Below are positions 1-64,000 of a stretch of DNA of 64,000 nucleotides, one piece after another (within the stretch, counting starts at the first letter, position 1; the number at the start of each line of letters is the position of its first letter). The stretch is taken from the NCBI GenBank assembly GCA_964016885.1, contig OZ024752.1, positions 9,052,001 to 9,116,000 on the forward strand. The letters are read 5' to 3'. The stretch comes from Eledone cirrhosa. Lineage: Eukaryota. The position numbers were made by a program, and so were the translations under genes. Below the pieces are notes generated by a model. It did not search any database and was not told where the DNA came from. It saw only the letters and a program-made list of their open reading frames with translations.

Positions 1-247
1 AATATACATGAGGCAATAATATGATATAATTACAAGAAACACATATAACAAATAATAAACAACAAAATTATATAATTCAATAAAATATAATAAAATAGAT
101 ATCCCCGGTTAATTTACAGAAACAATATAGATGTCACAATAAAATACAATGATAAAACGTTAACAGTGTATTAACATGTACCATAAACAATATATACAAA
201 TTGATTCATACTGGGTTACAGAATAAATGAGGAAATATAAATTATAT

Positions 248-1207
248 AACTAGACATGAAAAATGCGCAAGCTCAAAAGTGCCACAGAATGTTATAATAA
301 ACCTTCAAAAGTGTGGGACTAGAGTTGTTGCTAAAAAAATATTGTAATCATTATATATCGTACATTCTGTGGCATCCTTTATAAAAATAGCTTAAACCAA
401 CGAAGCCTTTATTTTTACGCTATTTCACTTAGTTAATTCTTAGAGTGTAACATATAAAAATAAATACATCTATGTTTAATGTAATAACAGCTATAAATAA
501 TTACGTAATATTATTATCATATACTCATAGTAACAAAATAATTGTGTTGAAAATTAATATGATGCTTATATGAACGATCAAATCTATAATGATAATTTCT
601 TAAATATACTAATAGTAAAATAATTTAGTTATCTATTGTTACATTTTCATAGAACTATAATATTAACAATCGTATTGCATTATCAAATTTTTATCACTAC
701 AAACTTTCATATTGGAATTACCTTAAGCCACTTATTATTACTTCGCTTTCGTACTTTTACAGCTGTAGATATTGCGCTGTATCTTATATCTAATATCAAT
801 ATCTCATGGTAATTTGCATGCAGTGTAAAATAGGTTTATTAATAACTTTAATATGAAATGTATTATACAGGGCTGCGGAGTCGGCCAAAAATTGACTGGC
901 TCCAACTCAGGATCCGATACTCCATTATTTCCTAAATTTCAGCTCCGCAGCTCTGTTATTATATAAATTAATTTATTTTATAGTTGTAAATCATATTTTT
1001 ATATGTTACACTCTAAGAATTAACTAAGTGAAATAGCGTAAAAATAAAGGCTTTGTTGGTTTAAGCTATTTTTATAAAGGATGCCACAGAATGTACGATA
1101 TATAATGATTACAATATTTTTTAGCAACAACTCTAGTCCCACAATTTTGAAGGTTTATTATAACATTCTGTGGCACTTTTGAGCTTGCGCATTTTTCATG
1201 TCTAGTT
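248..1207. repeat. Long inverted repeat (~215-bp arms at 248-462 and 994-1207), MITE/foldback-like
   Basis: Arm 1 (aactagacatgaaaaatgcgcaagctc...gtgtaacatataaaaata) is the near-perfect reverse complement of arm 2; ~530-bp spacer. Confidence 0.85.
868..955. mobile_element. Tiny hAT-type MITE
   Basis: TIRs cagggctgcggag ... ctccgcagctctg; 8-bp flanks gtattata / ttattata (7/8 match), consistent with a hAT TSD. Confidence 0.65.
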
Positions 1208-1799
1208 TAATATTTTTTTAAGGCAACGCTTGTAATAACTCTAGTTAAACAGGATATATATTAATAATAAATTATCGTTGTAATGTAATTAGATTATGTA
1301 ATTGTTATTATAAATTATCTTATAAATATTAGTGTAAGATGTATAAAAATATTTTCAGACTTTTAATATAAACAACTACAAAAAACAATCAATATTAAAT
1401 CAATATATTATACATAATAGAAAACATAAAATAAACAATACAAAAACAAAATATTTACATACAATTGCAATTATCAGTGTATATACATTTTCTTTATATT
1501 CCCTGAGCAAATTAATAAGATTTGTTTTTATTGTACATAATTTGATGACTTGTTGGAGTGTATTAAAAGATAGCAACAATTTGTGATTAAATTGTTATCT
1601 TAAGCAACTCACTTTTTAATAGTTGTTGGCTGAGCGAAATTGTAAAAGCCTATGAGCAAATATAAAAAAAAATACACAAACAACATTTCCTTGTGTTATT
1701 ACAACATTAGATAAAATAATTGAGCAATGTCGTTATATTTTGCTCTTATTGCACATTAATAGTGTTTCTATTTTTCGGCACAAATCCATTACGGCAGTC

Positions 1800-1925
1800 C
1801 ATTACTGGTACTTTATTTTATCGAATTAGTAAGTATGAAAGTCGAAGTTAACCTCGGCAGGATTTGAACTTAGAATGCAAAGGACCATAACAATACTGCA
1901 AAGCATGGTGTCTGACGCTCTACCA
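1800..1925. repeat. SINE-like interspersed repeat fragment (related copies ~12050-12100 and ~60770-60850)
   Basis: Shared motif ttactggtact(t)tattttatcga...atgaaaggcaaagttaacctc..gatttgaactcaga in three places; resembles common Octopus repeats. Confidence 0.55.
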
Positions 1926-2399
1926 ATACTTGTGTTGAGCTGGTCATTAATTTATGGTGGTCGTGCGTGGAGTAGAGCAATCGCTAGTTGAAATATTATG
2001 AACAAAACATTTTTATTTGCCGAAGAACATATTTTCAATACTGTTTGTGAATGTGACGAAGGAAATACATTCTGATATGGAACAGTGTACAAAGTGTGTC
2101 TGTGAATAACATAATGTTACCTCATGTTGTTGTCAAGACATAATGGATTTCGTATATCCAGTTAGAAGATGAAACCTAGCCATCTCGGATTAGTTATATT
2201 TCATGCCATGTGTAAACGTGTTTGAGGATAGCAAAATATGCGTGTTTCTTGTCTGGAAACTTTCTGCTAAACTGATTGGTTTCGTTTTTGGCACTATACA
2301 ATACTCATCCAACAGATAGCTGTATTGGATCCTTGATTGGTTAATATTTAGGTGAGGGTGCTTGATGCAGAGTTAGTGCAAAATGGATCAATGAGTGTA

Positions 2400-3050
2400 A
2401 TAATAATAATGATAATAATAATGAAAATATTGTGTACAATGCTGAGGTGCACTACAACTCATCAAAAGTGCATATATAATACATAGGGTAATATAAAAAC
2501 GTCAGGAAAAAAGAACAGTTCATGAGTCATGATATACACATATGTGCATGTGTATGGAAGGGAGACATCAGGTGTAGTTTTAGTGTATTTCGGAATGTAT
2601 GATGGTTTTAAAGGATGCAGTGTGTCATCAGCTAACAACTGATGCAGGAAGTTTGTTCCATCCTTCAGCAACTCTGAGCATGAAGAAATATTTCCTAAAG
2701 TCATGGGAGCTGTGTTGTTTTCTGACTTTGTAGGCATGTCCACGTGTTAGACACATGGAGATCAAAAAGGTGTTCGGGGTTGTTGTTGGTCGGATGGTTA
2801 ATAACTTTGTGGGTGTTTACCAAGTCCATTGCCAGAGGGAAGCAAAATATTCAGGGTATGGTAGGTGTCTGATGGAGGGTATGCGCTTGGTTGCATGTCT
2901 CTGAACAGTTTCCAGGAGGTCAATGTTCTGAGCAAGATAGGGGTTCCAGACTGATGACGCAAACTCCAAGTGTATTCGTACCATAGATGTATACAGCTTT
3001 AAATAGATGGCTGGAGAGCAGCTAATGAAGGTCTTGCTGATTGATGCCAA
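2400..3050 (-). mobile_element. CR1-type LINE 3' fragment (RT C-terminus)
   Basis: ORF 2817-3050 LKLYTSMVRIHLEFASSVWNPY...LETVQRHATKRIP is a typical CR1/L2 RT tail; (taa)n at ~2400 is a candidate 3' tail. Confidence 0.75.
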
Positions 3051-4539
3051 GTCAATCTTAATAAATTGACTGATTTATCTGTTCACTACTGCTAATCCAC
3101 TGCTGTTTGTACAATTTTTTAGATAATGTCAATTTGAGCTTGAATCATTGGCGTAATGAAATTTGAAAAGATTATAAGCAAATCTTTTTTAAAATACACA
3201 GACAACATTTAACTGTATCGTTGCAACATTAGATCTAATAATGGAGCAACATTTGTGCAGAATTATTGTTTGTGCAATAAGATATTTTTTTTCTCCTATT
3301 GTTGATTTAAATTTCATATGTCGATTATTATAGTTGAATTAATAAAAAAATTAAATATTACATACAAATAGTTTAACATAATAATAAAAAAAATAATCCA
3401 ACACAATAATAATAAAATAATTTAACACAAAACAAACAATATAGACAAATATACAAGTAAATATGATACAACCAATATTATAAGCATGTTATATAAATAA
3501 ATCTTGTAATTTAATATATAATAGTTAATAATTACTTTTACAAAAGCATATTGGCAAATGGACAAGTAACTATTAACTATATCATTCATATAAAAGTAAA
3601 TAAATGTTACAATCAATATTGGAAGGTGCATTATAAAGATATGTAAATAAAAAACGTTTATAATTTATTTTAATATATTTTTAAAATATAAGACTAAAAA
3701 AAAATTTTTTAAAGAAAGTATAAAATACAAAACAAAATATAGTTGACACCACACAATGTGCAGATATATAATTTTAGTCAGCCATATTAATCCAAAGTAT
3801 CAGAGGATTTTTGTGTTGCTAAAAAAGGCACAAAAATAGTGTATGTATTTTCACATAAAAGGCTTTACCTTATATAATTATCTCATATAATATTGAATCT
3901 ACGAGAGTTTTATGTTATTTATTTTGAGAAAAATACCTTACTATCAGTATGAGTGGCTAATTATGGCCAGTTTGAATAGAAAGAGGCGAGAGAATTATGG
4001 TCGGATATGGTCTCTTTAAATGCTAAAGCGCTAGAGAGTTTCTGGTACAAAAATTAATACATTGGAATTTAAAATATAATACAACATTGAAAGTAGTTGA
4101 TATAATGGATAAAAAATAAAAGATTTATAAAATTAGATAATAATAGATAAAAATATGCTTAATTTAAGATAAAATATTGATAAAATTATAATACATAAAA
4201 ATTGATATCATACGGAGAGTATAGTTCAGTGACAAAATGGTCACAAGAATATGGTTGAGTGACATGTGTTTTCAATATTATATCTCAAAAGGCCATAGTA
4301 GCTGCAAACCAATTTCACAATTTCCCGAGGGTAAAAAAACAGCAGACATTCACCATGAAGATAATATATCTCAATGGTGGGACTGGATTCATATTCCAAT
4401 AAATTCAGAAATGCCCTAAAGAAATAGAAACAAAGCAATAGTTAGAGATAACAAGACATCTCTCAACCTCTGTTACTTTTTCTTAGGATCAAGCAAATTT
4501 TTCAAAAAATGCTTGCTGCTGTACATTGGCGGTGAAAGT

Positions 4540-5400
4540 TCAATTCAACTTTTCTAAAAACAACAGGTAGTTGTTAAGCAGTTTCGACGGGAAACCTATA
4601 TACTGCTTGGAAAAGACGGCATCGTTAATAATGTCCCATCTGTCCTGATTGCGGACGATGCTGGTGTAGTGCCCGGAGTCTGCACTAGCCAGTGAATGCA
4701 AGACGGAGCCGATTAGTCGGAATTTTTGGCCGTAAATGCTCTGCTTGTTCGGAGAGAAATTCATCAACTCAGAATCAATTCTGATCATCTGATTGTTTGT
4801 ATATTCGAATCTATTCAAATAAACAACCAAGTAACGCATTGTGTTTGGAAATACATGTACCAAAGTGCTCGGTGTCAATGCCACACAGATCGCATCTCTT
4901 AATGAGCGAAACATCAGTTTTGAGCAAGCTTTTGAATTGCTGCCGACCATTAACAGGCTGCAACGTCAGATCAGACTTGACATCAGTTATATGTGTGCAA
5001 GTGCCACAGCCGTTGATCGATGCACAATAACATTCATCATTGTGCAATCTGGGGCAATTGTGCTCGTGTTTTCTAGTGCAGCTGAGCCAAGTATTTTCCT
5101 CAAAGGTGAATAGTTGTTTAATTTTTTTAGAGAACAATTGATAAATGTGCTTCCAAAAATCGTGCGCACACTGTTGGGTACCATCATTAAACCTGCCGCC
5201 GAGGATATTTCTCAAATTTGCGACCGATTTAGTTCCAGATGACGATATAATATCGCTAATTTCACGAATAGCAACATCATCAGTGGACTGAATGTGTTCA
5301 ACCAACAACACCAGCTGGCGTATAACTTGCATGGTGCTGTTTACAAAGCAAGCATTTCTCTCATTGATCAGCGAAATGTACGGCTTTGCAACCGTTTTCT
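4540..5400 (-). pseudogene. Ubiquitin-specific protease (peptidase C19/USP)-like domain at the Helitron A C-terminus
   Basis: Cys box LINERNACFVNSTMQ, QQCAHDF (QQDAxEF-like), YLNRF, His box SVLHSLASADSGHYTSIV...WDIIND. Confidence 0.8.
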
Positions 5401-5715
5401 CAGTTCTGGCCTTTTTTGGATTCGCCAAGTTGACCATTCCACTGTCAATATTAATAGCAAATTTCCCTTTTTTAGTTGCTTTTTTGGCCTGTCCAATACT
5501 GTTGGGCCTCACGTTACACAATGGAAGCGGTCCCATATTAATGGTCTCTCTCAAATAATTGTATTCTCTCCAAGCACTAGAGTCGCACATGATCAAACTC
5601 GTTGGATCAAGATCAATCAAGTAAACATTGCACAGTTTGCGGGCTCTAGACAAGGCTACATAGGCCATACCGTCTGCAAAAACGCCAGTGCCCAAATCAA
5701 CGACTCCATCGACAC

Positions 5716-7850
5716 TTATTCCCTGTGATTTGTGGATGGAAATTGCATATGCAATGCACAAGGATATTGTTCTCTAGTGATAAAAACACTAGGAGACAAT
5801 TCGTAATCGGCTTTGACACGTTTGATGGCAACAATTTGGTTTGTACTCTCAAAGAGAACGTCAATGGAAGTAATTTTTCCAAACTCATAATTGAGTTGCT
5901 TTACAGTTCCCATTGCACCATTGCACAAGCCTTTCTCAAGATCGATGTTGCGTTTAAGCATAACTCGAGCATTAACGCCAACTTTAAGAACAGTTTCAAG
6001 GCCAGCAGTATGAGAAGTCTTTTTAGTGGTCAGCTTTTTTCTTTTTGTTTTCTTTTGACATTTGGTTTGCCTCATATTCGAATCAATAGCCATAAGTTCA
6101 ACGGTATTAATGCCAAGTTTATTGAGCATTGCAGCGTTAAACTTTTCTACTGACTCGTTTAGAGGCATGATACAGACGATACTCAAATTAGAAGTCTGAA
6201 TCAGCTCACACATTTTGTAAGCAACCTGATCAATGGAAACTTTGCCGTTGAGATCAATTCTATGCTTATTTAGAATTTCAATATCTGAATCAAGTGGTGA
6301 ACCCAGCCTTATTCGGCCGAGCATGTCAACATAATTATCCAAGTCTTCTTTCTGACGCATGTTGACTGTCAACTCGTCGTACTTGAAGTACCTCCACAAA
6401 TGGTGGCTGCTGACGCCTATGCATGATCTTTGTGCATCTTGGTGAGTAACTTTGTTAAACACCGGCTTTTCTCTAACAGGCAGTAATTGAAGCAAATCTC
6501 CAAAAACAACAATGTTCATTCGCCCGAAAGGAGAAATGCCTTGGGCAAAGTCACAAAACAATTGGCACAATCTCAAGTGAATGAATGCCAACTGCAAATG
6601 ACTGACCATGCTAATCTCATCGATTATGATCAGTCGGACATATTGAAGCCCCATCCTCAGCATTTTCAAAAAGTCCTTTGGATCATCGTACACGGGAGTT
6701 TTACCGTGCTGCACTTTGAGCTTTAGCATTCGATGAACAGTCATGCCGTTGAGTTGGAAAGCAGCCATTCCTGTGGGTGCCGATATCACTACGCTCGGGC
6801 CATTGTCATTTGGATACATGTACTGAATTTTATCAGCCAGTACATTTATCAAAAAACTCTTGCCCGTGCCACCAACACCTGAAACAAATTTCAAGACTTG
6901 TGGACAATCATCGCAACTACATCTCGGATAAGGTTTGCTGTTGTCCCAATGTTTGTCTTGTTTGTCAATACCGGCAACGATATCGTCATAAATTTTTCTT
7001 TGCACTTCATTCAGTTTATTTTCTTTATGCCTCAGTGCATCCTCAGCGACATCTCTCATGCAAGGCAAATCGACATTAGCATCATCAACTGCCAACGCCT
7101 CCATGTGATCACCACAAGAATGGTCATCATTATCATGAGACTGAGGTTCGTTTGGAATATGTTTGGCTTGTTCCAGCGCATTCTCCAAACGTTTGCGCAC
7201 ATTCTGGAACCTGACCATTTCAGATAAATGGTTTGCGCACTGTTCAAAAGACTCTTTATAAGTCTCACAACCTCCCAGCAAGTCTTTTTCCTCGTCTCGC
7301 CAAGGTTTAAAGAGCATAAGCAGGTTGTGGTGATAGCGCTCACAGGTATCTGCAGTCAATCTAATGTTTGGCGACTTCACAATCCGCTCTTTCACAGATT
7401 TGAAATAGCCAAGATTATTTCTCAACCTGAAGTCGTCATCAAAATTGCTGTTACCAATTGGATTCACATGTTCGTATTTACTCGCAAGTTCATACAAACA
7501 CATGTGCTCCATCGAATTAGGCCTGTTTGGATACCAATTTTCAACCATATTCTCGTAATAAAGATCGGTAGAATACGGTTTCAATTTATCCAGTTCATAC
7601 TGAGGCCTGAACCTGTGGGATCGGTAACTAGGCAAATCGGCTCCAATCCAAATGAGGCTTTCAGAGCATCCATAAAAATGGTGGCCAAGCAATTTGTTTG
7701 CAGCCTCATAGGCACCTGTATCACGCTTGCCCATCAGCTTAAGTCCGACACTCTTGTATCTGGAGTAAATGGACTTGGACTTGTCAATCTCAGCCCAAAT
7801 ACCTTCAGTTTCAGTCTTTTCGGACTTTGTCTGATAACTAGTAACATATC
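5716..7850 (-). pseudogene. Helitron A Pif1-family SF1 helicase
   Basis: SGVGGTGKS (Walker A), APTGMAA, IIDEISMV, FGDLLQL, NMRQ, RVMLKRN..LCNG; motif AYAISIHKSQG...YVALSR continues in ORF 4811-5761. Confidence 0.9.
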
Positions 7851-10800
7851 TTCACCGATGTATTGGATATCGACATTAGCTTTCCAGACATACAGAACAA
7901 CAGGATTGTAGTCATTGATGCACTCTTCCCCTTGTTGTCTGTCAAGCTTGTACAACTTTTTGACAGCTCTACCTTTGTGTCGAGATTTTATACACTCGTT
8001 GACGCTAAGCAAATTGAAATTCCCGATAGGACGAGGAAATCCAAACCTGCATCGAGTGTAAAAACGACCACTCGAAAATATTTGCCTTTTGCAGGATCCA
8101 CTACAGACATGTCGTTGAAAACGCAACACCAAGTCTGACAAAACGGGGCTTTCTACATTGGACGACATGCGACATGTGATCATGGACTGTATAAACGTCT
8201 GAATAGCATACTTGTCGTCTCTGTCCATAATAGGGCCATCTTTAATCCATAATTTCATGTGAACATGCGGAGCACCTCTCATTTGGTATTCCAACCTCCA
8301 AAAAAAGTGCTCGACAATACCAAACGGAGAATTGGTATGTTTAACAACTTCTTTCATAAAGGTGGTGAACCTATGGTGAAAATGTTCGCTAACAGCCACC
8401 ACGTCATCCGCGCACAACTCATTGGTGCGTTTTCTAGAAATGTCTGGTATATCAGCATTCAACTTTTCCAGGAACTCTCTCAGATCAGGCCAAAAGTACT
8501 CTGCACAAGACAAAGTTAAGAACAAGTGGGCCGGGCCAAATTTCTCGTCCATAGCCATCAAGTCTGAACATTTTCTAGACCAAAACTGCTTGGAACCACG
8601 GACATTGGCCATCATCATATTTAAATTGCCCTCTAGGTGCCTGTCATTTTCATGAAGCCGCCTTCTAAACTCGCTTATAGTCATGCGGCTGTTTTTGGTG
8701 GTCTTCATGATGGCATATATACCAGAATCAATGCCTCTCTTGTCGGCTTTATCAAGACAAAACATGAGATATTGTATATCTCGCCGAAATCTAGAGTCGC
8801 TATGATTCAGTCTGTTTCTTATGAACATGTATGGCTTTACAGCGCCAAACGGTCTATTGTCCACGAAAATGCCAAACTGACCAGTTGGATAAAGACAAGG
8901 AAAGCACAACAACTCAAGTTTTTTATCATTGTCTGCAATGAAATCGCCTTCCACTCTTTTCATTTTGTACAAGGCCAAGTCAGTGTCTGCAGGGAGACAC
9001 GGATTCATGTCTTTAACAGTGTGATGCTCATAGGTAATGCCAGCATTCGATTTAAGTAAAAGATTATCGAATTTGGCATTATTAACTCCCGAGCACTCGA
9101 CAATGTTTTCATTTTCCGTATCGGCGTAGCGATTGATCTTAACATCGGCATACATTACATTGTTTGCTGCAAGCCAATCAAGTGCCTTCAATACTTTACT
9201 CATGTCTACCATTGAACGCCAGATAATTTGTTTCCGCGAAGGCAAGCTATCAACGACTATTTTAAGCATGTCGTCTTGAAGCGCAGGTAACGTATCCATG
9301 GTGCGGTTAATAGTTCCGTCCATAGGCAAAGGCAAGTGAATTGCAATTCCTTTAATAGCGGAAATGCATGCTGAAATATTGCCTTTGAATGAGTATGGCA
9401 CCAGTTTTATTACATTGACGAAACATTTGGCCCGTTGTACAAGTATTCGCTCATATGTATTAAGATCAGCAAGTTCTTTGGGAACGGCAGCAACGCCCAA
9501 GCCATTTATTGAGGCCATTGAAGGCACCCCACTGTTGCGCAAATGTGTAGTGCATGTTGTGCAGACTGTGCAAGGCAAAGAGTAGTTGGTAGTTATTGCA
9601 TCCTTTGCAACGGCCGTTTTAAAATATCTAGAGTTCCAATTATCCCAAACTTTTAGTTCCTTGCTATATTTGCGCAGTTTGCAGATATGACAATGTTGGA
9701 TTTTATAGTTGGTAATTTCAGATTGAAATCTTTGAACTTGATTACCATATTTATGAATGACATCTGCATCAGTGTCTTCGACATCATTGAAACCAGTGCA
9801 CATATTATTGAATTTAACTGCAATAGCACGCTCAATGTTGGCAACGTCTGTCAAATTCTCAAAGTTGGTCCAATCGCCATTGAAAACAGCTTCATTGTAC
9901 TTGTTGAGCCAAATACATAAGGACCGAACTTTATAAATTTTCCTCAGCAATGTGCGCAACTTTGGCGAGTGAACTGCTATGGATTTTAAAAAGCCAAATT
10001 CACTGGTGCAGCCAGTTTGACCGATGCAGTGCTGATCATTATCATGAGTAACATTGCAAAACTCATATTTCTCGATCAACTGCCTTATTTCAGCAACTGT
10101 CATATCGGGATTGAGTTTTGGAAGTTTATCATCAATTCTTTGGCACAAAGTTAGACGAGCAGCTGAGTCATTTGGACATGTATCTAATATGGAAGACCCG
10201 CAAGGTCTAACCAAACATTTAGACACATCATTATCATCATTCTGCTCGTCAGCATTAGCCATGTCATTCACAATGTTGTCTGTCTCCTCATTATTGATAA
10301 CGACTATTCGGACTTTCTCAACGGACTGATTTTTAAACTCATCCATTTTCATGTACTTTGCAGTGCTCTTGTCAAAATTAGGAAGCTCATTGGTGGAACT
10401 GTGATAATGTTGATTTCCCCAATAATGCAACAAACCGTTAGCATTGACCTTTTCCATCAATGTATGCACAGCTTTAACATTTATTTTTAATTGAGCATAC
10501 ACAAAATCTCGCATCCCAACAGATCTGGAGAACACACTCAGCACGTGACTATGTGCGTCGTTGCGAAGATTGGTATCTGTTATTGTCTTTTTATATGACT
10601 TAACAAATTGGGACATCAAGATCTGATGCTGCATCCGGAAGTCAAACATTTTATTTAGTTTCTTTATTTGATACAAAGACCGCTTATGAAATTTTTTTTT
10701 ATAGTATGTTTTCTCATAAGACTGTATATTATCTTTATGGTGAATTTTATACATAACCTTTGTTTGTAATACTTTGTCTTGATTTGCAGATCTGTACTTG

Positions 10801-11225
10801 GTCTGCTCTTTAGCCAACTCGGTACGTTTAGAAGCTCTACGCTCGGCTTGCTTTTGAGATATAATAGCTGAATTTGCAGATCTATACTTGGCCTGCTTGT
10901 TTGCCAACTCATACCGTTTTGAACATCTATACTTGGCCTGTTTTTGTGTTAATTTAGCAAAATTCACAGCTCTATAATCGGCCTGTTTTTGTCTCAACTT
11001 CTCCCGATTCCGCATCCGGTAAGCTGCTTTCACATCCAATTTAATACGCCCATCTAGATTATTAGCACAGGAATGTGAACAAGCTTGTGGGACCGCATCA
11101 TTGTAAGTATATGAACTGCCTGCAACATCAAGACCCAATTCACAAGTGCAGCGTTGCTCATTCACATCGGCAGTGGGGACACCAAAATCAGTGACAGGTC
11201 TCGATTCACTCGCGAGATACATCAC
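7734..11225 (-). pseudogene. Helitron A N-terminus and Rep (HUH endonuclease) domain
   Basis: FLTLSCAE (motif I), EYQMRGAPHVHMKLW (HUH motif II), DYNP..NVDIQYI; motif III YVTSYQTK lies in the next frame at ~7850-7825, continuous with ORF 5716-7734; N-terminal ~15-aa KQAKYR repeats. Confidence 0.85.
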
Positions 11226-11253
11226 AGCTACACTATATATTTAAACATATATA

Positions 11254-11310
11254 CAGTGATACCTCGCTACTTGGCGGTTCAACTATCGCGGATTCACGAT
11301 TTCGCGCATT
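11254..11310. mobile_element. Pogo/Tigger-type TIR end
   Basis: ta|cagtgatacctcgctac...cgcggattcacgatttcgcg; partner end not found. Confidence 0.45.
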
Positions 11311-11628
11311 TTTAGAATATATATATATGAACACCTAAAATTTTTCATTAAATCCATTAAAATATTAATAATAAACACAGTTCTAATCATACGCTATATA
11401 TATATATATAAATATAAGTAATTAATACCGTATAAATGGTACAAAGACTGTTTATGTAAAATGTATTTCTCAACAGAGTATTGAATACTTAGGAGAAATT
11501 CAAAACGAAGAGTGATAAAATTTCAAGCAAAGAGTTTAATTAGGTAATGACTTACAAATTTGTTTCAGTATATAGACAAAGCCTGAAGCGCTAATTATAA
11601 TAATTAGTTAATAATATTACAAAATATA

Positions 11629-11680
<52 letters not shown>

Positions 11681-12719
11681 TTTATCTAGTCCTTCGCTCA
11701 AGATTAATCTATAAGTTTAGATGTCTGCTTTCGTTTAAGTAAATATTACAGTAAGATTTTTAATATAAACAACTACAAAAAACAATTAATATTAAAACGA
11801 AAAAATTATCAATGATAAAAGAAGCGGATGCAACTTTTTTTTTTATAAAGTTATATTCCTGTTTCTTTAAAGAACATTTCATTTTTGTTCTATTGTAGGC
11901 GAAATAATGCAATGGTTTAATAGGGAAGATATAACTTACCAATTATGTCTCTAACCGTGTAACGCTTTTTAAGTAGATAACTACAATTGAAAATACTAAA
12001 GAAATGGAACCAACAATTCAATTTGAAACTCGTCTACTTATAGTGACAGTGTATTACTGGTACTTTATTTTATCGACCCCGTAACGATGAAAGGCAAAAA
12101 TGCAAATGCTTAAAATTTAAATTGCCTTAATTCTATCGTCTGCTGTTTCATTAAAGGGAGATTCTCGTCTGTATTTAATTCTATCGTCTACTGTTCCACT
12201 AAACAGATATACCTCCACTATCGTCTCTATTTATACATTTTAACTTATAACTTATACACATTTGATTTGAAATATTTTATCTAGTCCCCCCTCTCAATAT
12301 TATGATGATTTCTTTCGAATGAAACAGTTCTAGTCCTGTAGAAGCCATTTATATATATAATTGAACTGAGTTAAAAATTCACAATATTTATAATTAAATA
12401 AGCTCATATATATATGTGTGTATTTATCTGTTTATTGTATTATATATAATGTGTGTATATACAGGATGTCCCCCAAAAATATACACACACTTCAACAGCA
12501 TTCTAATAACTATTGCCTGTACAGGTAATCAAAGTGTCAATCGAATGTTAGTTTCGTGTTTTAACAGTACAAATTTACAATACACACATAAAACCAGTGT
12601 ATATACATACATGAGTGTGTATACACATACCTGAATGTATATATATATAGACACATATATTCACGGTGCAACGGAACATTAAAATATAGATGCGGGGGGG
12701 GGGGGGTGTATATATAGGG

Positions 12720-13055
12720 GCGCTGGGGATAAAGGAGTGTAAAGCGTAAGTGTGTAATTGATATATTGAAGGAGAGGAGCGTGCAGCGATAGAGTAACAA
12801 ATATATAGAGAGGGGGAGAGATGGTATTGAAGGGGAGGAGTGCAAAGCGAAAGAGTAAGAGAGATATATATAGAGACGGAACAGATAGAGAGAAACAGGC
12901 GTAAGTAACAGTGGAAGAGATATAGAGGGAGGGGGTAATAAATAAATGGAAATATAAGTGTAACAGTATAAGAGATATATAGAGAGGGGGAAATGTGTTA
13001 TTGAAGGGGAGGAGTGTAAAGCGAAAGCGTAAGATATATATAGAGAGAGGGGGAA
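12720..13055. repeat. Degenerate purine-rich minisatellite (~60-65-bp units)
   Basis: Recurring attgaagg(g)gaggagtg.aaagcgaaag.gtaaga.atatatagagaggggg. Confidence 0.5.
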
Positions 13056-14324
13056 TAGTATATATATATATCAACACTTACTCTGATTGGTTGAAAATTA
13101 GCCAATGACATATGATCACCACCACCACGGCTATCCCCGGAAAATTTATGAAGAAGTTACGCATATATGTTAGAACACGAAAAGTGAACATTCTGTTGTT
13201 TCACACTTTTCGTGTTCTAACAGATACTCAAAAAAACTATAATGGTACAGGGAAAAATTATGATGTTACAGAAAAAAATATAGACATCTAACATGATATG
13301 TAAAGTCTAAATATAATGTTACATATAATGAACAGTAAGTAATAAGGATCAATATTACAATATTACAAAAATCCAGACATCTTACATGATATATAAAGTT
13401 TAAATATCATAATGTTATATATAATGAACAGTAAGTAATAAGGATCAATATTACATACAATATAATATAATATATTATAAAATTGGCATAAAATATATAA
13501 ATACTTATAATTACAAGGTTAGTAGACAGACAGTGAATAGTAAATAGAATATAGAATAAAACAAATAAATACAATCAACCGGAAATTACAAAACAAAAGC
13601 AAATATATACGCACTTAGGCCTCGCGTGCATTTAAGAAATTAGGTAAACACTAAGGAAAGCAATCATTTTAATTGACTCCAAACCCTATTTGATAAATTA
13701 ATATTAAAAATATCGAACCCGTCCAATAAGGTAGTATAATATTAGCTGTAGTTTAAGTCATTAAAGTATATAAACTTTAATGTATCGTTACAAATGTTTA
13801 CAAAAAGGAATGAAAATTATACTATCATATACGCAACGATATCTAAAAAACTGACTTAAGTAGAATTAAGGTAGGCTAATGGGGACAGAATTGACGAAAT
13901 ATATGGAGGGTGCGAAGTGGCATAAAATATAGTCGATATACTATAATAAATAATAGAACGGAGCATAAAAGAGGGGGGGGGGGTAAATATAATCATATTC
14001 AATCTGGAGGGGTTGACAATAAGTTTATGTGCGCATGGGGGGGGGGGGGGGTTGTCGATAGATAAATCAGAATAGACTTAGAAATAAAAATAGAATTAAA
14101 AATAAAATTAAAATTAAAGTTAATGATAATAATAGAATAACGTAAGTGGCGTAAAGTGTGTAATCTTATGTATACTAACAAGGTGTAATAGTGAAGACAT
14201 AGATATGGTACAGTAGCCAAATGATTATGAGAGCTAGAATGAAGAGTCATCAAAAACCAATGATAACATTAATGTTGGCAAACAAAAGAACCCAAACAAA
14301 AAACTAAGTAATGGAATATATCTG

Positions 14325-14800
14325 CTAATGGGTACAATTTGTACTACTAGAACATTTGGGTTTATAATAAAAATAAGAATTAGAAATGGCATGGGGGCAA
14401 GAAGAGAATATCTCAGACTTTCTATTCAGTAAGGGTACGCTAGAGAAAATAATAGAGTGTGTCTCAAGTATACAGAGATTACAAAACTTACTATGTGCAG
14501 AAAGGTGGTTAGATCGTGCTACTAAACTCCAGTTAAGGCTATATGGTATATAAGCTCCCTTAAGATCCCAGATATAATGCGCTAAAGAGGTAGAATTCTT
14601 AAACCTAACATGTTTGAAGTTAGAGATATGAGAGTTAAACCTAGTCTTAAAAGTGTTTGAAGTAGATCCTATATACGTTCTTTTAGAGGAATTAGTTATA
14701 ACCTCGCAAGCGTAGACAATGTTCTTAGAAAGGCAGTTACCGTTTAGAGGGCAGTTAGCACTCACTCTACAATTGCACTTCCGGGTGTTATTGGTTGGCT
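14325..14800 (-). mobile_element. Penelope-like element GIY-YIG endonuclease fragment
   Basis: CPLNGNCL..NIVY..TYIGSTSNTFKTRFNSH...CNLCILE...LLNRKSEIFSSCPH. Confidence 0.8.
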
Positions 14801-15066
14801 CGAGTAGTGATGTATTACACGTAGGACCTCTATCAGATAAGGACTGATCTGGTGGTAAAGCATTGTCAGATCCATTCAGACTAGTAGTATGTAAAGAGGA
14901 GAATCCATCCCTAATTTTCCTATTATTAGTGCTAGCTAAATGAGAACTAATATTAGGGGTGGTAGAGAATGAGAGTTTAATAACATTTTTATTAAAAATG
15001 TATATATATATATATATATATATGTGCCTTTGAGAAAAGGATTTTAAATTGGTAAAATATTAGATA

Positions 15067-15500
15067 TTAGCTGTATACTTTATGGAATGTTCTGTGGAAT
15101 TTATGCAAGCAGAGAGAGAACAAGTCAGTGCGTCTATTTATTATAGAATCTAAATTAGATATAATGGTAAATTTTTCACATAAACAGAGATTGCATGTCT
15201 TGGATAGAGAACTGTTCAAGTATGGAGAAGCAGAAGAAACCTTTTCCAAGAGATGTTATAGTTAATATTTTTGTCTTTCAAGGACCATGAGTTCTGAAAG
15301 TGCCATGTTGGTTCTTATAAGTTGGTATTTAAAAGACGAATGATGATTATAAAGACGAGCTTTAAAGGAGGTGGAAGTGGAGCCAAAATAGGTAAAGGAA
15401 TTGGTGTCAGTTATAACTTTACATTCGTAGATTAAGTTTTTTTCAAGACAATGGTTGTTGAGAGAACATTTATTTTTAACAGGGCAATTGCAATTGCGAT
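15067..15500 (-). mobile_element. Second Penelope GIY-YIG fragment (decayed)
   Basis: YFGSTSTSFKARLYNH, CNLCLCEKFTII..NRRTDLFSLCLH. Confidence 0.7.
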
Positions 15501-16165
15501 TAGAGAGATTAACAGAGTTATTAACAAGTGACCTAGTGTTATCTATAGAAGAGATTGGATTGGAGAAGTTATTTACGATAGGAATAATAGTTTCTTGCAG
15601 TTTTCCAAACAGGTGAATTAATTAAAAATGCCGGTGTAATCAGTACAAGGTTTTAGTCTTTCTCTACATTCCAGGCAAATATTTTCATTGAAAAAAATGT
15701 ATAAAACCTTTTCACCAGTCAAAATAATATTGGCAATGCACTCTGTAAATGTACGGTGTAAAATTACGTAACAGAAAGTTCCCAATATATAAGTTTATAC
15801 ACACTTTTAAATTTTTATCCAGATTGGAAACATGTTTTTTTTTCTGTGTAGCTGTTGGGTTTACCATTTTAGTGGAGTTCAGCAATATTTGTGTAGCAAT
15901 AAGTTGTAATAGTGTATGAAAATATTTGTCACTACTTTTTTATACGCTGTTGAATGAATGAATTTGTTTTGCTGCATATTCAGAGGTCAGCATTTTTTAG
16001 TTGGTGTTTTCACGTCGGGGTCACCATTTTTAGTGAGCTAGTCCCAGAATTAGTTAATCCAATAAGCACCACCGGATCCCAGCTACTAAATTTAATCGAA
16101 ATATGAGATAGGAGAATTTTCATACAATATCAGGCCGTGTGAGAATTATCTCTCACTACAAAGGT

Positions 16166-16432
16166 TTAGGCGGGGTGGTCAGGCATCCTGTCTAATTTAG
16201 ATGGTGCAATTAATCTGACTGGTAAATCAGTTTCGAAGTTCCTTTTATGATCCTTCATATTAATCTTAGGTTTCCTTGGCATGAAGGGTTGTGTCCTATT
16301 TTCAATGCCTAGTTCATGCATTAAATACGAGGCATTTGTATTCAATTTTTCAAGGTCGTCTTTATTTGCTACTTTGTATTTCTTCCTTAATTCCTTTAAT
16401 ATAAGTAATAAACCTGGAAAAGTACAGGACAA
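16166..16432 (-). mobile_element. Penelope RT N-terminal fragment
   Basis: MKDHKRNFETDLPVRLIAPSK matches the Penelope KDHKxNF...RLI motif. Confidence 0.6.
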
Positions 16433-16610
16433 GTAGAATTAACTCTTAAAATATTGAAGCTGGAATTTGAATTTGATGAATTCAATGTACAGTAAAATTA
16501 GCAATGCCAAAAGGATATGCCATTTTTGGGGGGATCTCCAAAAATTTCATCAAGTCTTTTGTCAATGAATACCAGCATCAAGTGACTAACCATGCTAATT
16601 TCATCAATTA

Positions 16611-18754
16611 CACTGGTCTGCGATGTTTTCAAGGTCTAACATATAATACATGATTTTAGGCCAGTTTTTTGCACTGAATCCAAAAATCATGCTCATTTTA
16701 CTCAATCAGATCAGGTTAATGAAATATTAGCACATTAAAAATATTCTAAATTCCGATCTATTTGTAGGTGAATAAAACGCAATATTGAAAATATTAGACT
16801 GATTTATTCACAGAAGGCTACAAAATATTTTGAATAGATAGCAAGAAGAGTATAATGAACTAAGGAAGCTACTCATGGATGAATGGTCTCTTCAGGGACT
16901 TCTGTTTGTGCTGAGCAGACTGCGCATCCCTCTTCAGGCACCAGCAGTAGTTGGCCAGAAAGTTGACATCCCATCGGCCTTGATAGCGTTCCTCCATAAC
17001 ACTGATATCTTGGTGAAAGCGCTCACCATGTTCTTCACTGAAGTCTCCACAATTCTCTGGAAAATAGTCCAGATGAGACCGGAAGAAGTGCATTTTCACT
17101 GACACGTGCGCACCAAGTTGGCGGAAATTCTCCATTAACTCATCAACCACCTTCTGATACTGGGAACTTCTGTGGTTGCCAAGGAAGTTTGCAATGACTG
17201 ACTTAAGGGACAACCAGGCAGAGAGTTCAGCAGGATTCAGTGCATCATCAAAACTAGTATCCTTGATGAGTTCCCTTATTTGAGGACCATCAAATATACC
17301 TGCCTTAATTTTCTCCATGCTTTTTCGTTGAAACTTCTGATGGAAGAAAGCAACTCCTCCACCTTCCCTGTCCAATGCCTTTACAAAGTTCTTCATGAGA
17401 CCGAGTTTGATGTGGAGGGTTGGAAGCAATATCTTGCTCGGTTCAACCAGAGGGTGGGACAAAACGTTGTGTGATCCAGGTTTTAATCTTTGTCTTAATG
17501 GCCACTCTTGTCTGACATAATGCTGGTCATCAGCACGGCTATCCCATAAGCACAGAAAGCATGGATACTTTGTGTAACCACCTTGAAGTCCTAGGATGAG
17601 TCCAGATCAACCATTTATGTTTCTGGTAGTTCAGAGCAGACAACAGACGTTCCATGCTTTTGTGGGATTCTTTCATTTCAACTGAGTGCCCAACAGGGAT
17701 CGATGAAAACTTGTTTCCGATATTCAGAAGAACTGCTTTGAGACTTCTGTTAGATGAGTCAATGAAAAGTCTCCATTCCATAGCATCATACTTCAGACCA
17801 AGTAATTTAATCAGGTCAGCAATATTGCTACAGTAGACCAGTGAAGATGCTTCATCAAACATGAAGAATTTTCTAAATTCTCTCTCGTGGTCCCGATACC
17901 AATAGAATGTTGTTCCTGGTGCCAGTAGACGTTTCTCTCGAAGACGAGAACCCAGTAGCTGTGCAGACTCCTTCGAAAGGTTCAGGTCTCGTGTCAGGTC
18001 ATTGAGTTCGGCTTGGGTCAAAGGCACCGGTTGGTCGTCCTCTTCTGACCTGTATTCATCACACTTAGCTGTATCAATCATGTCACTAGATTCCATGGTG
18101 ACATTTGGCTCAGGAACAGGAAGATCGGGGCCATGGGGGACTGGCTTTATGGCAGAAGGAATATCAGGGTATTGAAAATGGTGCTTGTTCTTGCGATTGA
18201 TGCCTTTTAGATTTGTCATGCAAAAGTAGCAGTCGGTAACGTGATCTTTCCCTTCCCTCCACACCATTGGGACACCAAATGGCATACTCTTCCTTTTCTT
18301 ATTCCTCCAATCCCGTAAGTTCTCTACACATGTTTTGCAGCAGATATGGGGAGCGAATAGCTTATCATGGTCCCCTAGTTTGACTTCAAAGTAAGCGTGA
18401 TATGCCTTCTTCACAAAATCCGTGATTTTTGCTTGACGGTCTGGAAGAACCACATGTCCGCAGATGTAACAGAACCTATTTTTACACTTCCGATCTATTT
18501 TTCTAGACCTGAAAAGAGAAATAAAAATAATTATTAAAGGTTACCCACGACCCGGTTTTGCAAAAGCAAAGCCCATAAACGCTTGGATTGCGATATTTTA
18601 GGAAAATATGCTGGAAAAGAAATAGACTATATCTTAGAAACCAGACCGGACCCAGAAAAATAAACTGTATTTTTGAATTCAGCATGCAAAAAGGGTCCTA
18701 AATCATTTGGAAAACCCTTGAATTTAAAAAAAAGTTTTGAAACGCAGACCAGTG
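16611..18754 (-). mobile_element. Chapaev3 (CMC superfamily) DNA transposon, both ends present, transposase frameshifted
   Basis: TIRs cactggtctgcg / cgcagaccagtg with 3-bp TTA on both flanks; transposase motifs FCYICG, LGDHDK..APHICC, WRLFIDSS, LHIKLGLMKNFVKAL, SEEHGERFHQDI. Confidence 0.85.
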
Positions 18755-18934
18755 TTACACGGCGTAAAATTTTCAAGTCCACTTTTTGCAATACCTTGTA
18801 AGTTGGAAACTTTCCATGCTGAACTCCAATCATTAGAGTTCTGTGTAGAGTATTTCCTTTTATTTGAAATGCACTCATGCCTGTTGGTCCACATATTATG
18901 ACAGGAGTTCCATTAGATAACTTTCTTTTTATTT

Positions 18935-20113
18935 GCCACCAGGGCATCAAAAGTGGGACAAGTACAAAGGGGGGGGGGTGAGTTTACATGCAAAGGCGTC
19001 CTCAATATGGAGGAGGCAATAACAAGATATAAAAGTATAAAAATAAAATAAAATATAACAAAATAAATTTTGTAACAAAATCCTCAATAGGGAGGAGGCG
19101 CCTTGGGGGGGTCGCACACACCGCCGAAAAAAAGTGTGCAACCCTTCTCCTCAGGAGCACAGAGAGGGGGTGCTCCCTTGGTCTTTCATCTTCCTCACCT
19201 ATAGTCTGATGTAGAGTGAAGGCCTATTCACATGGGCCATTCTCGCCACTTTCACCCATCTTTCATAATAACGGCTGGGGTGCAGCACCTCTCTCCATCC
19301 TGATCCTTCTTCCGAAATGATATCGGAAGAAACGGACCAGTTGTTGGCCAGAGAGAAAGATGTCTGACCTCAGTCCTTTCAGACGCGTCCACCATACAAC
19401 CTCTATCGACATGGCTATTACGCACAGAAACACCGCCTCTCCTTCGTTTTTGAAGAGGGGAGGCGGCTTGATCGTTGAAGGTTTTCTTATTAAGTTGGGG
19501 ACAGACAGCCCTCAAGTGACCTCTGGTTCCACAGAGGTAACACGAGGGCCCGCTTACCCTCAACGGTAATGTTGATGAAAGTTTGATCATCCAGTATGAC
19601 GCGTTCAGGGATCTGGGCGATCCTTTCGGGCCTCATTTGAACTACAAGTTCGAGGCTCGTTCCACTGAACACGTCACCCAATGCCTTTCCCATGGACACC
19701 AGCGTGTCATCATCCAGGTTCAGGAAACCTGTCAAAACCCACCATATGTCCATAATCGGCAGGATGGTGTGGATTTTTATTTTTTGCGTCCTTCTACCCA
19801 TGTACGTAGGGTAGAAGGTGTATGCGGTGGATGTAATTGGTTTGATGGACAGTTTCACTGCTGTGTCCCTGTCATTCATGAGAATGGATAGACTCCCGTA
19901 GAGTCTATCTTTCTGAGTGAAAGTGATGTCTTTCATGACGTCTTTTAAAACCAGCTCTATCTCGCTCTGTGATGGTTGAGCTGGATTTTTGCTTTTATTC
20001 GAGATTGTCCTAAACATGACAATGTTTAGGAGTTTCTGGCTTTTTAGCCGGGGGGGGGGGGGGGGGGGGGGGTTGAAAATGTACCATTTTCCCCGTACAT
20101 TATGTATTTTTTT
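18935..20113 (-). mobile_element. L1/Tx1-like LINE, 3' part: rest of ORF1 (zinc knuckle) joined to the ORF2 C-terminus and 3'UTR (internally deleted)
   Basis: ITVEGKR..CYLCGTRGHLRAVCP CCHC knuckle; 3' region homologous to 44975-45400 (caatagggaggaggcgcc; AATAAA end). Confidence 0.65.
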
Positions 20114-20226
20114 ACCAAGGCTTCTTTCTACTGGTGAGTAAAAATCTTCCTGCACTTCTTGATAGAATCGTGTACCATTTTCCCCGTACATTATGTATTT
20201 TTTTGCCTAAAGGGTAGGGGGTGTAC
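20073..20226. repeat. Chimeric LINE-ORF1 / viral-NS1 repeat block (copy of 24004-24248)
   Basis: gtaccattttccccgtacattatgtatttttt at 20081 and 20172, separated by a ~59-nt piece identical to 24306-24365. Confidence 0.9.
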
Positions 20227-20342
20227 TCCTCAACTCAAAATTAAAAAAAAAAAAAAAATAAAATAATCACCAACCTCCCTCTCGGGAGGCTGGTGACTAC
20301 TTTTTCTTTATCATTTATTCAACAAAATATTACAAAATGTTT

Positions 20343-21989
20343 TCATGCATTTGATATTTCTTTCATTATTCTTCCGTATTTATTCCATCTTCCTGCTGTT
20401 CCTTTTTCGTCTTCTTCTTCTTCTTCGGTGTCAGAATACTGTCGTTTAATTGACCAGCTTCCAGAATCAGTTTCAGACCCCAATCTACTTGGTCTTTCAC
20501 GACATCTATCTTCGTTGGTTTGTTCGCTTGTAAGACGTTCGTATTCATCTAAAATTTTGGCTAGATCATCATCACTTGCACTATCATCAATAATTACAAA
20601 ATCTTGAAAGCAATATTCATAAATCAATATATTCCAGATTCCTGGATTAAGCTTCTTTTTAACATGCTTAAGAAATGGGGATGCACAATCAAAAACAAAT
20701 TCAGTATAACGTGTTATAAAAGCCTTCTTTTCATCGTAAGGAGCATTCTTATCAAAACGATTATTAGAAGTTATAATTAATGGTGTGCGATGCACAACCT
20801 GATCTGGTTTAAATTTAACGGATACCTCAGTATCTGTACCCTCTGACAGTTTTTTAAATGTTTGTAGTGTCTTCAATGTGAAGTTAGGTTCTTCAATTAA
20901 ACCTAATTCAACATTGATCAAATTCTGAAAAGGAAATGTACTCGTACCCTGAATAGTACTAACATGAGTGAACATATCACCAATTGATCTAGCAATCATA
21001 CTTTTACCAGTATTAGCTAATCCACGTAGTACCATTAAATTTCTTTTTGGGTCCTTCTGAGTTAATAATTCCCAAACACATTGCACAAATTCTTCAATGT
21101 CTATCTTCTGTGTCATTAAAATTGATTTGAAAACCTTCATTGAAACATCTGTACTCGCATATTTGATTGGATCGAATTCCCAGACCATATTCTCAAATTT
21201 CTGTTTGAATGGCATTGTTAACGTACGTAGCTTAACACATTCGAGGACTTTCTTCATGATGTTATCATACTGTGCGTGACTTAAAGCGCGCATAAAATTC
21301 TCGTTGTTCTGCCTATTTAACCAGTAAGATTTCATCGCTTGTTCGGATTTAAATGATTTGTTTGTGTAGATATAAGTCAAATAATTAAACAAATAAAGTG
21401 TTGTTCCGGACTTAGATTTAAAGCATGGTTCGTCGTTATCAATCTTACTTTTCTCTTTTTCGGTTTCTTTATGTACGTATGGTGCTTTAGGTATGTACTC
21501 TTTCTCACACCAATCACTGAATTCTCTGTTCAATTCATTCGCACCCTGAATCAGTAGTACTCTTGGTGGTTGACAGAAGTAATCAGCCATTGCACTCGGA
21601 AATTTTACATTTTGGGCATCTGGTATGTATCTTTTTAAATTCGTTGCCTTCTTGTATAGTATTCTTATATATTTCAAAACTTGGTTTTCTCCTGGTCTTA
21701 TTTCATCGTTCCATATTATGTGGAAATGGTTAAAAGTATTCCATTCCTTGTTACTGCAACCTGCTGCTTCTGCTTTGTGAAATATTACTGTGGCCTTATA
21801 TATCTTAATAAAATTTAATATCTTCTGATTACAATTAGTTTGTGCTCCGTTTTTCATTAATCCTGTTTCCACATTATGTTCGTTAACTTCTATTTCATCT
21901 TGTAGTATTGGTTCGCTATTGTACACCCACGAGAAATCATCTTCATTAATCCATGGGAATATTAGCATATACATCTTCCTCCCTCTCAC
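20343..21989 (-). CDS. NS1: Parvovirus-like NS1, EVE A1 (putative exon 2; open frame)
   Basis: HUH motif NHFHIIW, SF3 Walker A GLANTGKS, Walker B LIEE, motif C IITSNN; preceded by acceptor TTTTGTCATTACAG. Confidence 0.92.
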   Translation of the reverse strand: MRGRKMYMLIFPWINEDDFSWVYNSEPILQDEIEVNEHNVETGLMKNGAQTNCNQKILNFIKIYKATVIFHKAEAAGCSNKEWNTFNHFHIIWNDEIRPGENQVLKYIRILYKKATNLKRYIPDAQNVKFPSAMADYFCQPPRVLLIQGANELNREFSDWCEKEYIPKAPYVHKETEKEKSKIDNDEPCFKSKSGTTLYLFNYLTYIYTNKSFKSEQAMKSYWLNRQNNENFMRALSHAQYDNIMKKVLECVKLRTLTMPFKQKFENMVWEFDPIKYASTDVSMKVFKSILMTQKIDIEEFVQCVWELLTQKDPKRNLMVLRGLANTGKSMIARSIGDMFTHVSTIQGTSTFPFQNLINVELGLIEEPNFTLKTLQTFKKLSEGTDTEVSVKFKPDQVVHRTPLIITSNNRFDKNAPYDEKKAFITRYTEFVFDCASPFLKHVKKKLNPGIWNILIYEYCFQDFVIIDDSASDDDLAKILDEYERLTSEQTNEDRCRERPSRLGSETDSGSWSIKRQYSDTEEEEEDEKGTAGRWNKYGRIMKEISNA

Positions 21990-22022
21990 CTGTAATGACA
22001 AAATTTGTATAGTAATTATCCA

Positions 22023-23639
22023 TTAACGGTGAGCCACTTGTGCTGACCCGACTGCCATTGTAGTATAATTACGAATACCCATCGGCCATTTACATAGATG
22101 TGTCTTAGAAGAATTTTGTATGACGCCCTTGTTATTATTCCATGCTTGGAATCCTGCAGTCTGTGGACTACCCGAAATATATTCGAAGTCTATCTCAGAA
22201 TTATATGTTATCGTTATCATGAAACTTATTTTAGATGGGTTATCCCCAGAATCTAGTATCGGTATCGAATCTAATGTTGCTATTGGTGGAGGATTAGATG
22301 GGTTAATAGGCATTTGTGTTAAATGTGTTCTACCTATATTCTCTTCGTCTGACTCTTTGTTAATTCCTAAATCCTTACTCCATTTTCCCGTTTTTGTTGG
22401 CGCCCATAAATCATATTTACCATACGTATATGTATTAATGTCTGCTGGTAAACCATCGTTTATTTTAATTGTAGGTCCTTCGTATGTAGTATCATATGCA
22501 TAATAATTCATACAATTGAACCAACTAGGAGTTCTATTAATCCATTGATATCCAGCTGTCTCACCACTATATAAGAATGTTAAATCACCCGTATTCAAAA
22601 TACATAACAATTGTTGTGCGTTTAATGTCTGTGCTGTAGTTGTAGCTTTAGTGAATCCATTATATTCCCACCAATCCTTTCTACACTTTCTTGTTGTCTG
22701 TACATGACTTAACGATCCCTCTGCTCTTGTAACAGGAGCATTATGTTTAAAATTGTTATTAACATTCGGGATACTATATGTTGCTGTTGGAAACAAAGCA
22801 TACTTATTATCGACATAATGTATCATATATGGTCTTGTATTAAATGTTGTACTTGTTGTTGTTGTTCCTTGTACTGTACCTAATTCATCTGATAACGGTA
22901 CTATATTAGATATCTTATAACCACAAGATTTCACTCTAAAGTTATTACATGGTGACATATATGTTTCTAACTCTGCATTTGTCATGCTAGCTTTCAAATT
23001 ACCATATGGTATATACACTGATCTATGTTTAATTAATAACTTTACATATGCATCTGCTGCATCACTAGTAGTAATAAATGTAGCTTCGTCTTGTGGTGTA
23101 TCGAAACAGTTTACATAATGTATAAACGTTCTTGAAAATTTTTTACTTACTATAGGATTTTTATCTCCTATTCCTGGTGGTTGATCACCAGTTGCTAATG
23201 CTGCCGAACCTGGTGGTTGATCACCAGTTGCTAATGCTGCCGAACCTCCTAGAGCAGGTCCTACGTGTGGGTCTCCCATATCTACGTCTTCACTTTCTAT
23301 CCCACTATCTTGTGTTCCTCCGGCTTTTACTAAATCTTTATCCGATATATACTCCTCTCCCTTTTCAGCTTGTTCTTGTTCGGTTTTCCTTTTTTTATTA
23401 TATGGTGGCATTACCCAGTTCTTAGTTTTTATAATATTACTAACGACATACGATGTCAACCCTCCAACTTTATCAGAACACTCGATTAATTGTTTATCTG
23501 CTTCTAGTTCACTAATTTCATTAGTACCATAGGCTATATCGTGTTCTCTGCAACAATTATCCAAATCATTAACTGGTTCCCTCTCTAGATCTTTAGTATA
23601 AGGTCCACAGTAATTATAACCAGGTATATGTAAAGGCAT
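22023..23639 (-). CDS. Parvovirus-like capsid VP with N-terminal PLA2, EVE A1 (open frame)
   Basis: PGYNYCGP...PVNDLDNCCREHDIAY (parvoviral PLA2), KKRK NLS-like motif, densovirus-like capsid body; in-frame 36-bp duplication (GSAALATGDQPP x2). Confidence 0.9.
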   Translation of the reverse strand: MPLHIPGYNYCGPYTKDLEREPVNDLDNCCREHDIAYGTNEISELEADKQLIECSDKVGGLTSYVVSNIIKTKNWVMPPYNKKRKTEQEQAEKGEEYISDKDLVKAGGTQDSGIESEDVDMGDPHVGPALGGSAALATGDQPPGSAALATGDQPPGIGDKNPIVSKKFSRTFIHYVNCFDTPQDEATFITTSDAADAYVKLLIKHRSVYIPYGNLKASMTNAELETYMSPCNNFRVKSCGYKISNIVPLSDELGTVQGTTTTSTTFNTRPYMIHYVDNKYALFPTATYSIPNVNNNFKHNAPVTRAEGSLSHVQTTRKCRKDWWEYNGFTKATTTAQTLNAQQLLCILNTGDLTFLYSGETAGYQWINRTPSWFNCMNYYAYDTTYEGPTIKINDGLPADINTYTYGKYDLWAPTKTGKWSKDLGINKESDEENIGRTHLTQMPINPSNPPPIATLDSIPILDSGDNPSKISFMITITYNSEIDFEYISGSPQTAGFQAWNNNKGVIQNSSKTHLCKWPMGIRNYTTMAVGSAQVAHR

Positions 23640-23649
23640 GTCTACTCAC

Positions 23650-23703
23650 TTTTAACTTGCCGAGCATATCTGCATCACGTAGCTTCAAATCTTCGTAATT
23701 CAT
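23650..23703 (-). CDS. Putative NS1 leader exon 1 of EVE A1 (MNYEDLKLRDADMLGKLK)
   Basis: ATG plus 17 codons, then AAA|GTGAGT donor; phase 0 matches the acceptor at 21990; homologous exon in A2. Confidence 0.75.
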
Positions 23704-23779
23704 CTTTCTTTCTTAGTTGAGGGTTAGACGTCGTTCTCTCTGGGCTTCCAGTAAATTATGACGGTTATTTCTGGCGCCC

Positions 23780-23910
23780 AGGACTATTTATATCTTTCTT
23801 TTCCCACGTATCAGTATCCTATTACATCACGTGATCAGCACATGTCTGAACACGTTTTGTTGTAGAATACCACGTCATCAAATATATATCTCTTCTCTGA
23901 TTGGTCAATA
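23780..23910 (-). promoter_or_regulatory. Viral Pol II promoter of EVE A1
   Basis: TATAAATA (~23785-23792, minus strand), ATCACGTGAT E-box 23826-23835, TGACGTGG, CCAAT box (~23900); same set present in A2. Confidence 0.65.
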
Positions 23911-24003
23911 TATTGTCGCATAATGCACAGCACTTTTGGAGGGAGTCGAATGGTGGGAGGGAGGGAGCTGTCGGTATTTCGTAGAAATCAGCGGGGAGGT
24001 AAG

Positions 24004-24248
24004 CGTTGAAAATGTACCATTTTCCCCGTACATTATGTATTTTTTTACCAAGGCTTCTTTCTACTGGTGAGTAAAAATCTTCCTGCACTTCTTGATAGAA
24101 TCGTGTACCATTTTCCCCGTACATTATGTATTTTTACCAAGGCTTCTTTCTACTGGTGAGTAAAAATCTTCCTGCACTTCTTGATAGAATCGTGTACCAT
24201 TTTCCCCGTACATTATGTATTTTTTTGCCTAAAGGGTGGGGGGTGTAC
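24004..24248. repeat. Chimeric tandem repeat (91/89-bp units): LINE-ORF1 motif alternating with a viral NS1 piece
   Basis: Motif starts at 24014, 24105 and 24194; spacers identical to 24306-24365. Confidence 0.9.
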
Positions 24249-24299
24249 GATAATTACACCCCAGCAGTGCCAACCACTTTTAGAAAATATCGCTCCATT

Positions 24300-24773
24300 T
24301 TCTTTTACCAAGGCTTCTTTCTACTGGTGAGTAAAAATCTTCCTGCACTTCTTGATAGAATCGTGTTTTTGGTAGCGATTCTAGCGGGGTTGACATGTAT
24401 TTATTTTCTGTATAATCTTTTATGTAATCCCTCCATATCGTCAACCACATCATGGGATTCAGCTCCTTCTGACCCCCATTCTTTCAATTTAGGCATTGCT
24501 GAATTGGTATTGTAGATAAACATTCGAGCTTTTAAGGCACTTTCGTCCTGCATTACTCTGTCCCATGGGTTGGAGTTACCTGTACTTATGCATGGTGTCC
24601 TGTGGAGAATACGTTCTTGTTGGTGTTTTATATTTACATATGTCTCGGTTCCTTCTAATATGCATTTGGCTTCTTCAATGTTGATGTTCGTGAACCACAT
24701 CTCGTCTGTAAATATTAATGTCTTGTCTATACATGTTCCGAACGTGAAATTGTCGCTCGCCTGACACCTCATT
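24300..24773 (-). pseudogene. NS1 helicase C-terminal fragment, lineage B (variant 2)
   Basis: MRCQASDNFTFGTCIDKTLIFTDEMW...ISTGNSNPW is near-identical in protein to 25460-27070 but has many synonymous changes; frameshifted. Confidence 0.85.
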
Positions 24774-24880
24774 GGTTGCCAATGCTGGGGTGTAATTATC
24801 GTACACCCCCCCCACACCTATACGTATAGGTGGTGGGGGGGGGGGGGTGTACGATAATTACACCCCAGCATTGGCAACCA
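24773..24880. other. Parvoviral-type terminal hairpin (108 nt) at the downstream end of EVE B1
   Basis: tggttgccaatgctggggtgtaattatcgtacaccccccc / reverse complement, with central palindrome cacctatacgtataggtg; partial copies at ~24232-24278 and ~20211-20226. Confidence 0.8.
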
Positions 24881-25218
24881 CTTGTAGGAAATAATAGAGA
24901 ATAGAATAGAATAACAGAGGTAAACAATGGTGCTAGTGGTGCCTCCTCTAAGTTTTTCAACTTACCTCCCTTTACCAGTGAGAGAGTCTCAACACAATTC
25001 AATGCCGCAGGTGTCATGGCCGCCTATACCCTTATATATATACTATACTATCAAATATTATTTTCACTTTTCAATAAAGTAATTTAATATTTAATATATA
25101 TATATAATATATATAATATACTTACCGGCCGCCATCTTGTTTCACTGCCAGCGATTGTGTGTACATCTCTTATCTATCGGTCATCTCAAATAAACAAACA
25201 ACAAGGTATAATCAGATT

Positions 25219-27070
25219 TCAATCAGTATCTTTATTAGGAGTAAAGCTACACAAGTACATGTCATTGCCATGCTCTAGACAGCGTTGACCTGGTTCATTC
25301 GAATCATAACGGCACATCTTATATGGCGGTTCTGTTGACTGACGTAATTCATGACAGTCGTCGTCGTCATCATTCCAGTCTTCAAGATAGTCTCGCCAGT
25401 TCACGTTGTTATTCCCGTCAACCACTTCGTTCTCTGCATACGATGTAGATGCCACGCATTCATCTTGTCTCTGCATACGATGTAGATGCCACGCATTCAT
25501 CTTGTCTCTGCTTTTTATCGTCTGGTATTTCTATTTCAAGCTCTGTTGTACTGCTACTCCACCTTCTTTTGCCCAAGGTTCTTTCCACTGGTGAGTAGAA
25601 ATCCTCTTGAACTTCTTGGTAAAATCTCGTCTTTGGTAGTGCTTCTATAGGTGTGGACATGTATTTGTTCTCGCTGTAGTCTTTGATGTAGTCTCGCCAT
25701 ATTGTTAGCCACATCATGGGATTCAACTCTTTCTGTCCCCATTCTTTTAGTTTAGGCATAGCTGCATTCGTGTTATAAATAAACATACGCGCTCTTAACG
25801 CCCCCTCATCTTGCATCACTCTATCCCATGGATTCGAGTTGCCGGTGCTGATACAAGGCGTTCTGTGGAGAATACGTTCCTGCTGATGTTTGATATTCAC
25901 GTACGTTTCGGTCCCTTCGAGAATACATTTAGCCTCCTCGATATTGATGTTGGTAAACCACATCTCGTCCGTAAATATTAACGTTTTATCAATGCAAGTG
26001 CCAAAAGTGAAATTATCACTGGCCTGACATCTCATTCTCCCACAATTCATGAGTCCGTTTCTTATACTTCTTAACAGATAGCTCTTTCCGCTGTTGGGTT
26101 GGCCAGTAATGTGTAAGCTGTTTTTCTTGGGTAATATCTTGTGGCAGACATCAAACAGGTCCCTGCCAAACTTTACGTGGCTTATGCTGTGAAAAGCGCA
26201 CCAATGTTCATATATTGCCAAGCTTGTATTAACTGTCCAGTAACGCACACCATCGCTGCCCAACATTAGTTTCTTTTGCTGTATTTGTTCCCATATTGGT
26301 GTAATTCGATTCTCTATCTGTAATTGGGTTGAGGCGGGTTGAAGTAGTGATGAAAGATTAGGCGTATTCCTGTACACTGAATCCCATGCGTGTCCGTACT
26401 TGTCTTTGCCTATTGTACAGACGAAGTTGATGATGTCACCGAGGTCTGTAGAATTACATTTACTCATCAGATCCTTTACAAAGTTAAACTTGTTGCCACG
26501 TACTGTGTCATTTGTTTTAATCTTTGTAGTCGTGTCTTCAACGGGTATCGGTATCATCTCTTTCATCGTAATGGCTGATAACATCTTTCTTTGACTCATT
26601 GTTTTTATGTCGTTGCAAGCTATTACATCATACTTTTGCAAGTACTCCGCAAATCCTGCTGGTGATTCTATCTTTGCCGCCTTCATTTCGTATTGGTTCT
26701 TTGGGTCTTTCGTTTGTAGTATCTTTTTCAGTTTCAAGAAGCTGTGTTGATTCGTTAGGTGTGACGTATGCCATGTGATTATGTGAAAATGATCCACGTC
26801 ATCGCAGTGCTTAATTCGCGAGGGACCTTTGGGATGGTAGATAACTATTGATGTGAACGTGCAGAGTAATCTAAATAAGAGTGAGTGCTCCTCTTTAAAC
26901 GGTTTGTAATTAATTGTCTGAGATGGTGATTTGAAGAGGTCTTGTTCCGCCCACGTAAATTCGTTGGGCTCTTGCCACCTGTACACCCATGTGTAAGCTG
27001 TGGTTCCTTTGGTGTTTGTTGTATCGTTGAAGAACTCTTCATTGAATTTCTGTTTCTCCTTGTGATCCAT
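25219..27070 (-). pseudogene. NS1: Parvovirus-like NS1, EVE B1 (C-terminal frameshift)
   Basis: DHFHIITW HUH, GQPNSGKS Walker A, IFTDEM Walker B, ISTGN motif C; a 37-bp tandem duplication (25431-25504) shifts the tail into ORF 25219-25500. Confidence 0.9.
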
Positions 27071-27095
27071 GACTGCTCTGCTGTAAGATTTTAGC

Positions 27096-28855
27096 TTACT
27101 TGTTCACAAACTGCCCGCTTCTGTATTTAAAGGGACTGTCTTTATCGCCCACGTCCATAGTTCTCGCGTGCTGGGCGTTCTTAACTCTATGACCATGAAA
27201 ATGTCTGCCCGGATTGGTTACACTGTGTAGATCGTATCTATACTCTTGGTCTGTGTTGATTCTACGTGCTGCGTTTATATTGGTTGTTGCAATTATCTGT
27301 GGGTGGTTCAGTTGATCGTAATCAGCTTCGATGGTGAGGAAGTATTCAATTTCCATCTGAAACATTAATGTCTGTATTGCGTTATTTCCATTTACTTTCA
27401 CTGGCACGTTTATCAGTACCATATTTGGTGGGTCTTCTGACGTGTACAAAACGTTATTTATGAGTGTTCTGTCTGCCACGGTGTAGATTCCTCCTGTTGT
27501 TTCGTAGTCTCCCGCCACTGTCGTAGATTCTCTGATACATTGATAGTTCATACCCATTTCGTTGTACTCTGCCATTGCCACGTCTTCCATCCATCCCAGT
27601 CGTGTTATGTTTCTTGGGTTTTTATAGTCTAGCCATTCAGCTCCCTTCTCGAAGCTTGTTCCCCCGTACGGTGCAGATGCCACGTTTATTCCTCCGTCAG
27701 TATTGATGTAGCTATTATTTTGTGCGTGAAAGTCGTTAGCGAACTTACCACAGTTTAGAATATTACCGTGTAGTATCACGTTTCCATTTCTTTCTGTGTT
27801 GGTTAACGGATGTGTTAATCTTGAATGATTTTTCCATTTATGCACGAATGTATCTCCTTGTCTCACTTCTTTGACGTCGCTTAACCCTCTCCAGTCGTGT
27901 AGTTTTATCATCGGTATAGTTACTTTTGAGTCAGCAAACGTAGTTCCCATGTCTGCCAGTCATGTAGTTTTCTCATTTCAACTGTTGCTTTATTATCAAC
28001 GAATGTGTGTCTTAGGTCTTGTATGACGTCTGCACTCGCCATGTAGAAATATTCGTATGTTGGTAATAATAGTTGGTTCATGCTTGTTGGATGTATGAGT
28101 TGGAACCCATCATTGGGTATGGAGGAGACGCCTCTTAGATTGTTGTATCCGATATATTTTCCTCTGTCTATGTATATTTGGAAATATGGTAACGGATTGT
28201 TGATAAATTGATCCTCTCTTCTCTGTACTATCCACTCTGAGCATGTAATATTCGATATTTGGAAACCCATTTCTTTGACGCGGTATGATGTAGCCATACT
28301 GAGTTGCACTTCCCATTCGATGGGTTTAACCCACGTAGTCATCCAGTATGGTACAAGATAGTCTTTTGATTTGCATACACCTCTCGTCATTTGATCTTTG
28401 ATATTGGGCTGATTATCTCCGGCCTGTTTAATCATCGTAAATACACCAGTGGATTCGTTCATATTGCTAGATTTCACTACATTTAGGAATTTCCTTGTGA
28501 AAGTGACCTCTCGTTGATAGGGGCCAGTCGGGGCAGGTATTTGGGAGGATGAACCATGTTGTGTACCGGACCATCCACCTCCTCCATCAGACCTCTCAGT
28601 CTCAGTATCCGTCTCCATCCCAGCCATAGTAGCAGCCCCACCAGTATCAACAGTATCGGTAGGAGTACCTCGAAAATATGAATCGAGTCCCAGATAATGC
28701 TTAGCTCCGATTGCCGCTGCTGCGCGTATACCTGTAGGTCCGGATTTAACCGCCTCTCCGATGAATTTCTTGTCAGCGAACCAGGTTCTGATGTCTTTGT
28801 TTCCATATGCGATGTCGTGTTCCTTTGCAGCCTGGTCTAGCCTATTGCGTGGTAC
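27096..28855 (-). pseudogene. Capsid VP of EVE B1 with PLA2 remnant; chimeric and frameshifted at ~27950
   Basis: Frame of ORF 27920-28627 extends upstream as VPRNRLDQAAKEHDIAYG (PLA2 catalytic helix); Gly-rich GGGGWSG; start codon and Ca-binding loop missing. Confidence 0.85.
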
Positions 28856-28917
28856 CCAATATTTGATGGTCCTGGTTCCTCCTCGGGCGGCTTCTTCCGT
28901 TTGCGACTACTCGGCAT
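28856..28917 (-). CDS. Putative NS1 leader exon of EVE B1 (MPSSRKRKKPPEEEPGPSNIG)
   Basis: Follows TATA (CTATATAA ~28945-28952); ends GG|GTAC in phase 2, matching acceptor ATCTTACAG|C AGA GCA GTC ATG at 27081; donor is weak, possibly a deletion junction. Confidence 0.45.
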
Positions 28918-29109
28918 ACTGATGGTTTCATGATTTTTTTCTTATTATATAGGCTGATTTGAGGTAACTATCATACCACATCGCTGTCGGCGGTCTGAAA
29001 TACTATACCGGGCACCTCTTCTACCAGTGTGATCAATGGTCAGCAGTGATTATCCCATTCCCACACCATCGGCTTATTATTACATTGTATTATAGACGAA
29101 AGGGGTGGG

Positions 29110-29480
29110 AATGTATTTTTTTGCCTCTGCCTGTAGCTCCTTCGCTTTGGTTATATCTACTGGCAGATAGTCGAGGGTTTTCCTTGTTTGTGTTGCTGTT
29201 GTTGTTATCACAGTTATTGGTCTTCTTGTTGTTGTTATTGTTATTGGTGTTGTTTTCGTCCGTAGCATTGTTGTTGTTGTTGCTGGTGCCGCTGGTTCTT
29301 TGGTTTGTTGCCAAGTTGTTGGTCAGCAGGTGGAGAAAATCCTTCTTCTGGCTGACCTTTGTTTTTGACCTCTGCTACTGTGACAGTGGCAAGCTGTGAG
29401 CTTATCTTCCCCTTTCCTCCTTCGAATTTTGGTGAAGAAGCTTCAGCCATTTTACAAAAAAATGTTAACTTTTCAAAAAA
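29110..29480 (-). repeat. Duplicated 5' part of the L1/Tx1-like LINE ORF1
   Basis: Near-identical to 33295-33660 (MAEASSPKFEGG...(CAA)n...ELQAEAKKY). Confidence 0.9.
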
Positions 29481-29603
29481 TAAAAAAAAAACTACCAACC
29501 GACCTCCCGGCCGGTTGGTAGTTAATTTTATTATTGCAAAGCTTCTTTTTTTTTTTAATTCAATATTTTATTTCACAAAATTATATAATGAAGACATGCA
29601 AAA

Positions 29604-31278
29604 TTATAAATTCTCACAAGCAGAGAGAGGTGATAAATCTTGACCATGAGGATCTTCACCCATCAGTTTTCTGTATTTTCTCCATCTGGAGCCACGAGTA
29701 CAGTTTTCTTTGTCTTCGTCATTTTCGTCGAGGTGCACAGTGTCCCCGCTTCGACAAGGAGACGGAGTCCGTAGTCTATCTGATCGTTTTCTTTTCTCTC
29801 TTTGGAGTCGCTCGTATTCTTCTGTAATAGTTAATAGGTTATCATCGGAAGATGAACTGTCATCGTTAACTAAATCTGAGAAGCAATCAATGTTCATAGA
29901 ATAAGATATTCCAAACATGAGGATTAATCTTTTTTTTTACAAATTGTAGAAAGGGAGACGAAGTATTAAATAGATACTCATTGTATCTTGTTACAAACGC
30001 TAGCCGTTCAGCTATTGGCGCATTTTGGTCAAATTTATTATTCGAAGTGATAATTAACGGTGTTCTGTGTACAACTTGGTCTAATTTGAATTTTACTGAA
30101 ACTTCAGTATCAGTCCCTTCAGCTAATTTCTTAAAAGTTTGCAGTGATTCTAATGTAAAGTTAGGTTCTTCGATTAACCCAATTTCAACGTTAATGAGGT
30201 TCTGAAATGGGAAACTGCTAGTTCCCTGTACCGTACTGACGTGTGTGAACATATCAGCGATTGATCGGGCTATCATTGACTTTCCCGTGTTCGGTAGCCC
30301 ACGTAGCACAAGTAGATTTGTTTTTGTTTTTTTTTTGGTTAGAAGTTGCCATACGTTCCTTACAAAAGTTTCTTCGTCTATGTCTTGTGTCATTAGAATT
30401 GATTTAATAACTTGAAGAGACGGTTCAGTTTGTAAATAAATTCTGTTGTTATTTTCAGTTGTGTACGAATCCCAATTCATACTTTCAAATTTTTCCTTGA
30501 ATGGCATTATCAATGTCTTCAATTTCATGCATTCAAGTACTTTTTTCATTACTGTATCGTACATAGCGTGGCTTATAGCTCTCATAAAGTTTTCGTTGTT
30601 AGGTCTATTTAACCAGTGACTTTTCATATCTTGTTCAGATTTGAATTTTCGGCTGGTGAAAATATAAGTCAGATAGTTGAACAACGTCATTGTTGTGCCG
30701 TTTCTCGTTTTAAATGTTGCTTCTTCTGAATTAATATTGTTATTTGCTTCGTCTTTCTTAGGACTATTTACTGGTTTCATTCTGTATTCTTCTTGACACC
30801 ACATTGAAAATTCGGCGTTTATTTTACTGCGTCCCTCGAATAATAGATATCGAGGTGCTTGGCAAAAGTAATTCGCCATACTGCTCGGAAAACGTACTCT
30901 TTGGCAATCGGGTATGAATTTAACTAGTTTAGTTGCTTTCTTATATAGTTGTCGTATGTATTTAAGTCTTTGGTCTTCTCCGGGTCTTATTTCATTGTTC
31001 CATATTATATGGAAATGGTTCTGAGTGTTCCATTCTTTTCTGGTGCATACTTGTGTTTCTGCAGGATGATATATCACCGTTGCTCCGTTGATAGCTGCGA
31101 ATTCTATGATCTTGGCGTTTGAGGATATTTGTGATTGGCTTTTACGGTTTTGTGTTTCTGTTTCGTAGTCATTACATACGTTAATGTCATATGTGTATGG
31201 CGTTTCGTCTTCGTACCATACAAAATCGTCCTTCTCTATCCATGGGTATATTATCATATACATTTTTTTACCGGTATT
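29604..31278 (-). pseudogene. NS1: Parvovirus-like NS1, EVE A2 (exon 2; frameshift at ~29887)
   Basis: NHFHIIW, GLPNTGKS, LIEE, IITSNN; collinear with A1; a 4-nt duplication (CATTGATTGC) moves the tail into ORF 29604-29918; acceptor TTTCCATTTTTGCAG at 31279. Confidence 0.9.
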
Positions 31279-31316
31279 CTGCAAAAATGGAAAGAGGTTA
31301 TTTTTGTAATATTACT

Positions 31317-32894
31317 TTAACGATGTGCTTGTCTGGTTTTACCCACTCTCGTTATTTCATAGTTACGTAAACCTTGCGGCCATTTGCATAAATTAGTTTT
31401 AGCAGAGTTAGCTATTAAGTTAGTATCGCTACAGTAACACATCCATCCCATATATTGAGGACTACCCGAAATGTATTCGAAATCTATTTCTGAGTGATAC
31501 GTAACTGTTATCATGAAAGATATTTTAGCCGCTTGATTTTGTGAATCGAGTATAGGTACTGAATCTAGTGTACATATAGGAGGTGGATTAGATGGATTTA
31601 TTGGGAATTGTGTTAAGTGTGATCTGCCCGTGTTTTCTTCTTCTACGTGACTATCTACAGCTAAATCCTTACTCCATTTACCGTTAGCTGTTGGTGCCCA
31701 CATACTTTTTTTAGCTCCAGAGTATGTGTTAATTTCTGTAGGCAACCCGTTAGTAGATAAAATTGTTGGTGGTTCGAAAGTAGTATTGAATGCGCTATAA
31801 CCCATCATATTGAACCAGCTTGGTGTTCTGTTTACCCATGTATATCCAGCAGTATCGCCCGCATATATGAAATTGAAGCTACCTGTGTTTAAATACGACA
31901 GAATTTCTTCTGCTGGTAATTCTTGATCTGTAGCTGTTGCAGCTTTGTTTCCCTGCCATAACCACCAGTCATGTCTTACTAATCTGCTTGTTTCCAATGT
32001 TTTAAGTTTACCCTCATCTCTAGTTACTGGTATATTATGTGTCCAGTTACTGTTTAATTGATTTAATTCGTATGTTCTGTTTGGAAACAATGCATATTTG
32101 TTATCTACGTAGTGTATCATCCATGGTCTAGTGTTAAATGTTGTATTTGTTGTTGTTGTGTTTTGTAACGTTCCTAATTCGTCGGTTAACGGTATTATAT
32201 TTGATATCTTGTATCCGCACGATTTTATTCTCATGTTACTAGCAGGTGTTAAGTATGTTTGTAGTTCTGCTACTGTCATGCTTGCTTTTAAGTCTGTATA
32301 TGGTATTAATGCTGCTTTGTGATCTATTCTTAATACTAAGTATTCCGTATCAAATTTTTTGTAATAGGCTTTATCGAAAGGTGTGTCGCTACAGTTAACG
32401 TAATGTATAAATGTTCTAGAGAACTTTTTGGTGACTATTGGATTTATATCTCCTATATCTGGCGGTTGATCCCCTTGTGCTAATGCTGCTGATCCCCCCG
32501 GAGCTGGCCCTACATGAGGATCCCCCATTGTTGGTGTTTCTGCTATTCCACTATCTTGTGATGTTACTGCGTTTAGTAAGTCTTTATCTGATATATCACA
32601 CAATTCTTCCTCGTTCTTATGAGATTGTTGTTCTTCTACTCTCCTTTTTTTTCCTGTAGGTGGCATTACCCAATTTTTCCCTCTTATTATATTTTTAACT
32701 AAGAACGCCGCTACTCCATCTACTTTTTCAGCACACTCTATAAGCTTATTATCAGCATCTATAATATCTACGTTATTATTTCCGTAACTTATATTGTGTT
32801 CTCTGCAGCAATTATCTAAATCATTTATCGTTATCTTATTTAGGTCTTTTGTATATGGTCCACAATAATTATACCCAGGAATATGTAAAGGCAT
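31317..32894 (-). CDS. Capsid VP with PLA2 region, EVE A2 (open frame)
   Basis: MPLHIPGYNYCGPYTKDL identical to the A1 start; collinear homology throughout; catalytic HD is HN. Confidence 0.9.
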   Translation of the reverse strand: MPLHIPGYNYCGPYTKDLNKITINDLDNCCREHNISYGNNNVDIIDADNKLIECAEKVDGVAAFLVKNIIRGKNWVMPPTGKKRRVEEQQSHKNEEELCDISDKDLLNAVTSQDSGIAETPTMGDPHVGPAPGGSAALAQGDQPPDIGDINPIVTKKFSRTFIHYVNCSDTPFDKAYYKKFDTEYLVLRIDHKAALIPYTDLKASMTVAELQTYLTPASNMRIKSCGYKISNIIPLTDELGTLQNTTTTNTTFNTRPWMIHYVDNKYALFPNRTYELNQLNSNWTHNIPVTRDEGKLKTLETSRLVRHDWWLWQGNKAATATDQELPAEEILSYLNTGSFNFIYAGDTAGYTWVNRTPSWFNMMGYSAFNTTFEPPTILSTNGLPTEINTYSGAKKSMWAPTANGKWSKDLAVDSHVEEENTGRSHLTQFPINPSNPPPICTLDSVPILDSQNQAAKISFMITVTYHSEIDFEYISGSPQYMGWMCYCSDTNLIANSAKTNLCKWPQGLRNYEITRVGKTRQAHR

Positions 32895-32904
32895 GATTAC
32901 TTAC

Positions 32905-32958
32905 GTTGAGTTCTGCCAACATTCCTGCATCTCTAGTTTTAAGATCTTCGTAACTCAT
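32905..32958 (-). CDS. Putative NS1 leader exon 1 of EVE A2 (MSYEDLKTRDAGMLAELN)
   Basis: 18 codons, then AAC|GTAAGT consensus donor 10 nt before the VP ATG; phase 0 with acceptor 31279. Confidence 0.78.
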
Positions 32959-33039
32959 GTTGATGGTTCTTGTATGTAGTAGTGGAGTAACGGCGTTCTT
33001 CTTAGCGTCTGCGTCTTCAACTGTTAAGATGCGCGCGCT

Positions 33040-33180
33040 TTAATATATTTATAGCAATTCTATGCTGACGTGTCAGTATATCACGTGATAATAACATGTT
33101 TGGACACGTATATCACTCATGATCGTAACGTGTTTGAACACGTTTCACTTATTTCTATATCTCTATTCTGATTGGTCGAT
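33040..33180 (-). promoter_or_regulatory. Viral Pol II promoter of EVE A2
   Basis: TATAAATA (~33046-33053), TGACGT, ATCACGTGAT 33080-33089, CCAAT (~33170). Confidence 0.65.
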
Positions 33181-33274
33181 TAATTTCTGCACAATGCACT
33201 GTTCTTTTGGCATAGGAGGAATGTAGGTCGGGAGGGAGGTGGAGGAATTCTAAGAATTTAGCGGATAGGCAATC

Positions 33275-33850
33275 GTACCATTTTCCCCGTACATTATGTA
33301 TTTTTTTGCCTCTGCCTATAGCTCCTTCGCTTTGGTTATATCTACTGGCAGATAGTCGAGGGTTTTCCTTGTTTGTGTTGCTGTTGTTGTTATCACAGTT
33401 ATTGGTCTTCTTGTTGTTGTTATTGGTGTTGTTTTCGTCCGTAGCATTGTTGTTGTTGTTGCCGGTGCCGCTGGTTCTTTGGTTTGTTGCCAAGTTGTTG
33501 GTCAGCAGGTGGAGAAAATCCTTCTTCTGGCTGACCTTTGTTTTTGACCTCTGCTACTGTGACAGTGGCAAGCTGTGAGCTTATCTTCCCCTTTCCTCCT
33601 TCGAATTTTGGTGAAGAAGCTTCAGCCATTTTACAAAAAATGTTAACTTTTCAAAAAAACTTTTGGTAACTATTTCGCCTAAAGGCGTAGAATATTTTGA
33701 GAGACTGACCAGATCAAAGTTTGACCTGGCAGTCCCGCTACAAAATGGTACAAAAATTAAAGTTTACAGTCAAGAATTTCTATAGAAATTTAAGCAAAAC
33801 TTACTCAGCAAGTTATACGCGTGTGTCCATCCCAGATAGATAGATCAGTC
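33275..33850 (-). mobile_element. L1/Tx1-like LINE 5' part (5'UTR and start of ORF1, ATG 33629)
   Basis: Reads ...ELxAEAKKYIMYGENGT, the same text that resumes at 20113-20073 (KKYIMYGENGTFST) and runs on into the zinc-knuckle ORF1. Confidence 0.65.
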
Positions 33851-34393
33851 ATAAGAGTTATTTTGTCAGATAAAGTGTCAATCAAGAAACTTTTGCCTGT
33901 TCCACCAACACCAGAAACAAATTTGAGAAGCTGTGAGCAGTCATCACATCTGCATCTGGATAGAGGCTTGTCTTTATTCCAATGAAGCTCTTGTTTTTTG
34001 ATAATTGAAATGACTTCATTGTAAATTCGTTTTTGATCTTCATTGAGTTGAGCTTCTTTTTCAACCACTGAATCATCAGTTACATTTCTTTCCATTTGAT
34101 CTTCAATTAAACCATCCACAATTTCATTTTCATCATTTGGTTCTTCAATTACTTTTTCTTTACTTTTTTTTTCTTCTTCAATTTCCAATTGTTTTGCCAA
34201 TTCAATAGAATCGGCAATTCTTTTTTTTTAATATGTTCATACTGAGCCATAGCTGGTAATTCTGAAAAACAATTTTGAAATGCTTCTTCATAGGAACTGA
34301 AACTACTCAATAAATCAATTTCCTCATTTCTCCAAGGCTTAAAAAGCATGAGAATATTGTGGTAATAGCATTCCTTGTTTTCTTTGTTTAGAG

Positions 34394-35641
34394 CAGTGGT
34401 TCTTAACCTTTTTACTTGTTCGCACCCCATTCAATTCACCAGCCAGTTCTCGCACCCCCTTCCAGAATTGATGAAAAGCAATATTGATATCATAATCATA
34501 ATGTGTAAGTAACAAAACAATCATGTATTTAATTCTTTATTTACATAACTGACAACAAAATAATGCATTGCAGGATTACAAAAATCAAGATTACATTCAT
34601 ACTAGTAAAAAAACGAAATAACATTGTGCTTGTACTATGCATGGTGTGCTGTGAATTATTATGGCTGAGCGCCAAATTCAGTGACTTTGTTGCTGTTGCT
34701 TTCCATTTATGATGGCATCAAATCTTGGTGTCTTGGTGCTGAGTGCCACTCGCATGTCGTGTTGAGGATCCAGCCGATTTCGGCTCTTGGTTTTGATGTG
34801 AAGCAGACAGGAAAATCCAGTCTCGCAGAGGTAAGTAGTCGCGAAAGGCGTGAGCACAGTGAGAGCCTTCTTTGCCAGTGCAGGATACGTTTCCAACTGA
34901 GAAGCCCAGAAGTGCTCCAAGTGACCATCGGTAAACTCCATTTGCATTCCACGATTGTTTCTGAGTTCGATGAGATCTTCCTTGATGTTGCTATCATCAT
35001 CAACATCTTCCATATTATGCTTAAAAGGGTGCCGGATCCAGTCGTCACAGGGTTTTAGCTCTCCACACGAGAAGTAGTCATCAAATGAGGTGCACAGTAT
35101 CTGCAGATGTTCAATAATTTTTGAAACAAAATCTTGATGTAGGCAAGCATCCTCTGTTACTGTTTCTTCAAGGGAAGGAAAATTTGCCAAGTTCCCTTTC
35201 TTTAAACGCCTAATCCACAAAACAATTTTGTCTTTGAATGTAGCCAACTTCTCACTTGCAATCAAAATGTTCATCCCTCTTCCTTGTAGTGAGCGATTGA
35301 GCTCATTGAGTGCTGTGAACACATCAGCCAAATAGGCAAGCATTTGAATAAATTCAGGATCATCAAAATATCCAGCCAGTTCTTGTCCCAGTCCGTGGAG
35401 AAACTGCTGAATTTCTTCTCGCAATTCAAACATACGAGATAGCACACGCCCACGTGACAGCCACCTCACTTCGGTATGGTACAACAGCACAGTGTGTTCC
35501 TGACCCACTTCCTCACAAAATAACTGAAACAGTCGATGATTCAGAGCACGACCACGAATCATATTCACGATCTTCACACAAATCTCCAAAGTCTTTTTCA
35601 GGTATGGGGGCAATGTTTTTGCTGCAAGAGCCTGCCGGTGT
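34394..35641 (-). mobile_element. hAT (Charlie/Buster/ZBED5-like) transposon 3' half
   Basis: HRQALAAK, HTEVRWLSRG, LAYLADVF, PFATTYLCETGFS dimerisation motif; TIR cagtggttcttaacc at 34394 next to gtttagag. Confidence 0.88.
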
Positions 35642-36670
35642 TGAATTTATAGGGTTGCTTCGCCTCCTTTACATCTAGAGTTCTTGCGTGTTGCACGTTT
35701 TTCACCTCGTGACCGTGGAAATGTCTACCCGGATTGGTTAAACAATTTACGTCAAATCTAAAAGTCTTGTCAGCACATGTATTTATGGAGGCGTTATAAT
35801 TGCAAGTTTGCAAAACTTGCGGATGACATAATTGATCAAAATCTAAATCGAGCGTGAGAAAGTATTCAATTTCTAGCTGATACAGCAAAATTTGTTGAGA
35901 GTTGTTCCCGTTAACTTTGATTGGTACATTTATAAGTACCATCTCCGGGGGGTCCTTTGACGTGTAAAGCACGTTGTTGATAAGTGTACGATCTGCTACT
36001 GTGTATATCCCGCTTGCTGCTTCTGATCCTTCTTGGTCGGCTATTTTTCTCATTGGTTGATAGTTTGCCGCGTATTCGTTATGTTCTGCTAGATGCATAT
36101 TTTCCATCCACCCATATCTAGTGATTATTCTAGGTTTATTCCAATCTAACCATTTGGCGCCTCCTTCGTGCCAAAGAATGGTGCTGAGCATAGATTTATG
36201 CAACCATCTTGTTTAACGAGTGATCCTTCTCCAGCATGATGATTTTGCGACCATTTACCGTTATTTAAAATTGCTCCGTGTTGTATTACGTTTCCATCCC
36301 ATTCAGTATTTGTTAGTGGATGCGTCAATAGAGAATGATTTCTCCATCTATGCACGAATGTGTCACCTTGTCTCATTTCTTTTACTTCGGGCATATTACG
36401 CCAGTCATGTAGTTTGTACATTTCTATTGTTGATTTGTTATCTTTCGAAAACACTGCTCCATAATCTATTATTTGCCATGTACCAATATTCGTAATTTGG
36501 TAATAATAATTGTTTCATGTCCGTTGGATGAGTCATATTGAAACCGTCATTTGGGATTGAAGTAATGCCCCGTAGATTCTTATATCCAATATATTTTCCT
36601 CTATCAACGTAGATTTGAAAATAAGGCAAAGGATTATTTATGAATTGATCTTCTCCATTTTTAACTATCC
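35634..36670 (-). pseudogene. Lineage-B capsid VP fragment (another variant), frameshifted
   Basis: PYFQIYVDRGKYIGY, KLHDW..VKE..QGDTFVH, YTVADRTLINNVLYTS, NPGRHFHGH all match 27096-28627. Confidence 0.88.
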
Positions 36671-38499
36671 CAAACAGCGTCGAATGCGGAAATCAATCCC
36701 GACCATTGATTTCACTTGCAGAAGAGGTGCCAAAATTGTTTTGAACCCCTGACATTTGCCATCATCATTGAGAGGTTGCCTTCAAGACCTTTTTCATTAT
36801 TTTGTATTTTTTGGTTGAATTCTGCCAAAGTAATTTTTCCTGATTTCATTGACTTCATAAAGGCAAAAATTCCAGCATACAAACCTCTTTTGTCAGCTTT
36901 GTCAACATTGTAGAAAAGATATTGGATGTTTCTTCTAAATCTAGGGTCAGAATGCCTAAGTCTGTTTCTGACAAACATATGAGGCTTGACATTTCCAAAT
37001 TGTCTATCTTGAAACATTCCATTTTTCCCTGTAGGAAACAAAATGGGAAAGTACATCATATCCAATTTTGGATTGTTATCTTTCATTAAATCTCCTTCCG
37101 ATTTATTCATTTTGAAAATCTGAATGTCTTTTTCATTTGGTAAAGATGGATACATTTTTTGAACTGTGTGATGCTCATAGAATGTTTCAGCATCTTTCTT
37201 GGTCAAATGAGTCAACAAATGATCAGAATCTTTTGTGCAGTTCTGTCCAATACACAAAACAATGTCATTGAGATCATTTGTTGTGTCAATTTCAATGTCT
37301 TTGTAAATTTCATTGTTTTCTTTAAGCCAATAAAGTGCATCCAAAACATTTTGCATATTTACTAATGATTTCCAAATTATTTTATTTTTAGTTGGCAATG
37401 AGTCAACAACAATTTCCAAAGAATTGTGTTCTTTTGATGGTAAAGTGTCCATAACATGATTACTGGTATTTTCCATAGGAATTGGCAAATGAGTTGCTCT
37501 CCCTTTGATAGCAGGCAACATTTGGGAGAATGGTCCTTTGAATTTTTGAGGAACAAGCTTTATCACATTAATAAAGCATTTGCCTCTTTGTATCAAAATT
37601 TTTTCATAAATATTCAATTTTGCTAATTCCTTGGGAATTTTTTCAACTTCAAGACCATTGATTGAAGCCAGTAAAGGAATTGTTCCTATTTTCAAATAAG
37701 ATCGGCAATTGAGACACATAGTACATGGCAAAGTATAATTTTCTTTAATGATTTCAGGAACTTTTTCATCCGATTCAGTCAATTTTTTCAAATCACTGTC
37801 ATATTCTCTTTGTTTGCAAATGTCATAGGCATGAGTTTTTTTATTAAAATTTTTAATAAGATGAGAAAATCTGTTGACAATGTTGGGTTCAGAATGGTCA
37901 ACTTCATTTTCTCTTTCAAGCAAACCTCCAATAATTTCAGAACTGGTTTGATTAATTGTGTGTTTGTCCATCAATTTTTTTAAAAAGGCCAGTTTCCTTC
38001 CAAAATAGCAATATCATACAAATGCAGCCAAATGCATACAGCTCTTAATTTGTACACATGATTAACTAATGTTCCCACACCTTATTTGCGAGAGCCGTTG
38101 CTGTTCTTTTATCAGAGTGTTTAACCCTTTAGCATTCACATTGAATTGTCAAATGTCATGTTCATCTATTCGCATTATTTTCACTTATACTCAAGAGGGT
38201 TATCAATTTTATTTGTTTGTAATTACTTTAATTTTCTATGTGCAGACTTGAAATTTTGTCAGTAGATGTTTAAAGAACTATAATTTACAATTATATATTT
38301 TTACCTGATTTTTTTTTGTTAAATTTGACTTTTATGGGCAGGTGAAATTAATTAACAGGTGTAAAAGTAATAACTTTATGGATAAACACAAACATTTAAA
38401 CTTTATCTGCCTTACCTGTTAGATTTGTTGCAAAAAAATCCAATAAAGATAAGTTTATTAGAAGATAGATTAGAAATTCTTTTTTCAACATTTCTGACT

Positions 38500-39790
38500 A
38501 TAGCAGTCAACTCTCCTTCAACAAAGTTTACTAAGTTTTCCACATCTTGCGCATCCACTTCCAACCGCAACTTTTGAGCAAGACCAACAATTTTATTACT
38601 TATCACTTCTAAATCTGAATTGTTATCAAAACCTTCAAAATTATTAACACACCTTTTCAAGCACTTTTTCCATACACCTTTAATACATTTTTCACTCACG
38701 TCCCGCCAAGCTCCGTCGATGTTCTTGATACAGTTGACAATATTAAAATCTTTCCAAAATTCACGAAGATCCATTATGTCATCCTCCGTTGCTGTTACTG
38801 CCTGTGCAAAAGTAGTTCGTAAATAATACGCCTTGAAAGTAGATATCACCCCCTGGTCCATTGGTTGAAGAATTGATGTCGTATTTTGGGGCAGATACAC
38901 TACTTTAACATTAGGATGCAGGTCATCAATATGTTGGGGGTGGCCTGGGGCATTATCGAGAAGTAGAATCTTGAAAGGAATGTTGTTTTCAAGGCAGTAT
39001 TCCCTGGCTGCAGGTATAAAGCAGTTGATGAACCAGTCCTCGAACAAAGATTGCGTCATCCATACCTTGTTGTTTGCCCGATAAAACACTGGCAGCATGT
39101 GTTTGTTCACGTTCTTTAATGCATGTGGGGTTTGGGAGCGATAAATGAAAAATGGTTTCAACATTTCTGCCTAAAAGCAAGGTCACTCGATCCTTGAATA
39201 CCTTGAAGCCGGGCATGCTTTTAGCCTCTTTGTGAAGATACGTTCTTTCAGGCATTTTTTTCCAAAAGAGGCCAGTTTCGTCGACACTGAAAATTTGTTC
39301 CGGGCGATAGTCTCCTTTCTCAATAATCTTGTCTAAAACATTGAGATATGTTTTTGCTGCTTCACCAGTAATACGACGGTTGTGCAAATTAAATCGACGA
39401 CGAAATTGCTGGAACTAACCGTGGCTTGCCGTAAACGTTTCAGTACACTCAGCTCCCTCACGTGACCTGAGTTTCTCGAAGATGCTGCGCGCCTTGATTT
39501 GAATAATATGAAGACTCATTGGCATTCGTTTGGCTATTTGCTCATCAAACCACATGGCCAACAATTTCTCCATTTCATGTTTCAGGCCTTGTCGCTGTCT
39601 TGTTATCAAAGCATTGTATCCCGTTGTGTTCTTGGCCGTCTCCTTCACTTGTTCTTTGTCCTTGAGGATGGTAGATATAGTAGAACTTGCCAAGTTCATT
39701 CTAGCAGCAATTGCGTTCACTTTACCTCCTTCTTCATATTGTTTGATGATCTTCAGCTTTGTTTCTATATCGATGGATTTCCTTGACTTC
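38500..39790 (-). mobile_element. Tigger/pogo transposase (CENP-B HTH plus DDE_1), decayed
   Basis: RKSIDIETKLKII HTH, FTASHG, QIFSVDETGLFWKKMP, LLLDNAPGHP, TTSILQPMDQGVI. Confidence 0.88.
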
Positions 39791-40620
39791 CATATACATA
39801 TTGCCATGATGTCTTCGGGCTAGGTGTAGATAATCGTCCGCCATATTGTTTTTGTACTCCTGCCAGAGTAGATGGGCTTCATCAATTCCACATGCTGTGA
39901 GCATAATAGCAAATAATCGTCTTATTTGACTGGCTACTTGAGTGATTGCTGCTTCTTCTAGGCACTTCTTCCAGTATCCATTGTCATGCAGGAGTCCATG
40001 CTGTTTTACATGCTTCTTGGTATGTTGTGCACTCGCTTCCTCTGAAGCACCTAAGATCCTCAAATGTCGTTGGTCCTCGAACAGTATGCAGAAGTAGCTG
40101 TAAATAAAAACATTCTCTGTTGTTGGGATGGACATTGTAAACACGGCCAATAGCATCACTTGACTTGACTTCATGACCTTCCACTAAATGACCCTGCTTT
40201 CTTCGATTCCAGGTCTTGCAATTGGTCCAGGTATAGTATGTTGGGACTTCAGCATATAGGAGGGATCGAGCAAATTCATCATTCTGGCAGAGTTTAAAGA
40301 AAGCAGTTAGTGTAGTGTCATGTGATGCTTGTGCCAGTTGATGAGCAGTGATCTCAGTGAAGTACACTCTCTGTCCATTTTCCAGACGGACTGCAAGGTT
40401 GACCACTGTTGGGTGGCGTTGGTGGATATCAAATCCAAAGATTCGCGTGATAGCTTCATTGCTGGAGATGTATCGAGCTGTTTGATACCGTTTGACCTCA
40501 TCCAGCCCACCATCATTGAGTTCTCTGTCAGTAATAAAGGTAGCCATGTCACTACCCTTGTTGATATATTTTATGACATATAGGATTGCCTTGACGGAGC
40601 TGCAATACTCAACATTTCCA
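39790..40620 (-). mobile_element. Canonical Helitron Rep-helicase internal fragment
   Basis: NVEYCSSVKAILYVIKYINKGSD, RYISSNEA, LENGQRVYF, IGRVYNVHP..ECFYL..LL..VRGPT.FEDL. Confidence 0.85.
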
Positions 40621-40703
40621 TGCATTTTTTTGTTTAGCTTTGGCCTTCTAAGTTCTATTTCACTTGCCTATCTGCTGGGTCATTTCTATGTTTAGATATT
40701 ATT

Positions 40704-42870
40704 TTAATATGTTTGGGTGTTGTTGTTATTCCATTCATTCTTTCTGTTTAGCCTTGGTCTTCTAATTTCTATTTCACTGGCCTCTTCATTTCTATGTTTA
40801 GATATTATTCTAATTTCTATGTTGTCTATGTTACCGTCATGTTGTTGTCTGGCATGTTCGTATAGTACTGAACTGATTTTTCGTCTTTTTAGTTCCCCCC
40901 AGTGTTGGTCTATCGTTTCACTTATGCTACGTGCTGTCTCGCCTATGTATGTTGTTGTCATGTACCCTCTGTACATCTTATGCTATAGACTGCGTTTCTA
41001 ATTTTACAGTTTATCCGGGGATTTACTTTACATATAATACATTTCCTACTAGTACAGTGGGTTTTCTTAAAAGGGTATGTTTTGCTGATCAGAGATTTTA
41101 TGGTAGTTCCTGGCTTTTCTACCACTTTAATCTTTAAGTGGGTCTTTCTCAGGGCCTTTCTACAATGGTTAGCTAATTTCCCTCCAGGGGTAGCGTCCAC
41201 GAAGATGACACTCTGGTATCTGTTTGTCGTACCATGAGGTGGCTTTCCCTATCTTATGTGTAGTCCTATCTAAGCTATTCCATGATTTGCTCCTGTATAA
41301 TGGGCAAATTCCTTTCATGTCCAGTTCTATAAGGGTCTTATACTTCTCCGTGGCTCCTTCGTATACTCTGATTCTGTCTCTTTGGTTGTAGCCAGAGAAC
41401 TGCATGCGGATGATGAAGTGTTGGATGTGTCTTTCCATTTCTGTTGGGTCTCACATGCGGGACACGTTCTTCATCACTCGTACCAAGTCTGCGATCAGAA
41501 TATTAAACTTAGCACTACTGGACATTGCCGAGTTTTTGAGTATCAGGTATTTGGAGGCCATGGGTTTAGCATAGTGTGAGTGGAGAATTTGGGCCCTCTC
41601 CTCTATAGTGTTAATCCAGAGTTCCGTGTCTAACACAAGTTGTCTACTGTTAGGGTGTTTGGAAGGATATTCGATAGTTACAGTTATACTCTGGTGTATA
41701 GAATTAGCTATCTGCTGGATGCTTTCCATTGTGACCTTTAGGGTAGTTTTAATACTAGCCCCTATTGCATGCGCGACCATTTTTCTAAATGCTACATTCT
41801 CCTTTCCCACCATACCATAAAAAGGTTGGCAACGTCACCAGCTATGCAGACGCCAATAGCTGCTCCCTCATTTTGGGTGTAGATCTTCTCGTTGAACTTG
41901 AATATGTGGCCCTTTAAGGTAGTTTTAATACTAGCCTCTATTGCATGTGCGACCATTTTTCTTACCTGATCATTATTTTGGGGGTCCGTATAGCTTTGGT
42001 CCACCCAATCCACCTTCCTATGGGAGTCTTTTTTGCCATTGAGGTTATGGTGGAGGTCTACCTCTTATGGGTCTACTGGGGCAGAAATGGCTAAGGTCAT
42101 GGCTGTCTAGGTAGTCGGTGTCATAGGTCAGACTAAGTAGGAGGCCCAGTTCATCTGTGTCGACGTCGCAGAATTCCACCTCACTCACTGATCATCTCCA
42201 CACATTTTTCCACAGCAAAATCAATGTTAATGGATGGGTAAAGTTATACCACGTCTATACTGCCTATTATGCAGTTAGATAGTTTTTTTTTTTGTTGCAT
42301 TCATTGAATCTGCTGAGGAGGTCCTCTGTACTGTCACATACATCTGGGGACATCTAGTTATGGGGTGTATAACCATTGAGAGGAAGTAGGAGATCCTGTA
42401 GTTGCTAGCGATATTGGCTCCGCATACAGGCTTTGTTGGTGGTCCTGTTGTCGGGTCGTCGACTGTCTTATGATCTTTGCGGAGCCCATACAAGGGTGGT
42501 ATGTCATTGTTAGACGCCTGGAAGTTGTTGTCTGCTTGGCTTTAGGATGTCGGTCCATATCATCATGTGAGCGTTAAGGATCTTCTCTCTCCCCCTCATG
42601 TGTTTGTTGTGTAATTTCGCTCGTGTTGGTGATGTGGGGTTACATAGCCTTGATGTAGTTCGGCATGCTGTCTAATGACATCCTACCAGACTTATCCGTG
42701 GATAGACATACTACCTCACCATCCCTTGTGCGCTGCTTGAGGCTAACTAAGCCTTCTACAGGTTTCCTTCCAAGTTGTTGGACCTCTGGTCTGCTTTGTC
42801 TCTTAGTATATCGGTCTACTATTTGTCTAATCTTATTTCTAGCTATGGTGAACTGTGCCTATGTCTCTTC
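40704..42870 (-). mobile_element. Penelope-like retroelement (RT plus GIY-YIG), heavily frameshifted
   Basis: MYGLRKDHK, YTQNEGAAIG..AGDVANLFM, VLDTELW, YIGETARS...LNRKNEW. Confidence 0.8.
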
Positions 42871-42899
42871 ATCTATTTGTTGTGGTATACAAACCCTTT

Positions 42900-43110
42900 T
42901 ATTAAAGGGTAACCTCGTAGGATAGTAATCCGGTCTCTGTAGGCTTTGCACGCCGGGAAAGATGCGTTCAGCTTCCAGTAACCAGGCCCTTGTCTATGAA
43001 GTCTGTCTATGTCGATCTCACAGATCACAAATTTGTGGCCTGTGTAGTCGACTATTTTAAATTGTGGACAATTTATACTAGCCTTATCTAGTTCTCTGCA
43101 GAATACCCTT
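42900..43110 (-). mobile_element. L1/Tx1 APE endonuclease end fragment, fused to a Penelope GIY-YIG tail (43110-43205)
   Basis: YTGHKFV...GPGYWKLNAS; adjacent LLNRKSEIFSSCPH. Confidence 0.6.
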
Positions 43111-44257
43111 TTAGGTCTATAATAGAAGAAAGAATTAGAAATGGCATGGGGGCATGAAGAAAATATCTCAGACTTTCTATTAAGCAAAACTTCCCTAGAG
43201 AAAGCAAGCAAATACAGTTGGGTTATGCGGGTTAATATGCATACTCAACAGCGCATACAAAAGATATATAAAAAATAGCTTCAAGAGTCAATATCATGAA
43301 ATCACCGCATTGGGACATCTCAAGATTATACACACCAATATGTTCTGCACGTATATGCATATATACACACCACATGCATATGCAGAGACGGTATACATAT
43401 ATATATATTTTTATATACAGACATATACAACCACCTACACCCATACACATATAAATGTATACACAGACACACACGCACACACACACAGCGTAGGACACCC
43501 GGGTCAAAGCGGATATAATACACAGAAATACCACATTAGGCAAAACCCACCACCACGGATAATACATTCAAAATAAATACATACGAGGAGATGCAGTAAA
43601 ATAAATCAAATTGAATTCCTACGAAGATAATCATGTCCGCATGTGTCATTGCCCGATTCAAGTGTAAACAGACCGTTAGTAACTACGGAGGGCTATCGGG
43701 GCCAAAACGTTACTTTTGGGATAATAACAACGACCGTCAATATATGGAAGGCCGATCGTGCTAGAAAGACTACAACACCGGGCAAGAGCTCCCAGAAGTC
43801 AGCCTGTAGATCTTAAACCACAGAATAGGAGGGCAACACGTACATGTGCCACGTAGCTACTGCTTACGGCGAGATGGCACAAGTCCGCCCACAGTTACAG
43901 GCTAGATTTCTATTTGTGCAGCCTATATCACAGTACACGCTCTACATAGATACATTACATCACAACTCATGCGCATACAGAGGTACAGATCCGCAAGATA
44001 CACGTCGGGATAGACCCACCAATGCACCAATGGTGGGTAGGCGAGCGTGGATGGGTTACATCCGCTGTGCCAAACAGGGATGCTTATTAACATACACACC
44101 CACTCACCTGTACACCCCAATATCCAGATCAATATTCTCCCGCGGGCATACGTATACACTCACAGACTCATATACATAGAAGACAAACAATAGGAAACAG
44201 TTACACACAATAAGAGACAGTTACACAAGATAGCCCAACTGGAGAATTAAGGAAGTG

Positions 44258-44700
44258 CTAGCTAATAGGTTTAAAGTAGAAGAAAGAGCTTAATATTCGG
44301 TGGGGGCAAGAGGAAAATATTTCTGACTTTCTGTTTAGTAGAGGGCATTTAGCAAATATAATAGAGTGGGATTCGGCAAGGCATAGGTTACATACTCTAT
44401 TATGAGGAGTATATGGATGGGATTTAGCAACCTGCCGCCAAGTGAGTGTGTAATGTGTTCGTGCATTTTTTAAATTCTGGACGTACGCTGCCAAGGAGGT
44501 GGAGTTCCTCAGTTTATTGTGTCTAAAAGTGCACTGGTGAGAGTTAAACCTGGTCTTAAAGGGGGTGGAGGTTGATCCTATATAGGTTTTAGTGGACGCC
44601 GTAGTTACCACATCACATGCGTAAACTATGTTTCTAATAAGGCAGAAACCATTCAGGGGGCAGCCTGAAGCCCTTCTACAGTTACAATTTCTGGTGATGC
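44258..44700 (-). mobile_element. Penelope GIY-YIG fragment
   Basis: CNCRRASGCPLNGFCL..TYIGSTSTPFKTRFNSH..CNLCLAE; paralogous to 14325-14765. Confidence 0.8.
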
Positions 44701-44974
44701 TATTCTCAGAATGATCACCAGCTTGCTGACCACATGTGTCCCGGCCCCCTCTGTACATATATATATTTAAGTACATATATATATTTAAAAAAAAATTTTT
44801 TTTCCTTCAACGTCTGTCCCCTTGTGTTGCTTCAACTGGCAAGCCAAATCATATGCCGCCTGGACTGCCATTTCTTCCGTAGATGAATCATCTTGTGTTA
44901 GGGACATTGTTTGTAGTGAATAGTGAGAAGGTTGTGTGTCCGTTCCATCATGTCAAAGTCACCAGTTGTAACAG

Positions 44975-45900
44975 ATATATTTCTTTATTAGCCACAGCGG
45001 CGCACAAGAAAAGGGGACAAAAAGACATGCCGGGGATTTTACATACAATCGTGTAAAAATATGAAACAAACAAATATAACAATCGAAATCCCCAATAGGG
45101 AGGAGGCGCCACAAATGGGTTGTTTAATACCCCGATAGGACAACCCTCAACTTCAGGAGCGTGTTGTGCAAGTGCTCCTTTCTTCCTTTTGCTCTCTTCT
45201 TCAACCTACAGGTTTATATACAGAGAAGGGCCATTTGGGCCATTTTTGCCACATTCACCCACCTTTCAGTAAATTTACTGGGGTGCAGTGTCTCTCTCTC
45301 CACTTGAGTCTCCTTCTAAAGTGGTATCTAAAGAAGGCAATGAGAGTTGTTGTCCGGAGCGAAAGGCATCTGTCCTCAGTCCTCTCAACCTCGTCCATCA
45401 TATAACCTCTTTCACCATAGCCACTAGACAGAGGAAAACCGCCTCTTTCGTTTTTGAAAGAAGTTGACGGTTTGATCCTTACTATGGACTCGACAGTCAA
45501 CTGGATTTGTCCCATACGCGACAGCAGTTGTTCCACAGGTCGGTTACGCCCGGGCAGTGTACAATTGCATGCAGCACGGTTTCAATGTCCTGCCCGCATC
45601 TTGGACACGTCCTCTTGGAAGGATCCCTGCCGGAGCGTCCGTGCCTGTAGATCTTGTCACAAACTGGTAGAGGTCCTCAGTAGCACCGCCAGGCCAGGGA
45701 CCTCTGGAAGTTGACCATAGGTCCCGGGCGGAAAGTCCTACCAAACAGACTGGTGAGTTTGTCGTCTTCGACGCCTAGAATCTCTCTGTGCACGTCGTCG
45801 TCCTTGTGACGTACTAACCCTCTATAGAATGTCGAAGAGGAGTTTCCACTGATTGCTGTGCCCGCTTGACAGAGGACTGTGAGCGCCTGAATGCATTCAA
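44975..45900 (-). mobile_element. L1/Tx1-like LINE ORF2 3' end and 3'UTR
   Basis: TTLIAFFRYHFRRRL..ER; 3'UTR homologous to 18950-19250, ending GCTAATAAAGAAA. Confidence 0.65.
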
Positions 45901-48185
45901 TGTGCTAGGCGCCCATCTTCGGTCTCCAAAATAAAACTTACTATGTGTGTGTGTGCGTATTAGTTTACGTTCTTGTCTTAGCAGTAGTAGTATTCAATCA
46001 GCCAGGCAGTAATGGCATGTGAGAAATTAGTGGACAGACTGGTTCTTCGTGAAGGGAGATTTGACAGCGTCAGTGAAAACCTCTCTTGTCTGTACTACCA
46101 CTCTTTTTCTGCTGGGCATAAAAAATCCTTGTATTTATAACCTCGTTGAAGTTAGAAGGATGGATATATAATCTGACCTGTATTTAGCATCTTCCAAGGG
46201 GTTGGGGTCACAGGTCAAATGGAATGTCATACATCATCGTTGACAGGACAAAGGTGAAAACTTCCAACTACGGCTTGTCCCAAAGGCGGGAAAGCTCAGA
46301 TTCGGTTTCGAATCTTCGCCGGTAAAATGTAGGAGTATTCCATTATAAGTTATAATAAATAATAAAAAAAATATTTTTAACTCCCTCCACACAAGTTTAA
46401 AAGATAACAATTATATAACCAATAATATTTTATATACTCTATAAAGATTAATTTATAACACTACTACAATAATAAAACAAACCCTTAATTTATCAACAAC
46501 CTTAATTACCTCCCTTTGTTATTAACCCCCTTTACAACTTCCTGTGTAAACTCAAAATTAAGCAACCTAACAGCTTAATAACGGTTTACCAACAGCTTAA
46601 TAACGGTTAATAGAAACCCTAGAAAAGATAATTTGTAGATAAAAAATGCATAAAATAATATACCTACTATAACAACATGGCCAGTAATTCGGTGGAATTT
46701 ACATTTAACAAACAAATACCTATTGACTATAAACGACTCAAAATAATCCCATGGTTAATAGCTGTGAGTTACAACCAACATATACACATACATACGAACT
46801 ACAGCACAAAAACACTTGAATGAAAATCACCTATCCAACTCTATCACGTGCTTTGCATTACACCTTACATAACAAATACCTACATTATCACCACATGCCT
46901 CTCTAACAAATTGCACACTATCTTAAACATTTATAACAATTATAACATGCTTTAACACCCCATACAAAATATGTTTATTTCAACTGCATTATAACTCTTT
47001 CCTCATACATGCCTTATTGACTGTATTGACTCCTGCATTGTACACCAATTTTCCTTGCTTATAACTTTTTTGCCTGTAATTTTTACTTATACCTATTACA
47101 CTTTCAATCAGCGCTGCCTGTAATTGTGTTCTCTCAAGCAGAACATCTTTTTAACTCCTGACTCTCCACATGATGTCTATGACACTAACAACAATTATGA
47201 ACCCTAAATGTTCTGAATGACTAGGATTTTAGTCACATGTTTTGATATTCCCTATGCTCCGATGATCCCGACTTCCCTCTGTCAGCTAATAAATGTTCTA
47301 AACTGAAATTGGATCGTTTTAACACTTTGTATCTCGGCTCTGTAAAACACTTGAAACTTTGCATTGAGCCTTTTGTCATACCGGTAATCGGCTAGTACTT
47401 AGTACTACCCTCCATATTTATAGTTGTATTAAACATATATAAATATAAATATTCTTATTACTAAATAAATATATATATTTTTTATAGATTTTTAATATAT
47501 AACTGATCTCTCAATCAATTTTTTATTTTTCTTAATGAACTCCCTTTGTACGTAAACCATTATCAACCTGTTAACACTATCTCAATCTTAAGGTTTTTTT
47601 TACAAGCTGATGTTTGGACTTTAACGTAACTCGGTGTATTACTTTGTTGAATGTCAACTAAGATAATATCTGAACACTGATTATGGCACCACAACAAGAA
47701 CACCGAGTTAAAGAAATACCTTATAGAAGAACATTAAAGAAAAGGGTCCTTATAACCCATACCTTTGGATTAAATGTTTGTTTTATATATATATTTATTT
47801 GAACTTTACAACTCTATACTTATTGCTTACACACTTCACAACTATAGATATTAACATTTTCTACATAAACCTCTTACATAAACATCTTTGCCCATAACTA
47901 ATTCATCATATAATGTTTATATAGCACATAAATGCATGTTATCACTACACATCTGTCTTAACTTAATGCATACTCTATGCTATTATTAACATTCTTTGTA
48001 TGATATTCTTGATATATTTACTTTTAAGTAATACTCTTTATAATACTTTTCAATATTTTACTATCTTTTCATTGTAATATTTTGTTCTTACTCTTCAATA
48101 TATTGTTACTGACACTATTAATTATAATGTATCTTAATGAATGTTCTAAAGATTAGGAATTTATTTATTTGTTTTAACATTGTAT

Positions 48186-48234
48186 ATGCTCTGATGATTC
48201 CAGACATTTGTCTGGAAGAAACGATCATCAGCAA
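48186..48234 (+). ncRNA. Type I hammerhead ribozyme-like motif (Penelope pLTR remnant, imperfect)
   Basis: TGCT-CTGATGA-ttccagac(attt)gtctggaa-GAAAC-gatc-ATC-AGCA; stem III closing pair mismatched. Confidence 0.55.
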
Positions 48235-49164
48235 TTAAATGCATTAAACAAAACAAAGATTTGATTGTTTTCTATGTTGTATTTCTGCTCTGTAATATGT
48301 CTGATATTTTACATTGAGCTAATTTTCTTACTGGTAATTGGTAATACAAAATATTACCCTTATCTTATTTATCATTGTATATATATATAAGTATAAATAT
48401 TATTATTATTATTATTATTATATATATCAATCTGTATGTGGTTGACGGCTAAGAGAAAGGAGATCTCAATACCAAAGTAGAGTTTTGATATTCAATAAAA
48501 TAAAGGCTAAAAAATGAGTCAGGTTTTCATTTCATTTTACATTTCTTTTTCCTCTTTATCCCTTTCTTCCTACAACGATGATGATTTTGTTATCCAGAGA
48601 TTTATCCAGCCACATTGTAGAAGCTTCCAAAAATGACTATTTTTCATATTCCGCAAAGCTTCAAGCAAACTTCAACACTCTAATTCATATAGAGACAGGG
48701 GTCTCATTTGCCTTAAAAATGTGAGGGGGACAAACCAACATTTGTTGATTCTTAAAGGAGCTTAAATTACTTATGGTGCCTTTCTTAGACCCAATCAAAT
48801 AAGTAACATTTTATGCTAATTATATTTGATATGTTCAAATGAAGTTCAGATATAACAAAAATAGCTTAAAAAGAATTTATTCTATCAAATAAACAAAAAA
48901 TAAAATATAGACGTTTGAAAAATTGGGGAGGACTTGTTCCCTGGTACCTCCCTGAAACAAGGCCCTTGTATATATATAATTATGTATGTATAATTATGTG
49001 TATATGTATATAGGAAGTGTAACTTGGAGTTACTGCAGGTTCACCCGGGTGAGCACTCGATATTTAGGTTCACTTCTGTGTTGAGGTGTAGAGCTATACA
49101 GAGGGTAGTATAGTGAAAGGATAACAAGGACGATTGATTACTCCTTCATTACGTTTATTGGTTG

Positions 49165-49250
49165 GTGACGCGCGTTTCGCTACTGATCAGCTCAACGTTC
49201 GATCTGTATCGATCTTACCTGACTCAATAATCGGCAGCTCGACGGACCCT
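49165..49250 (-). ncRNA. Degenerate hammerhead motif with long stem II
   Basis: Minus strand GGT-CCGTCGA-GCTGCCGATTA...TGATCAGTAGC-GAAACGCGCGTC-ACC; core differs from CTGANGA; inverted partial copy at ~49330-49402. Confidence 0.4.
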
Positions 49251-49399
49251 GCTATTTTCCTATAGCATTTTATATTAACATTCTTTGTATGATATTCTTG
49301 ATATATTTACTTTTAAGTAATACTCTCTATATCAGTGGTGAAACACGTGTCACCTACTAATAAATGTAATGAAGGAGTAACCAATCGTCCTTGTTATCC

Positions 49400-52132
<2,733 letters not shown>

Positions 52133-52135
<3 letters not shown>

Positions 52136-53693
52136 ATCATCATCATCATCATCAACGTTTAACGTCCGTGTTCCACGCTTGCATGGGTTTGGACGGGGGT
52201 AGTCCCACTTGAGGCAAGAGTGATTGTCTTGCTCGCATAGGACTGTCTGGCAGGTTTTCTACAGTTGGATGCCCTTCCTAACACCAACCACATTTACAGT
52301 GTGGGTCTGGGAGGTTTTTACCGTGTTGCCTACACGGCCACATTACAGCGTGGACTGTGTGTTTTTTTGTCGTGACACCTACACGATCTCATTTGTTTCG
52401 GCCTCGATGGCGCGGCACCAACATAACTTTACATAGAACGGGGTGGTGTGGATGGGGTGGGGGTGGTGGGACGGGGTGTATTTGTTAGAGATGCCTACTG
52501 GCTGGAGTAGGTTTTACTATATATTTAGGTAAGGCGGGTCTTCTCTGTTACTGAGTACCGCCAAAGGTCTCGGTCCAGTGACATTGTCTTGGAGAGGTGT
52601 AAGTGTGTGATGTCGGAGTTTATCAGCTCGTCCCAGGTTTTTCTAGGTCTGCCTATTCCGTGACTACCGTCTATCTTTATTGCCCTGCACTTTGTTATAC
52701 AGCTATCGACTTTCATGCGCATCACGTGTCCATACCAACGTAGCCTTCTCTCGAGTAAACAACATCTGATCCCTCTTATCTCTAATTTATTCCTTAGTTC
52801 GTTTATGCTTTGCCGTTCACGTATATTACTGTTACACATCCAGCGGAGCATGCAAGCTTCGTTCCTCTCTAGTCTGCGTATATCCTCTGCACACAATGCC
52901 CAGGTCTCACTGCCATGCAGCATTGCTGTTCGTATGCAGGCATCGTACAACCTGCCTTTCATTTTTAGTGAGAACCCTTTAGCAGCTAATAGTGGTATAA
53001 GCTCTCTGAACTTTTTCCAACCAGTTCTGACTCTAGCTACAGTACTTTCAGAGCACCCTCCCCCACTGCTGATTTTATCGCCCAGGTAACGGAAGCTGTC
53101 CACTATTTCTATAGAACCCTCTGCGCAATTGAAAGAGCTAGTAGTTTGTGGGCACTTGCTGCTACTTATTGCACCAGAGCACCGGCCACATGTAAAATCT
53201 ATGTTCTTAGTTAGCCTACCTGTGATCCCACTACATCTTTTATGCACCCATACTTTGCATTTAGGACATAAAATGGAGTTTCTACCTACGCCTTTCCTAC
53301 ACACCGAGCACGACCATTTCCCAGAAGGGACCGCCGCCTTGTTTTCTTTCCTACAAACTAGTACTTTGGTCTTAGCCAGGTTAATTTTAAGTCCTTTTGA
53401 CTCTAGGCCGTGCTTCCATGTTTGGAATTTCTTCTCTAGCTCGGCCATTGATTCCGCTATGAGTGTCAGGTCGTCTGCGTATAGGAGTTCCCATGGGCAG
53501 CCTGTCTTGAACTCCTCTGTTATGGCCTGAAGGGCAATAATAAATAGTAGTGGACTGAGAACAGAGCCCTGATGGACGCCGACTTTTACGCTAAACTCTT
53601 CACTATATTCGTTGTTAATTCTAACCTTGCTGACTGTTTCTTTATACATGGCTTGTATAGCCCTCACAAGCCATTCGTCAACGCCTAGTTTTC
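52133..53693 (-). mobile_element. RTE-clade LINE, 5'-truncated
   Basis: [14 protein letters not shown], Cys-rich [32 protein letters not shown]; (GAT)n tail. Confidence 0.92.
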
Positions 53694-53766
53694 TATATAT
53701 ATACACATATATATATATATACATATACACATATATATATATACACATATACACATATATATATAT

Positions 53767-53807
<41 letters not shown>

Positions 53808-54150
53808 CACATATATATATATACACATATATATATATACATATATATATAGTCCACGCTGTAATGTGGCCGTGTAGGCAACACGGTAAAAACCTCCCAG
53901 CCCCACACTGTAAATGTGGTTGGTGTTAGGAAGGGCATCCAACTGTAGAAAACCCGCCAGACAACCACTCTTGCCTCAAGTGGGAAAACCCCCGTCCAAA
54001 CCCATGCAAGCGTGGAACACGGACGCTAAACCTGATGATGATGATGATGATGACATATATATATATATATATGTATATATATGTATATATATACATATAT
54101 ATACATATATATACATATATATATATAAATATATATACATATATATATAC

Positions 54151-54233
<83 letters not shown>

Positions 54234-54305
54234 TATATATATATATACATACACATATATACAGATATATATATATATATATATATATATCTGTATATAT
54301 ATATA

Positions 54306-54340
<35 letters not shown>

Positions 54341-54451
54341 GTATATATATATATGTGTATATATATATGTGTGTATATATATATATATGTGTGTATATAT
54401 ATGTGTGTATATATATATATATGTGTATATATATATATATATGTATATATG

Positions 54452-54538
<87 letters not shown>

Positions 54539-54605
54539 GTATATATATATATGTGTATATATATGTATATATATATATGTATATATATATATGTGTATAT
54601 ATATG

Positions 54606-54700
<95 letters not shown>

Positions 54701-54730
54701 GTGTATATATATATACATATATATATATAC
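53693..54730. repeat. TA microsatellite containing an RTE 3'UTR fragment (53850-54052, plus strand)
   Basis: Insert matches 57127-57347 and ends in (gat)n. Confidence 0.9.
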
Positions 54731-57347
54731 AGACGAAGTCTGTGGCTGGAGCAGGCCTGTAGGCAGGAGGAGAGTAACATGGTGGTGGAACAGTAAGGTG
54801 GAGGGGTCAATTAAGGCCAAAAAGCAGGCTTGGAAAATATGGCGGGATGGGGGAAGTAGAGTAGACTATCAAGTGGCCAGGAGGGAAGCTAGGAGAGAAG
54901 TGTACTTAGCAAGAAGGGAAGCTGAGGAAAGAAAGTTCAAGCATGTTCTACAACGCGATGACCAAAAACGTGAGGTGTTCAGGATTGCTAGGCAATGCGT
55001 CAAGGAAAACCGTGATATTGTCGGGGAGAAGTGTGTACTTAACGATGATGGCATACTTGCCATCACCGACACTGATAAGAAGGTAGCTTGGAAGTGTCAC
55101 TATGAAAGGCTACTAAATGAGGAGAATAAATGGGAGAAAGACAGTCTCCCCCATATCGACCCAATAGCGGGACCAGCAGTGTTAGTCGAGGGGAGTATAA
55201 TAAGTAAGGCAATCAAGGATATGAAGACGGGTAAGGCGGCTGGGCCTTCGGAAATAGTTGCTGAGATGCTGAAGGCATCTGGCACGGTGGGACACACCAT
55301 GGTCACCCGCATAGTTAACCAAGTCGTACAGAATGGGGTTGTTCCGAAGGACTGGCATAGCAGCATCATCGTTAACTGTTATAAGGGTAAAGGAGACGCC
55401 CTAGATAGGAGTAACTATAGAGGCATTAAATTAATCGACCAGGTCATGAAGGTCACGGAAAAAGTAATAGCACAACTAATCAGAGAGAGAATTGATCTAG
55501 ATGAAATGCAGTTCGGGTTTGTGTCAGGCAAAAGTACCACAGACGCTCTTTTCATTGTACGACAACTACAGGAGAAGTACCTAGCTAAAAGTAAACCCCT
55601 ATACTTAGCCTTTGTCGACTTGGAGAAAGCCTTCGACAGAGTCCCCCGTTCCATTATCTGGTGGGCTCTTAGAAAACTAGGTGTTGACGAATGGCTTGTG
55701 AGAGCTATACAAGCCATGTATAAAGAAACAGTCAGCAAGGTTAGAATTAACAACGAATATAGTGAAGAGTTTAGCGTAAAAGTTGGTGTCCATCAGGGCT
55801 CTGTTCTTAGCCCCCTACTATTCATTATTGCTCTTCAGGCTATAACAGAGGAGTTCAAGACCGGCTGCCCATGGGAACTCCTATACGCAGATGACCTAAC
55901 GCTCATAGCTGAATCAATGGCCGAGCTAGAGAAGAAATTCCAAACATGGAAGCACGGCCTAGAATCAAAAGGCCTTAAAATTAACATGGCTAAGACTAAA
56001 GTTCTAGTTTGTAGGAAAGAAAATAAGGCGCCGGTCCCTTCCGGGAAATGGCCATGCTCAGTGTGTAGGAAAGGCGTAGGTAGAAACTCCATTTTATGTC
56101 CCAAATGCAAAGTATGGGTGCATAAAAGATGTAGTGGGATCACAGGTAAGCTAACTAAGAACACAGATTTTACATGTGGCTGGTGCTCTGGTGCAATAAG
56201 TAGCAGCAAGTGCCCACAAAATACTAGCTCTTTCAACTGCGCAGAGGGTTCTATAGAAATAGTGGACAGCTTCTGTTACCTGGGTGACAAAATCAGCAGT
56301 GGGGGAGGGTGCTCCGAAAGTACAGTAGCTAGAGTCAGAACTGGTTGGAAAAAGTTCAGAGAGCTTATACCACTATTAGCTGCTAAAGGGTTCTCCCTAA
56401 AAGTGAAAGGCAGGTTGTATGATGCCTGCATACGAACAGCAATGTTGCATGGCAGTGAGACCTGGGCATTGTGTGCAGAGGATATACGCAGACTAGAGAG
56501 GAACGAAGCTTGCATGCTCCGCTGGATGTGTAATAGTAATATACGCGAACGGCAAAGCATAAACGAACTAAGGAAAAAATTAGAAATAAGAGGGATCAGA
56601 TGTTGTTTACTCGAGAGAAGGCTACGTTGGTATGGTCACGTGATGCGCATGAAAGACGACAGCTGTATAACAAAGTGCCGGGCAATAAAGATAGATGGTA
56701 GCCACGGAGTAGGCAGACCCAGAAAAACCTGGGACGACCTGATAAATTCCGACCTCACACACTTACACCTCTCCAAGACAATGTCACTGGACCGAGACCT
56801 TTGGCGGTACTCAGTAACAGAGAAGACCCGCGTTACCTAAATACAAAGTAAAATCTACTACAGTCAGTAGGCATCTCTAACAAAATACACCCCCGTCCCA
56901 CCACCCCCACCCCATCCACACCACCCCTTTCAATGTAAAGTTATGTTGGTGCCACAAAATCCAGGCCGAAACAAATGAGATCGTGTAGGTGTCACGAAAA
57001 AAAAAAACACACAGTCCACGCTGTAATGTGACCGTGTAGGCAACACGGTAAAAACGTCCCACTCCCACACTGTAAATGTGGTTGGTGTTAGGAACGGCAT
57101 CCAGCTGTAGAAAACCTGCCAGACAGTCCACGCTGTAATGTGGCCGTGTAGGCAACACGGTAAAAACCTCCCAGCCCCACACTGTAAATGTGGTTGGTGT
57201 TAGGAAGGGCTTCTAACTGTAGAAAACCCGCCAGACAGTCCTATGCGAGCAAGACAACCACTCTTGCCTCAAGTGGGAAAACTCCCGTCCAAACCCATGC
57301 AAGCATGGAACACGGACGTTAAACGATGATGATGATGATGATGATGA
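54730..57347 (+). mobile_element. RTE-clade LINE, 5'-truncated, RT frame open to the stop at 56840
   Basis: [35 protein letters not shown]; 3'UTR with internal duplication and (gat)n tail. Confidence 0.93.
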
Positions 57348-57614
57348 TACATATATATATATATACATATGTATATATAAATACATATTTATATATATAT
57401 ATATCATCATCATCATCATCATTTCATTTTACGTCCGCTTTTCCCTGCTTGCAAGGGTGGGACGGGAACTGATTCTGGCTTGATTTCTACAGCTGGATGC
57501 CCTTCCTAACACCAACCTCATTTACAGTGAGTGCTAGGTGCTTTTTTGCCGTGGCACCTCCACGACCACTTTGCAGTGGAATGATAGGGACCCCAGTCCC
57601 TATCATCTCATTTC

Positions 57615-57850
<236 letters not shown>

Positions 57851-58235
57851 AATTCAAAATATTAATAAATATATATACATATATATATATCATATATATG
57901 TATATATGTGTGTGTGTGTATATACAAGTATATATGTGTGTGTATATACATATATACAACAGCCTTGTTTCAGGGGCGTACCAAAAAACAAGCCCCACAC
58001 ACCACACTTTTTCTAACAACTATGTTATATTTTTGTTTATTTTGATATAATAGATTTTTTTTTTAAGCTTATTTTTTTATATCTGAACTTCCTTTGAATA
58101 TACAAAATTTAATCAGTGTAAAATTTTACTTATGTGATGGGGTCTGGGGAAAGCACCATCAGCAGTTATACCAACATGTTCCTTTAAGAATCAACAAATG
58201 TTGGTTTGTCCCCCTCACATTTTTAAGGCCTCTGC

Positions 58236-58305
<70 letters not shown>

Positions 58306-58820
58306 AGATAAGCAGAACAAGTAAAATTCAACCAATTTTTCAAAATAAATCAAAATTAATATACAATTAAAATTAATCAAAATTAAAAAATATAATATAA
58401 ATATAAATATTTACCTATTCAAATGGCCCTAACTGTACAGTTTCACGGTGCAAAACATTAGATATCACGAGGATATTAATGGAAAAGCAACGATCATCAG
58501 AGAAGCATTTTCCTGTCCTAGGGTTAAAAACCCCAGGAACGACAAAATATATGACCTCACTCCAACTAATACAGGTCTGAAAGGTCGTGAAAGTGACCCG
58601 TAAATACATTGGTGTATAGTGAAGGCGGGAAATCGTAGACTAGCCGTCTATGATCGCTACTAAAAAAGATTTTTATATATATATATATATATATGCATGT
58701 ATGCCTTAAAGTTAGCATTGCTTGTATCTGTACAAATCGCAACTTAGCATACATATAACATTTGAAAGCAACGGTGGCATCATTTATGTACTGAAGACAT
58801 TAACCATCATATATATATAT

Positions 58821-59023
58821 ATACGATATATTAACAAATGGAAACTATATTTATAAAATAGTCGCATTCTTTAAGGGTATGTCAATATTTATTTATAAAA
58901 CTGATCTATATTATATTTTATCTGACGAAAGCACACCATAATTTAACTTTGTGTCCTTGAAATATGTATAATGAAATAAATATGGTTTTATAAATATAGT
59001 TTCCATTTGTTAATATATCGTAT
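58821..59023. repeat. 38-bp perfect inverted repeat (MITE-like)
   Basis: atacgatatattaacaaatggaaactatatttataaaa at 58821-58858 and its reverse complement at 58986-59023. Confidence 0.75.
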
Positions 59024-59104
59024 TTTTACTCCAATAATTTGTTGAGTGCTTTATATCAGTTATAAAAATATTTGCTTGTTGTATCCCAACAATTTAAATA
59101 GAAC

Positions 59105-59145
<41 letters not shown>

Positions 59146-60901
59146 GAGAGAAAGTAATTCAAGTAATGTGCTGACTGAAAAAAGATTAATGTGGAATTAT
59201 AGTTGAATTACAGTTTCACCAGTTCTGGTGGTGGAAGGGAAGAGGTGCTATGTAGGCTATGGCTGTAAAAAAATTCTTAACTTTTATAACGTACCACACA
59301 TGCAAACATATATATATTATTGGGTCCCATGATCAATGAAGACTTCCATAACACTGTCATCATCAATATAACAGATTTTCGTGGTTACAACTACTATTGT
59401 CTTTTCTCCCCTTCTTCAAACTAGATTGCTATTTATTACTATTATTTTATTTCTGCAATAAAGTTTTTAAAATATAATAACAAAAAAAAAAAAATGATAA
59501 AACATATCTTCTATCTATTTTTACCTTATTTGGAAAGGAATAATTAAATCAAAGATTCAAAAGAAAGTAGTGTCTGTGATGAAACTTTTTAAGGGTTTAT
59601 AGCAATTTTCTTGTAAGCTTTTATTGATATATACAGAAATGAAATTTTTGTACCGCCAGCTAGTTTGAAGTAGCTACGTTATGTTACGAAACAAAACAAA
59701 ACTTTTGCTATAAAGTAGATCAATATATGCTGTTTTGAAGCATATTTCCCTTCCATCTGTTTTTTATGCAGTGAAAGGGGGAATAAATGATGGGAAAATA
59801 TTATTTAAAAACAAAAAAGAAACCAAAAAAAATATATATATATATCAAACAAACTTTATATTTGGAACCAATTAAAACAATATAATAGCGCAACCAAGGA
59901 AAGAAATAAGCGTGTTTTAGAGAAGACAACTGCAAGTTGCTTCAAGGGAGATAACTTCAAACTGATTTAATAGCTGTTACTTCTAACATCAAACGATTGG
60001 TAAAAAGTTGGAAAAAGAAAAAATAATCAATGTTTTTAATCTAGTACATTGAAAATATCAAATTGAACATTTTTAAAGCCAATTTAACAAAATTATATAT
60101 TCACAATGCTAAATATTTAAGGATAATAGTATAAAATTAAAAAAAAAACATTTTCAAAATTTGTTTGAAAAGAAAAAAAAATATTCAAATCATTCATTCT
60201 TGGAAAGAAAAAAACCTTTTGCTCTTTCTCTCTGTTTGCCTCTCTCCACTTGAAAAAACAAAATATTTGCATACAAAAGACGAATTCCAACCTTTTAATG
60301 ATGCAAATATATATAAAATTGAACATAAAATTTACATACAACCATATACACATGCCCACCACAGTTTAGTAAAAAAAGCAAAGCTACCTACCTACCTACA
60401 TACATGCATGTATGGACAGTGATGTAGAAGAAATACACAAGATTTGAGTGTCTTACAAATGGTCATTCATATCTAAATACAAAGAATCAATACATTCATA
60501 TCAGAACATCCAATGACATTGTAGAAAAGCTTTTATACAATTTAAAAAAGCATAAATAAATGAAAATGTATCCAAAAGTTTTGTCTTCGTTTCTGTTCAT
60601 TTTGTATCATATATGTTTATTTATCAACTTCTTATATTACAGTGATTATTCAGAGAGTCAAATATTTTCATCAAATTGTATAGGTATCATTTCATTCTAA
60701 CAAAACGTATTATTTCAAGTAATTCATATAATAATTGTTTCTACTTTTGGCACAAGGCCAGCAGTTATCCCAGTGTATTACTGGTATTTATTTTATCGAC
60801 TCCGTAAGGATGAAAGGCAAAGTTAACCTCAGTGGGATTTGAACTCAGATAATAATAATAGTTTCTTATATAGGCACAAGGCCAGCAATTTTGTGGGAGG
60901 T

Positions 60902-62090
60902 GTCATGACACCTACACGACCACTTTACAGTGTGGGCTGGGTGCTTTTTGTCCTGACACCTACACGACCACTTTACAGTGTGGGCTGGGTGCTTTTTGTC
61001 CTGACACCTACACGACCACTTTACAGTGTGGGCTGGGTGCTTTTTGTCCTGACACCTACACGACCACTTTACAGTGTGGGCTGGGTGCTTTTTGTCCTGA
61101 CACCTACACGACCACTTTACAGTGTGGGCTGGGTGCTTTTTGTCCTGACACCTACACGACCACTTTACAGTGTGGGCTGGGTGCTTTTTGTCCTGACACC
61201 TACACGACCACTTTACAGTGTGGGCTGGGTGCTTTTTGTCGTGACACCTACACCACCACTTTACAGTGTGGGCTGGGTGCTTTTTGTCCTGACTCCTACA
61301 CGACCACTTTACAGTGTGGGCTGGGTGCTTTTTGTCATGACACCTACACGACCACTTTACAGTGTGGGCTGGGTGCTTTTTGTCATGACACCTACACGAC
61401 CACTTTACAGTGTGTGTTGGGTGCTTTTTGTCCTGACACCTACACGACCACTTTACAGTGGGAGTCGGGTGCTTTTTGTCATGACACCTACATGACCACT
61501 TTACAGTGTGCGCTGGGTGCTTTTTGTCCTGACACCTACACGACCATTTTACAGTGTGTGCTGGGTGCTTTTTGTCCTGACACCTACACGACCACTTTAC
61601 AGTGTTGGCTGGGTGCTTTTTGTCATGACACCTACACGACCACTTTACAGTGTGGGCTGGGTGCTTTTTGTCCTGACACCTACACGACCACTTTACAGTG
61701 TGCGCTGGGTGCTTTTTGTCATGACACCTACACAACCACTTTACAGTGTGCGCAGGGTGCTTTTTGTCCTGACACCTACACGACCACTTTACAGTGTGCG
61801 CTGGGTGCTTTTTGTTGTGACACCTACATGGCCACTTTACAGTGTGGGCTGGGTGCTTTTTGTCCTGACACCTACACTACCACTTTACAGTGTGCGCTGG
61901 GTGCTTTTTGTTGTGACACCTACATGGCCACTTTACAGTGTGGGCTGGGTGCTTTTTGTCCTGACTCCTACATGACCACTTTACAGTGGGAGTTGGGTAC
62001 TTGTTGCTGTGTCTCCTACTCGACCACTTTACAGTGTGTGCTGGGTACTTTTTGCTGCGTCTCCTGCACGACCACTTTACAGTGTGGACT
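60902..62090. repeat. 48-bp minisatellite, ~25 copies
   Basis: Unit gacacctacacgaccactttacagtgtgggctgggtgctttttgtcct; degrades toward the right end. Confidence 0.95.
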
Positions 62091-63467
62091 GGTATTAGAA
62101 ATTTATATCCCACATGAAGTATAAAATGACTAGTAAGTTGTAGGGTAAGGTGTACGCAATGTATATTTCAAATATAAAATATAATAAATATGATAAAAAT
62201 TAAAATCAAATACAACAAAATAGAATAAAATAAAATAAAAATCATGTAATGTAGGTTATAAAATGTAATATCCAGCATCCAATATAAATACCTGATAAAA
62301 CTAATATATAAAGGTAAAAATTCAGCACAAGATATATAAAGTTGAATTGAATCAGAAAGGATCATGCAAGTGCATCAAACAATTTAGAGAGCCCGTCAAA
62401 TATTTTGTTGATCCATATGGGTGGATGTAGCCATATATAGTCATGTCCAGACTTTGAGATAGACTTAGTTTTAGTAAGTTACCTTGGCCTGGAGTGGTAG
62501 TTCCTCCAATATTGCGGTCAGGGCATTTGGTTCCGCATTACATCACAAAGCACTCGACTGCAACAGGAGCTGTATTCCATTTGTGTTGTATAGTTTACCA
62601 ATTGGTCAAATAGGTCATTCTGGTTAGTAAACCATGAAGAAAAGCACTCTACGTTATGTAACTCATCTATCATAGATGTTAAATGCCATGGCTGGTTCAG
62701 GAACAGTAAAATATTTATTTAAAACAACAGAAGGCCGGACTTGAAATATCCTTTTAAAATTTTAATGTTGCAAAAAGCACTATACATATTTCAATGGTCA
62801 CATTACATCATCCGATCATGATGTAAGACCTTAGTGACATCGTCAGGAATAGGAACATGACATACATAGGTGAGCCTGGAGCATAGAAGAAATGAGAAAT
62901 GAACACTGGTGTGAACTTCAAGATGAGAAAAACTCATCAGTACTCCACCAACATGCCAGAATACAAGATGGGGCTCACTAGAGAACATCGAGATAAAACT
63001 AATATCCACGCACAGAACAAACACAATGCTCAAACAGATTATGGGAGTGACAAACATGAACGAACTCTGACCAAAACTAAATTAAAAACATGAATGGAAT
63101 AGCAACAACCTCACAATTGAGTAACTAATGATAATATAAAAACATACAGAGGCACACCAAAACTAAACCAACATAAACCAGACACCCACAAATAGAACAA
63201 GTAACTAACTAGTAAGAAGTAGGACAGAGAGAAAATAAATAAATAGATAAACATATAAATAAACAAATAAATATATTTTTAAAACTATTAAAAAAACACT
63301 CACTCACACACAAACCAGGATATAATGCATGCACAGCCCAAGTACACAGCTCTCAAAAACAAGATGGTGTAAGACAGATCAAAGGAGAGATGCAAAATAA
63401 CAAAAGCAGTTACAGAATGTGTGACAAAAGAGCTTTCAAGACAATCAACAACTAAACAGTGTTGGGC

Positions 63468-64000
63468 AAGTAGATTTTATTGTGATACCATCACTAATAC
63501 TTTCCAGTAGATTTTATTGTGACACACACCATCATTAATACTTTACAGTAGATTTTATTGTGACACCATCACTAATACTTTCCAGTAGATTTTATTGTGA
63601 CACACACCATCATTAATACTTTACAGTAGATTTTATTGTGACACCATCACTAATACTTTCCAGTAGATTTTATTGTGACACCATCATTAATACTTTCCAC
63701 TAGATTTTATTGTGGCACCATCACTACCACTTTACAGTAGATTTTATTGTGACACCATCACTAGCACTTTACAGTAGATTTTATTGTGACACCATTACTA
63801 CCACTTTACAGTAGATTTTATTGTGACACCATCACTAATACTTTCCAGTAGATTTTATTGTGACACCATCATTAATACTTTCCACTAGATTTTATTGTGA
63901 CACCATCACTACCACTTTACAGTAGATTTTATTGTGACACCATCACTAGCACTTTACAGTAGATTTTATTGTGATACCAGCACTACCACTTTACAGTAGA
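63468..64000. repeat. ~37-41-bp minisatellite running off the window end
   Basis: Unit ~agtagattttattgtgacaccatcactaatactttcc. Confidence 0.93.

Follow-up and report, generated by a model that had tools for sequence, protein, structure and literature searches.

A one-way block of transposon and parvovirus-like fragments behind NAF1 in the octopod Eledone cirrhosa: a likely uni-strand piRNA cluster fed by read-through

Elements at the locus

The window is the whole stretch of DNA analysed, 64,000 nucleotides (nt) of the Eledone cirrhosa genome; coordinates are positions in it, negative values lie to its left, and C12 denotes the sequence that contains it. Window positions 1-45,919 make up the right-hand 46 kb of a domain of ~125 kb (C12, about 8.973-9.098 Mb), and the elements described below for this part all lie on the minus strand. 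The leftmost is a CR1-like reverse transcriptase (RT) fragment (2,835-3,041), on the strand given in an earlier, sequence-only reading but a weak match (tblastn, 40 bits only, E 5e-5), followed by a Helitron Rep-helicase with a UCH piece (4,543-11,240; Pfam PF14214, PF05970, and PF00443) and by Penelope-like pieces with GIY-YIG (14,328-16,405). A complete RAG1-like DNA transposon (16,611-18,754), presumably Chapaev3-type, has terminal inverted repeats (TIRs) and a 3-bp target duplication and lies inside a Helitron (contig joint 16,610-18,761). This host Helitron (18,761-18,913, continuing at 33,837-34,421) is further interrupted by a 14.9-kb nested insertion (contig joint 18,913-33,837 in all three runs), so that one Helitron is split by two insertions. 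Next to these joints are the two parts of the same Tx1/L1-like element, namely, its 3' part (the rest of ORF1 plus the 3' end; 18,949-20,112), which shares 91-92% identity with a full-length copy that lies in the right flank, and its 5' part (33,277-33,836).

Farther right, the 3' half of a hAT transposase (34,393-35,646; matched without difference by a contig of depth 58) is fused to a separate lineage-B VP fragment (35,601-36,668). Beyond it are a Helitron Rep fragment (36,715-38,013; PF20209), a Tigger/pogo-like transposase in three frames (38,415-39,819; PF03184, PF04218, and PF03221), a fragment of a second Helitron type (39,737-40,667), Penelope-like pieces (40,749-42,969, 43,110-43,250, and 44,261-44,806) with a Tx1 piece among them (42,918-43,109), and, as the final domain element, the 3' end of a Tx1-like ORF2 (45,195-45,919). 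Pfam matches placed Helitron, Parvo_NS1, parvoviral PLA2, hAT, DDE_1/CENP-B, and GIY-YIG domains on minus frames, in agreement with the classes first read from the sequence; the Penelope seeds gave no Pfam RT matches, and their direction was set via links to GIY-YIG frames. No tRNA was found, and no Rfam family reached its gathering score in the window. The hammerhead remnants that had been reported after ~46 kb were unconfirmed: of the 157 Rfam matches for 45.9-64 kb, the 150 listed were only microsatellite-driven miRNA matches, and the hammerhead-core pattern occurred neither in the domain nor at 46-50 kb.

Parvovirus-like elements

A 13-kb viral block occupies one Tx1 site, the target of which has been re-copied several times. 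Its first element, of lineage A (20,343-23,703), has a predicted 18-codon first exon (23,703-23,650), a VP gene with PLA2 (23,645-22,023), and NS1 (22,022-20,343). Next come a stretch in which copies of the Tx1 target and a short piece of NS1 alternate in an 89-bp unit (23,992-24,228), and a lineage-B NS1 fragment (24,292-24,880) ending in a 108-nt palindrome (24,773-24,880). A lineage-B element (25,460-28,906) carries VP in two frames (28,906-27,096) and NS1 (27,103-25,460), and a second copy of the Tx1 5' part (29,111-29,486; 97.6% identical to 33,296-33,658) separates it from a second lineage-A element (29,604-32,958), with a predicted first exon (32,958-32,905), VP (32,900-31,317), and NS1 in two frames (31,311-29,604). 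All five parvoviral pieces of the sequence-only reading are thus on the minus strand, but four share this one block and hence are not independent. DNA contigs of one sample cover the pieces, though at low depth, and differ from them little or not at all; the pieces are therefore present in the DNA, although this match is not independent support.

NS1 matched PF01057 and contains an SF3 helicase together with a motif that we take to be HUH-like, while the capsid matched PF08398, has a PLA2 domain at the VP N terminus, and resembles the capsid of Penaeus monodon metallodensovirus (PDB 6wh3, E 8e-9). The closest database relatives are unnamed Logan proteins, and a word-based (insensitive) search of viral and metagenome contigs returned no free viral relatives. 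The usual one-strand parvovirus order is NS, then VP. Here VP stands ahead of NS1 at 20 places, and conserved splice signals place VP, by prediction, inside an NS1 intron. A 317-nt palindrome, which may be an integration fold-back, lies upstream of VP in dispersed copies. A word resembling the nonanucleotide of circular viruses, between VP and NS1, was not taken as an origin; the first copy in the window has lost it, and it sits at the expected branch-point position. By the account of the sources cited (PMC13426907, PMC5013282), an NS1 that combines an SF3 helicase with an HUH-like motif and a VP with PLA2 at its N terminus are features shared with Parvoviridae, as the palindrome at the VP-upstream end may also be. 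VP preceding NS1 on the same strand is a difference. This layout, with its conserved splice signals, was not found in the literature searched and is possibly undescribed (its novelty may be affected by PMC5013282, which tabulates parvovirus-related sequences of molluscs); among parvovirus-like viruses it would represent a novel arrangement of genes.

Orientation bias and its limits

Strand was called by tblastn on both strands, using 64 natural open reading frames (ORFs) from the window and its flanks as seeds and a cut-off of at least 45 bits. The initial claim that all orientable transposable element (TE) and virus coding sequence at 2.4-45.9 kb is minus was borne out, with 23 of 23 fragments between 2,400 and 45,950 on the minus strand and none on the plus strand (32,937 bp, 76%; binomial p 2e-7). 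Merging nested, split, and duplicated pieces by hand left ~16 independent elements (p ~3e-5). The bias does end at ~46 kb, past which RTE copies lie on both strands (52,528-53,925, minus; 54,729-56,837, plus), but 2.4 kb is not its left edge, the domain running on to ~79 kb left of the window. This extension, an out-of-sample count outside the window, held 31 minus and 4 plus fragments, giving 54 minus versus 4 plus for the whole domain (63,288 versus 909 bp; p 3e-12). Against the genome background, a comparison that the sequence-only reading had called for, the bias stood out: both strands are well represented in the right flank (22 plus, 14 minus) and in 20 random 10-kb stretches (12 plus, 8 minus; tblastn). 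The near-total antisense bias spans 14 seed classes; the seeds are mostly cluster-derived, so class diversity is inflated relative to background, and the strand call is unaffected.

One of the four plus-strand matches is the inverted repeat of a Merlin element itself, leaving three genuine plus-strand pieces, including a 316-bp NS1 piece. The 111 plus-strand ORFs of at least 50 amino acids in domain gaps (37 within the window) revealed neither TE nor host domains. The orientation rule is looser for short non-coding repeats, a tRNA-headed SINE occurring in the domain once on plus and twice on minus.

Several TE fragments have close copies elsewhere in the genome: the Helitron at 4,543-11,240 matches a copy on sequence C27 with 98% identity across 6.4 kb, the Chapaev3-type element has a 95% identical copy, and 222 of 283 Tx1 28-mers are at most 3 mismatches from a full-length copy. 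The dominant RTE and SINE of this genome are nearly absent from the domain, and the most abundant young RTE has no match inside it; the block therefore does not cover that RTE. Among the loci fetched, lineage-A pieces are 67-72% and lineage-B pieces 77-83% identical to their best relatives. Recent parvovirus copies, at least 99% identical, are present on four sequences, and against this recent family only 14 of 833, 66 of 833, and 0 of 855 sampled 28-mers were within 3 mismatches. Antiviral reach against these copies is, from such comparisons, doubtful.

A likely read-through piRNA cluster

NAF1 lies on the plus strand to the left of the domain (PF04410 exon at C12:8,958,627, plus further exons), with its stop codon at -81,199. 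The domain starts at about -78,800, ~2.5 kb past this stop, and is therefore not intronic; an intron of a plus-strand host gene, the alternative that had been named as refuting the cluster reading, is thus rejected. No plus-strand host exon was found by scanning ORFs inside the domain or in the 84 kb to its right. A FATC-like exon on the minus strand at +71.4 kb was discarded as a right boundary gene, as it has an in-frame stop and is absent from a genome-wide FATC search.

The features that DNA can test all fit a uni-strand piRNA cluster, and we consider it likely that the 125-kb intergenic block is such a cluster, fed by NAF1 read-through. The plus-strand precursor proposed earlier thereby gains a likely driver. 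Polymerase II would pass the NAF1 poly(A) sites, the long plus-strand RNA would be processed to phased primary piRNAs, antisense to the mRNAs of TEs and viruses, and selection would retain antisense insertions while deletions purge others, so that the block would turn over fast. Piwi-domain genes occur at four genome loci (clade not assigned). Bias, intergenic site, and content of endogenous viral elements (EVEs) all accord with the original proposal of a cluster with antiviral content. Its antiviral part is weakly supported because of the low identity of the viral pieces to their best relatives; this would be the weakest step, with pieces mainly recognizing their strains of origin.

One-way blocks also occur at 7 of 20 other parvovirus-bearing loci. 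A block on sequence C18 has its TEs on plus and begins 2 kb behind a minus-strand FAN1 VRR-NUC exon, and one on C25, with its TEs on minus, lies ~15 kb past exons that a PHD-finger gene has on the plus strand. The orientation that read-through requires is seen in each of the three upstream genes identified (chance 1 in 8), which speaks against a flamenco-type uni-strand cluster transcribed from a promoter of its own in the gap after NAF1, with NAF1 as a mere neighbour. We regard that arrangement as unlikely, the space available to a promoter being only ~2.5 kb, partly MITEs, in which no CpG-rich patch was found (a weak promoter test). It would nonetheless produce the same strand bias, the four AATAAA between the NAF1 stop and the first domain element could end the mRNA, and no upstream gene was found at four of the six other blocks tested (short exons are missed). 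Also counting against read-through, AATAAA is not depleted on the plus strand (63 versus 59 in -4 to 46 kb; 47 versus 59 in -79 to -29 kb).

A transcribed TE nest that makes no piRNAs is likewise improbable. In such a nest, sense insertions would be lost because they disturb a long RNA, whether read-through or non-coding, or transcription would bias insertion, the output being endo-siRNA or nothing. The missing RTE and SINE families would suit this account, and a double-stranded RNA pathway could draw on the 108-nt and 292-nt palindromes. However, RTE pieces within NAF1 introns lie on both strands, so transcription alone gives no such bias, and neither the packing (51% coding TE in the domain versus 1% in the left flank) nor the EVE load (4 of 29 genome-wide PF01057 matches in 13 kb) is explained.

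Far less probable is construction without selected function, by head-to-tail duplication and template switching of one retroelement or viral replicase in one direction. In its favour are the re-copied Tx1 target of the viral block, a duplication of 2.07 kb, and an array of 1,043 bp, but cut-and-paste elements with their own TIRs and target site duplications (TSDs) share the orientation, 14 seed classes are involved, and the pattern recurs on other chromosomes. Genuine insertions, marked by target duplications, make up the block and were later cut down by deletions. Those that are nested and carry such duplications share a single orientation, and the Chapaev3-type and Merlin elements keep TIRs and TSDs, which rules out RNA-templated assembly of the entire block. 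Neither Tigger nor the two hATs yielded a TIR pair, and piggyBac gave only short and doubtful candidates. Chance or assembly artefact has a negligible probability given p 3e-12 for the domain and single-copy parts matched by contigs with few or no differences, even though the stretch is nowhere bridged in full by a single contig and all three runs come from one sample.

Relation to known clusters

NAF1 read-through as driver would make the read-through clusters of mosquitoes and mammals a closer parallel to the candidate cluster than flamenco is; unlike flamenco-type clusters, the domain is not gypsy-dominated (3 of 58 fragments). Mosquito core piRNA clusters are described as arising by read-through (Qu et al., 10.1101/2022.08.22.504762), and the features reported there, i.e., an intergenic, one-direction layout beginning right after an upstream gene end and holding antisense EVEs, are found here as well. 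The present block differs in its octopod host, its single-stranded DNA (ssDNA) parvovirus-like EVEs, and the dominance of DNA transposons, Helitrons, and Penelope. Aedes aegypti EVE cluster 38 is comparable in size (143 kb versus 125 kb), and nearly all of its TEs and EVEs share a coding strand, but, in the account cited, it is 59% gypsy, has a proposed flamenco-like promoter of its own, and has measured piRNAs (PMC7161354). In mammalian piC-DoG clusters, too, a host gene is directly followed by tens of kilobases dense with antisense TE fragments; the clusters described contain L1 and ERVs, and read-through was shown by RNA-seq (PMC11615739). In Lymnaea and Crassostrea, piRNA clusters are reported as enriched in young DNA transposons, Gypsy, and R2, and TE content departs from the genome average, as here; the main text of that study does not use the word "strand" and has no cephalopod small RNA (PMC6128900). 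By analogy, the putative cluster is of a known kind. The literature searched, which covered few subscription journals, yielded no study of a cephalopod piRNA cluster or parvoviral EVE.

More tentatively, and with somewhat less than even confidence, we propose an undescribed octopod parvovirus lineage in which a single promoter would drive a short first exon, the capsid gene, and the rest of NS1, splicing alone switching between capsid and replicase. The host would store one strain after another in antisense orientation, within read-through piRNA clusters located downstream of housekeeping genes, a heritable immunity to a DNA virus, and a recent, poorly matched strain would now be entering the germline. 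Confirmation of the cluster itself would place cephalopods alongside mosquitoes and mammals as hosts of virus-trapping read-through piRNA clusters, and would add ssDNA viruses to the RNA viruses trapped in this way. The upstream gene is a named one, and the locus is unique in sequence.

Strand bias of the domain

We oriented coding fragments in the window (G000:C12:9,052,001-9,116,000; genome size, 3.0 Gb), in 200 kb on either side of it, and in 20 random 10-kb stretches by means of tblastn on both strands, with 64 natural ORFs as queries and a threshold of ≥45 bits. Consistent with the sequence-only reading, which placed every orientable transposon and viral coding fragment at 2.4-45.9 kb on one strand, 23 of 23 (~16 independent) were on the minus strand. 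Minus-frame Pfam domains in the window were Helitron, parvoviral NS1, PLA2, hAT, Tigger-type, and GIY-YIG (class names such as Chapaev3, Tx1, Tigger, and R2-like are our assignments from Pfam, Atlas, and structure evidence). The end of the bias past ~46 kb also held, the right flank being mixed (22 plus versus 14 minus), and the random stretches yielded 12 plus versus 8 minus fragments. The left edge proposed at 2.4 kb did not hold: the domain reaches ~-79 kb (i.e., left of the window), with 31 minus versus 4 plus fragments in the part newly covered and 54 versus 4 (63,288 versus 909 bp, ankyrin array excluded) overall. Of the four plus matches, three are short pieces and true exceptions, and the fourth comes from a Merlin element's inverted repeat. 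None of 111 plus-strand ORFs in the gaps between fragments yielded a transposon or host domain, and that the bias is an artefact has a negligible probability. The one-strand observation is thus confirmed and extended, although the CR1 piece gave a weak match and the hammerhead remnants were not confirmed.

Beyond the domain, a minus-strand FATC-like exon with an in-frame stop lies 25 kb to its right (L031:7357-7542, flank), and two tandem repeats occur in the window, a 48-bp one derived from the 3' end of an RTE (60,901-62,092) and a 37-bp one (63,469-64,000). The host is an octopod, since a BMP exon located 188 kb to the left shares 92% identity with a protein of Octopus vulgaris and 89% with Argonauta.

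Position behind NAF1

A plus-strand gene that we take to be NAF1, from its Gar1/Naf1 domain plus a motif, lies to the left, with the Gar1/Naf1 exon at -93.4 kb, further exons at -100.5 to -88.9 kb, and a final Pro/Asn-rich exon with its stop at -81,199. As the one-way domain begins ~2.5 kb beyond this stop, location in an intron of a plus-strand host gene, the alternative raised by the sequence-only reading itself, is rejected; with its minus-strand pieces, the block is downstream of and antisense to the gene. RTE pieces occur on both strands within NAF1 introns, and the last intron carries a minus-strand Helitron compatible with either reading.

The best explanation, and in our analysis a fairly probable one, is a uni-strand piRNA cluster fed by NAF1 read-through, in which the trapped elements would be matched in antisense by primary piRNAs processed from a long plus-strand RNA. 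Mosquito core piRNA clusters (10.1101/2022.08.22.504762), mammalian piC-DoGs (PMC11615739), and Aedes cluster 38 (PMC7161354) match this reading, and molluscs carry PIWI genes as well as clusters in which DNA transposons are abundant (PMC6128900). Four Piwi-domain loci were found in this genome. Support for the piRNA-cluster reading is partial: strand bias and non-intronic position favor it, whereas a search for AATAAA depletion found none and the commonest RTE lies outside the block's coverage. That the block is instead a filtered transposon nest generating no piRNAs is improbable.

We sampled 20 further loci with parvoviral sequence in the same genome, and 7 proved to be one-way blocks (C18, C2:345.4 Mb, three on C25, C27, and C841); these counts are inflated because capsid (VP) and replication (NS) pieces were counted separately. 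Scanning upstream of six of the seven with selected ORFs, we found the end of FAN1 2 kb ahead of the C18 block, in the direction that read-through requires, and exons of a PHD-finger gene ~15 kb ahead of one C25 block, likewise in that direction, its last exon not being established; no upstream gene was found by these ORFs for the other four. For the block behind NAF1, a cluster with its own promoter, not dependent on read-through, we consider unlikely. In the C27 block, a repetitive 1,029-aa ORF with DUF6806 and Gp10-like matches (L095:6508-9594) adjoins an NS1 piece.

Assembly of the block

The Chapaev3-type element (16,611-18,754) and the Merlin element retain TIRs and target duplications. 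A single Helitron is split by the former and by a 14.9-kb Tx1 insertion (contig joints), itself split by a 13-kb viral block; other joins are seamless truncations. Several young pieces have copies on other contigs (98% and 95% identical), and the hAT piece exactly matches a multi-copy contig. We infer a history of ordinary insertion, rapid turnover, and an orientation filter; orientation arising from directional copying is very doubtful. The genome's commonest young RTE and a tRNA-headed SINE gave 0 and 3 matches (not elements), respectively, in the 125-kb domain versus 39 and 50 across the 200 kb of random stretches, and the same drop was seen at blocks on C18, C25, and C2. Such scarcity could be a DNA-only marker for these loci.

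The viral block (20,108-33,276) interrupts one Tx1-like ORF1, and copies of the ~30-nt target and of the Tx1 5' part recur between the viral units, resembling the product of repeated template switching. Left of the window (28.5-4.2 kb; L028-L030), the domain contains a 1,043-bp tandem array, each unit of which fuses an antisense ankyrin-repeat exon (sharing 75-86% protein identity with a multi-copy family located on C27, C26, C18, and C9) to a Penelope piece; the array would yield small RNAs against that host gene family. A near-perfect 292-nt palindrome lies between parvoviral pieces at L025:3895-4186.

Parvovirus-like elements

As a candidate piRNA cluster, the locus is of a known type; the virus layout and an apparent recent invasion add interest beyond the cluster itself. 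Three elements in the window (20,343-23,703, 25,460-28,906, and 29,604-32,958) carry VP then NS1 on one strand. Across the window and loci on other contigs, 20 places show this order with ≤100 nt between the genes, out of 30 VP-to-NS rows, and the nine NS-to-VP rows comprise three gaps between tandem units, five internal joins, and C23:3.305 Mb, which may have the usual NS-then-VP order. In lineage A, an ATG precedes a GT(A/G)AGT donor by 54 nt, the donor being 7-10 nt upstream of the VP start; 12 of the 14 VP-start rows (6 distinct sequences) show this, and the two that do not are a decayed duplicate and one row of lineage B. An in-frame acceptor lies 15-18 nt upstream of the aligned NS1 Met in 14 of 15 NS-start rows. 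Given these signals and their agreeing phases, removal of the VP frame as an intron is the predicted route to lineage-A NS1. A palindrome is located ahead of VP rather than between the two genes, which argues that the VP-first order is native; lineage B, the second group, has the same order. VP is similar to the capsid of Penaeus monodon metallodensovirus, and NS1 relatives are unnamed Logan proteins (43-60% identity; 16 representatives below 1e-30). Mollusc parvovirus-related sequences beyond known genera are reported in PMC5013282, and our limited literature search, including part of PMC13426907, found no VP-first one-strand layout.

The viral block holds 4 of at least 29 PF01057 matches genome-wide. 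Against a recent lineage-A family (C5:102.83 Mb, C10:49.49 Mb, C14:8.50 Mb, and C998:37 kb), the window's three elements had 14/833, 66/833, and 0/855 sampled 28-mers with ≤3 mismatches, versus 222/283 for Tx1 and its full-length copy. The window's viral pieces record older strains, and the antiviral role proposed in the sequence-only reading is doubtful as regards this recent family. Copies of the recent family, which sit outside one-way blocks, are 98.5-100% identical. They have inverted duplications and a palindrome ahead of VP, with one NS1 breakpoint in common, and the family appears to be a very recent germline entry.

Follow-up and report, generated by a model that had tools for sequence, protein, structure and literature searches.

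Within 64,000 nt of the Eledone cirrhosa genome (contig OZ024752.1; hereafter the window), a single LINE copy held five parvoviral pieces on one strand: the genome A2, three B-type pieces and the genome A1 (Table 1). The LINE-to-insert joints lay just before one homopolymer, C23 on the LINE strand (G23 on the plus strand), with the A1 joints 0–1 nt away, those of A2 and of the short B inserts 8 nt, and that of B 29 nt. The initial annotation had proposed that three viral genomes start in one short LINE window, which the joints 0–29 nt from C23 bear out, and it had placed the motif matches, the LINE re-copy and the re-copy at 20226–20073 correctly throughout. There is, in our estimate, about an even chance that the pieces were captured through repeated stall-and-switch DNA synthesis at G23, probably in at least two rounds, in a germ-cell lineage that carried several parvoviral infections.

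Table 1. Features of the capture site and its surroundings, in the reading direction of the LINE (window coordinates)
Feature	Position	Strand	Evidence or remark
Further B-type VP fragment, not within the LINE but flanked by Helitron and hAT pieces	35619..36668	-	tblastn 58–77%; 66–77% nt
LINE 5′UTR and ORF1 start, ending at the motif	33275..33845	-	8 nt short of native C-run
Parvoviral genome A2	29481..33274	-	Pfam PF08398 and PF01057; hairpin comparison with other loci; fold z −6.4
Re-copied LINE segment	29111..29480	-	stops 29 nt before C-run position
First B-type piece: left end and N-terminal VP	27956..29110	-	tblastn and blastn against L095, L097, L071
Second B-type piece: C-terminal VP, NS1 (27103–25463), 108-nt hairpin (24880–24773)	24773..27955	-	
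Third B-type piece: NS fragment (79% nt to second piece) and one hairpin arm (92%)	24234..24772	-	
Three motifs separated by two 58-bp templated copies of the B NS fragment, the last motif followed by TTTTCAAC	24005..24233	-	
Parvoviral genome A1	20227..24004	-	Pfam
A1 flanking duplication: arm, motif, B insert, motif	20073..20226	-	
G23 run (C23 on LINE strand)	20050..20072	+	never duplicated
Remainder of LINE ORF1 up to zinc knuckle	19480..20049	-	96–97% to family copies
ORF2 3′ end and 3′UTR	18925..19476	-	joined to ORF1 through ~3.5-kb internal deletion

The host element, which we take to be of the Tx1 clade, belongs to a family with 1532 first-look candidates genome-wide. Full copies are ~5.5 kb long, lie in (TATC)n, their microsatellite target, and are frequently tandem; they carry an ORF1 with a zinc knuckle (CYLCGTRGHLRAVC in family copies) and an ORF2 with endonuclease and reverse transcriptase (ORF2 domains read by eye). 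The LINE had been recognized as host in the initial annotation, which holds, but the copy is shortened: an internal deletion (jump from 19480 to 19476) removed the last part of ORF1 and the greater part of ORF2. As had also been described, ORF1 resumes after the inserts up to its zinc knuckle, with a weak Pfam zf-CCHC match in the window (E 0.0067, below the cut-off). In intact copies the motif leads straight on into the C-tract and further ORF1 sequence, and the motif is indeed native to the LINE (54/54 distinct other copies where it was found, nearly all then continuing into the C-tract). Its GTAC part is private to the window copy (1/54 others), and a 31-mer search of the 3-Gb genome for the exact variant returned six matches, all inside the window: the first motif, which ends at 33275, and those at 24194, 24105, 24014, 20172 and 20081. 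G23 is the longest run seen in the family (≤19 in the 54 copies, ≤21 in 23 long-run copies) and the only canonical G-quadruplex (G4) motif between 14052 and 52453 (38 kb). The run was possibly lengthened during or after capture. Hairpins at the native site did not fold better than shuffles (z −0.2 and −1.0).

By their sequence, the A and B elements are Parvoviridae, with which they share an SF3 helicase NS1 (PF01057 at 61–66 bits against a cut-off of 20), terminal hairpins, a genome size of ~4 kb and, in the A-type VP, a PLA2 domain. Single-strand-coding parvoviruses by convention have NS before VP; in both lineages here VP lies ahead of NS on the same strand, and many further A and B loci also have VP first, an order that bears on genus placement, not on family. 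The nearest solved capsid was that of Penaeus monodon metallodensovirus (6wh3; E 8e-9 over 56 residues), and close protein relatives were unnamed, the sole named match being a 34% NS1 of an uncultured densovirus. A2 begins at the apex of its left hairpin, encodes VP with PLA2 (32900–31320) and NS1 (31311–29890, with a frameshift near 29890), and ends in a T-tract past a small right hairpin. A1, whose NS is 63% identical to that of A2, likewise begins at the hairpin apex and ends past a small right hairpin and T-tract, with VP at 23645–22026 and NS1 at 22022–20346. Its VP carries a 36-bp in-frame tandem duplication (23172–23209), which is absent from a ~97% identical A1-like sequence found in sequencing runs under another species label. 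Entry into both A genomes was at the left-hairpin loop, and viral-side breaks at this loop recur (5/12 retrieved hairpin copies, three of these at other loci).

The B block is more composite than the 'virus B1 and a B fragment' described initially: the B-type pieces are there, but 'B1' is, judging from its internal overlap, a join of two B strains instead of one genome, because its first and second pieces share ~24 homologous codons near 27955 at only 50% amino-acid identity. Both halves match the same 72 bp of three other B loci (L095, L097 and L071), and the first, compared with L095, lacks sequence near the VP start. The third piece differs from the second; it may represent a third B strain or the strain of the first piece. 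Self-BLAST identified the source of the 58-bp inserts, with 24300–24366 matching 24132–24195 and 24040–24106. The 108-nt hairpin of the second piece folds strongly (z −14.6). No other copy of this B-right hairpin with GTACACCCC exists in the genome, and that it is viral is deduced from its position. A and B are only distantly related, with NS1 proteins 22% identical and unrelated terminal hairpins.

Joints carried 2–7 nt of microhomology (by eye against viral ends at other loci), and the target duplications measured about 390, 16 and 154 bp; in the plus-strand view, all of them start near one point. The LINE re-copy differs from 33658–33296 by two substitutions and two indels in 362 aligned bp, and the A1 flanking re-copy shows a single substitution over 145 bp, with none in 130 within its last unit. 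Polymerase-theta repair has microhomology and templated inserts among its features, and short microhomology together with the 58-bp templated inserts is as seen in G4-associated microhomology template switching. G23 is a canonical G4 motif with the joints at its 3′ edge, and the run was retained with insertion and duplication, the G4-removing deletion that is the worm signature being absent. In the mechanism we favour, a strand growing toward the G-run would halt just before it, anneal over a few bases to viral single-stranded DNA, copy that DNA and go back to the chromosome 16–390 nt upstream. Because the approach would be duplicated and the run never, the barrier would survive and may act again; if the rounds were separate, the newest insert would adjoin the run. 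The array would have been kept because it is sited in a one-strand transposon and virus cluster that would give antisense piRNAs. Template switching at a fragile G-run, one of the two mechanisms originally suggested, is the best geometric fit, but was not demonstrated to be a property of the run; 23 other copies with C16–C21 were intact.

If the events were separate, the insertion order would be A2, B, A1, and under that condition the originally proposed sequential accumulation would follow. The A1 flanking copy includes joints made through the B capture, with one B insert versus two upstream, which favours a pre-existing template and makes at least two rounds likely. Internal clocks gave the events similar ages and could not separate them. 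Because both duplications are equally diverged (2/362 and 1/145), the main viral frames contain no nonsense codon and the B block mixes strains, which points to co-infection, accumulation over generations was not demonstrated. We find quite doubtful the fuller idea of a self-renewing, polarized capture site, in which a G-quadruplex in a piRNA cluster would add each new parvovirus beside the run over host generations, leaving the barrier intact, as a time-ordered antiviral memory array in an animal germ line.

No insertion or duplication at the motif was detected in 23 other copies with C16–C21 (the search pattern skips copies with other downstream letters, the window's own among them), so a long G-run alone is insufficient. 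A first hint that the C-run is fragile across the family did not replicate: deletions removing the run in 3/43 copies (window chosen post hoc, P about 0.01) were followed by 0/23 in further copies. A G4 motif was present within 400 bp of only 2 of the 58 other viral blocks, versus roughly five expected (0.52 per 10 kb), which led us to discard G4 as a general viral landing site; G/C runs ≥9 lay near 3/58. Host duplications were flagged at 2/58 blocks, both being viral hairpin repeats, with low-complexity flanks masked, so that an apparent microsatellite duplication at L061 went uncounted. At six other loci (L062, L066, L071, L082, L083 and L092), different viruses are joined directly, head to tail and co-oriented.

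These direct joins also speak for one complex repair event, in which a single break beside the run was followed by repeated extension of the same end on viral templates in a multiply infected germ cell, making recurrence and a barrier unnecessary. The equal divergence of the duplications, the viral frames free of nonsense codons and the strain mixture within the B block all fit such an event, as does a jumbled shrimp parvoviral EVE bounded by a 591/590-bp host repeat in the available text of PMC8982415. We nevertheless hold it to be possible but on balance unlikely, as the new strand, having copied 3.8 kb of A1, would need to copy again three joints that it had only just made, losing one 90-bp unit, and A1 has no frame break whereas A2 and the B block do. 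Improbable, in our view, is an NS1-directed site like AAVS1, the other mechanism initially put forward, where NS1 would bind the C/G tract, nick beside it and prime duplication with insertion, regenerating the target each time. Rep nicking at AAVS1 does yield duplications and regenerate the site, according to the available text of PMC2761290, and a nick-primed model predicts what is seen on the plus strand, duplications with nearly a common starting point. Only the window copy has this exact motif variant, and if the C-run is included, few or no LINE windows match the A-type hairpin stems (0 and 2 of 156) or the B-right hairpin (0/156) as well as the site does. This likeness is of low complexity, however: without the run, 35–144 of 157 LINE windows match the viral ends as well, and it was absent for the A1 and A2 ends as present in the window. 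In the initially noted resemblance of GTAC..CCCCCC to a hairpin arm, the GTAC is private to the window copy, and without the run the match is no better than chance. Nor do A and B, with such divergent NS1 proteins and termini, look like users of one target. None of 46 other viral stretches, comprising most NS matches (about seven weak loci, VP-only elements and 14 neighbouring stretches lie outside), contained the motif, and none of 140 LINE loci (about 108 distinct) had virus within ~1.5 kb, a count that addresses the family and not the private variant of the window copy. These counts led us to reject a family-wide NS1 target, and the suggested check for further viral elements at the same LINE position found none among these stretches and loci.

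Very improbable is template switching by a reverse transcriptase that moved between the LINE RNA and viral RNAs in a single retrotransposition, a mechanism proposed for mosquito EVEs in the available part of 10.1101/127498. All pieces are co-oriented with the LINE, whose ORF2 is deleted, and two other viral blocks (L066 and L086) adjoin Tx1 relatives in the same orientation. However, only 2 of 58 blocks directly adjoin this LINE by the filter used, a second copy of the chimera is absent from the genome, and the inserts hold hairpin arms and, ahead of the genes, promoter DNA, all of which mRNA would lack. An assembly artefact could be suspected in a region dense in near-identical short repeats, where no listed contig covers the whole stretch, but appears extremely improbable: the duplicates differ by substitutions and indels, the joints are unique, and depth is even over A1, B and A2 (about 6.5–8 on their long contigs). 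Contigs also bridge two joints (23218–24042 and 29425–31333), although they probably derive from the assembly's own sample and hence are not independent. In a second sample of the same study, A2 and B were partly covered and A1 was almost uncovered, with no contig across A1; we do not treat this as evidence.

We compared stall-and-switch capture at G23 with known systems, each as described in the available text of the cited source. In C. elegans dog-1 mutants, G-quadruplex-induced polymerase-theta events place one junction at the G-run's 3′ edge, on the same side as the joints here, and the block recurs at one site in successive S-phases; the worms lose 50–300 bp including the G4, whereas here kilobases were captured, the upstream sequence was duplicated and the run was kept (PMC4654259). 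The S97 IHHNV-EVE of Penaeus monodon, for which its authors likewise raise an AAV-like comparison, is also rearranged parvoviral DNA bounded by a large host duplication (591/590 bp there, about 390 bp here), but consists of inverted and jumbled fragments of one virus, in contrast to five co-oriented templates from two lineages (22% NS) at a host site re-entered several times (PMC8982415). Integration of AAV2 by Rep at AAVS1 resembles our case in the parvovirus, the terminal-hairpin breaks, the partial target duplication and the regenerated target, but here the viral ends share only the C-run, with no tetranucleotide-repeat binding element, and unrelated viruses occupy the same spot and are inherited through the germ line (PMC2900306, PMC2761290). 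No multi-virus array of comparable kind was found in the article passages searched, supplements being a possible further place for such cases.

The site sits in a ~130-kb one-strand transposon and virus cluster that resembles a piRNA cluster. Over 8.95–9.10 Mb, long ORFs, which are not independent of each other, numbered 37 on the minus strand against two on the plus strand; upstream, each of the 18 ORFs with a Pfam label was on the minus strand, and six further viral blocks, five of them on the minus strand, bring the cluster to seven viral sites in about 130 kb. Dense unidirectional piRNA clusters of viral and transposon fragments are known from Aedes aegypti, where the available text describes EVEs from RNA viruses beside LTR elements, in contrast to the DNA-virus genomes with hairpins in a putative piRNA cluster here (10.1101/127498). 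The region may serve as a small-RNA defence archive. The locus touches two open questions, the route of DNA viruses into germ lines and the reason for the crowding of viral pieces in piRNA clusters. Its joints are almost unaged, which lets the mechanism be followed at single-base level. Joins of unrelated parvoviruses are a repeated feature of this genome, as the six other loci show. It also exposes two unnamed parvovirus lineages with a capsid-before-replicase gene order.

Parvoviral pieces lie inside one internally deleted LINE copy at ∼18.9–33.9 kb of the window, forming an array whose structure is real and unusual. Read along the minus strand, the LINE 5′ part and its motif are followed by A2 (one of two A-type genomes), a LINE re-copy, three B-type pieces and a series of motifs and inserts, and then by A1 (the other A-type genome), a second re-copy, a C-run and the remaining LINE. 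Both re-copies described in the initial annotation, of the LINE 5′ part after A2 (∼370 bp) and of the preceding junction after A1 (∼155 bp), were borne out.

Pieces of the array, in minus-strand order
Feature	Size or content	Location	Strand
LINE 5′ part	ends in motif	upstream of A2	minus
Re-copied LINE segment	370 bp	between A2 and first B piece	minus
Second B piece	carries 108-nt hairpin		minus
Third B piece	carries one hairpin arm		minus
Motif, 58-bp insert, motif, insert, motif		between third B piece and A1	minus
Re-copy flanking A1	154 bp	between A1 and C23	minus
C-run	C23 (G23 on plus strand)	20050–20072	minus

Searches of the 3.0-Gb animal genome, in which the window is G000:C12:9052001–9116000, gave, at first look, 1532 LINE candidates for the 5′ part and 1769 for the 3′ part. 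Complete copies measure ∼5.5 kb and lie within (TATC)n; their ORF1 includes a zinc knuckle, and their ORF2 encodes an endonuclease and RT. We provisionally assign the element to the Tx1 clade. The proposal that the motif is native LINE ORF1 was confirmed by 54 distinct copies, in which a C-tract of ≤19 nt comes next. The window's copy has a C-run of 23 nt and is missing ∼3.5 kb between the ends of ORF1 and ORF2. Its motif variant is private, with all six exact genome-wide matches lying within the window; all six must therefore derive from one LINE copy, and the LINE–virus chimera was not retrotransposed elsewhere. At loci L020, L055 and L121–L123, the Tx1 family shows (TATC)n insertion and head-to-tail stacks with related subfamilies.

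Within the window, NS1 and PLA2 domains passed the Pfam cut-offs, and the replicase (NS) is 63% identical between A1 and A2 and 22% between A and B. The B block initially annotated as one virus plus a fragment is present, but its first two pieces share 24 homologous codons at only 50% identity, too diverged for a young duplication, so they are two different strains. At three other B loci, both pieces match one and the same 72-bp segment; between the third piece and the second, identity is 79%. The left-hairpin loop is the starting point of both A1 and A2 and of three elements elsewhere in the genome, in total 5 of the 12 retrieved hairpin copies; A1 and A2 terminate in a T-tract before the right terminal repeat. 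Because hairpin and promoter DNA lie inside the inserts, we infer that the templates were DNA rather than mRNA. The capsid gene (VP) precedes NS on the same strand in both viral lineages (window 20227–33274 and many of loci L061–L120), and their close protein relatives are without names.

The initial annotation had offered two explanations, an NS1-dependent, AAVS1-like hotspot and template switching at a fragile G-run. AAV integration likewise yields target duplication, and its targeting is described as relying on a tetranucleotide element common to the viral end together with a spaced nick site (PMC2900306, PMC2761290). The array failed the corresponding genome-wide test: most of the 67 and 63 matches obtained with NS were covered by 46 ten-kb stretches, none of which contained the motif, leaving no other EVE among them at the same LINE position; nor did any of 140 LINE loci contain a viral match. 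The suggested likeness of the site to the viral hairpin arm does exist, but only through the C-run, and two lineages with unrelated ends would need to recognise one site. Read on the opposite strand, the joint geometry also fits a nick beside the run, as the NS1 model needs, so that geometry alone does not speak against this model.

Template switching at the G-run accords with the joints, which lie 0–1, 8 and 29 nt upstream of the C-run, with host re-entry points 16 to 390 nt upstream; the C-run itself is duplicated nowhere in the array. G23 is the sole canonical G4 motif within 14052–52453, and a polymerase synthesising the LINE sense strand would reach its 3′ edge exactly at the joints, the same edge at which worm G4 junctions are reported to map (PMC4654259). 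Fragility of the run elsewhere fared less well: deletions beginning 12–59 nt before the C-run and removing it were found in 3 of 43 LINE copies but in 0 of 23 further ones, and no insertion or duplication at the run was seen in 23 copies with C16–C21. Since these results are mixed and only 2 of 58 other viral blocks lie within 400 bp of a G4 motif, run and joints are linked by their positions at this one locus; a causal role of the run in the captures is what we infer. The native site (window 20073–20110) contains two very short palindromes whose loops coincide with the A2 and B joints; the 7-bp palindrome occurs in 14 of 64 family copies and does not exceed shuffles.

The copy flanking A1 includes joints made only by the B capture, and it holds one B insert versus two in the upstream copy, which makes an existing B cassette the simplest template. 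Because the motif before A2 extends beyond the position of the B joint, A2 cannot have been captured after B. We lean towards captures in two or more rounds. A long series is opposed by the similar divergence of the two duplications (2/362 and 1/145), by the lack of nonsense codons in the main viral frames of the window and by the several strains side by side in the B block. The frame lesions (none in A1, one frameshift in A2, several in B) are compatible with A1 being youngest, yet within chance. That host generations set the rounds apart is doubtful. All of these observations would be accommodated by rounds in consecutive divisions of a single infected germ lineage, because a G4 block can persist across mitoses (PMC4654259); the sequential memory array initially proposed is a possible reading.

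At ∼8.965–9.098 Mb of the contig (G000:C12), 37 of 39 long ORFs lie on the minus strand, as do all 18 upstream Pfam-labelled ORFs, and there are six further viral blocks, one on the plus strand. By appearance the region is a candidate piRNA cluster, looking like the EVE-rich unidirectional clusters described in 10.1101/127498. Regional enrichment alone cannot account for several inserts within 30 bp. Different parvoviruses are joined directly and co-oriented at six other loci (L062, L066, L071, L082, L083 and L092; five A–B, one A–A′), so mixed arrays are habitual in this genome, and the special feature here is that one host site was re-entered.

Several further observations concern the surroundings and other loci. 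Strand-biased, piRNA-cluster-like groups in which several viral pieces lie among transposon fragments also occur at C2:345.36–345.41 Mb, C25:7.43–7.47 Mb and C841. On the cluster strand, eight tandem ankyrin-repeat ORFs (L108–L110, C12 9.022–9.052 Mb) lie just upstream of the window, and long Helitron Rep/PIF1 frames (1168, 711 and 320 aa) lie at 4811–11240 within it. The strand-biased region ends at long TA-rich microsatellite blocks (window 49400–52134 and 54053–54730), with RT-PHD retroelements of opposite strands on either side. Unlike the co-oriented mixed joins, the young insertions of a single strain (L061, L067, L068) form inverted concatemers. One A-type strain is found at four unlinked loci (L061, L067, L068 and L076, on C998, C10, C14 and C5), with a stop-free VP 62.4% identical to that of A1 at each, either from a burst in the very recent past or because some of the copies are unplaced duplicates. 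At L070:6253–7533, an 80-bp viral VP piece is present in >10 tandem copies.

Contigs from sequencing run X1, probably the assembly's own sample, covered the three viral blocks evenly and bridged the A1-left and A2-right joints; among the contigs listed, no single piece spanned the whole array. A1-like sequence was also present in runs X5 and X6, from two studies under another species label (X5: 53 differences in 1613 bp), and no joint matching the array was among the X5/X6 matches listed. This sequence (∼97%, window 20400–23970) has neither LINE joints nor the 36-bp duplication seen in A1, and the LINE at 95% is scarcely present in the X5/X6 species.

Literature searches listed no case in which unrelated parvoviruses had repeatedly entered a single site as an array; among natural examples, the nearest is an IHHNV element of shrimp, reported with a 591/590-bp host repeat on both sides (PMC8982415). 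The array is directly testable.

Follow-up and report, generated by a model that had tools for sequence, protein, structure and literature searches.

The 64,000-nt window analyzed here (Eledone cirrhosa assembly GCA_964016885.1, contig OZ024752.1, positions 9,052,001 to 9,116,000) contains endogenous copies of a linear, hairpin-ended parvovirus family of about 3.9-4.7 kb, with the genome order left hairpin, promoter, short coding leader, capsid gene (VP), NS1 body, polyA signal, and right hairpin. For lineage A, to which copies A1 and A2 of the window belong, and for an apparently exogenous relative (L072), the best explanation, at a probability of about 0.85, is a capsid-first genome in which NS1 would be spliced across VP from one pre-mRNA and VP would be made from RNA that retains the intron.

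Table 1. Positions of parvovirus-derived features in the window
Feature	Position	Strand	Basis
A1 left terminal repeat remnant	23921..24000	-	terminal-repeat core common with intact left hairpins of other copies; 71% to A2 equivalent
A1 TATA box, single predicted promoter	23785..23792	-	equivalent box upstream of leader in most other copies
A1 18-codon leader, predicted NS1 exon 1	23650..23703	-	peptide conserved in 13 distinct copies
A1 predicted 1,660-nt intron (GTGAGT...CAG) containing whole VP gene	21990..23649	-	donor/acceptor conservation
A1 VP (capsid gene), 538 aa, PLA2-like domain at the N-terminus	22023..23639	-	closest PDB match by sequence is the major capsid protein of PmMDV, E 8e-9
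A1 NS1 body (predicted exon 2) with HUH-type nuclease and SF3 helicase	20343..21989	-	open frame
A1 AATAAA after NS1	20314..20319	-	read in sequence
A1 short hairpin after polyA signal, then T run	20266..20297	.	similar hairpin in A2, L039, L043, L046
Lineage B capsid gene, ahead of NS1, disrupted by frameshifts and deletion	27096..28917	-	matches A1 VP weakly; in other B copies an unbroken VP-like block precedes NS1
Lineage B NS1, own start codon, downstream of VP	25460..27070	-	TATA-like box 61 nt upstream
A2 left terminal palindrome, one arm	33192..33272	-	matches left hairpin arm of L033/L034/L046
A2 TATA box	33047..33053	-	read in sequence
A2 18-codon leader, predicted NS1 exon 1	32905..32958	-	conserved leader
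A2 predicted 1,626-nt intron (GTAAGT...CAG) containing VP	31279..32904	-	sequence features
A2 capsid gene VP, 525 aa, PLA2-like domain	31317..32894	-	ORF and profile match
A2 NS1 body, broken by frameshift near 29890-29920	29604..31278	-	ORF and profile match
A2 AATAAA after NS1	29567..29572	-	read in sequence
A2 short hairpin after polyA signal	29484..29529	.	inverted-repeat listing

The positions and phases that a preliminary description gave for the leaders, donors, and acceptors of A1 and A2 were all borne out (Table 1), and both junctions, when recomputed, are phase 0 and place the leader in frame with NS1. Each leader is 54 nt long. The donors (GTGAGT in A1, GTAAGT in A2) start 10 nt before the VP ATG, the CAG acceptors end at 21990 and 31279 (33 and 38 nt past the VP stop), and a TATA box lies ~90 nt upstream of the leader ATG in both copies. 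The right terminal repeat of A1 has been lost. The frameshift in A2 NS1 is an addition to the earlier account.

Conservation in homologs was proposed as a test of this arrangement, and the leader peptide, donor, and phase-0 CAG are indeed kept across copies that are 67-90% identical. The leader pattern has 19 matches in the genome and the reversed pattern has none. GT(A/G)AGT directly follows codon 18 in 11 of 13 distinct copies, with a different first base in the other two; we note that host copies are related to one another, with VP genes 67-100% identical, so these counts are not independent. Because GTRAGT is so rare in the bodies of A1 (once in 3,294 nt) and A2 (zero in 3,291 nt), the donor placement is beyond chance. 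The spacing of exactly 10 nt between donor and VP ATG holds for A1 and A2 but not generally, being 10 nt in seven and 7 nt in six of the 13 distinct copies, in all of which VP is in the +1 frame relative to the leader. Across the same copies, pN/pS of the leader is 0.35 in frame versus 0.74 and 1.29 in the shifted frames, although the search pattern itself fixes part of codons 1-10 and the free codons 11-18 give only 0.60. The 54 nt upstream of the leader differ at 64% of positions.

At the other end of the predicted intron, 13 of 15 distinct lineage-A junctions have CAG at one and the same phase-0 position, and two old copies (L045 and L047) lack it there. Among the 13 junctions with the conserved CAG, the Met that opens the NS1 ORF in the window is Leu in eight and a stop in one. 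A second Met, two codons into the lineage-A NS1 body, is kept in 14 of 15 copies, so that, judged by codon loss alone, an internal NS1 start could still serve this lineage. The preliminary description had named an NS1 promoter inside VP as a finding that would speak against splicing; a scan of the last 200 nt before NS1 found a TATA-like box in none of the 15 distinct junctions. No spliced NS1 protein with the leader was found among the 187 proteins retrieved, or in a search with the N-terminus of another copy. Contigs from four sequencing runs (three guessed to be RNA, one of unknown kind) that map to 20265-23990 cross the donor and acceptor unspliced, at a depth of about 2-9 and mostly 90-99% alike, and the joint 21989/23650 is absent from them; these contigs may be DNA and drop rare forms, and so speak neither for nor against the splice. 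Overall, the conserved sites indicate that NS1 is most likely spliced across the whole capsid gene.

The metagenome scan yielded five loci (L072-L076) from 218 candidates, of which L072, L073, and L075 were read. L072, the only exogenous-looking genome read, is a free-standing contig of 4,693 nt with hairpins at both ends and an NS1 of 31% identity; it is close and capsid-first. It keeps the VP-before-NS1 order, leader, donor, and acceptor for which relatives were to be checked, in a different intron phase. Its leader comprises 18 codons plus 2 nt, with AG|GTAAGC lying 9 nt before a 667-aa ORF that matches A1 VP (E 5e-7) and parvovirus capsid clusters (Atlas score 0.96). The acceptor, TTTCAG, is 6 nt past the stop of this ORF, and the predicted junction (473 to 2493) would be phase 2 and in frame. 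If the intron is retained, the leader stops inside the donor. The NS1 frame has no Met for 169 codons (the first is at codon 170), and the nuclease domain therefore needs the spliced leader. No canonical TATA box was found between the left hairpin and the leader of this genome. L073 is ambisense and served as a control, and L075 has a capsid-like fragment downstream on the opposite strand. The sole yield from viral_contigs, scanned for exogenous relatives, was a distant NS-first parvovirus (L071). In the alignment, the NS1 proteins of three relatives known from protein alone (P0027, P0028, and P0172) start late, like ORF-truncated NS1.

That lineage B, which lies between A1 and A2, is also capsid-first is a further addition to the earlier account. 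Lineage B NS1 has its own ATG, neither leader nor donor is conserved, and in 10 of 11 copies a TATA-like box lies 39-123 nt upstream of NS1. From these features, lineage B appears to use an internal promoter instead of a splice, and capsid-first genomes can apparently work without a leader splice. About 25 residues precede the first conserved nuclease strand in lineage B NS1; leader plus spacer in lineage A give 24.

In the scheme that we favor for lineage A and L072, one pre-mRNA would be made from a single promoter. Joining of the donor before the VP ATG to the acceptor past the VP stop would remove the whole capsid gene as an intron, and the leader would supply the NS1 start codon and first 18 residues. 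We infer this splice strongly because the sites are conserved and L072 has no alternative start. With the intron retained, the leader would act as a short upstream ORF, in lineage A of 28-29 codons and overlapping the VP start out of frame, and VP might then be made by leaky scanning or re-initiation. More speculatively, the NS1:VP ratio, and probably an early-to-late change, could be set by splicing versus retention of this single intron, perhaps with feedback from NS1.

Such an order could arise as an artefact of integration or assembly, if an ordinary NS-VP genome had been captured in circularly permuted form or as a head-to-tail concatemer. Host loci are often rearranged mosaics, and at L043 a VP piece does follow an NS1 piece, but that piece begins mid-VP and the NS1 before it is truncated. 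Elsewhere, VP is upstream of NS1 on the same strand (19 of 20 host loci fetched, on 12 contigs), so that the minus-strand order of promoter, 18-codon leader, VP, NS1, and polyA signal described for A1 and A2 is the true virus layout; a 1,613-nt contig from another organism (run X8) also spans the NS1 body, acceptor, and VP end. Palindromes sit upstream of the promoter and downstream of NS1 and the polyA signal; in L031, the core of the left palindrome and the axis of the right hairpin are 3,911 nt apart. Flip-flop dimers, tail-to-tail in L031 and head-to-head in L033, are joined at these outer hairpin ends. The concatemer reading fails on the position of the termini, and the short distance from VP stop to acceptor (33-38 nt, with no hairpin, promoter, or polyA site between) and the recurrence of the junction in viruses 67-90% identical and in free-standing L072 also argue against it. 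We regard it as vanishingly improbable.

A different possibility accepts the order and places an internal promoter near the VP end of lineage A, with NS1 starting at its own Met and the leader serving as a regulatory upstream ORF that damps VP. The retained second Met would suit this, and lineage B looks to be built in just this way. However, the TATA-like box of lineage B has no counterpart in the lineage-A junctions, the donor keeps its place directly after codon 18 while its distance to VP varies, the acceptor keeps its phase, and L072 offers no Met over the stretch noted above; moreover, with a start at the internal Met, NS1 would begin right at the first conserved nuclease strand, unlike in lineage B. 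Taken together, these points make an internal promoter in lineage A very unlikely. It is also conceivable that NS1 is spliced as proposed and that VP comes from a separate mRNA, made from a second start site between the leader and VP ATGs or by internal polyA cleavage. With an A at -3, the leader ATGs would allow less scanning beyond them, AATAAA/ATTAAA hexamers are scattered within VP, and parvovirus B19 (B19V) is described as using internal polyadenylation (PMC5996831). Against this, the hexamers are mostly at positions not shared between A1 and A2, neither copy has one between VP stop and acceptor, only one upstream TATA box was found, and the VP frame never coincides with that of the leader, which is what an upstream-ORF arrangement calls for. 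A separate VP message thus seems doubtful, and a retained intron remains our preferred source of VP.

Family membership is indicated by NS1 and by the genome termini. NS1 matches the SF3 helicase profile PF01057 above cut-off in A1 (E 5e-18), A2 (E 4e-18), lineage B, and L072, and alignments show the HFH motif and downstream Tyr of a predicted HUH nuclease to be conserved across these and their relatives. Parvovirus capsids are T=1 shells of a single jelly-roll protein that often carries PLA2. The VP N-terminus is PLA2-like in lineages A and B (PF08398; E 3e-13 in A1, 8e-9 in A2), and VP matches parvovirus capsids 6wh3 and 9nek by sequence and capsid clusters at Atlas scores of 0.94 and, for L072, 0.96; the VP fold model is poor (pLDDT 35) and a structure search with it gave no match at E<=0.001. 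Parvoviridae have linear genomes of 4-6 kb between hairpin termini (PMC6537627), and here L072 measures 4,693 nt and L031 3,911 nt between ends. Members of the family package single-stranded DNA; the material analyzed here consists of integrated copies and one assembly contig. Section 1.1.1 of one review puts the NS cassette left and the VP cassette right in classified monosense genera (PMC11357303), whereas here both lie on one strand with VP ahead of the NS1 body. The opposite-strand genes of ambisense Densovirinae are seen in control L073 and in none of the copies, and PF08398 in A1 and A2 VP contrasts with PmMDV of the Metallovirinae, whose VP lacks PLA2. Assignment to a genus requires NS1 >30-40% identical over >80% of its length and monophyly with the genus. 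Only three of 30 NS1 relatives looked up carry a name, one being a "hypothetical protein" and two unclassified "parvoviridae sp." NS proteins that are 30-33% identical over the helicase half only. The named sequences retrieved did not include NS1 of PmMDV. In quick trees built with no ICTV reference set, in which deep nodes were unresolved, the helicase gave no resolved placement of A, B, and L072, and full NS1 placed them on one side of an 83% branch from three controls, with long-branch warnings; a common origin of A, B, and L072 is thus a possibility rather than a result of these trees.

With confidence only a little better than even, we consider these elements a large group of invertebrate parvoviruses, undescribed and probably of subfamily rank, with inverted gene order, in which lineage A and L072 nest the capsid gene in an NS1 intron whose retention is an early-to-late switch, and lineage B uses an internal promoter. 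No named member was found in the searches of relatives (30 looked up) and literature covered here. If true, the group spans an evolutionary shift between two-promoter and one-promoter capsid-first genomes, with both states present, and many public contigs that lack annotation and have seemingly N-terminally truncated NS1 ORFs would belong to it. Importantly, ORF prediction in such genomes will cut NS1 short, and the nuclease domain may be reported in error as missing. The usual parvovirus logic would be reversed, in that splicing would be required for the protein needed first and would have to be avoided for the abundant late protein; the scheme models a viral early/late switch with one intron and can be tested directly. 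As shown by the copies, which are many and range from decayed to nearly identical, the host germ line has been infected repeatedly and recently.

The layout had been put forward as unlike any described parvovirus. As outlined in the review cited above, parvoviruses have NS left and VP right or on the opposite strand (PMC11357303), and the openly accessible article text that was searched contained no description of an NS1 intron with VP nested in it. The VP-upstream order, by contrast, has been remarked upon, in the text of PMC9001828, for two unclassified goose-cloaca genomes of more than 7 kb (MT138329 and MT138334), and novelty is therefore slightly lower than first claimed. These are described as having the structural ORF upstream of the non-structural ORF, but measure 7.2 and 7.5 kb and carry an additional large ORF, and are likened here by a text description that gives no strand, leader, or splice (PMC9001828). 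A sentence in PMC11125579 raised the suspicion that Zander parvovirus is capsid-first; its own paper and sequence show the ordinary NS1-VP order.

Among better-known systems, mouse kidney parvovirus (MKPV) and other chaphamaparvoviruses (Hamavirinae) are described as having one confirmed upstream promoter and large introns that frame upstream exons with a downstream gene, but in the order NS-NP-VP, with the large intron serving VP (PMC6631224). No named chaphamaparvovirus was among the 30 NS1 relatives looked up. Penaeus monodon metallodensovirus (PmMDV; Metallovirinae), which is NS-first, provides the best solved-structure match to VP (6wh3, E 8e-9, 56 residues). It shares a marine invertebrate host, and a review reports complex splicing; the same account gives its VP as lacking PLA2, unlike that of lineages A and B (PMC11357303). 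The Swazi bat megaparvovirus-like lineage, as described, has a PLA2-bearing ORF 5' of NS1, predicted splice sites, and full-length EVEs in invertebrate genomes, but is about 6.4 kb with four ORFs and a capsid shell gene after NS1 (PMC13426907), whereas in the present elements PLA2 and shell form one gene upstream of the NS1 body. In B19V (Erythroparvovirus), one promoter is reported to give one pre-mRNA, with NS1 made from unspliced RNA and VP from spliced RNA, aided by an internal polyA site (PMC5996831). The likeness is that a single pre-mRNA yields the first gene unspliced and the second after removal of an intron upstream of it; lineage A and L072 would be the mirror image, with VP first and nested, NS1 needing the splice, and the leader a conserved coding exon.

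On the minus strand between 19.5 and 37 kb, parvovirus-derived pieces are interspersed with Helitron and other transposon fragments (identified from ORFs and Pfam), and Pfam also backs the NS1 and VP (capsid gene) identities. Both frames are open in copy A1, and NS1 is frameshifted close to its 3′ end in copy A2. Long direct repeats enclose each of these two lineage-A copies (one pair of 143 nt at 97%, D3; two pairs, of 143 nt at 96% and of 290 nt at 90%, D11 and D1), and a 37-nt motif (D6) adjoins several insertion ends, which suggests entry by recombination or with target duplication. A stretch similar to the ORF fragment beside A1 adjoins the viral copy in L035, on another contig, upstream of position 5813. 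From 4500 to 45000, the minus strand carries almost every long ORF, whether from a Helitron, parvovirus, transposase, or other fragment. This bias resembles a single-strand piRNA cluster, which could yield antisense RNA against these viruses.

Parvovirus-derived and adjoining features, in window positions
Feature	Position	Strand	Remark
Copy A1	about 24000-20266	minus	lineage A
Lineage-B genome	about 29100-25200	minus	between A1 and A2
Copy A2	about 33270-29484	minus	lineage A
ORF fragment	19490-20040		no Pfam match; adjoins A1
Direct repeats around A1	20060-20202 / 23993-24135		
Direct repeats around A2	29111-29480 / 33296-33659		
Short GC-rich hairpin, then T run	20266-20297; 29484-29529		also L039, L043, L046
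46-nt-arm palindrome (I1, I3)	24773-24880 and 24238-24276		after lineage-B genome
Second lineage-B NS1 fragment	24292-24772		bracketed by the palindrome
Additional lineage-B capsid fragment	35598-36731		protein 58-77% identical to main B copy

A search of the host genome (3.0 Gb, 1,796 contigs; the window is G000:C12:9052001-9116000) yielded 66 matches to VP and, with 80 of 101 candidates scored, at least 80 to NS1. Twenty regions were fetched where the two sat close, with either order accepted, and in 19 of them, on 12 contigs, NS1 is preceded on its own strand by VP or a VP remnant. Only L043 departs from this: it is a mosaic whose truncated NS1 is followed by a mid-VP fragment that continues into a lineage-B fragment. 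L038 carries stray fragments beyond a regular VP-NS1 unit. Long palindromes lie 5′ of the promoter (L033, L034, L039) and 3′ of NS1 and the polyA signal (L031), so the capsid-first order is the virus's own. In L031, whose ends are 3,911 nt apart, the loops are inverted between the two right-end copies, as in replicative dimers. The preliminary description had allowed that the layout might instead be a concatemer junction; this would put hairpins and promoter between VP and NS1, where only 33-38 nt precede the acceptor, and the termini in fact bracket the VP-NS1 unit. A contig from run X8 (different organism, different study) bridges 20649-22257 with 53 differences. Five VP copies at the four loci L031-L034 (contigs C998, C14, C10, C5) are 99.7-100% identical; there the copies are arrayed head to head and tail to tail and bear flip-flop hairpins, which points either to replicative forms that integrated in a burst very recently or to an active infection that the assembly captured. 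The GC-rich hairpin and T run, which closely follow the polyA signal on the inner side of the right terminus, are possibly a 3′-processing element.

On re-checking, all coordinates previously assigned to leaders, donors, acceptors, and phase proved correct. In A1 and A2, a TATA box lies about 90 nt 5′ of a 54-nt leader (an 18-codon micro-ORF, the predicted NS1 exon 1), the donor is 10 nt 5′ of the VP ATG, and a CAG acceptor follows the VP stop by 33 and 38 nt, respectively, giving predicted phase-0 introns of 1,660 nt (A1) and 1,626 nt (A2). The donor consensus is rare, occurring a single time in the 3,294 nt of the A1 body and not at all in 3,291 nt of A2. A pattern drawn from the first ten leader codons had 19 genome matches, and its reversed control had none. 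Among 13 distinct leaders, GT(A/G)AGT directly follows codon 18 in 11, the other two varying at its first base, and VP is out of frame with the leader in every case. Because the gap to the VP ATG varies (7 nt in six, 10 nt in seven), the leader is tied to the donor. Leader pN/pS is 0.35 in frame, as opposed to 0.74 and 1.29 when the frame is shifted, although the search pattern itself fixes part of codons 1-10 and the free codons 11-18 give 0.60; differing positions make up 23-41% of the leader versus 64% of the 54 nt upstream. By these measures, the lineage-A leader behaves like a coding exon. The acceptor regex gave 17 distinct matches, or 15 once L052 and L059 (not lineage-A NS1 starts) were dropped; CAG follows a pyrimidine tract at the identical phase-0 site in 13 of the 15, the other two being the most decayed. 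The expected conservation of leader and splice sites in homologues is thus borne out, among related copies whose VP genes are 67-100% identical.

The DNA establishes the gene order, the termini, and the conservation of in-frame splice signals. We strongly infer (probability about 0.9) that NS1 mRNA arises by removal of the capsid gene as an intron, which would join the leader to the NS1 body. Because no polyA hexamer lies between VP stop and acceptor in A1 or A2, VP is probably translated from RNA that retains the intron, by reading beyond the short upstream ORF. Speculatively, splicing might prevail in the early phase and give way to retention in the late one, with NS1 perhaps in control.

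Formally, lineage-A NS1 might instead begin at an internal start. The Met that opens the window NS1 ORF is Met in four of the 13 CAG-bearing junctions, Leu in eight, and a stop in one, but a second Met, two codons on, is retained in 14 of all 15 junctions. However, no TATA-like box occurs in the preceding 200 nt at any of the 15, which speaks against an internal promoter, and in L072, a relative of the same architecture, the first Met of the NS1 frame is codon 170, beyond the nuclease motifs.

L072 (JAAUYG010294627.1, from the metagenome scan) is a whole contig of 4,693 nt with hairpins at both ends, and its NS1 is 31% identical to that of A1. A leader of 18 codons plus 2 nt ends at a donor (AG/GTAAGC) 9 nt 5′ of a 667-aa ORF, an acceptor (TTTCAG) lies 6 nt past the stop of that ORF, and joining the two, in phase 2, leads in frame into an NS1 reading frame of 447 codons. 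The 667-aa ORF has no match in Pfam or PDB sequences, but it matches A1 VP (E 5e-7) and, in the Atlas, parvovirus capsid clusters (0.96); by these matches it is a capsid protein. No canonical TATA was found before the leader. Because the architecture is identical despite a different leader sequence and intron phase, chance or integration artefact would not account for it. L072, as one free-standing genome, keeps the VP-before-NS1 order, leader, donor, and acceptor predicted for relatives, and closes most of the internal-start gap left by lineage A. Late starts in P0027, P0028, and P0172 (NS1 proteins of the L072 clade), known from protein calls, are expected if these too have no start codon. 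The called protein P0020 opens Phe-Phe-Ser-Gly immediately before the first nuclease strand, which reads as a translated pyrimidine tract and CAG, a hint of the same acceptor. In the 3750-4211 stretch of L072, NS1 switches frame near nt 3750-3780, and the other frame beyond the shift has a Cys-rich motif like that of P0168, P0028, and P0172; faulty assembly, a second intron of small size, or programmed frameshifting might explain this.

Lineage B shows the capsid-first order both in the window and at L038, L051, L052, L053, L055, L056, L058, and L059. Its NS1 has its own ATG in well-kept copies, and no conserved leader or donor was found 5′ of its VP. In 10 of 11 copies, a TATA-like box lies 39-123 nt 5′ of NS1, some boxes being within VP codons, with NS1 starts approximate in old copies and 0/15 in lineage A as the sole comparison. 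Lineage B is thus likely a two-promoter capsid-first genome. About 25 residues precede its first conserved nuclease strand, versus the 24 that leader and spacer supply in lineage A. The 46-nt-arm palindrome is probably its right terminus.

These viruses share Parvoviridae features (a hairpin-ended genome of about 4 kb, an NS1 with HUH and SF3 domains, and a PLA2-like VP), and the capsid-first forms break the family rule of NS left and VP right as stated in section 1.1.1 of PMC11357303. They fit no classified genus among those testable, only two of 30 NS1 relatives looked up bear a virus name (both unclassified), and the trees fall short of showing A, B, and L072 as one clade. The nearest solved structure to VP by sequence is that of Penaeus monodon metallodensovirus (PmMDV), which lacks PLA2, whereas VP here is PLA2-like. 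Mollusc parvovirus-like sequences fall outside known genera in PMC5013282, in the part concerned without their layout, and PMC13426907 describes a PLA2 ORF 5′ of NS1 in genomes whose shell gene still follows NS1. The claim of novelty holds in part. A structural ORF upstream of NS is already stated for two 7.2-7.5 kb genomes in the discussion of PMC9001828, where a splice goes unmentioned, and this reduces full novelty; searches of the openly available literature turned up no genome in which an NS1 intron encloses the capsid gene. The nested-capsid layout is a real, conserved genome strategy, a new variation within Parvoviridae, with the splice itself predicted. It resembles the large-intron scheme of the chaphamaparvovirus MKPV, as far as described in PMC6631224. 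In parvovirus B19, according to the account in PMC5996831, a single promoter supplies both genes, one through unspliced and one through spliced RNA, and the viruses described here would use that same single-promoter scheme in mirror image.
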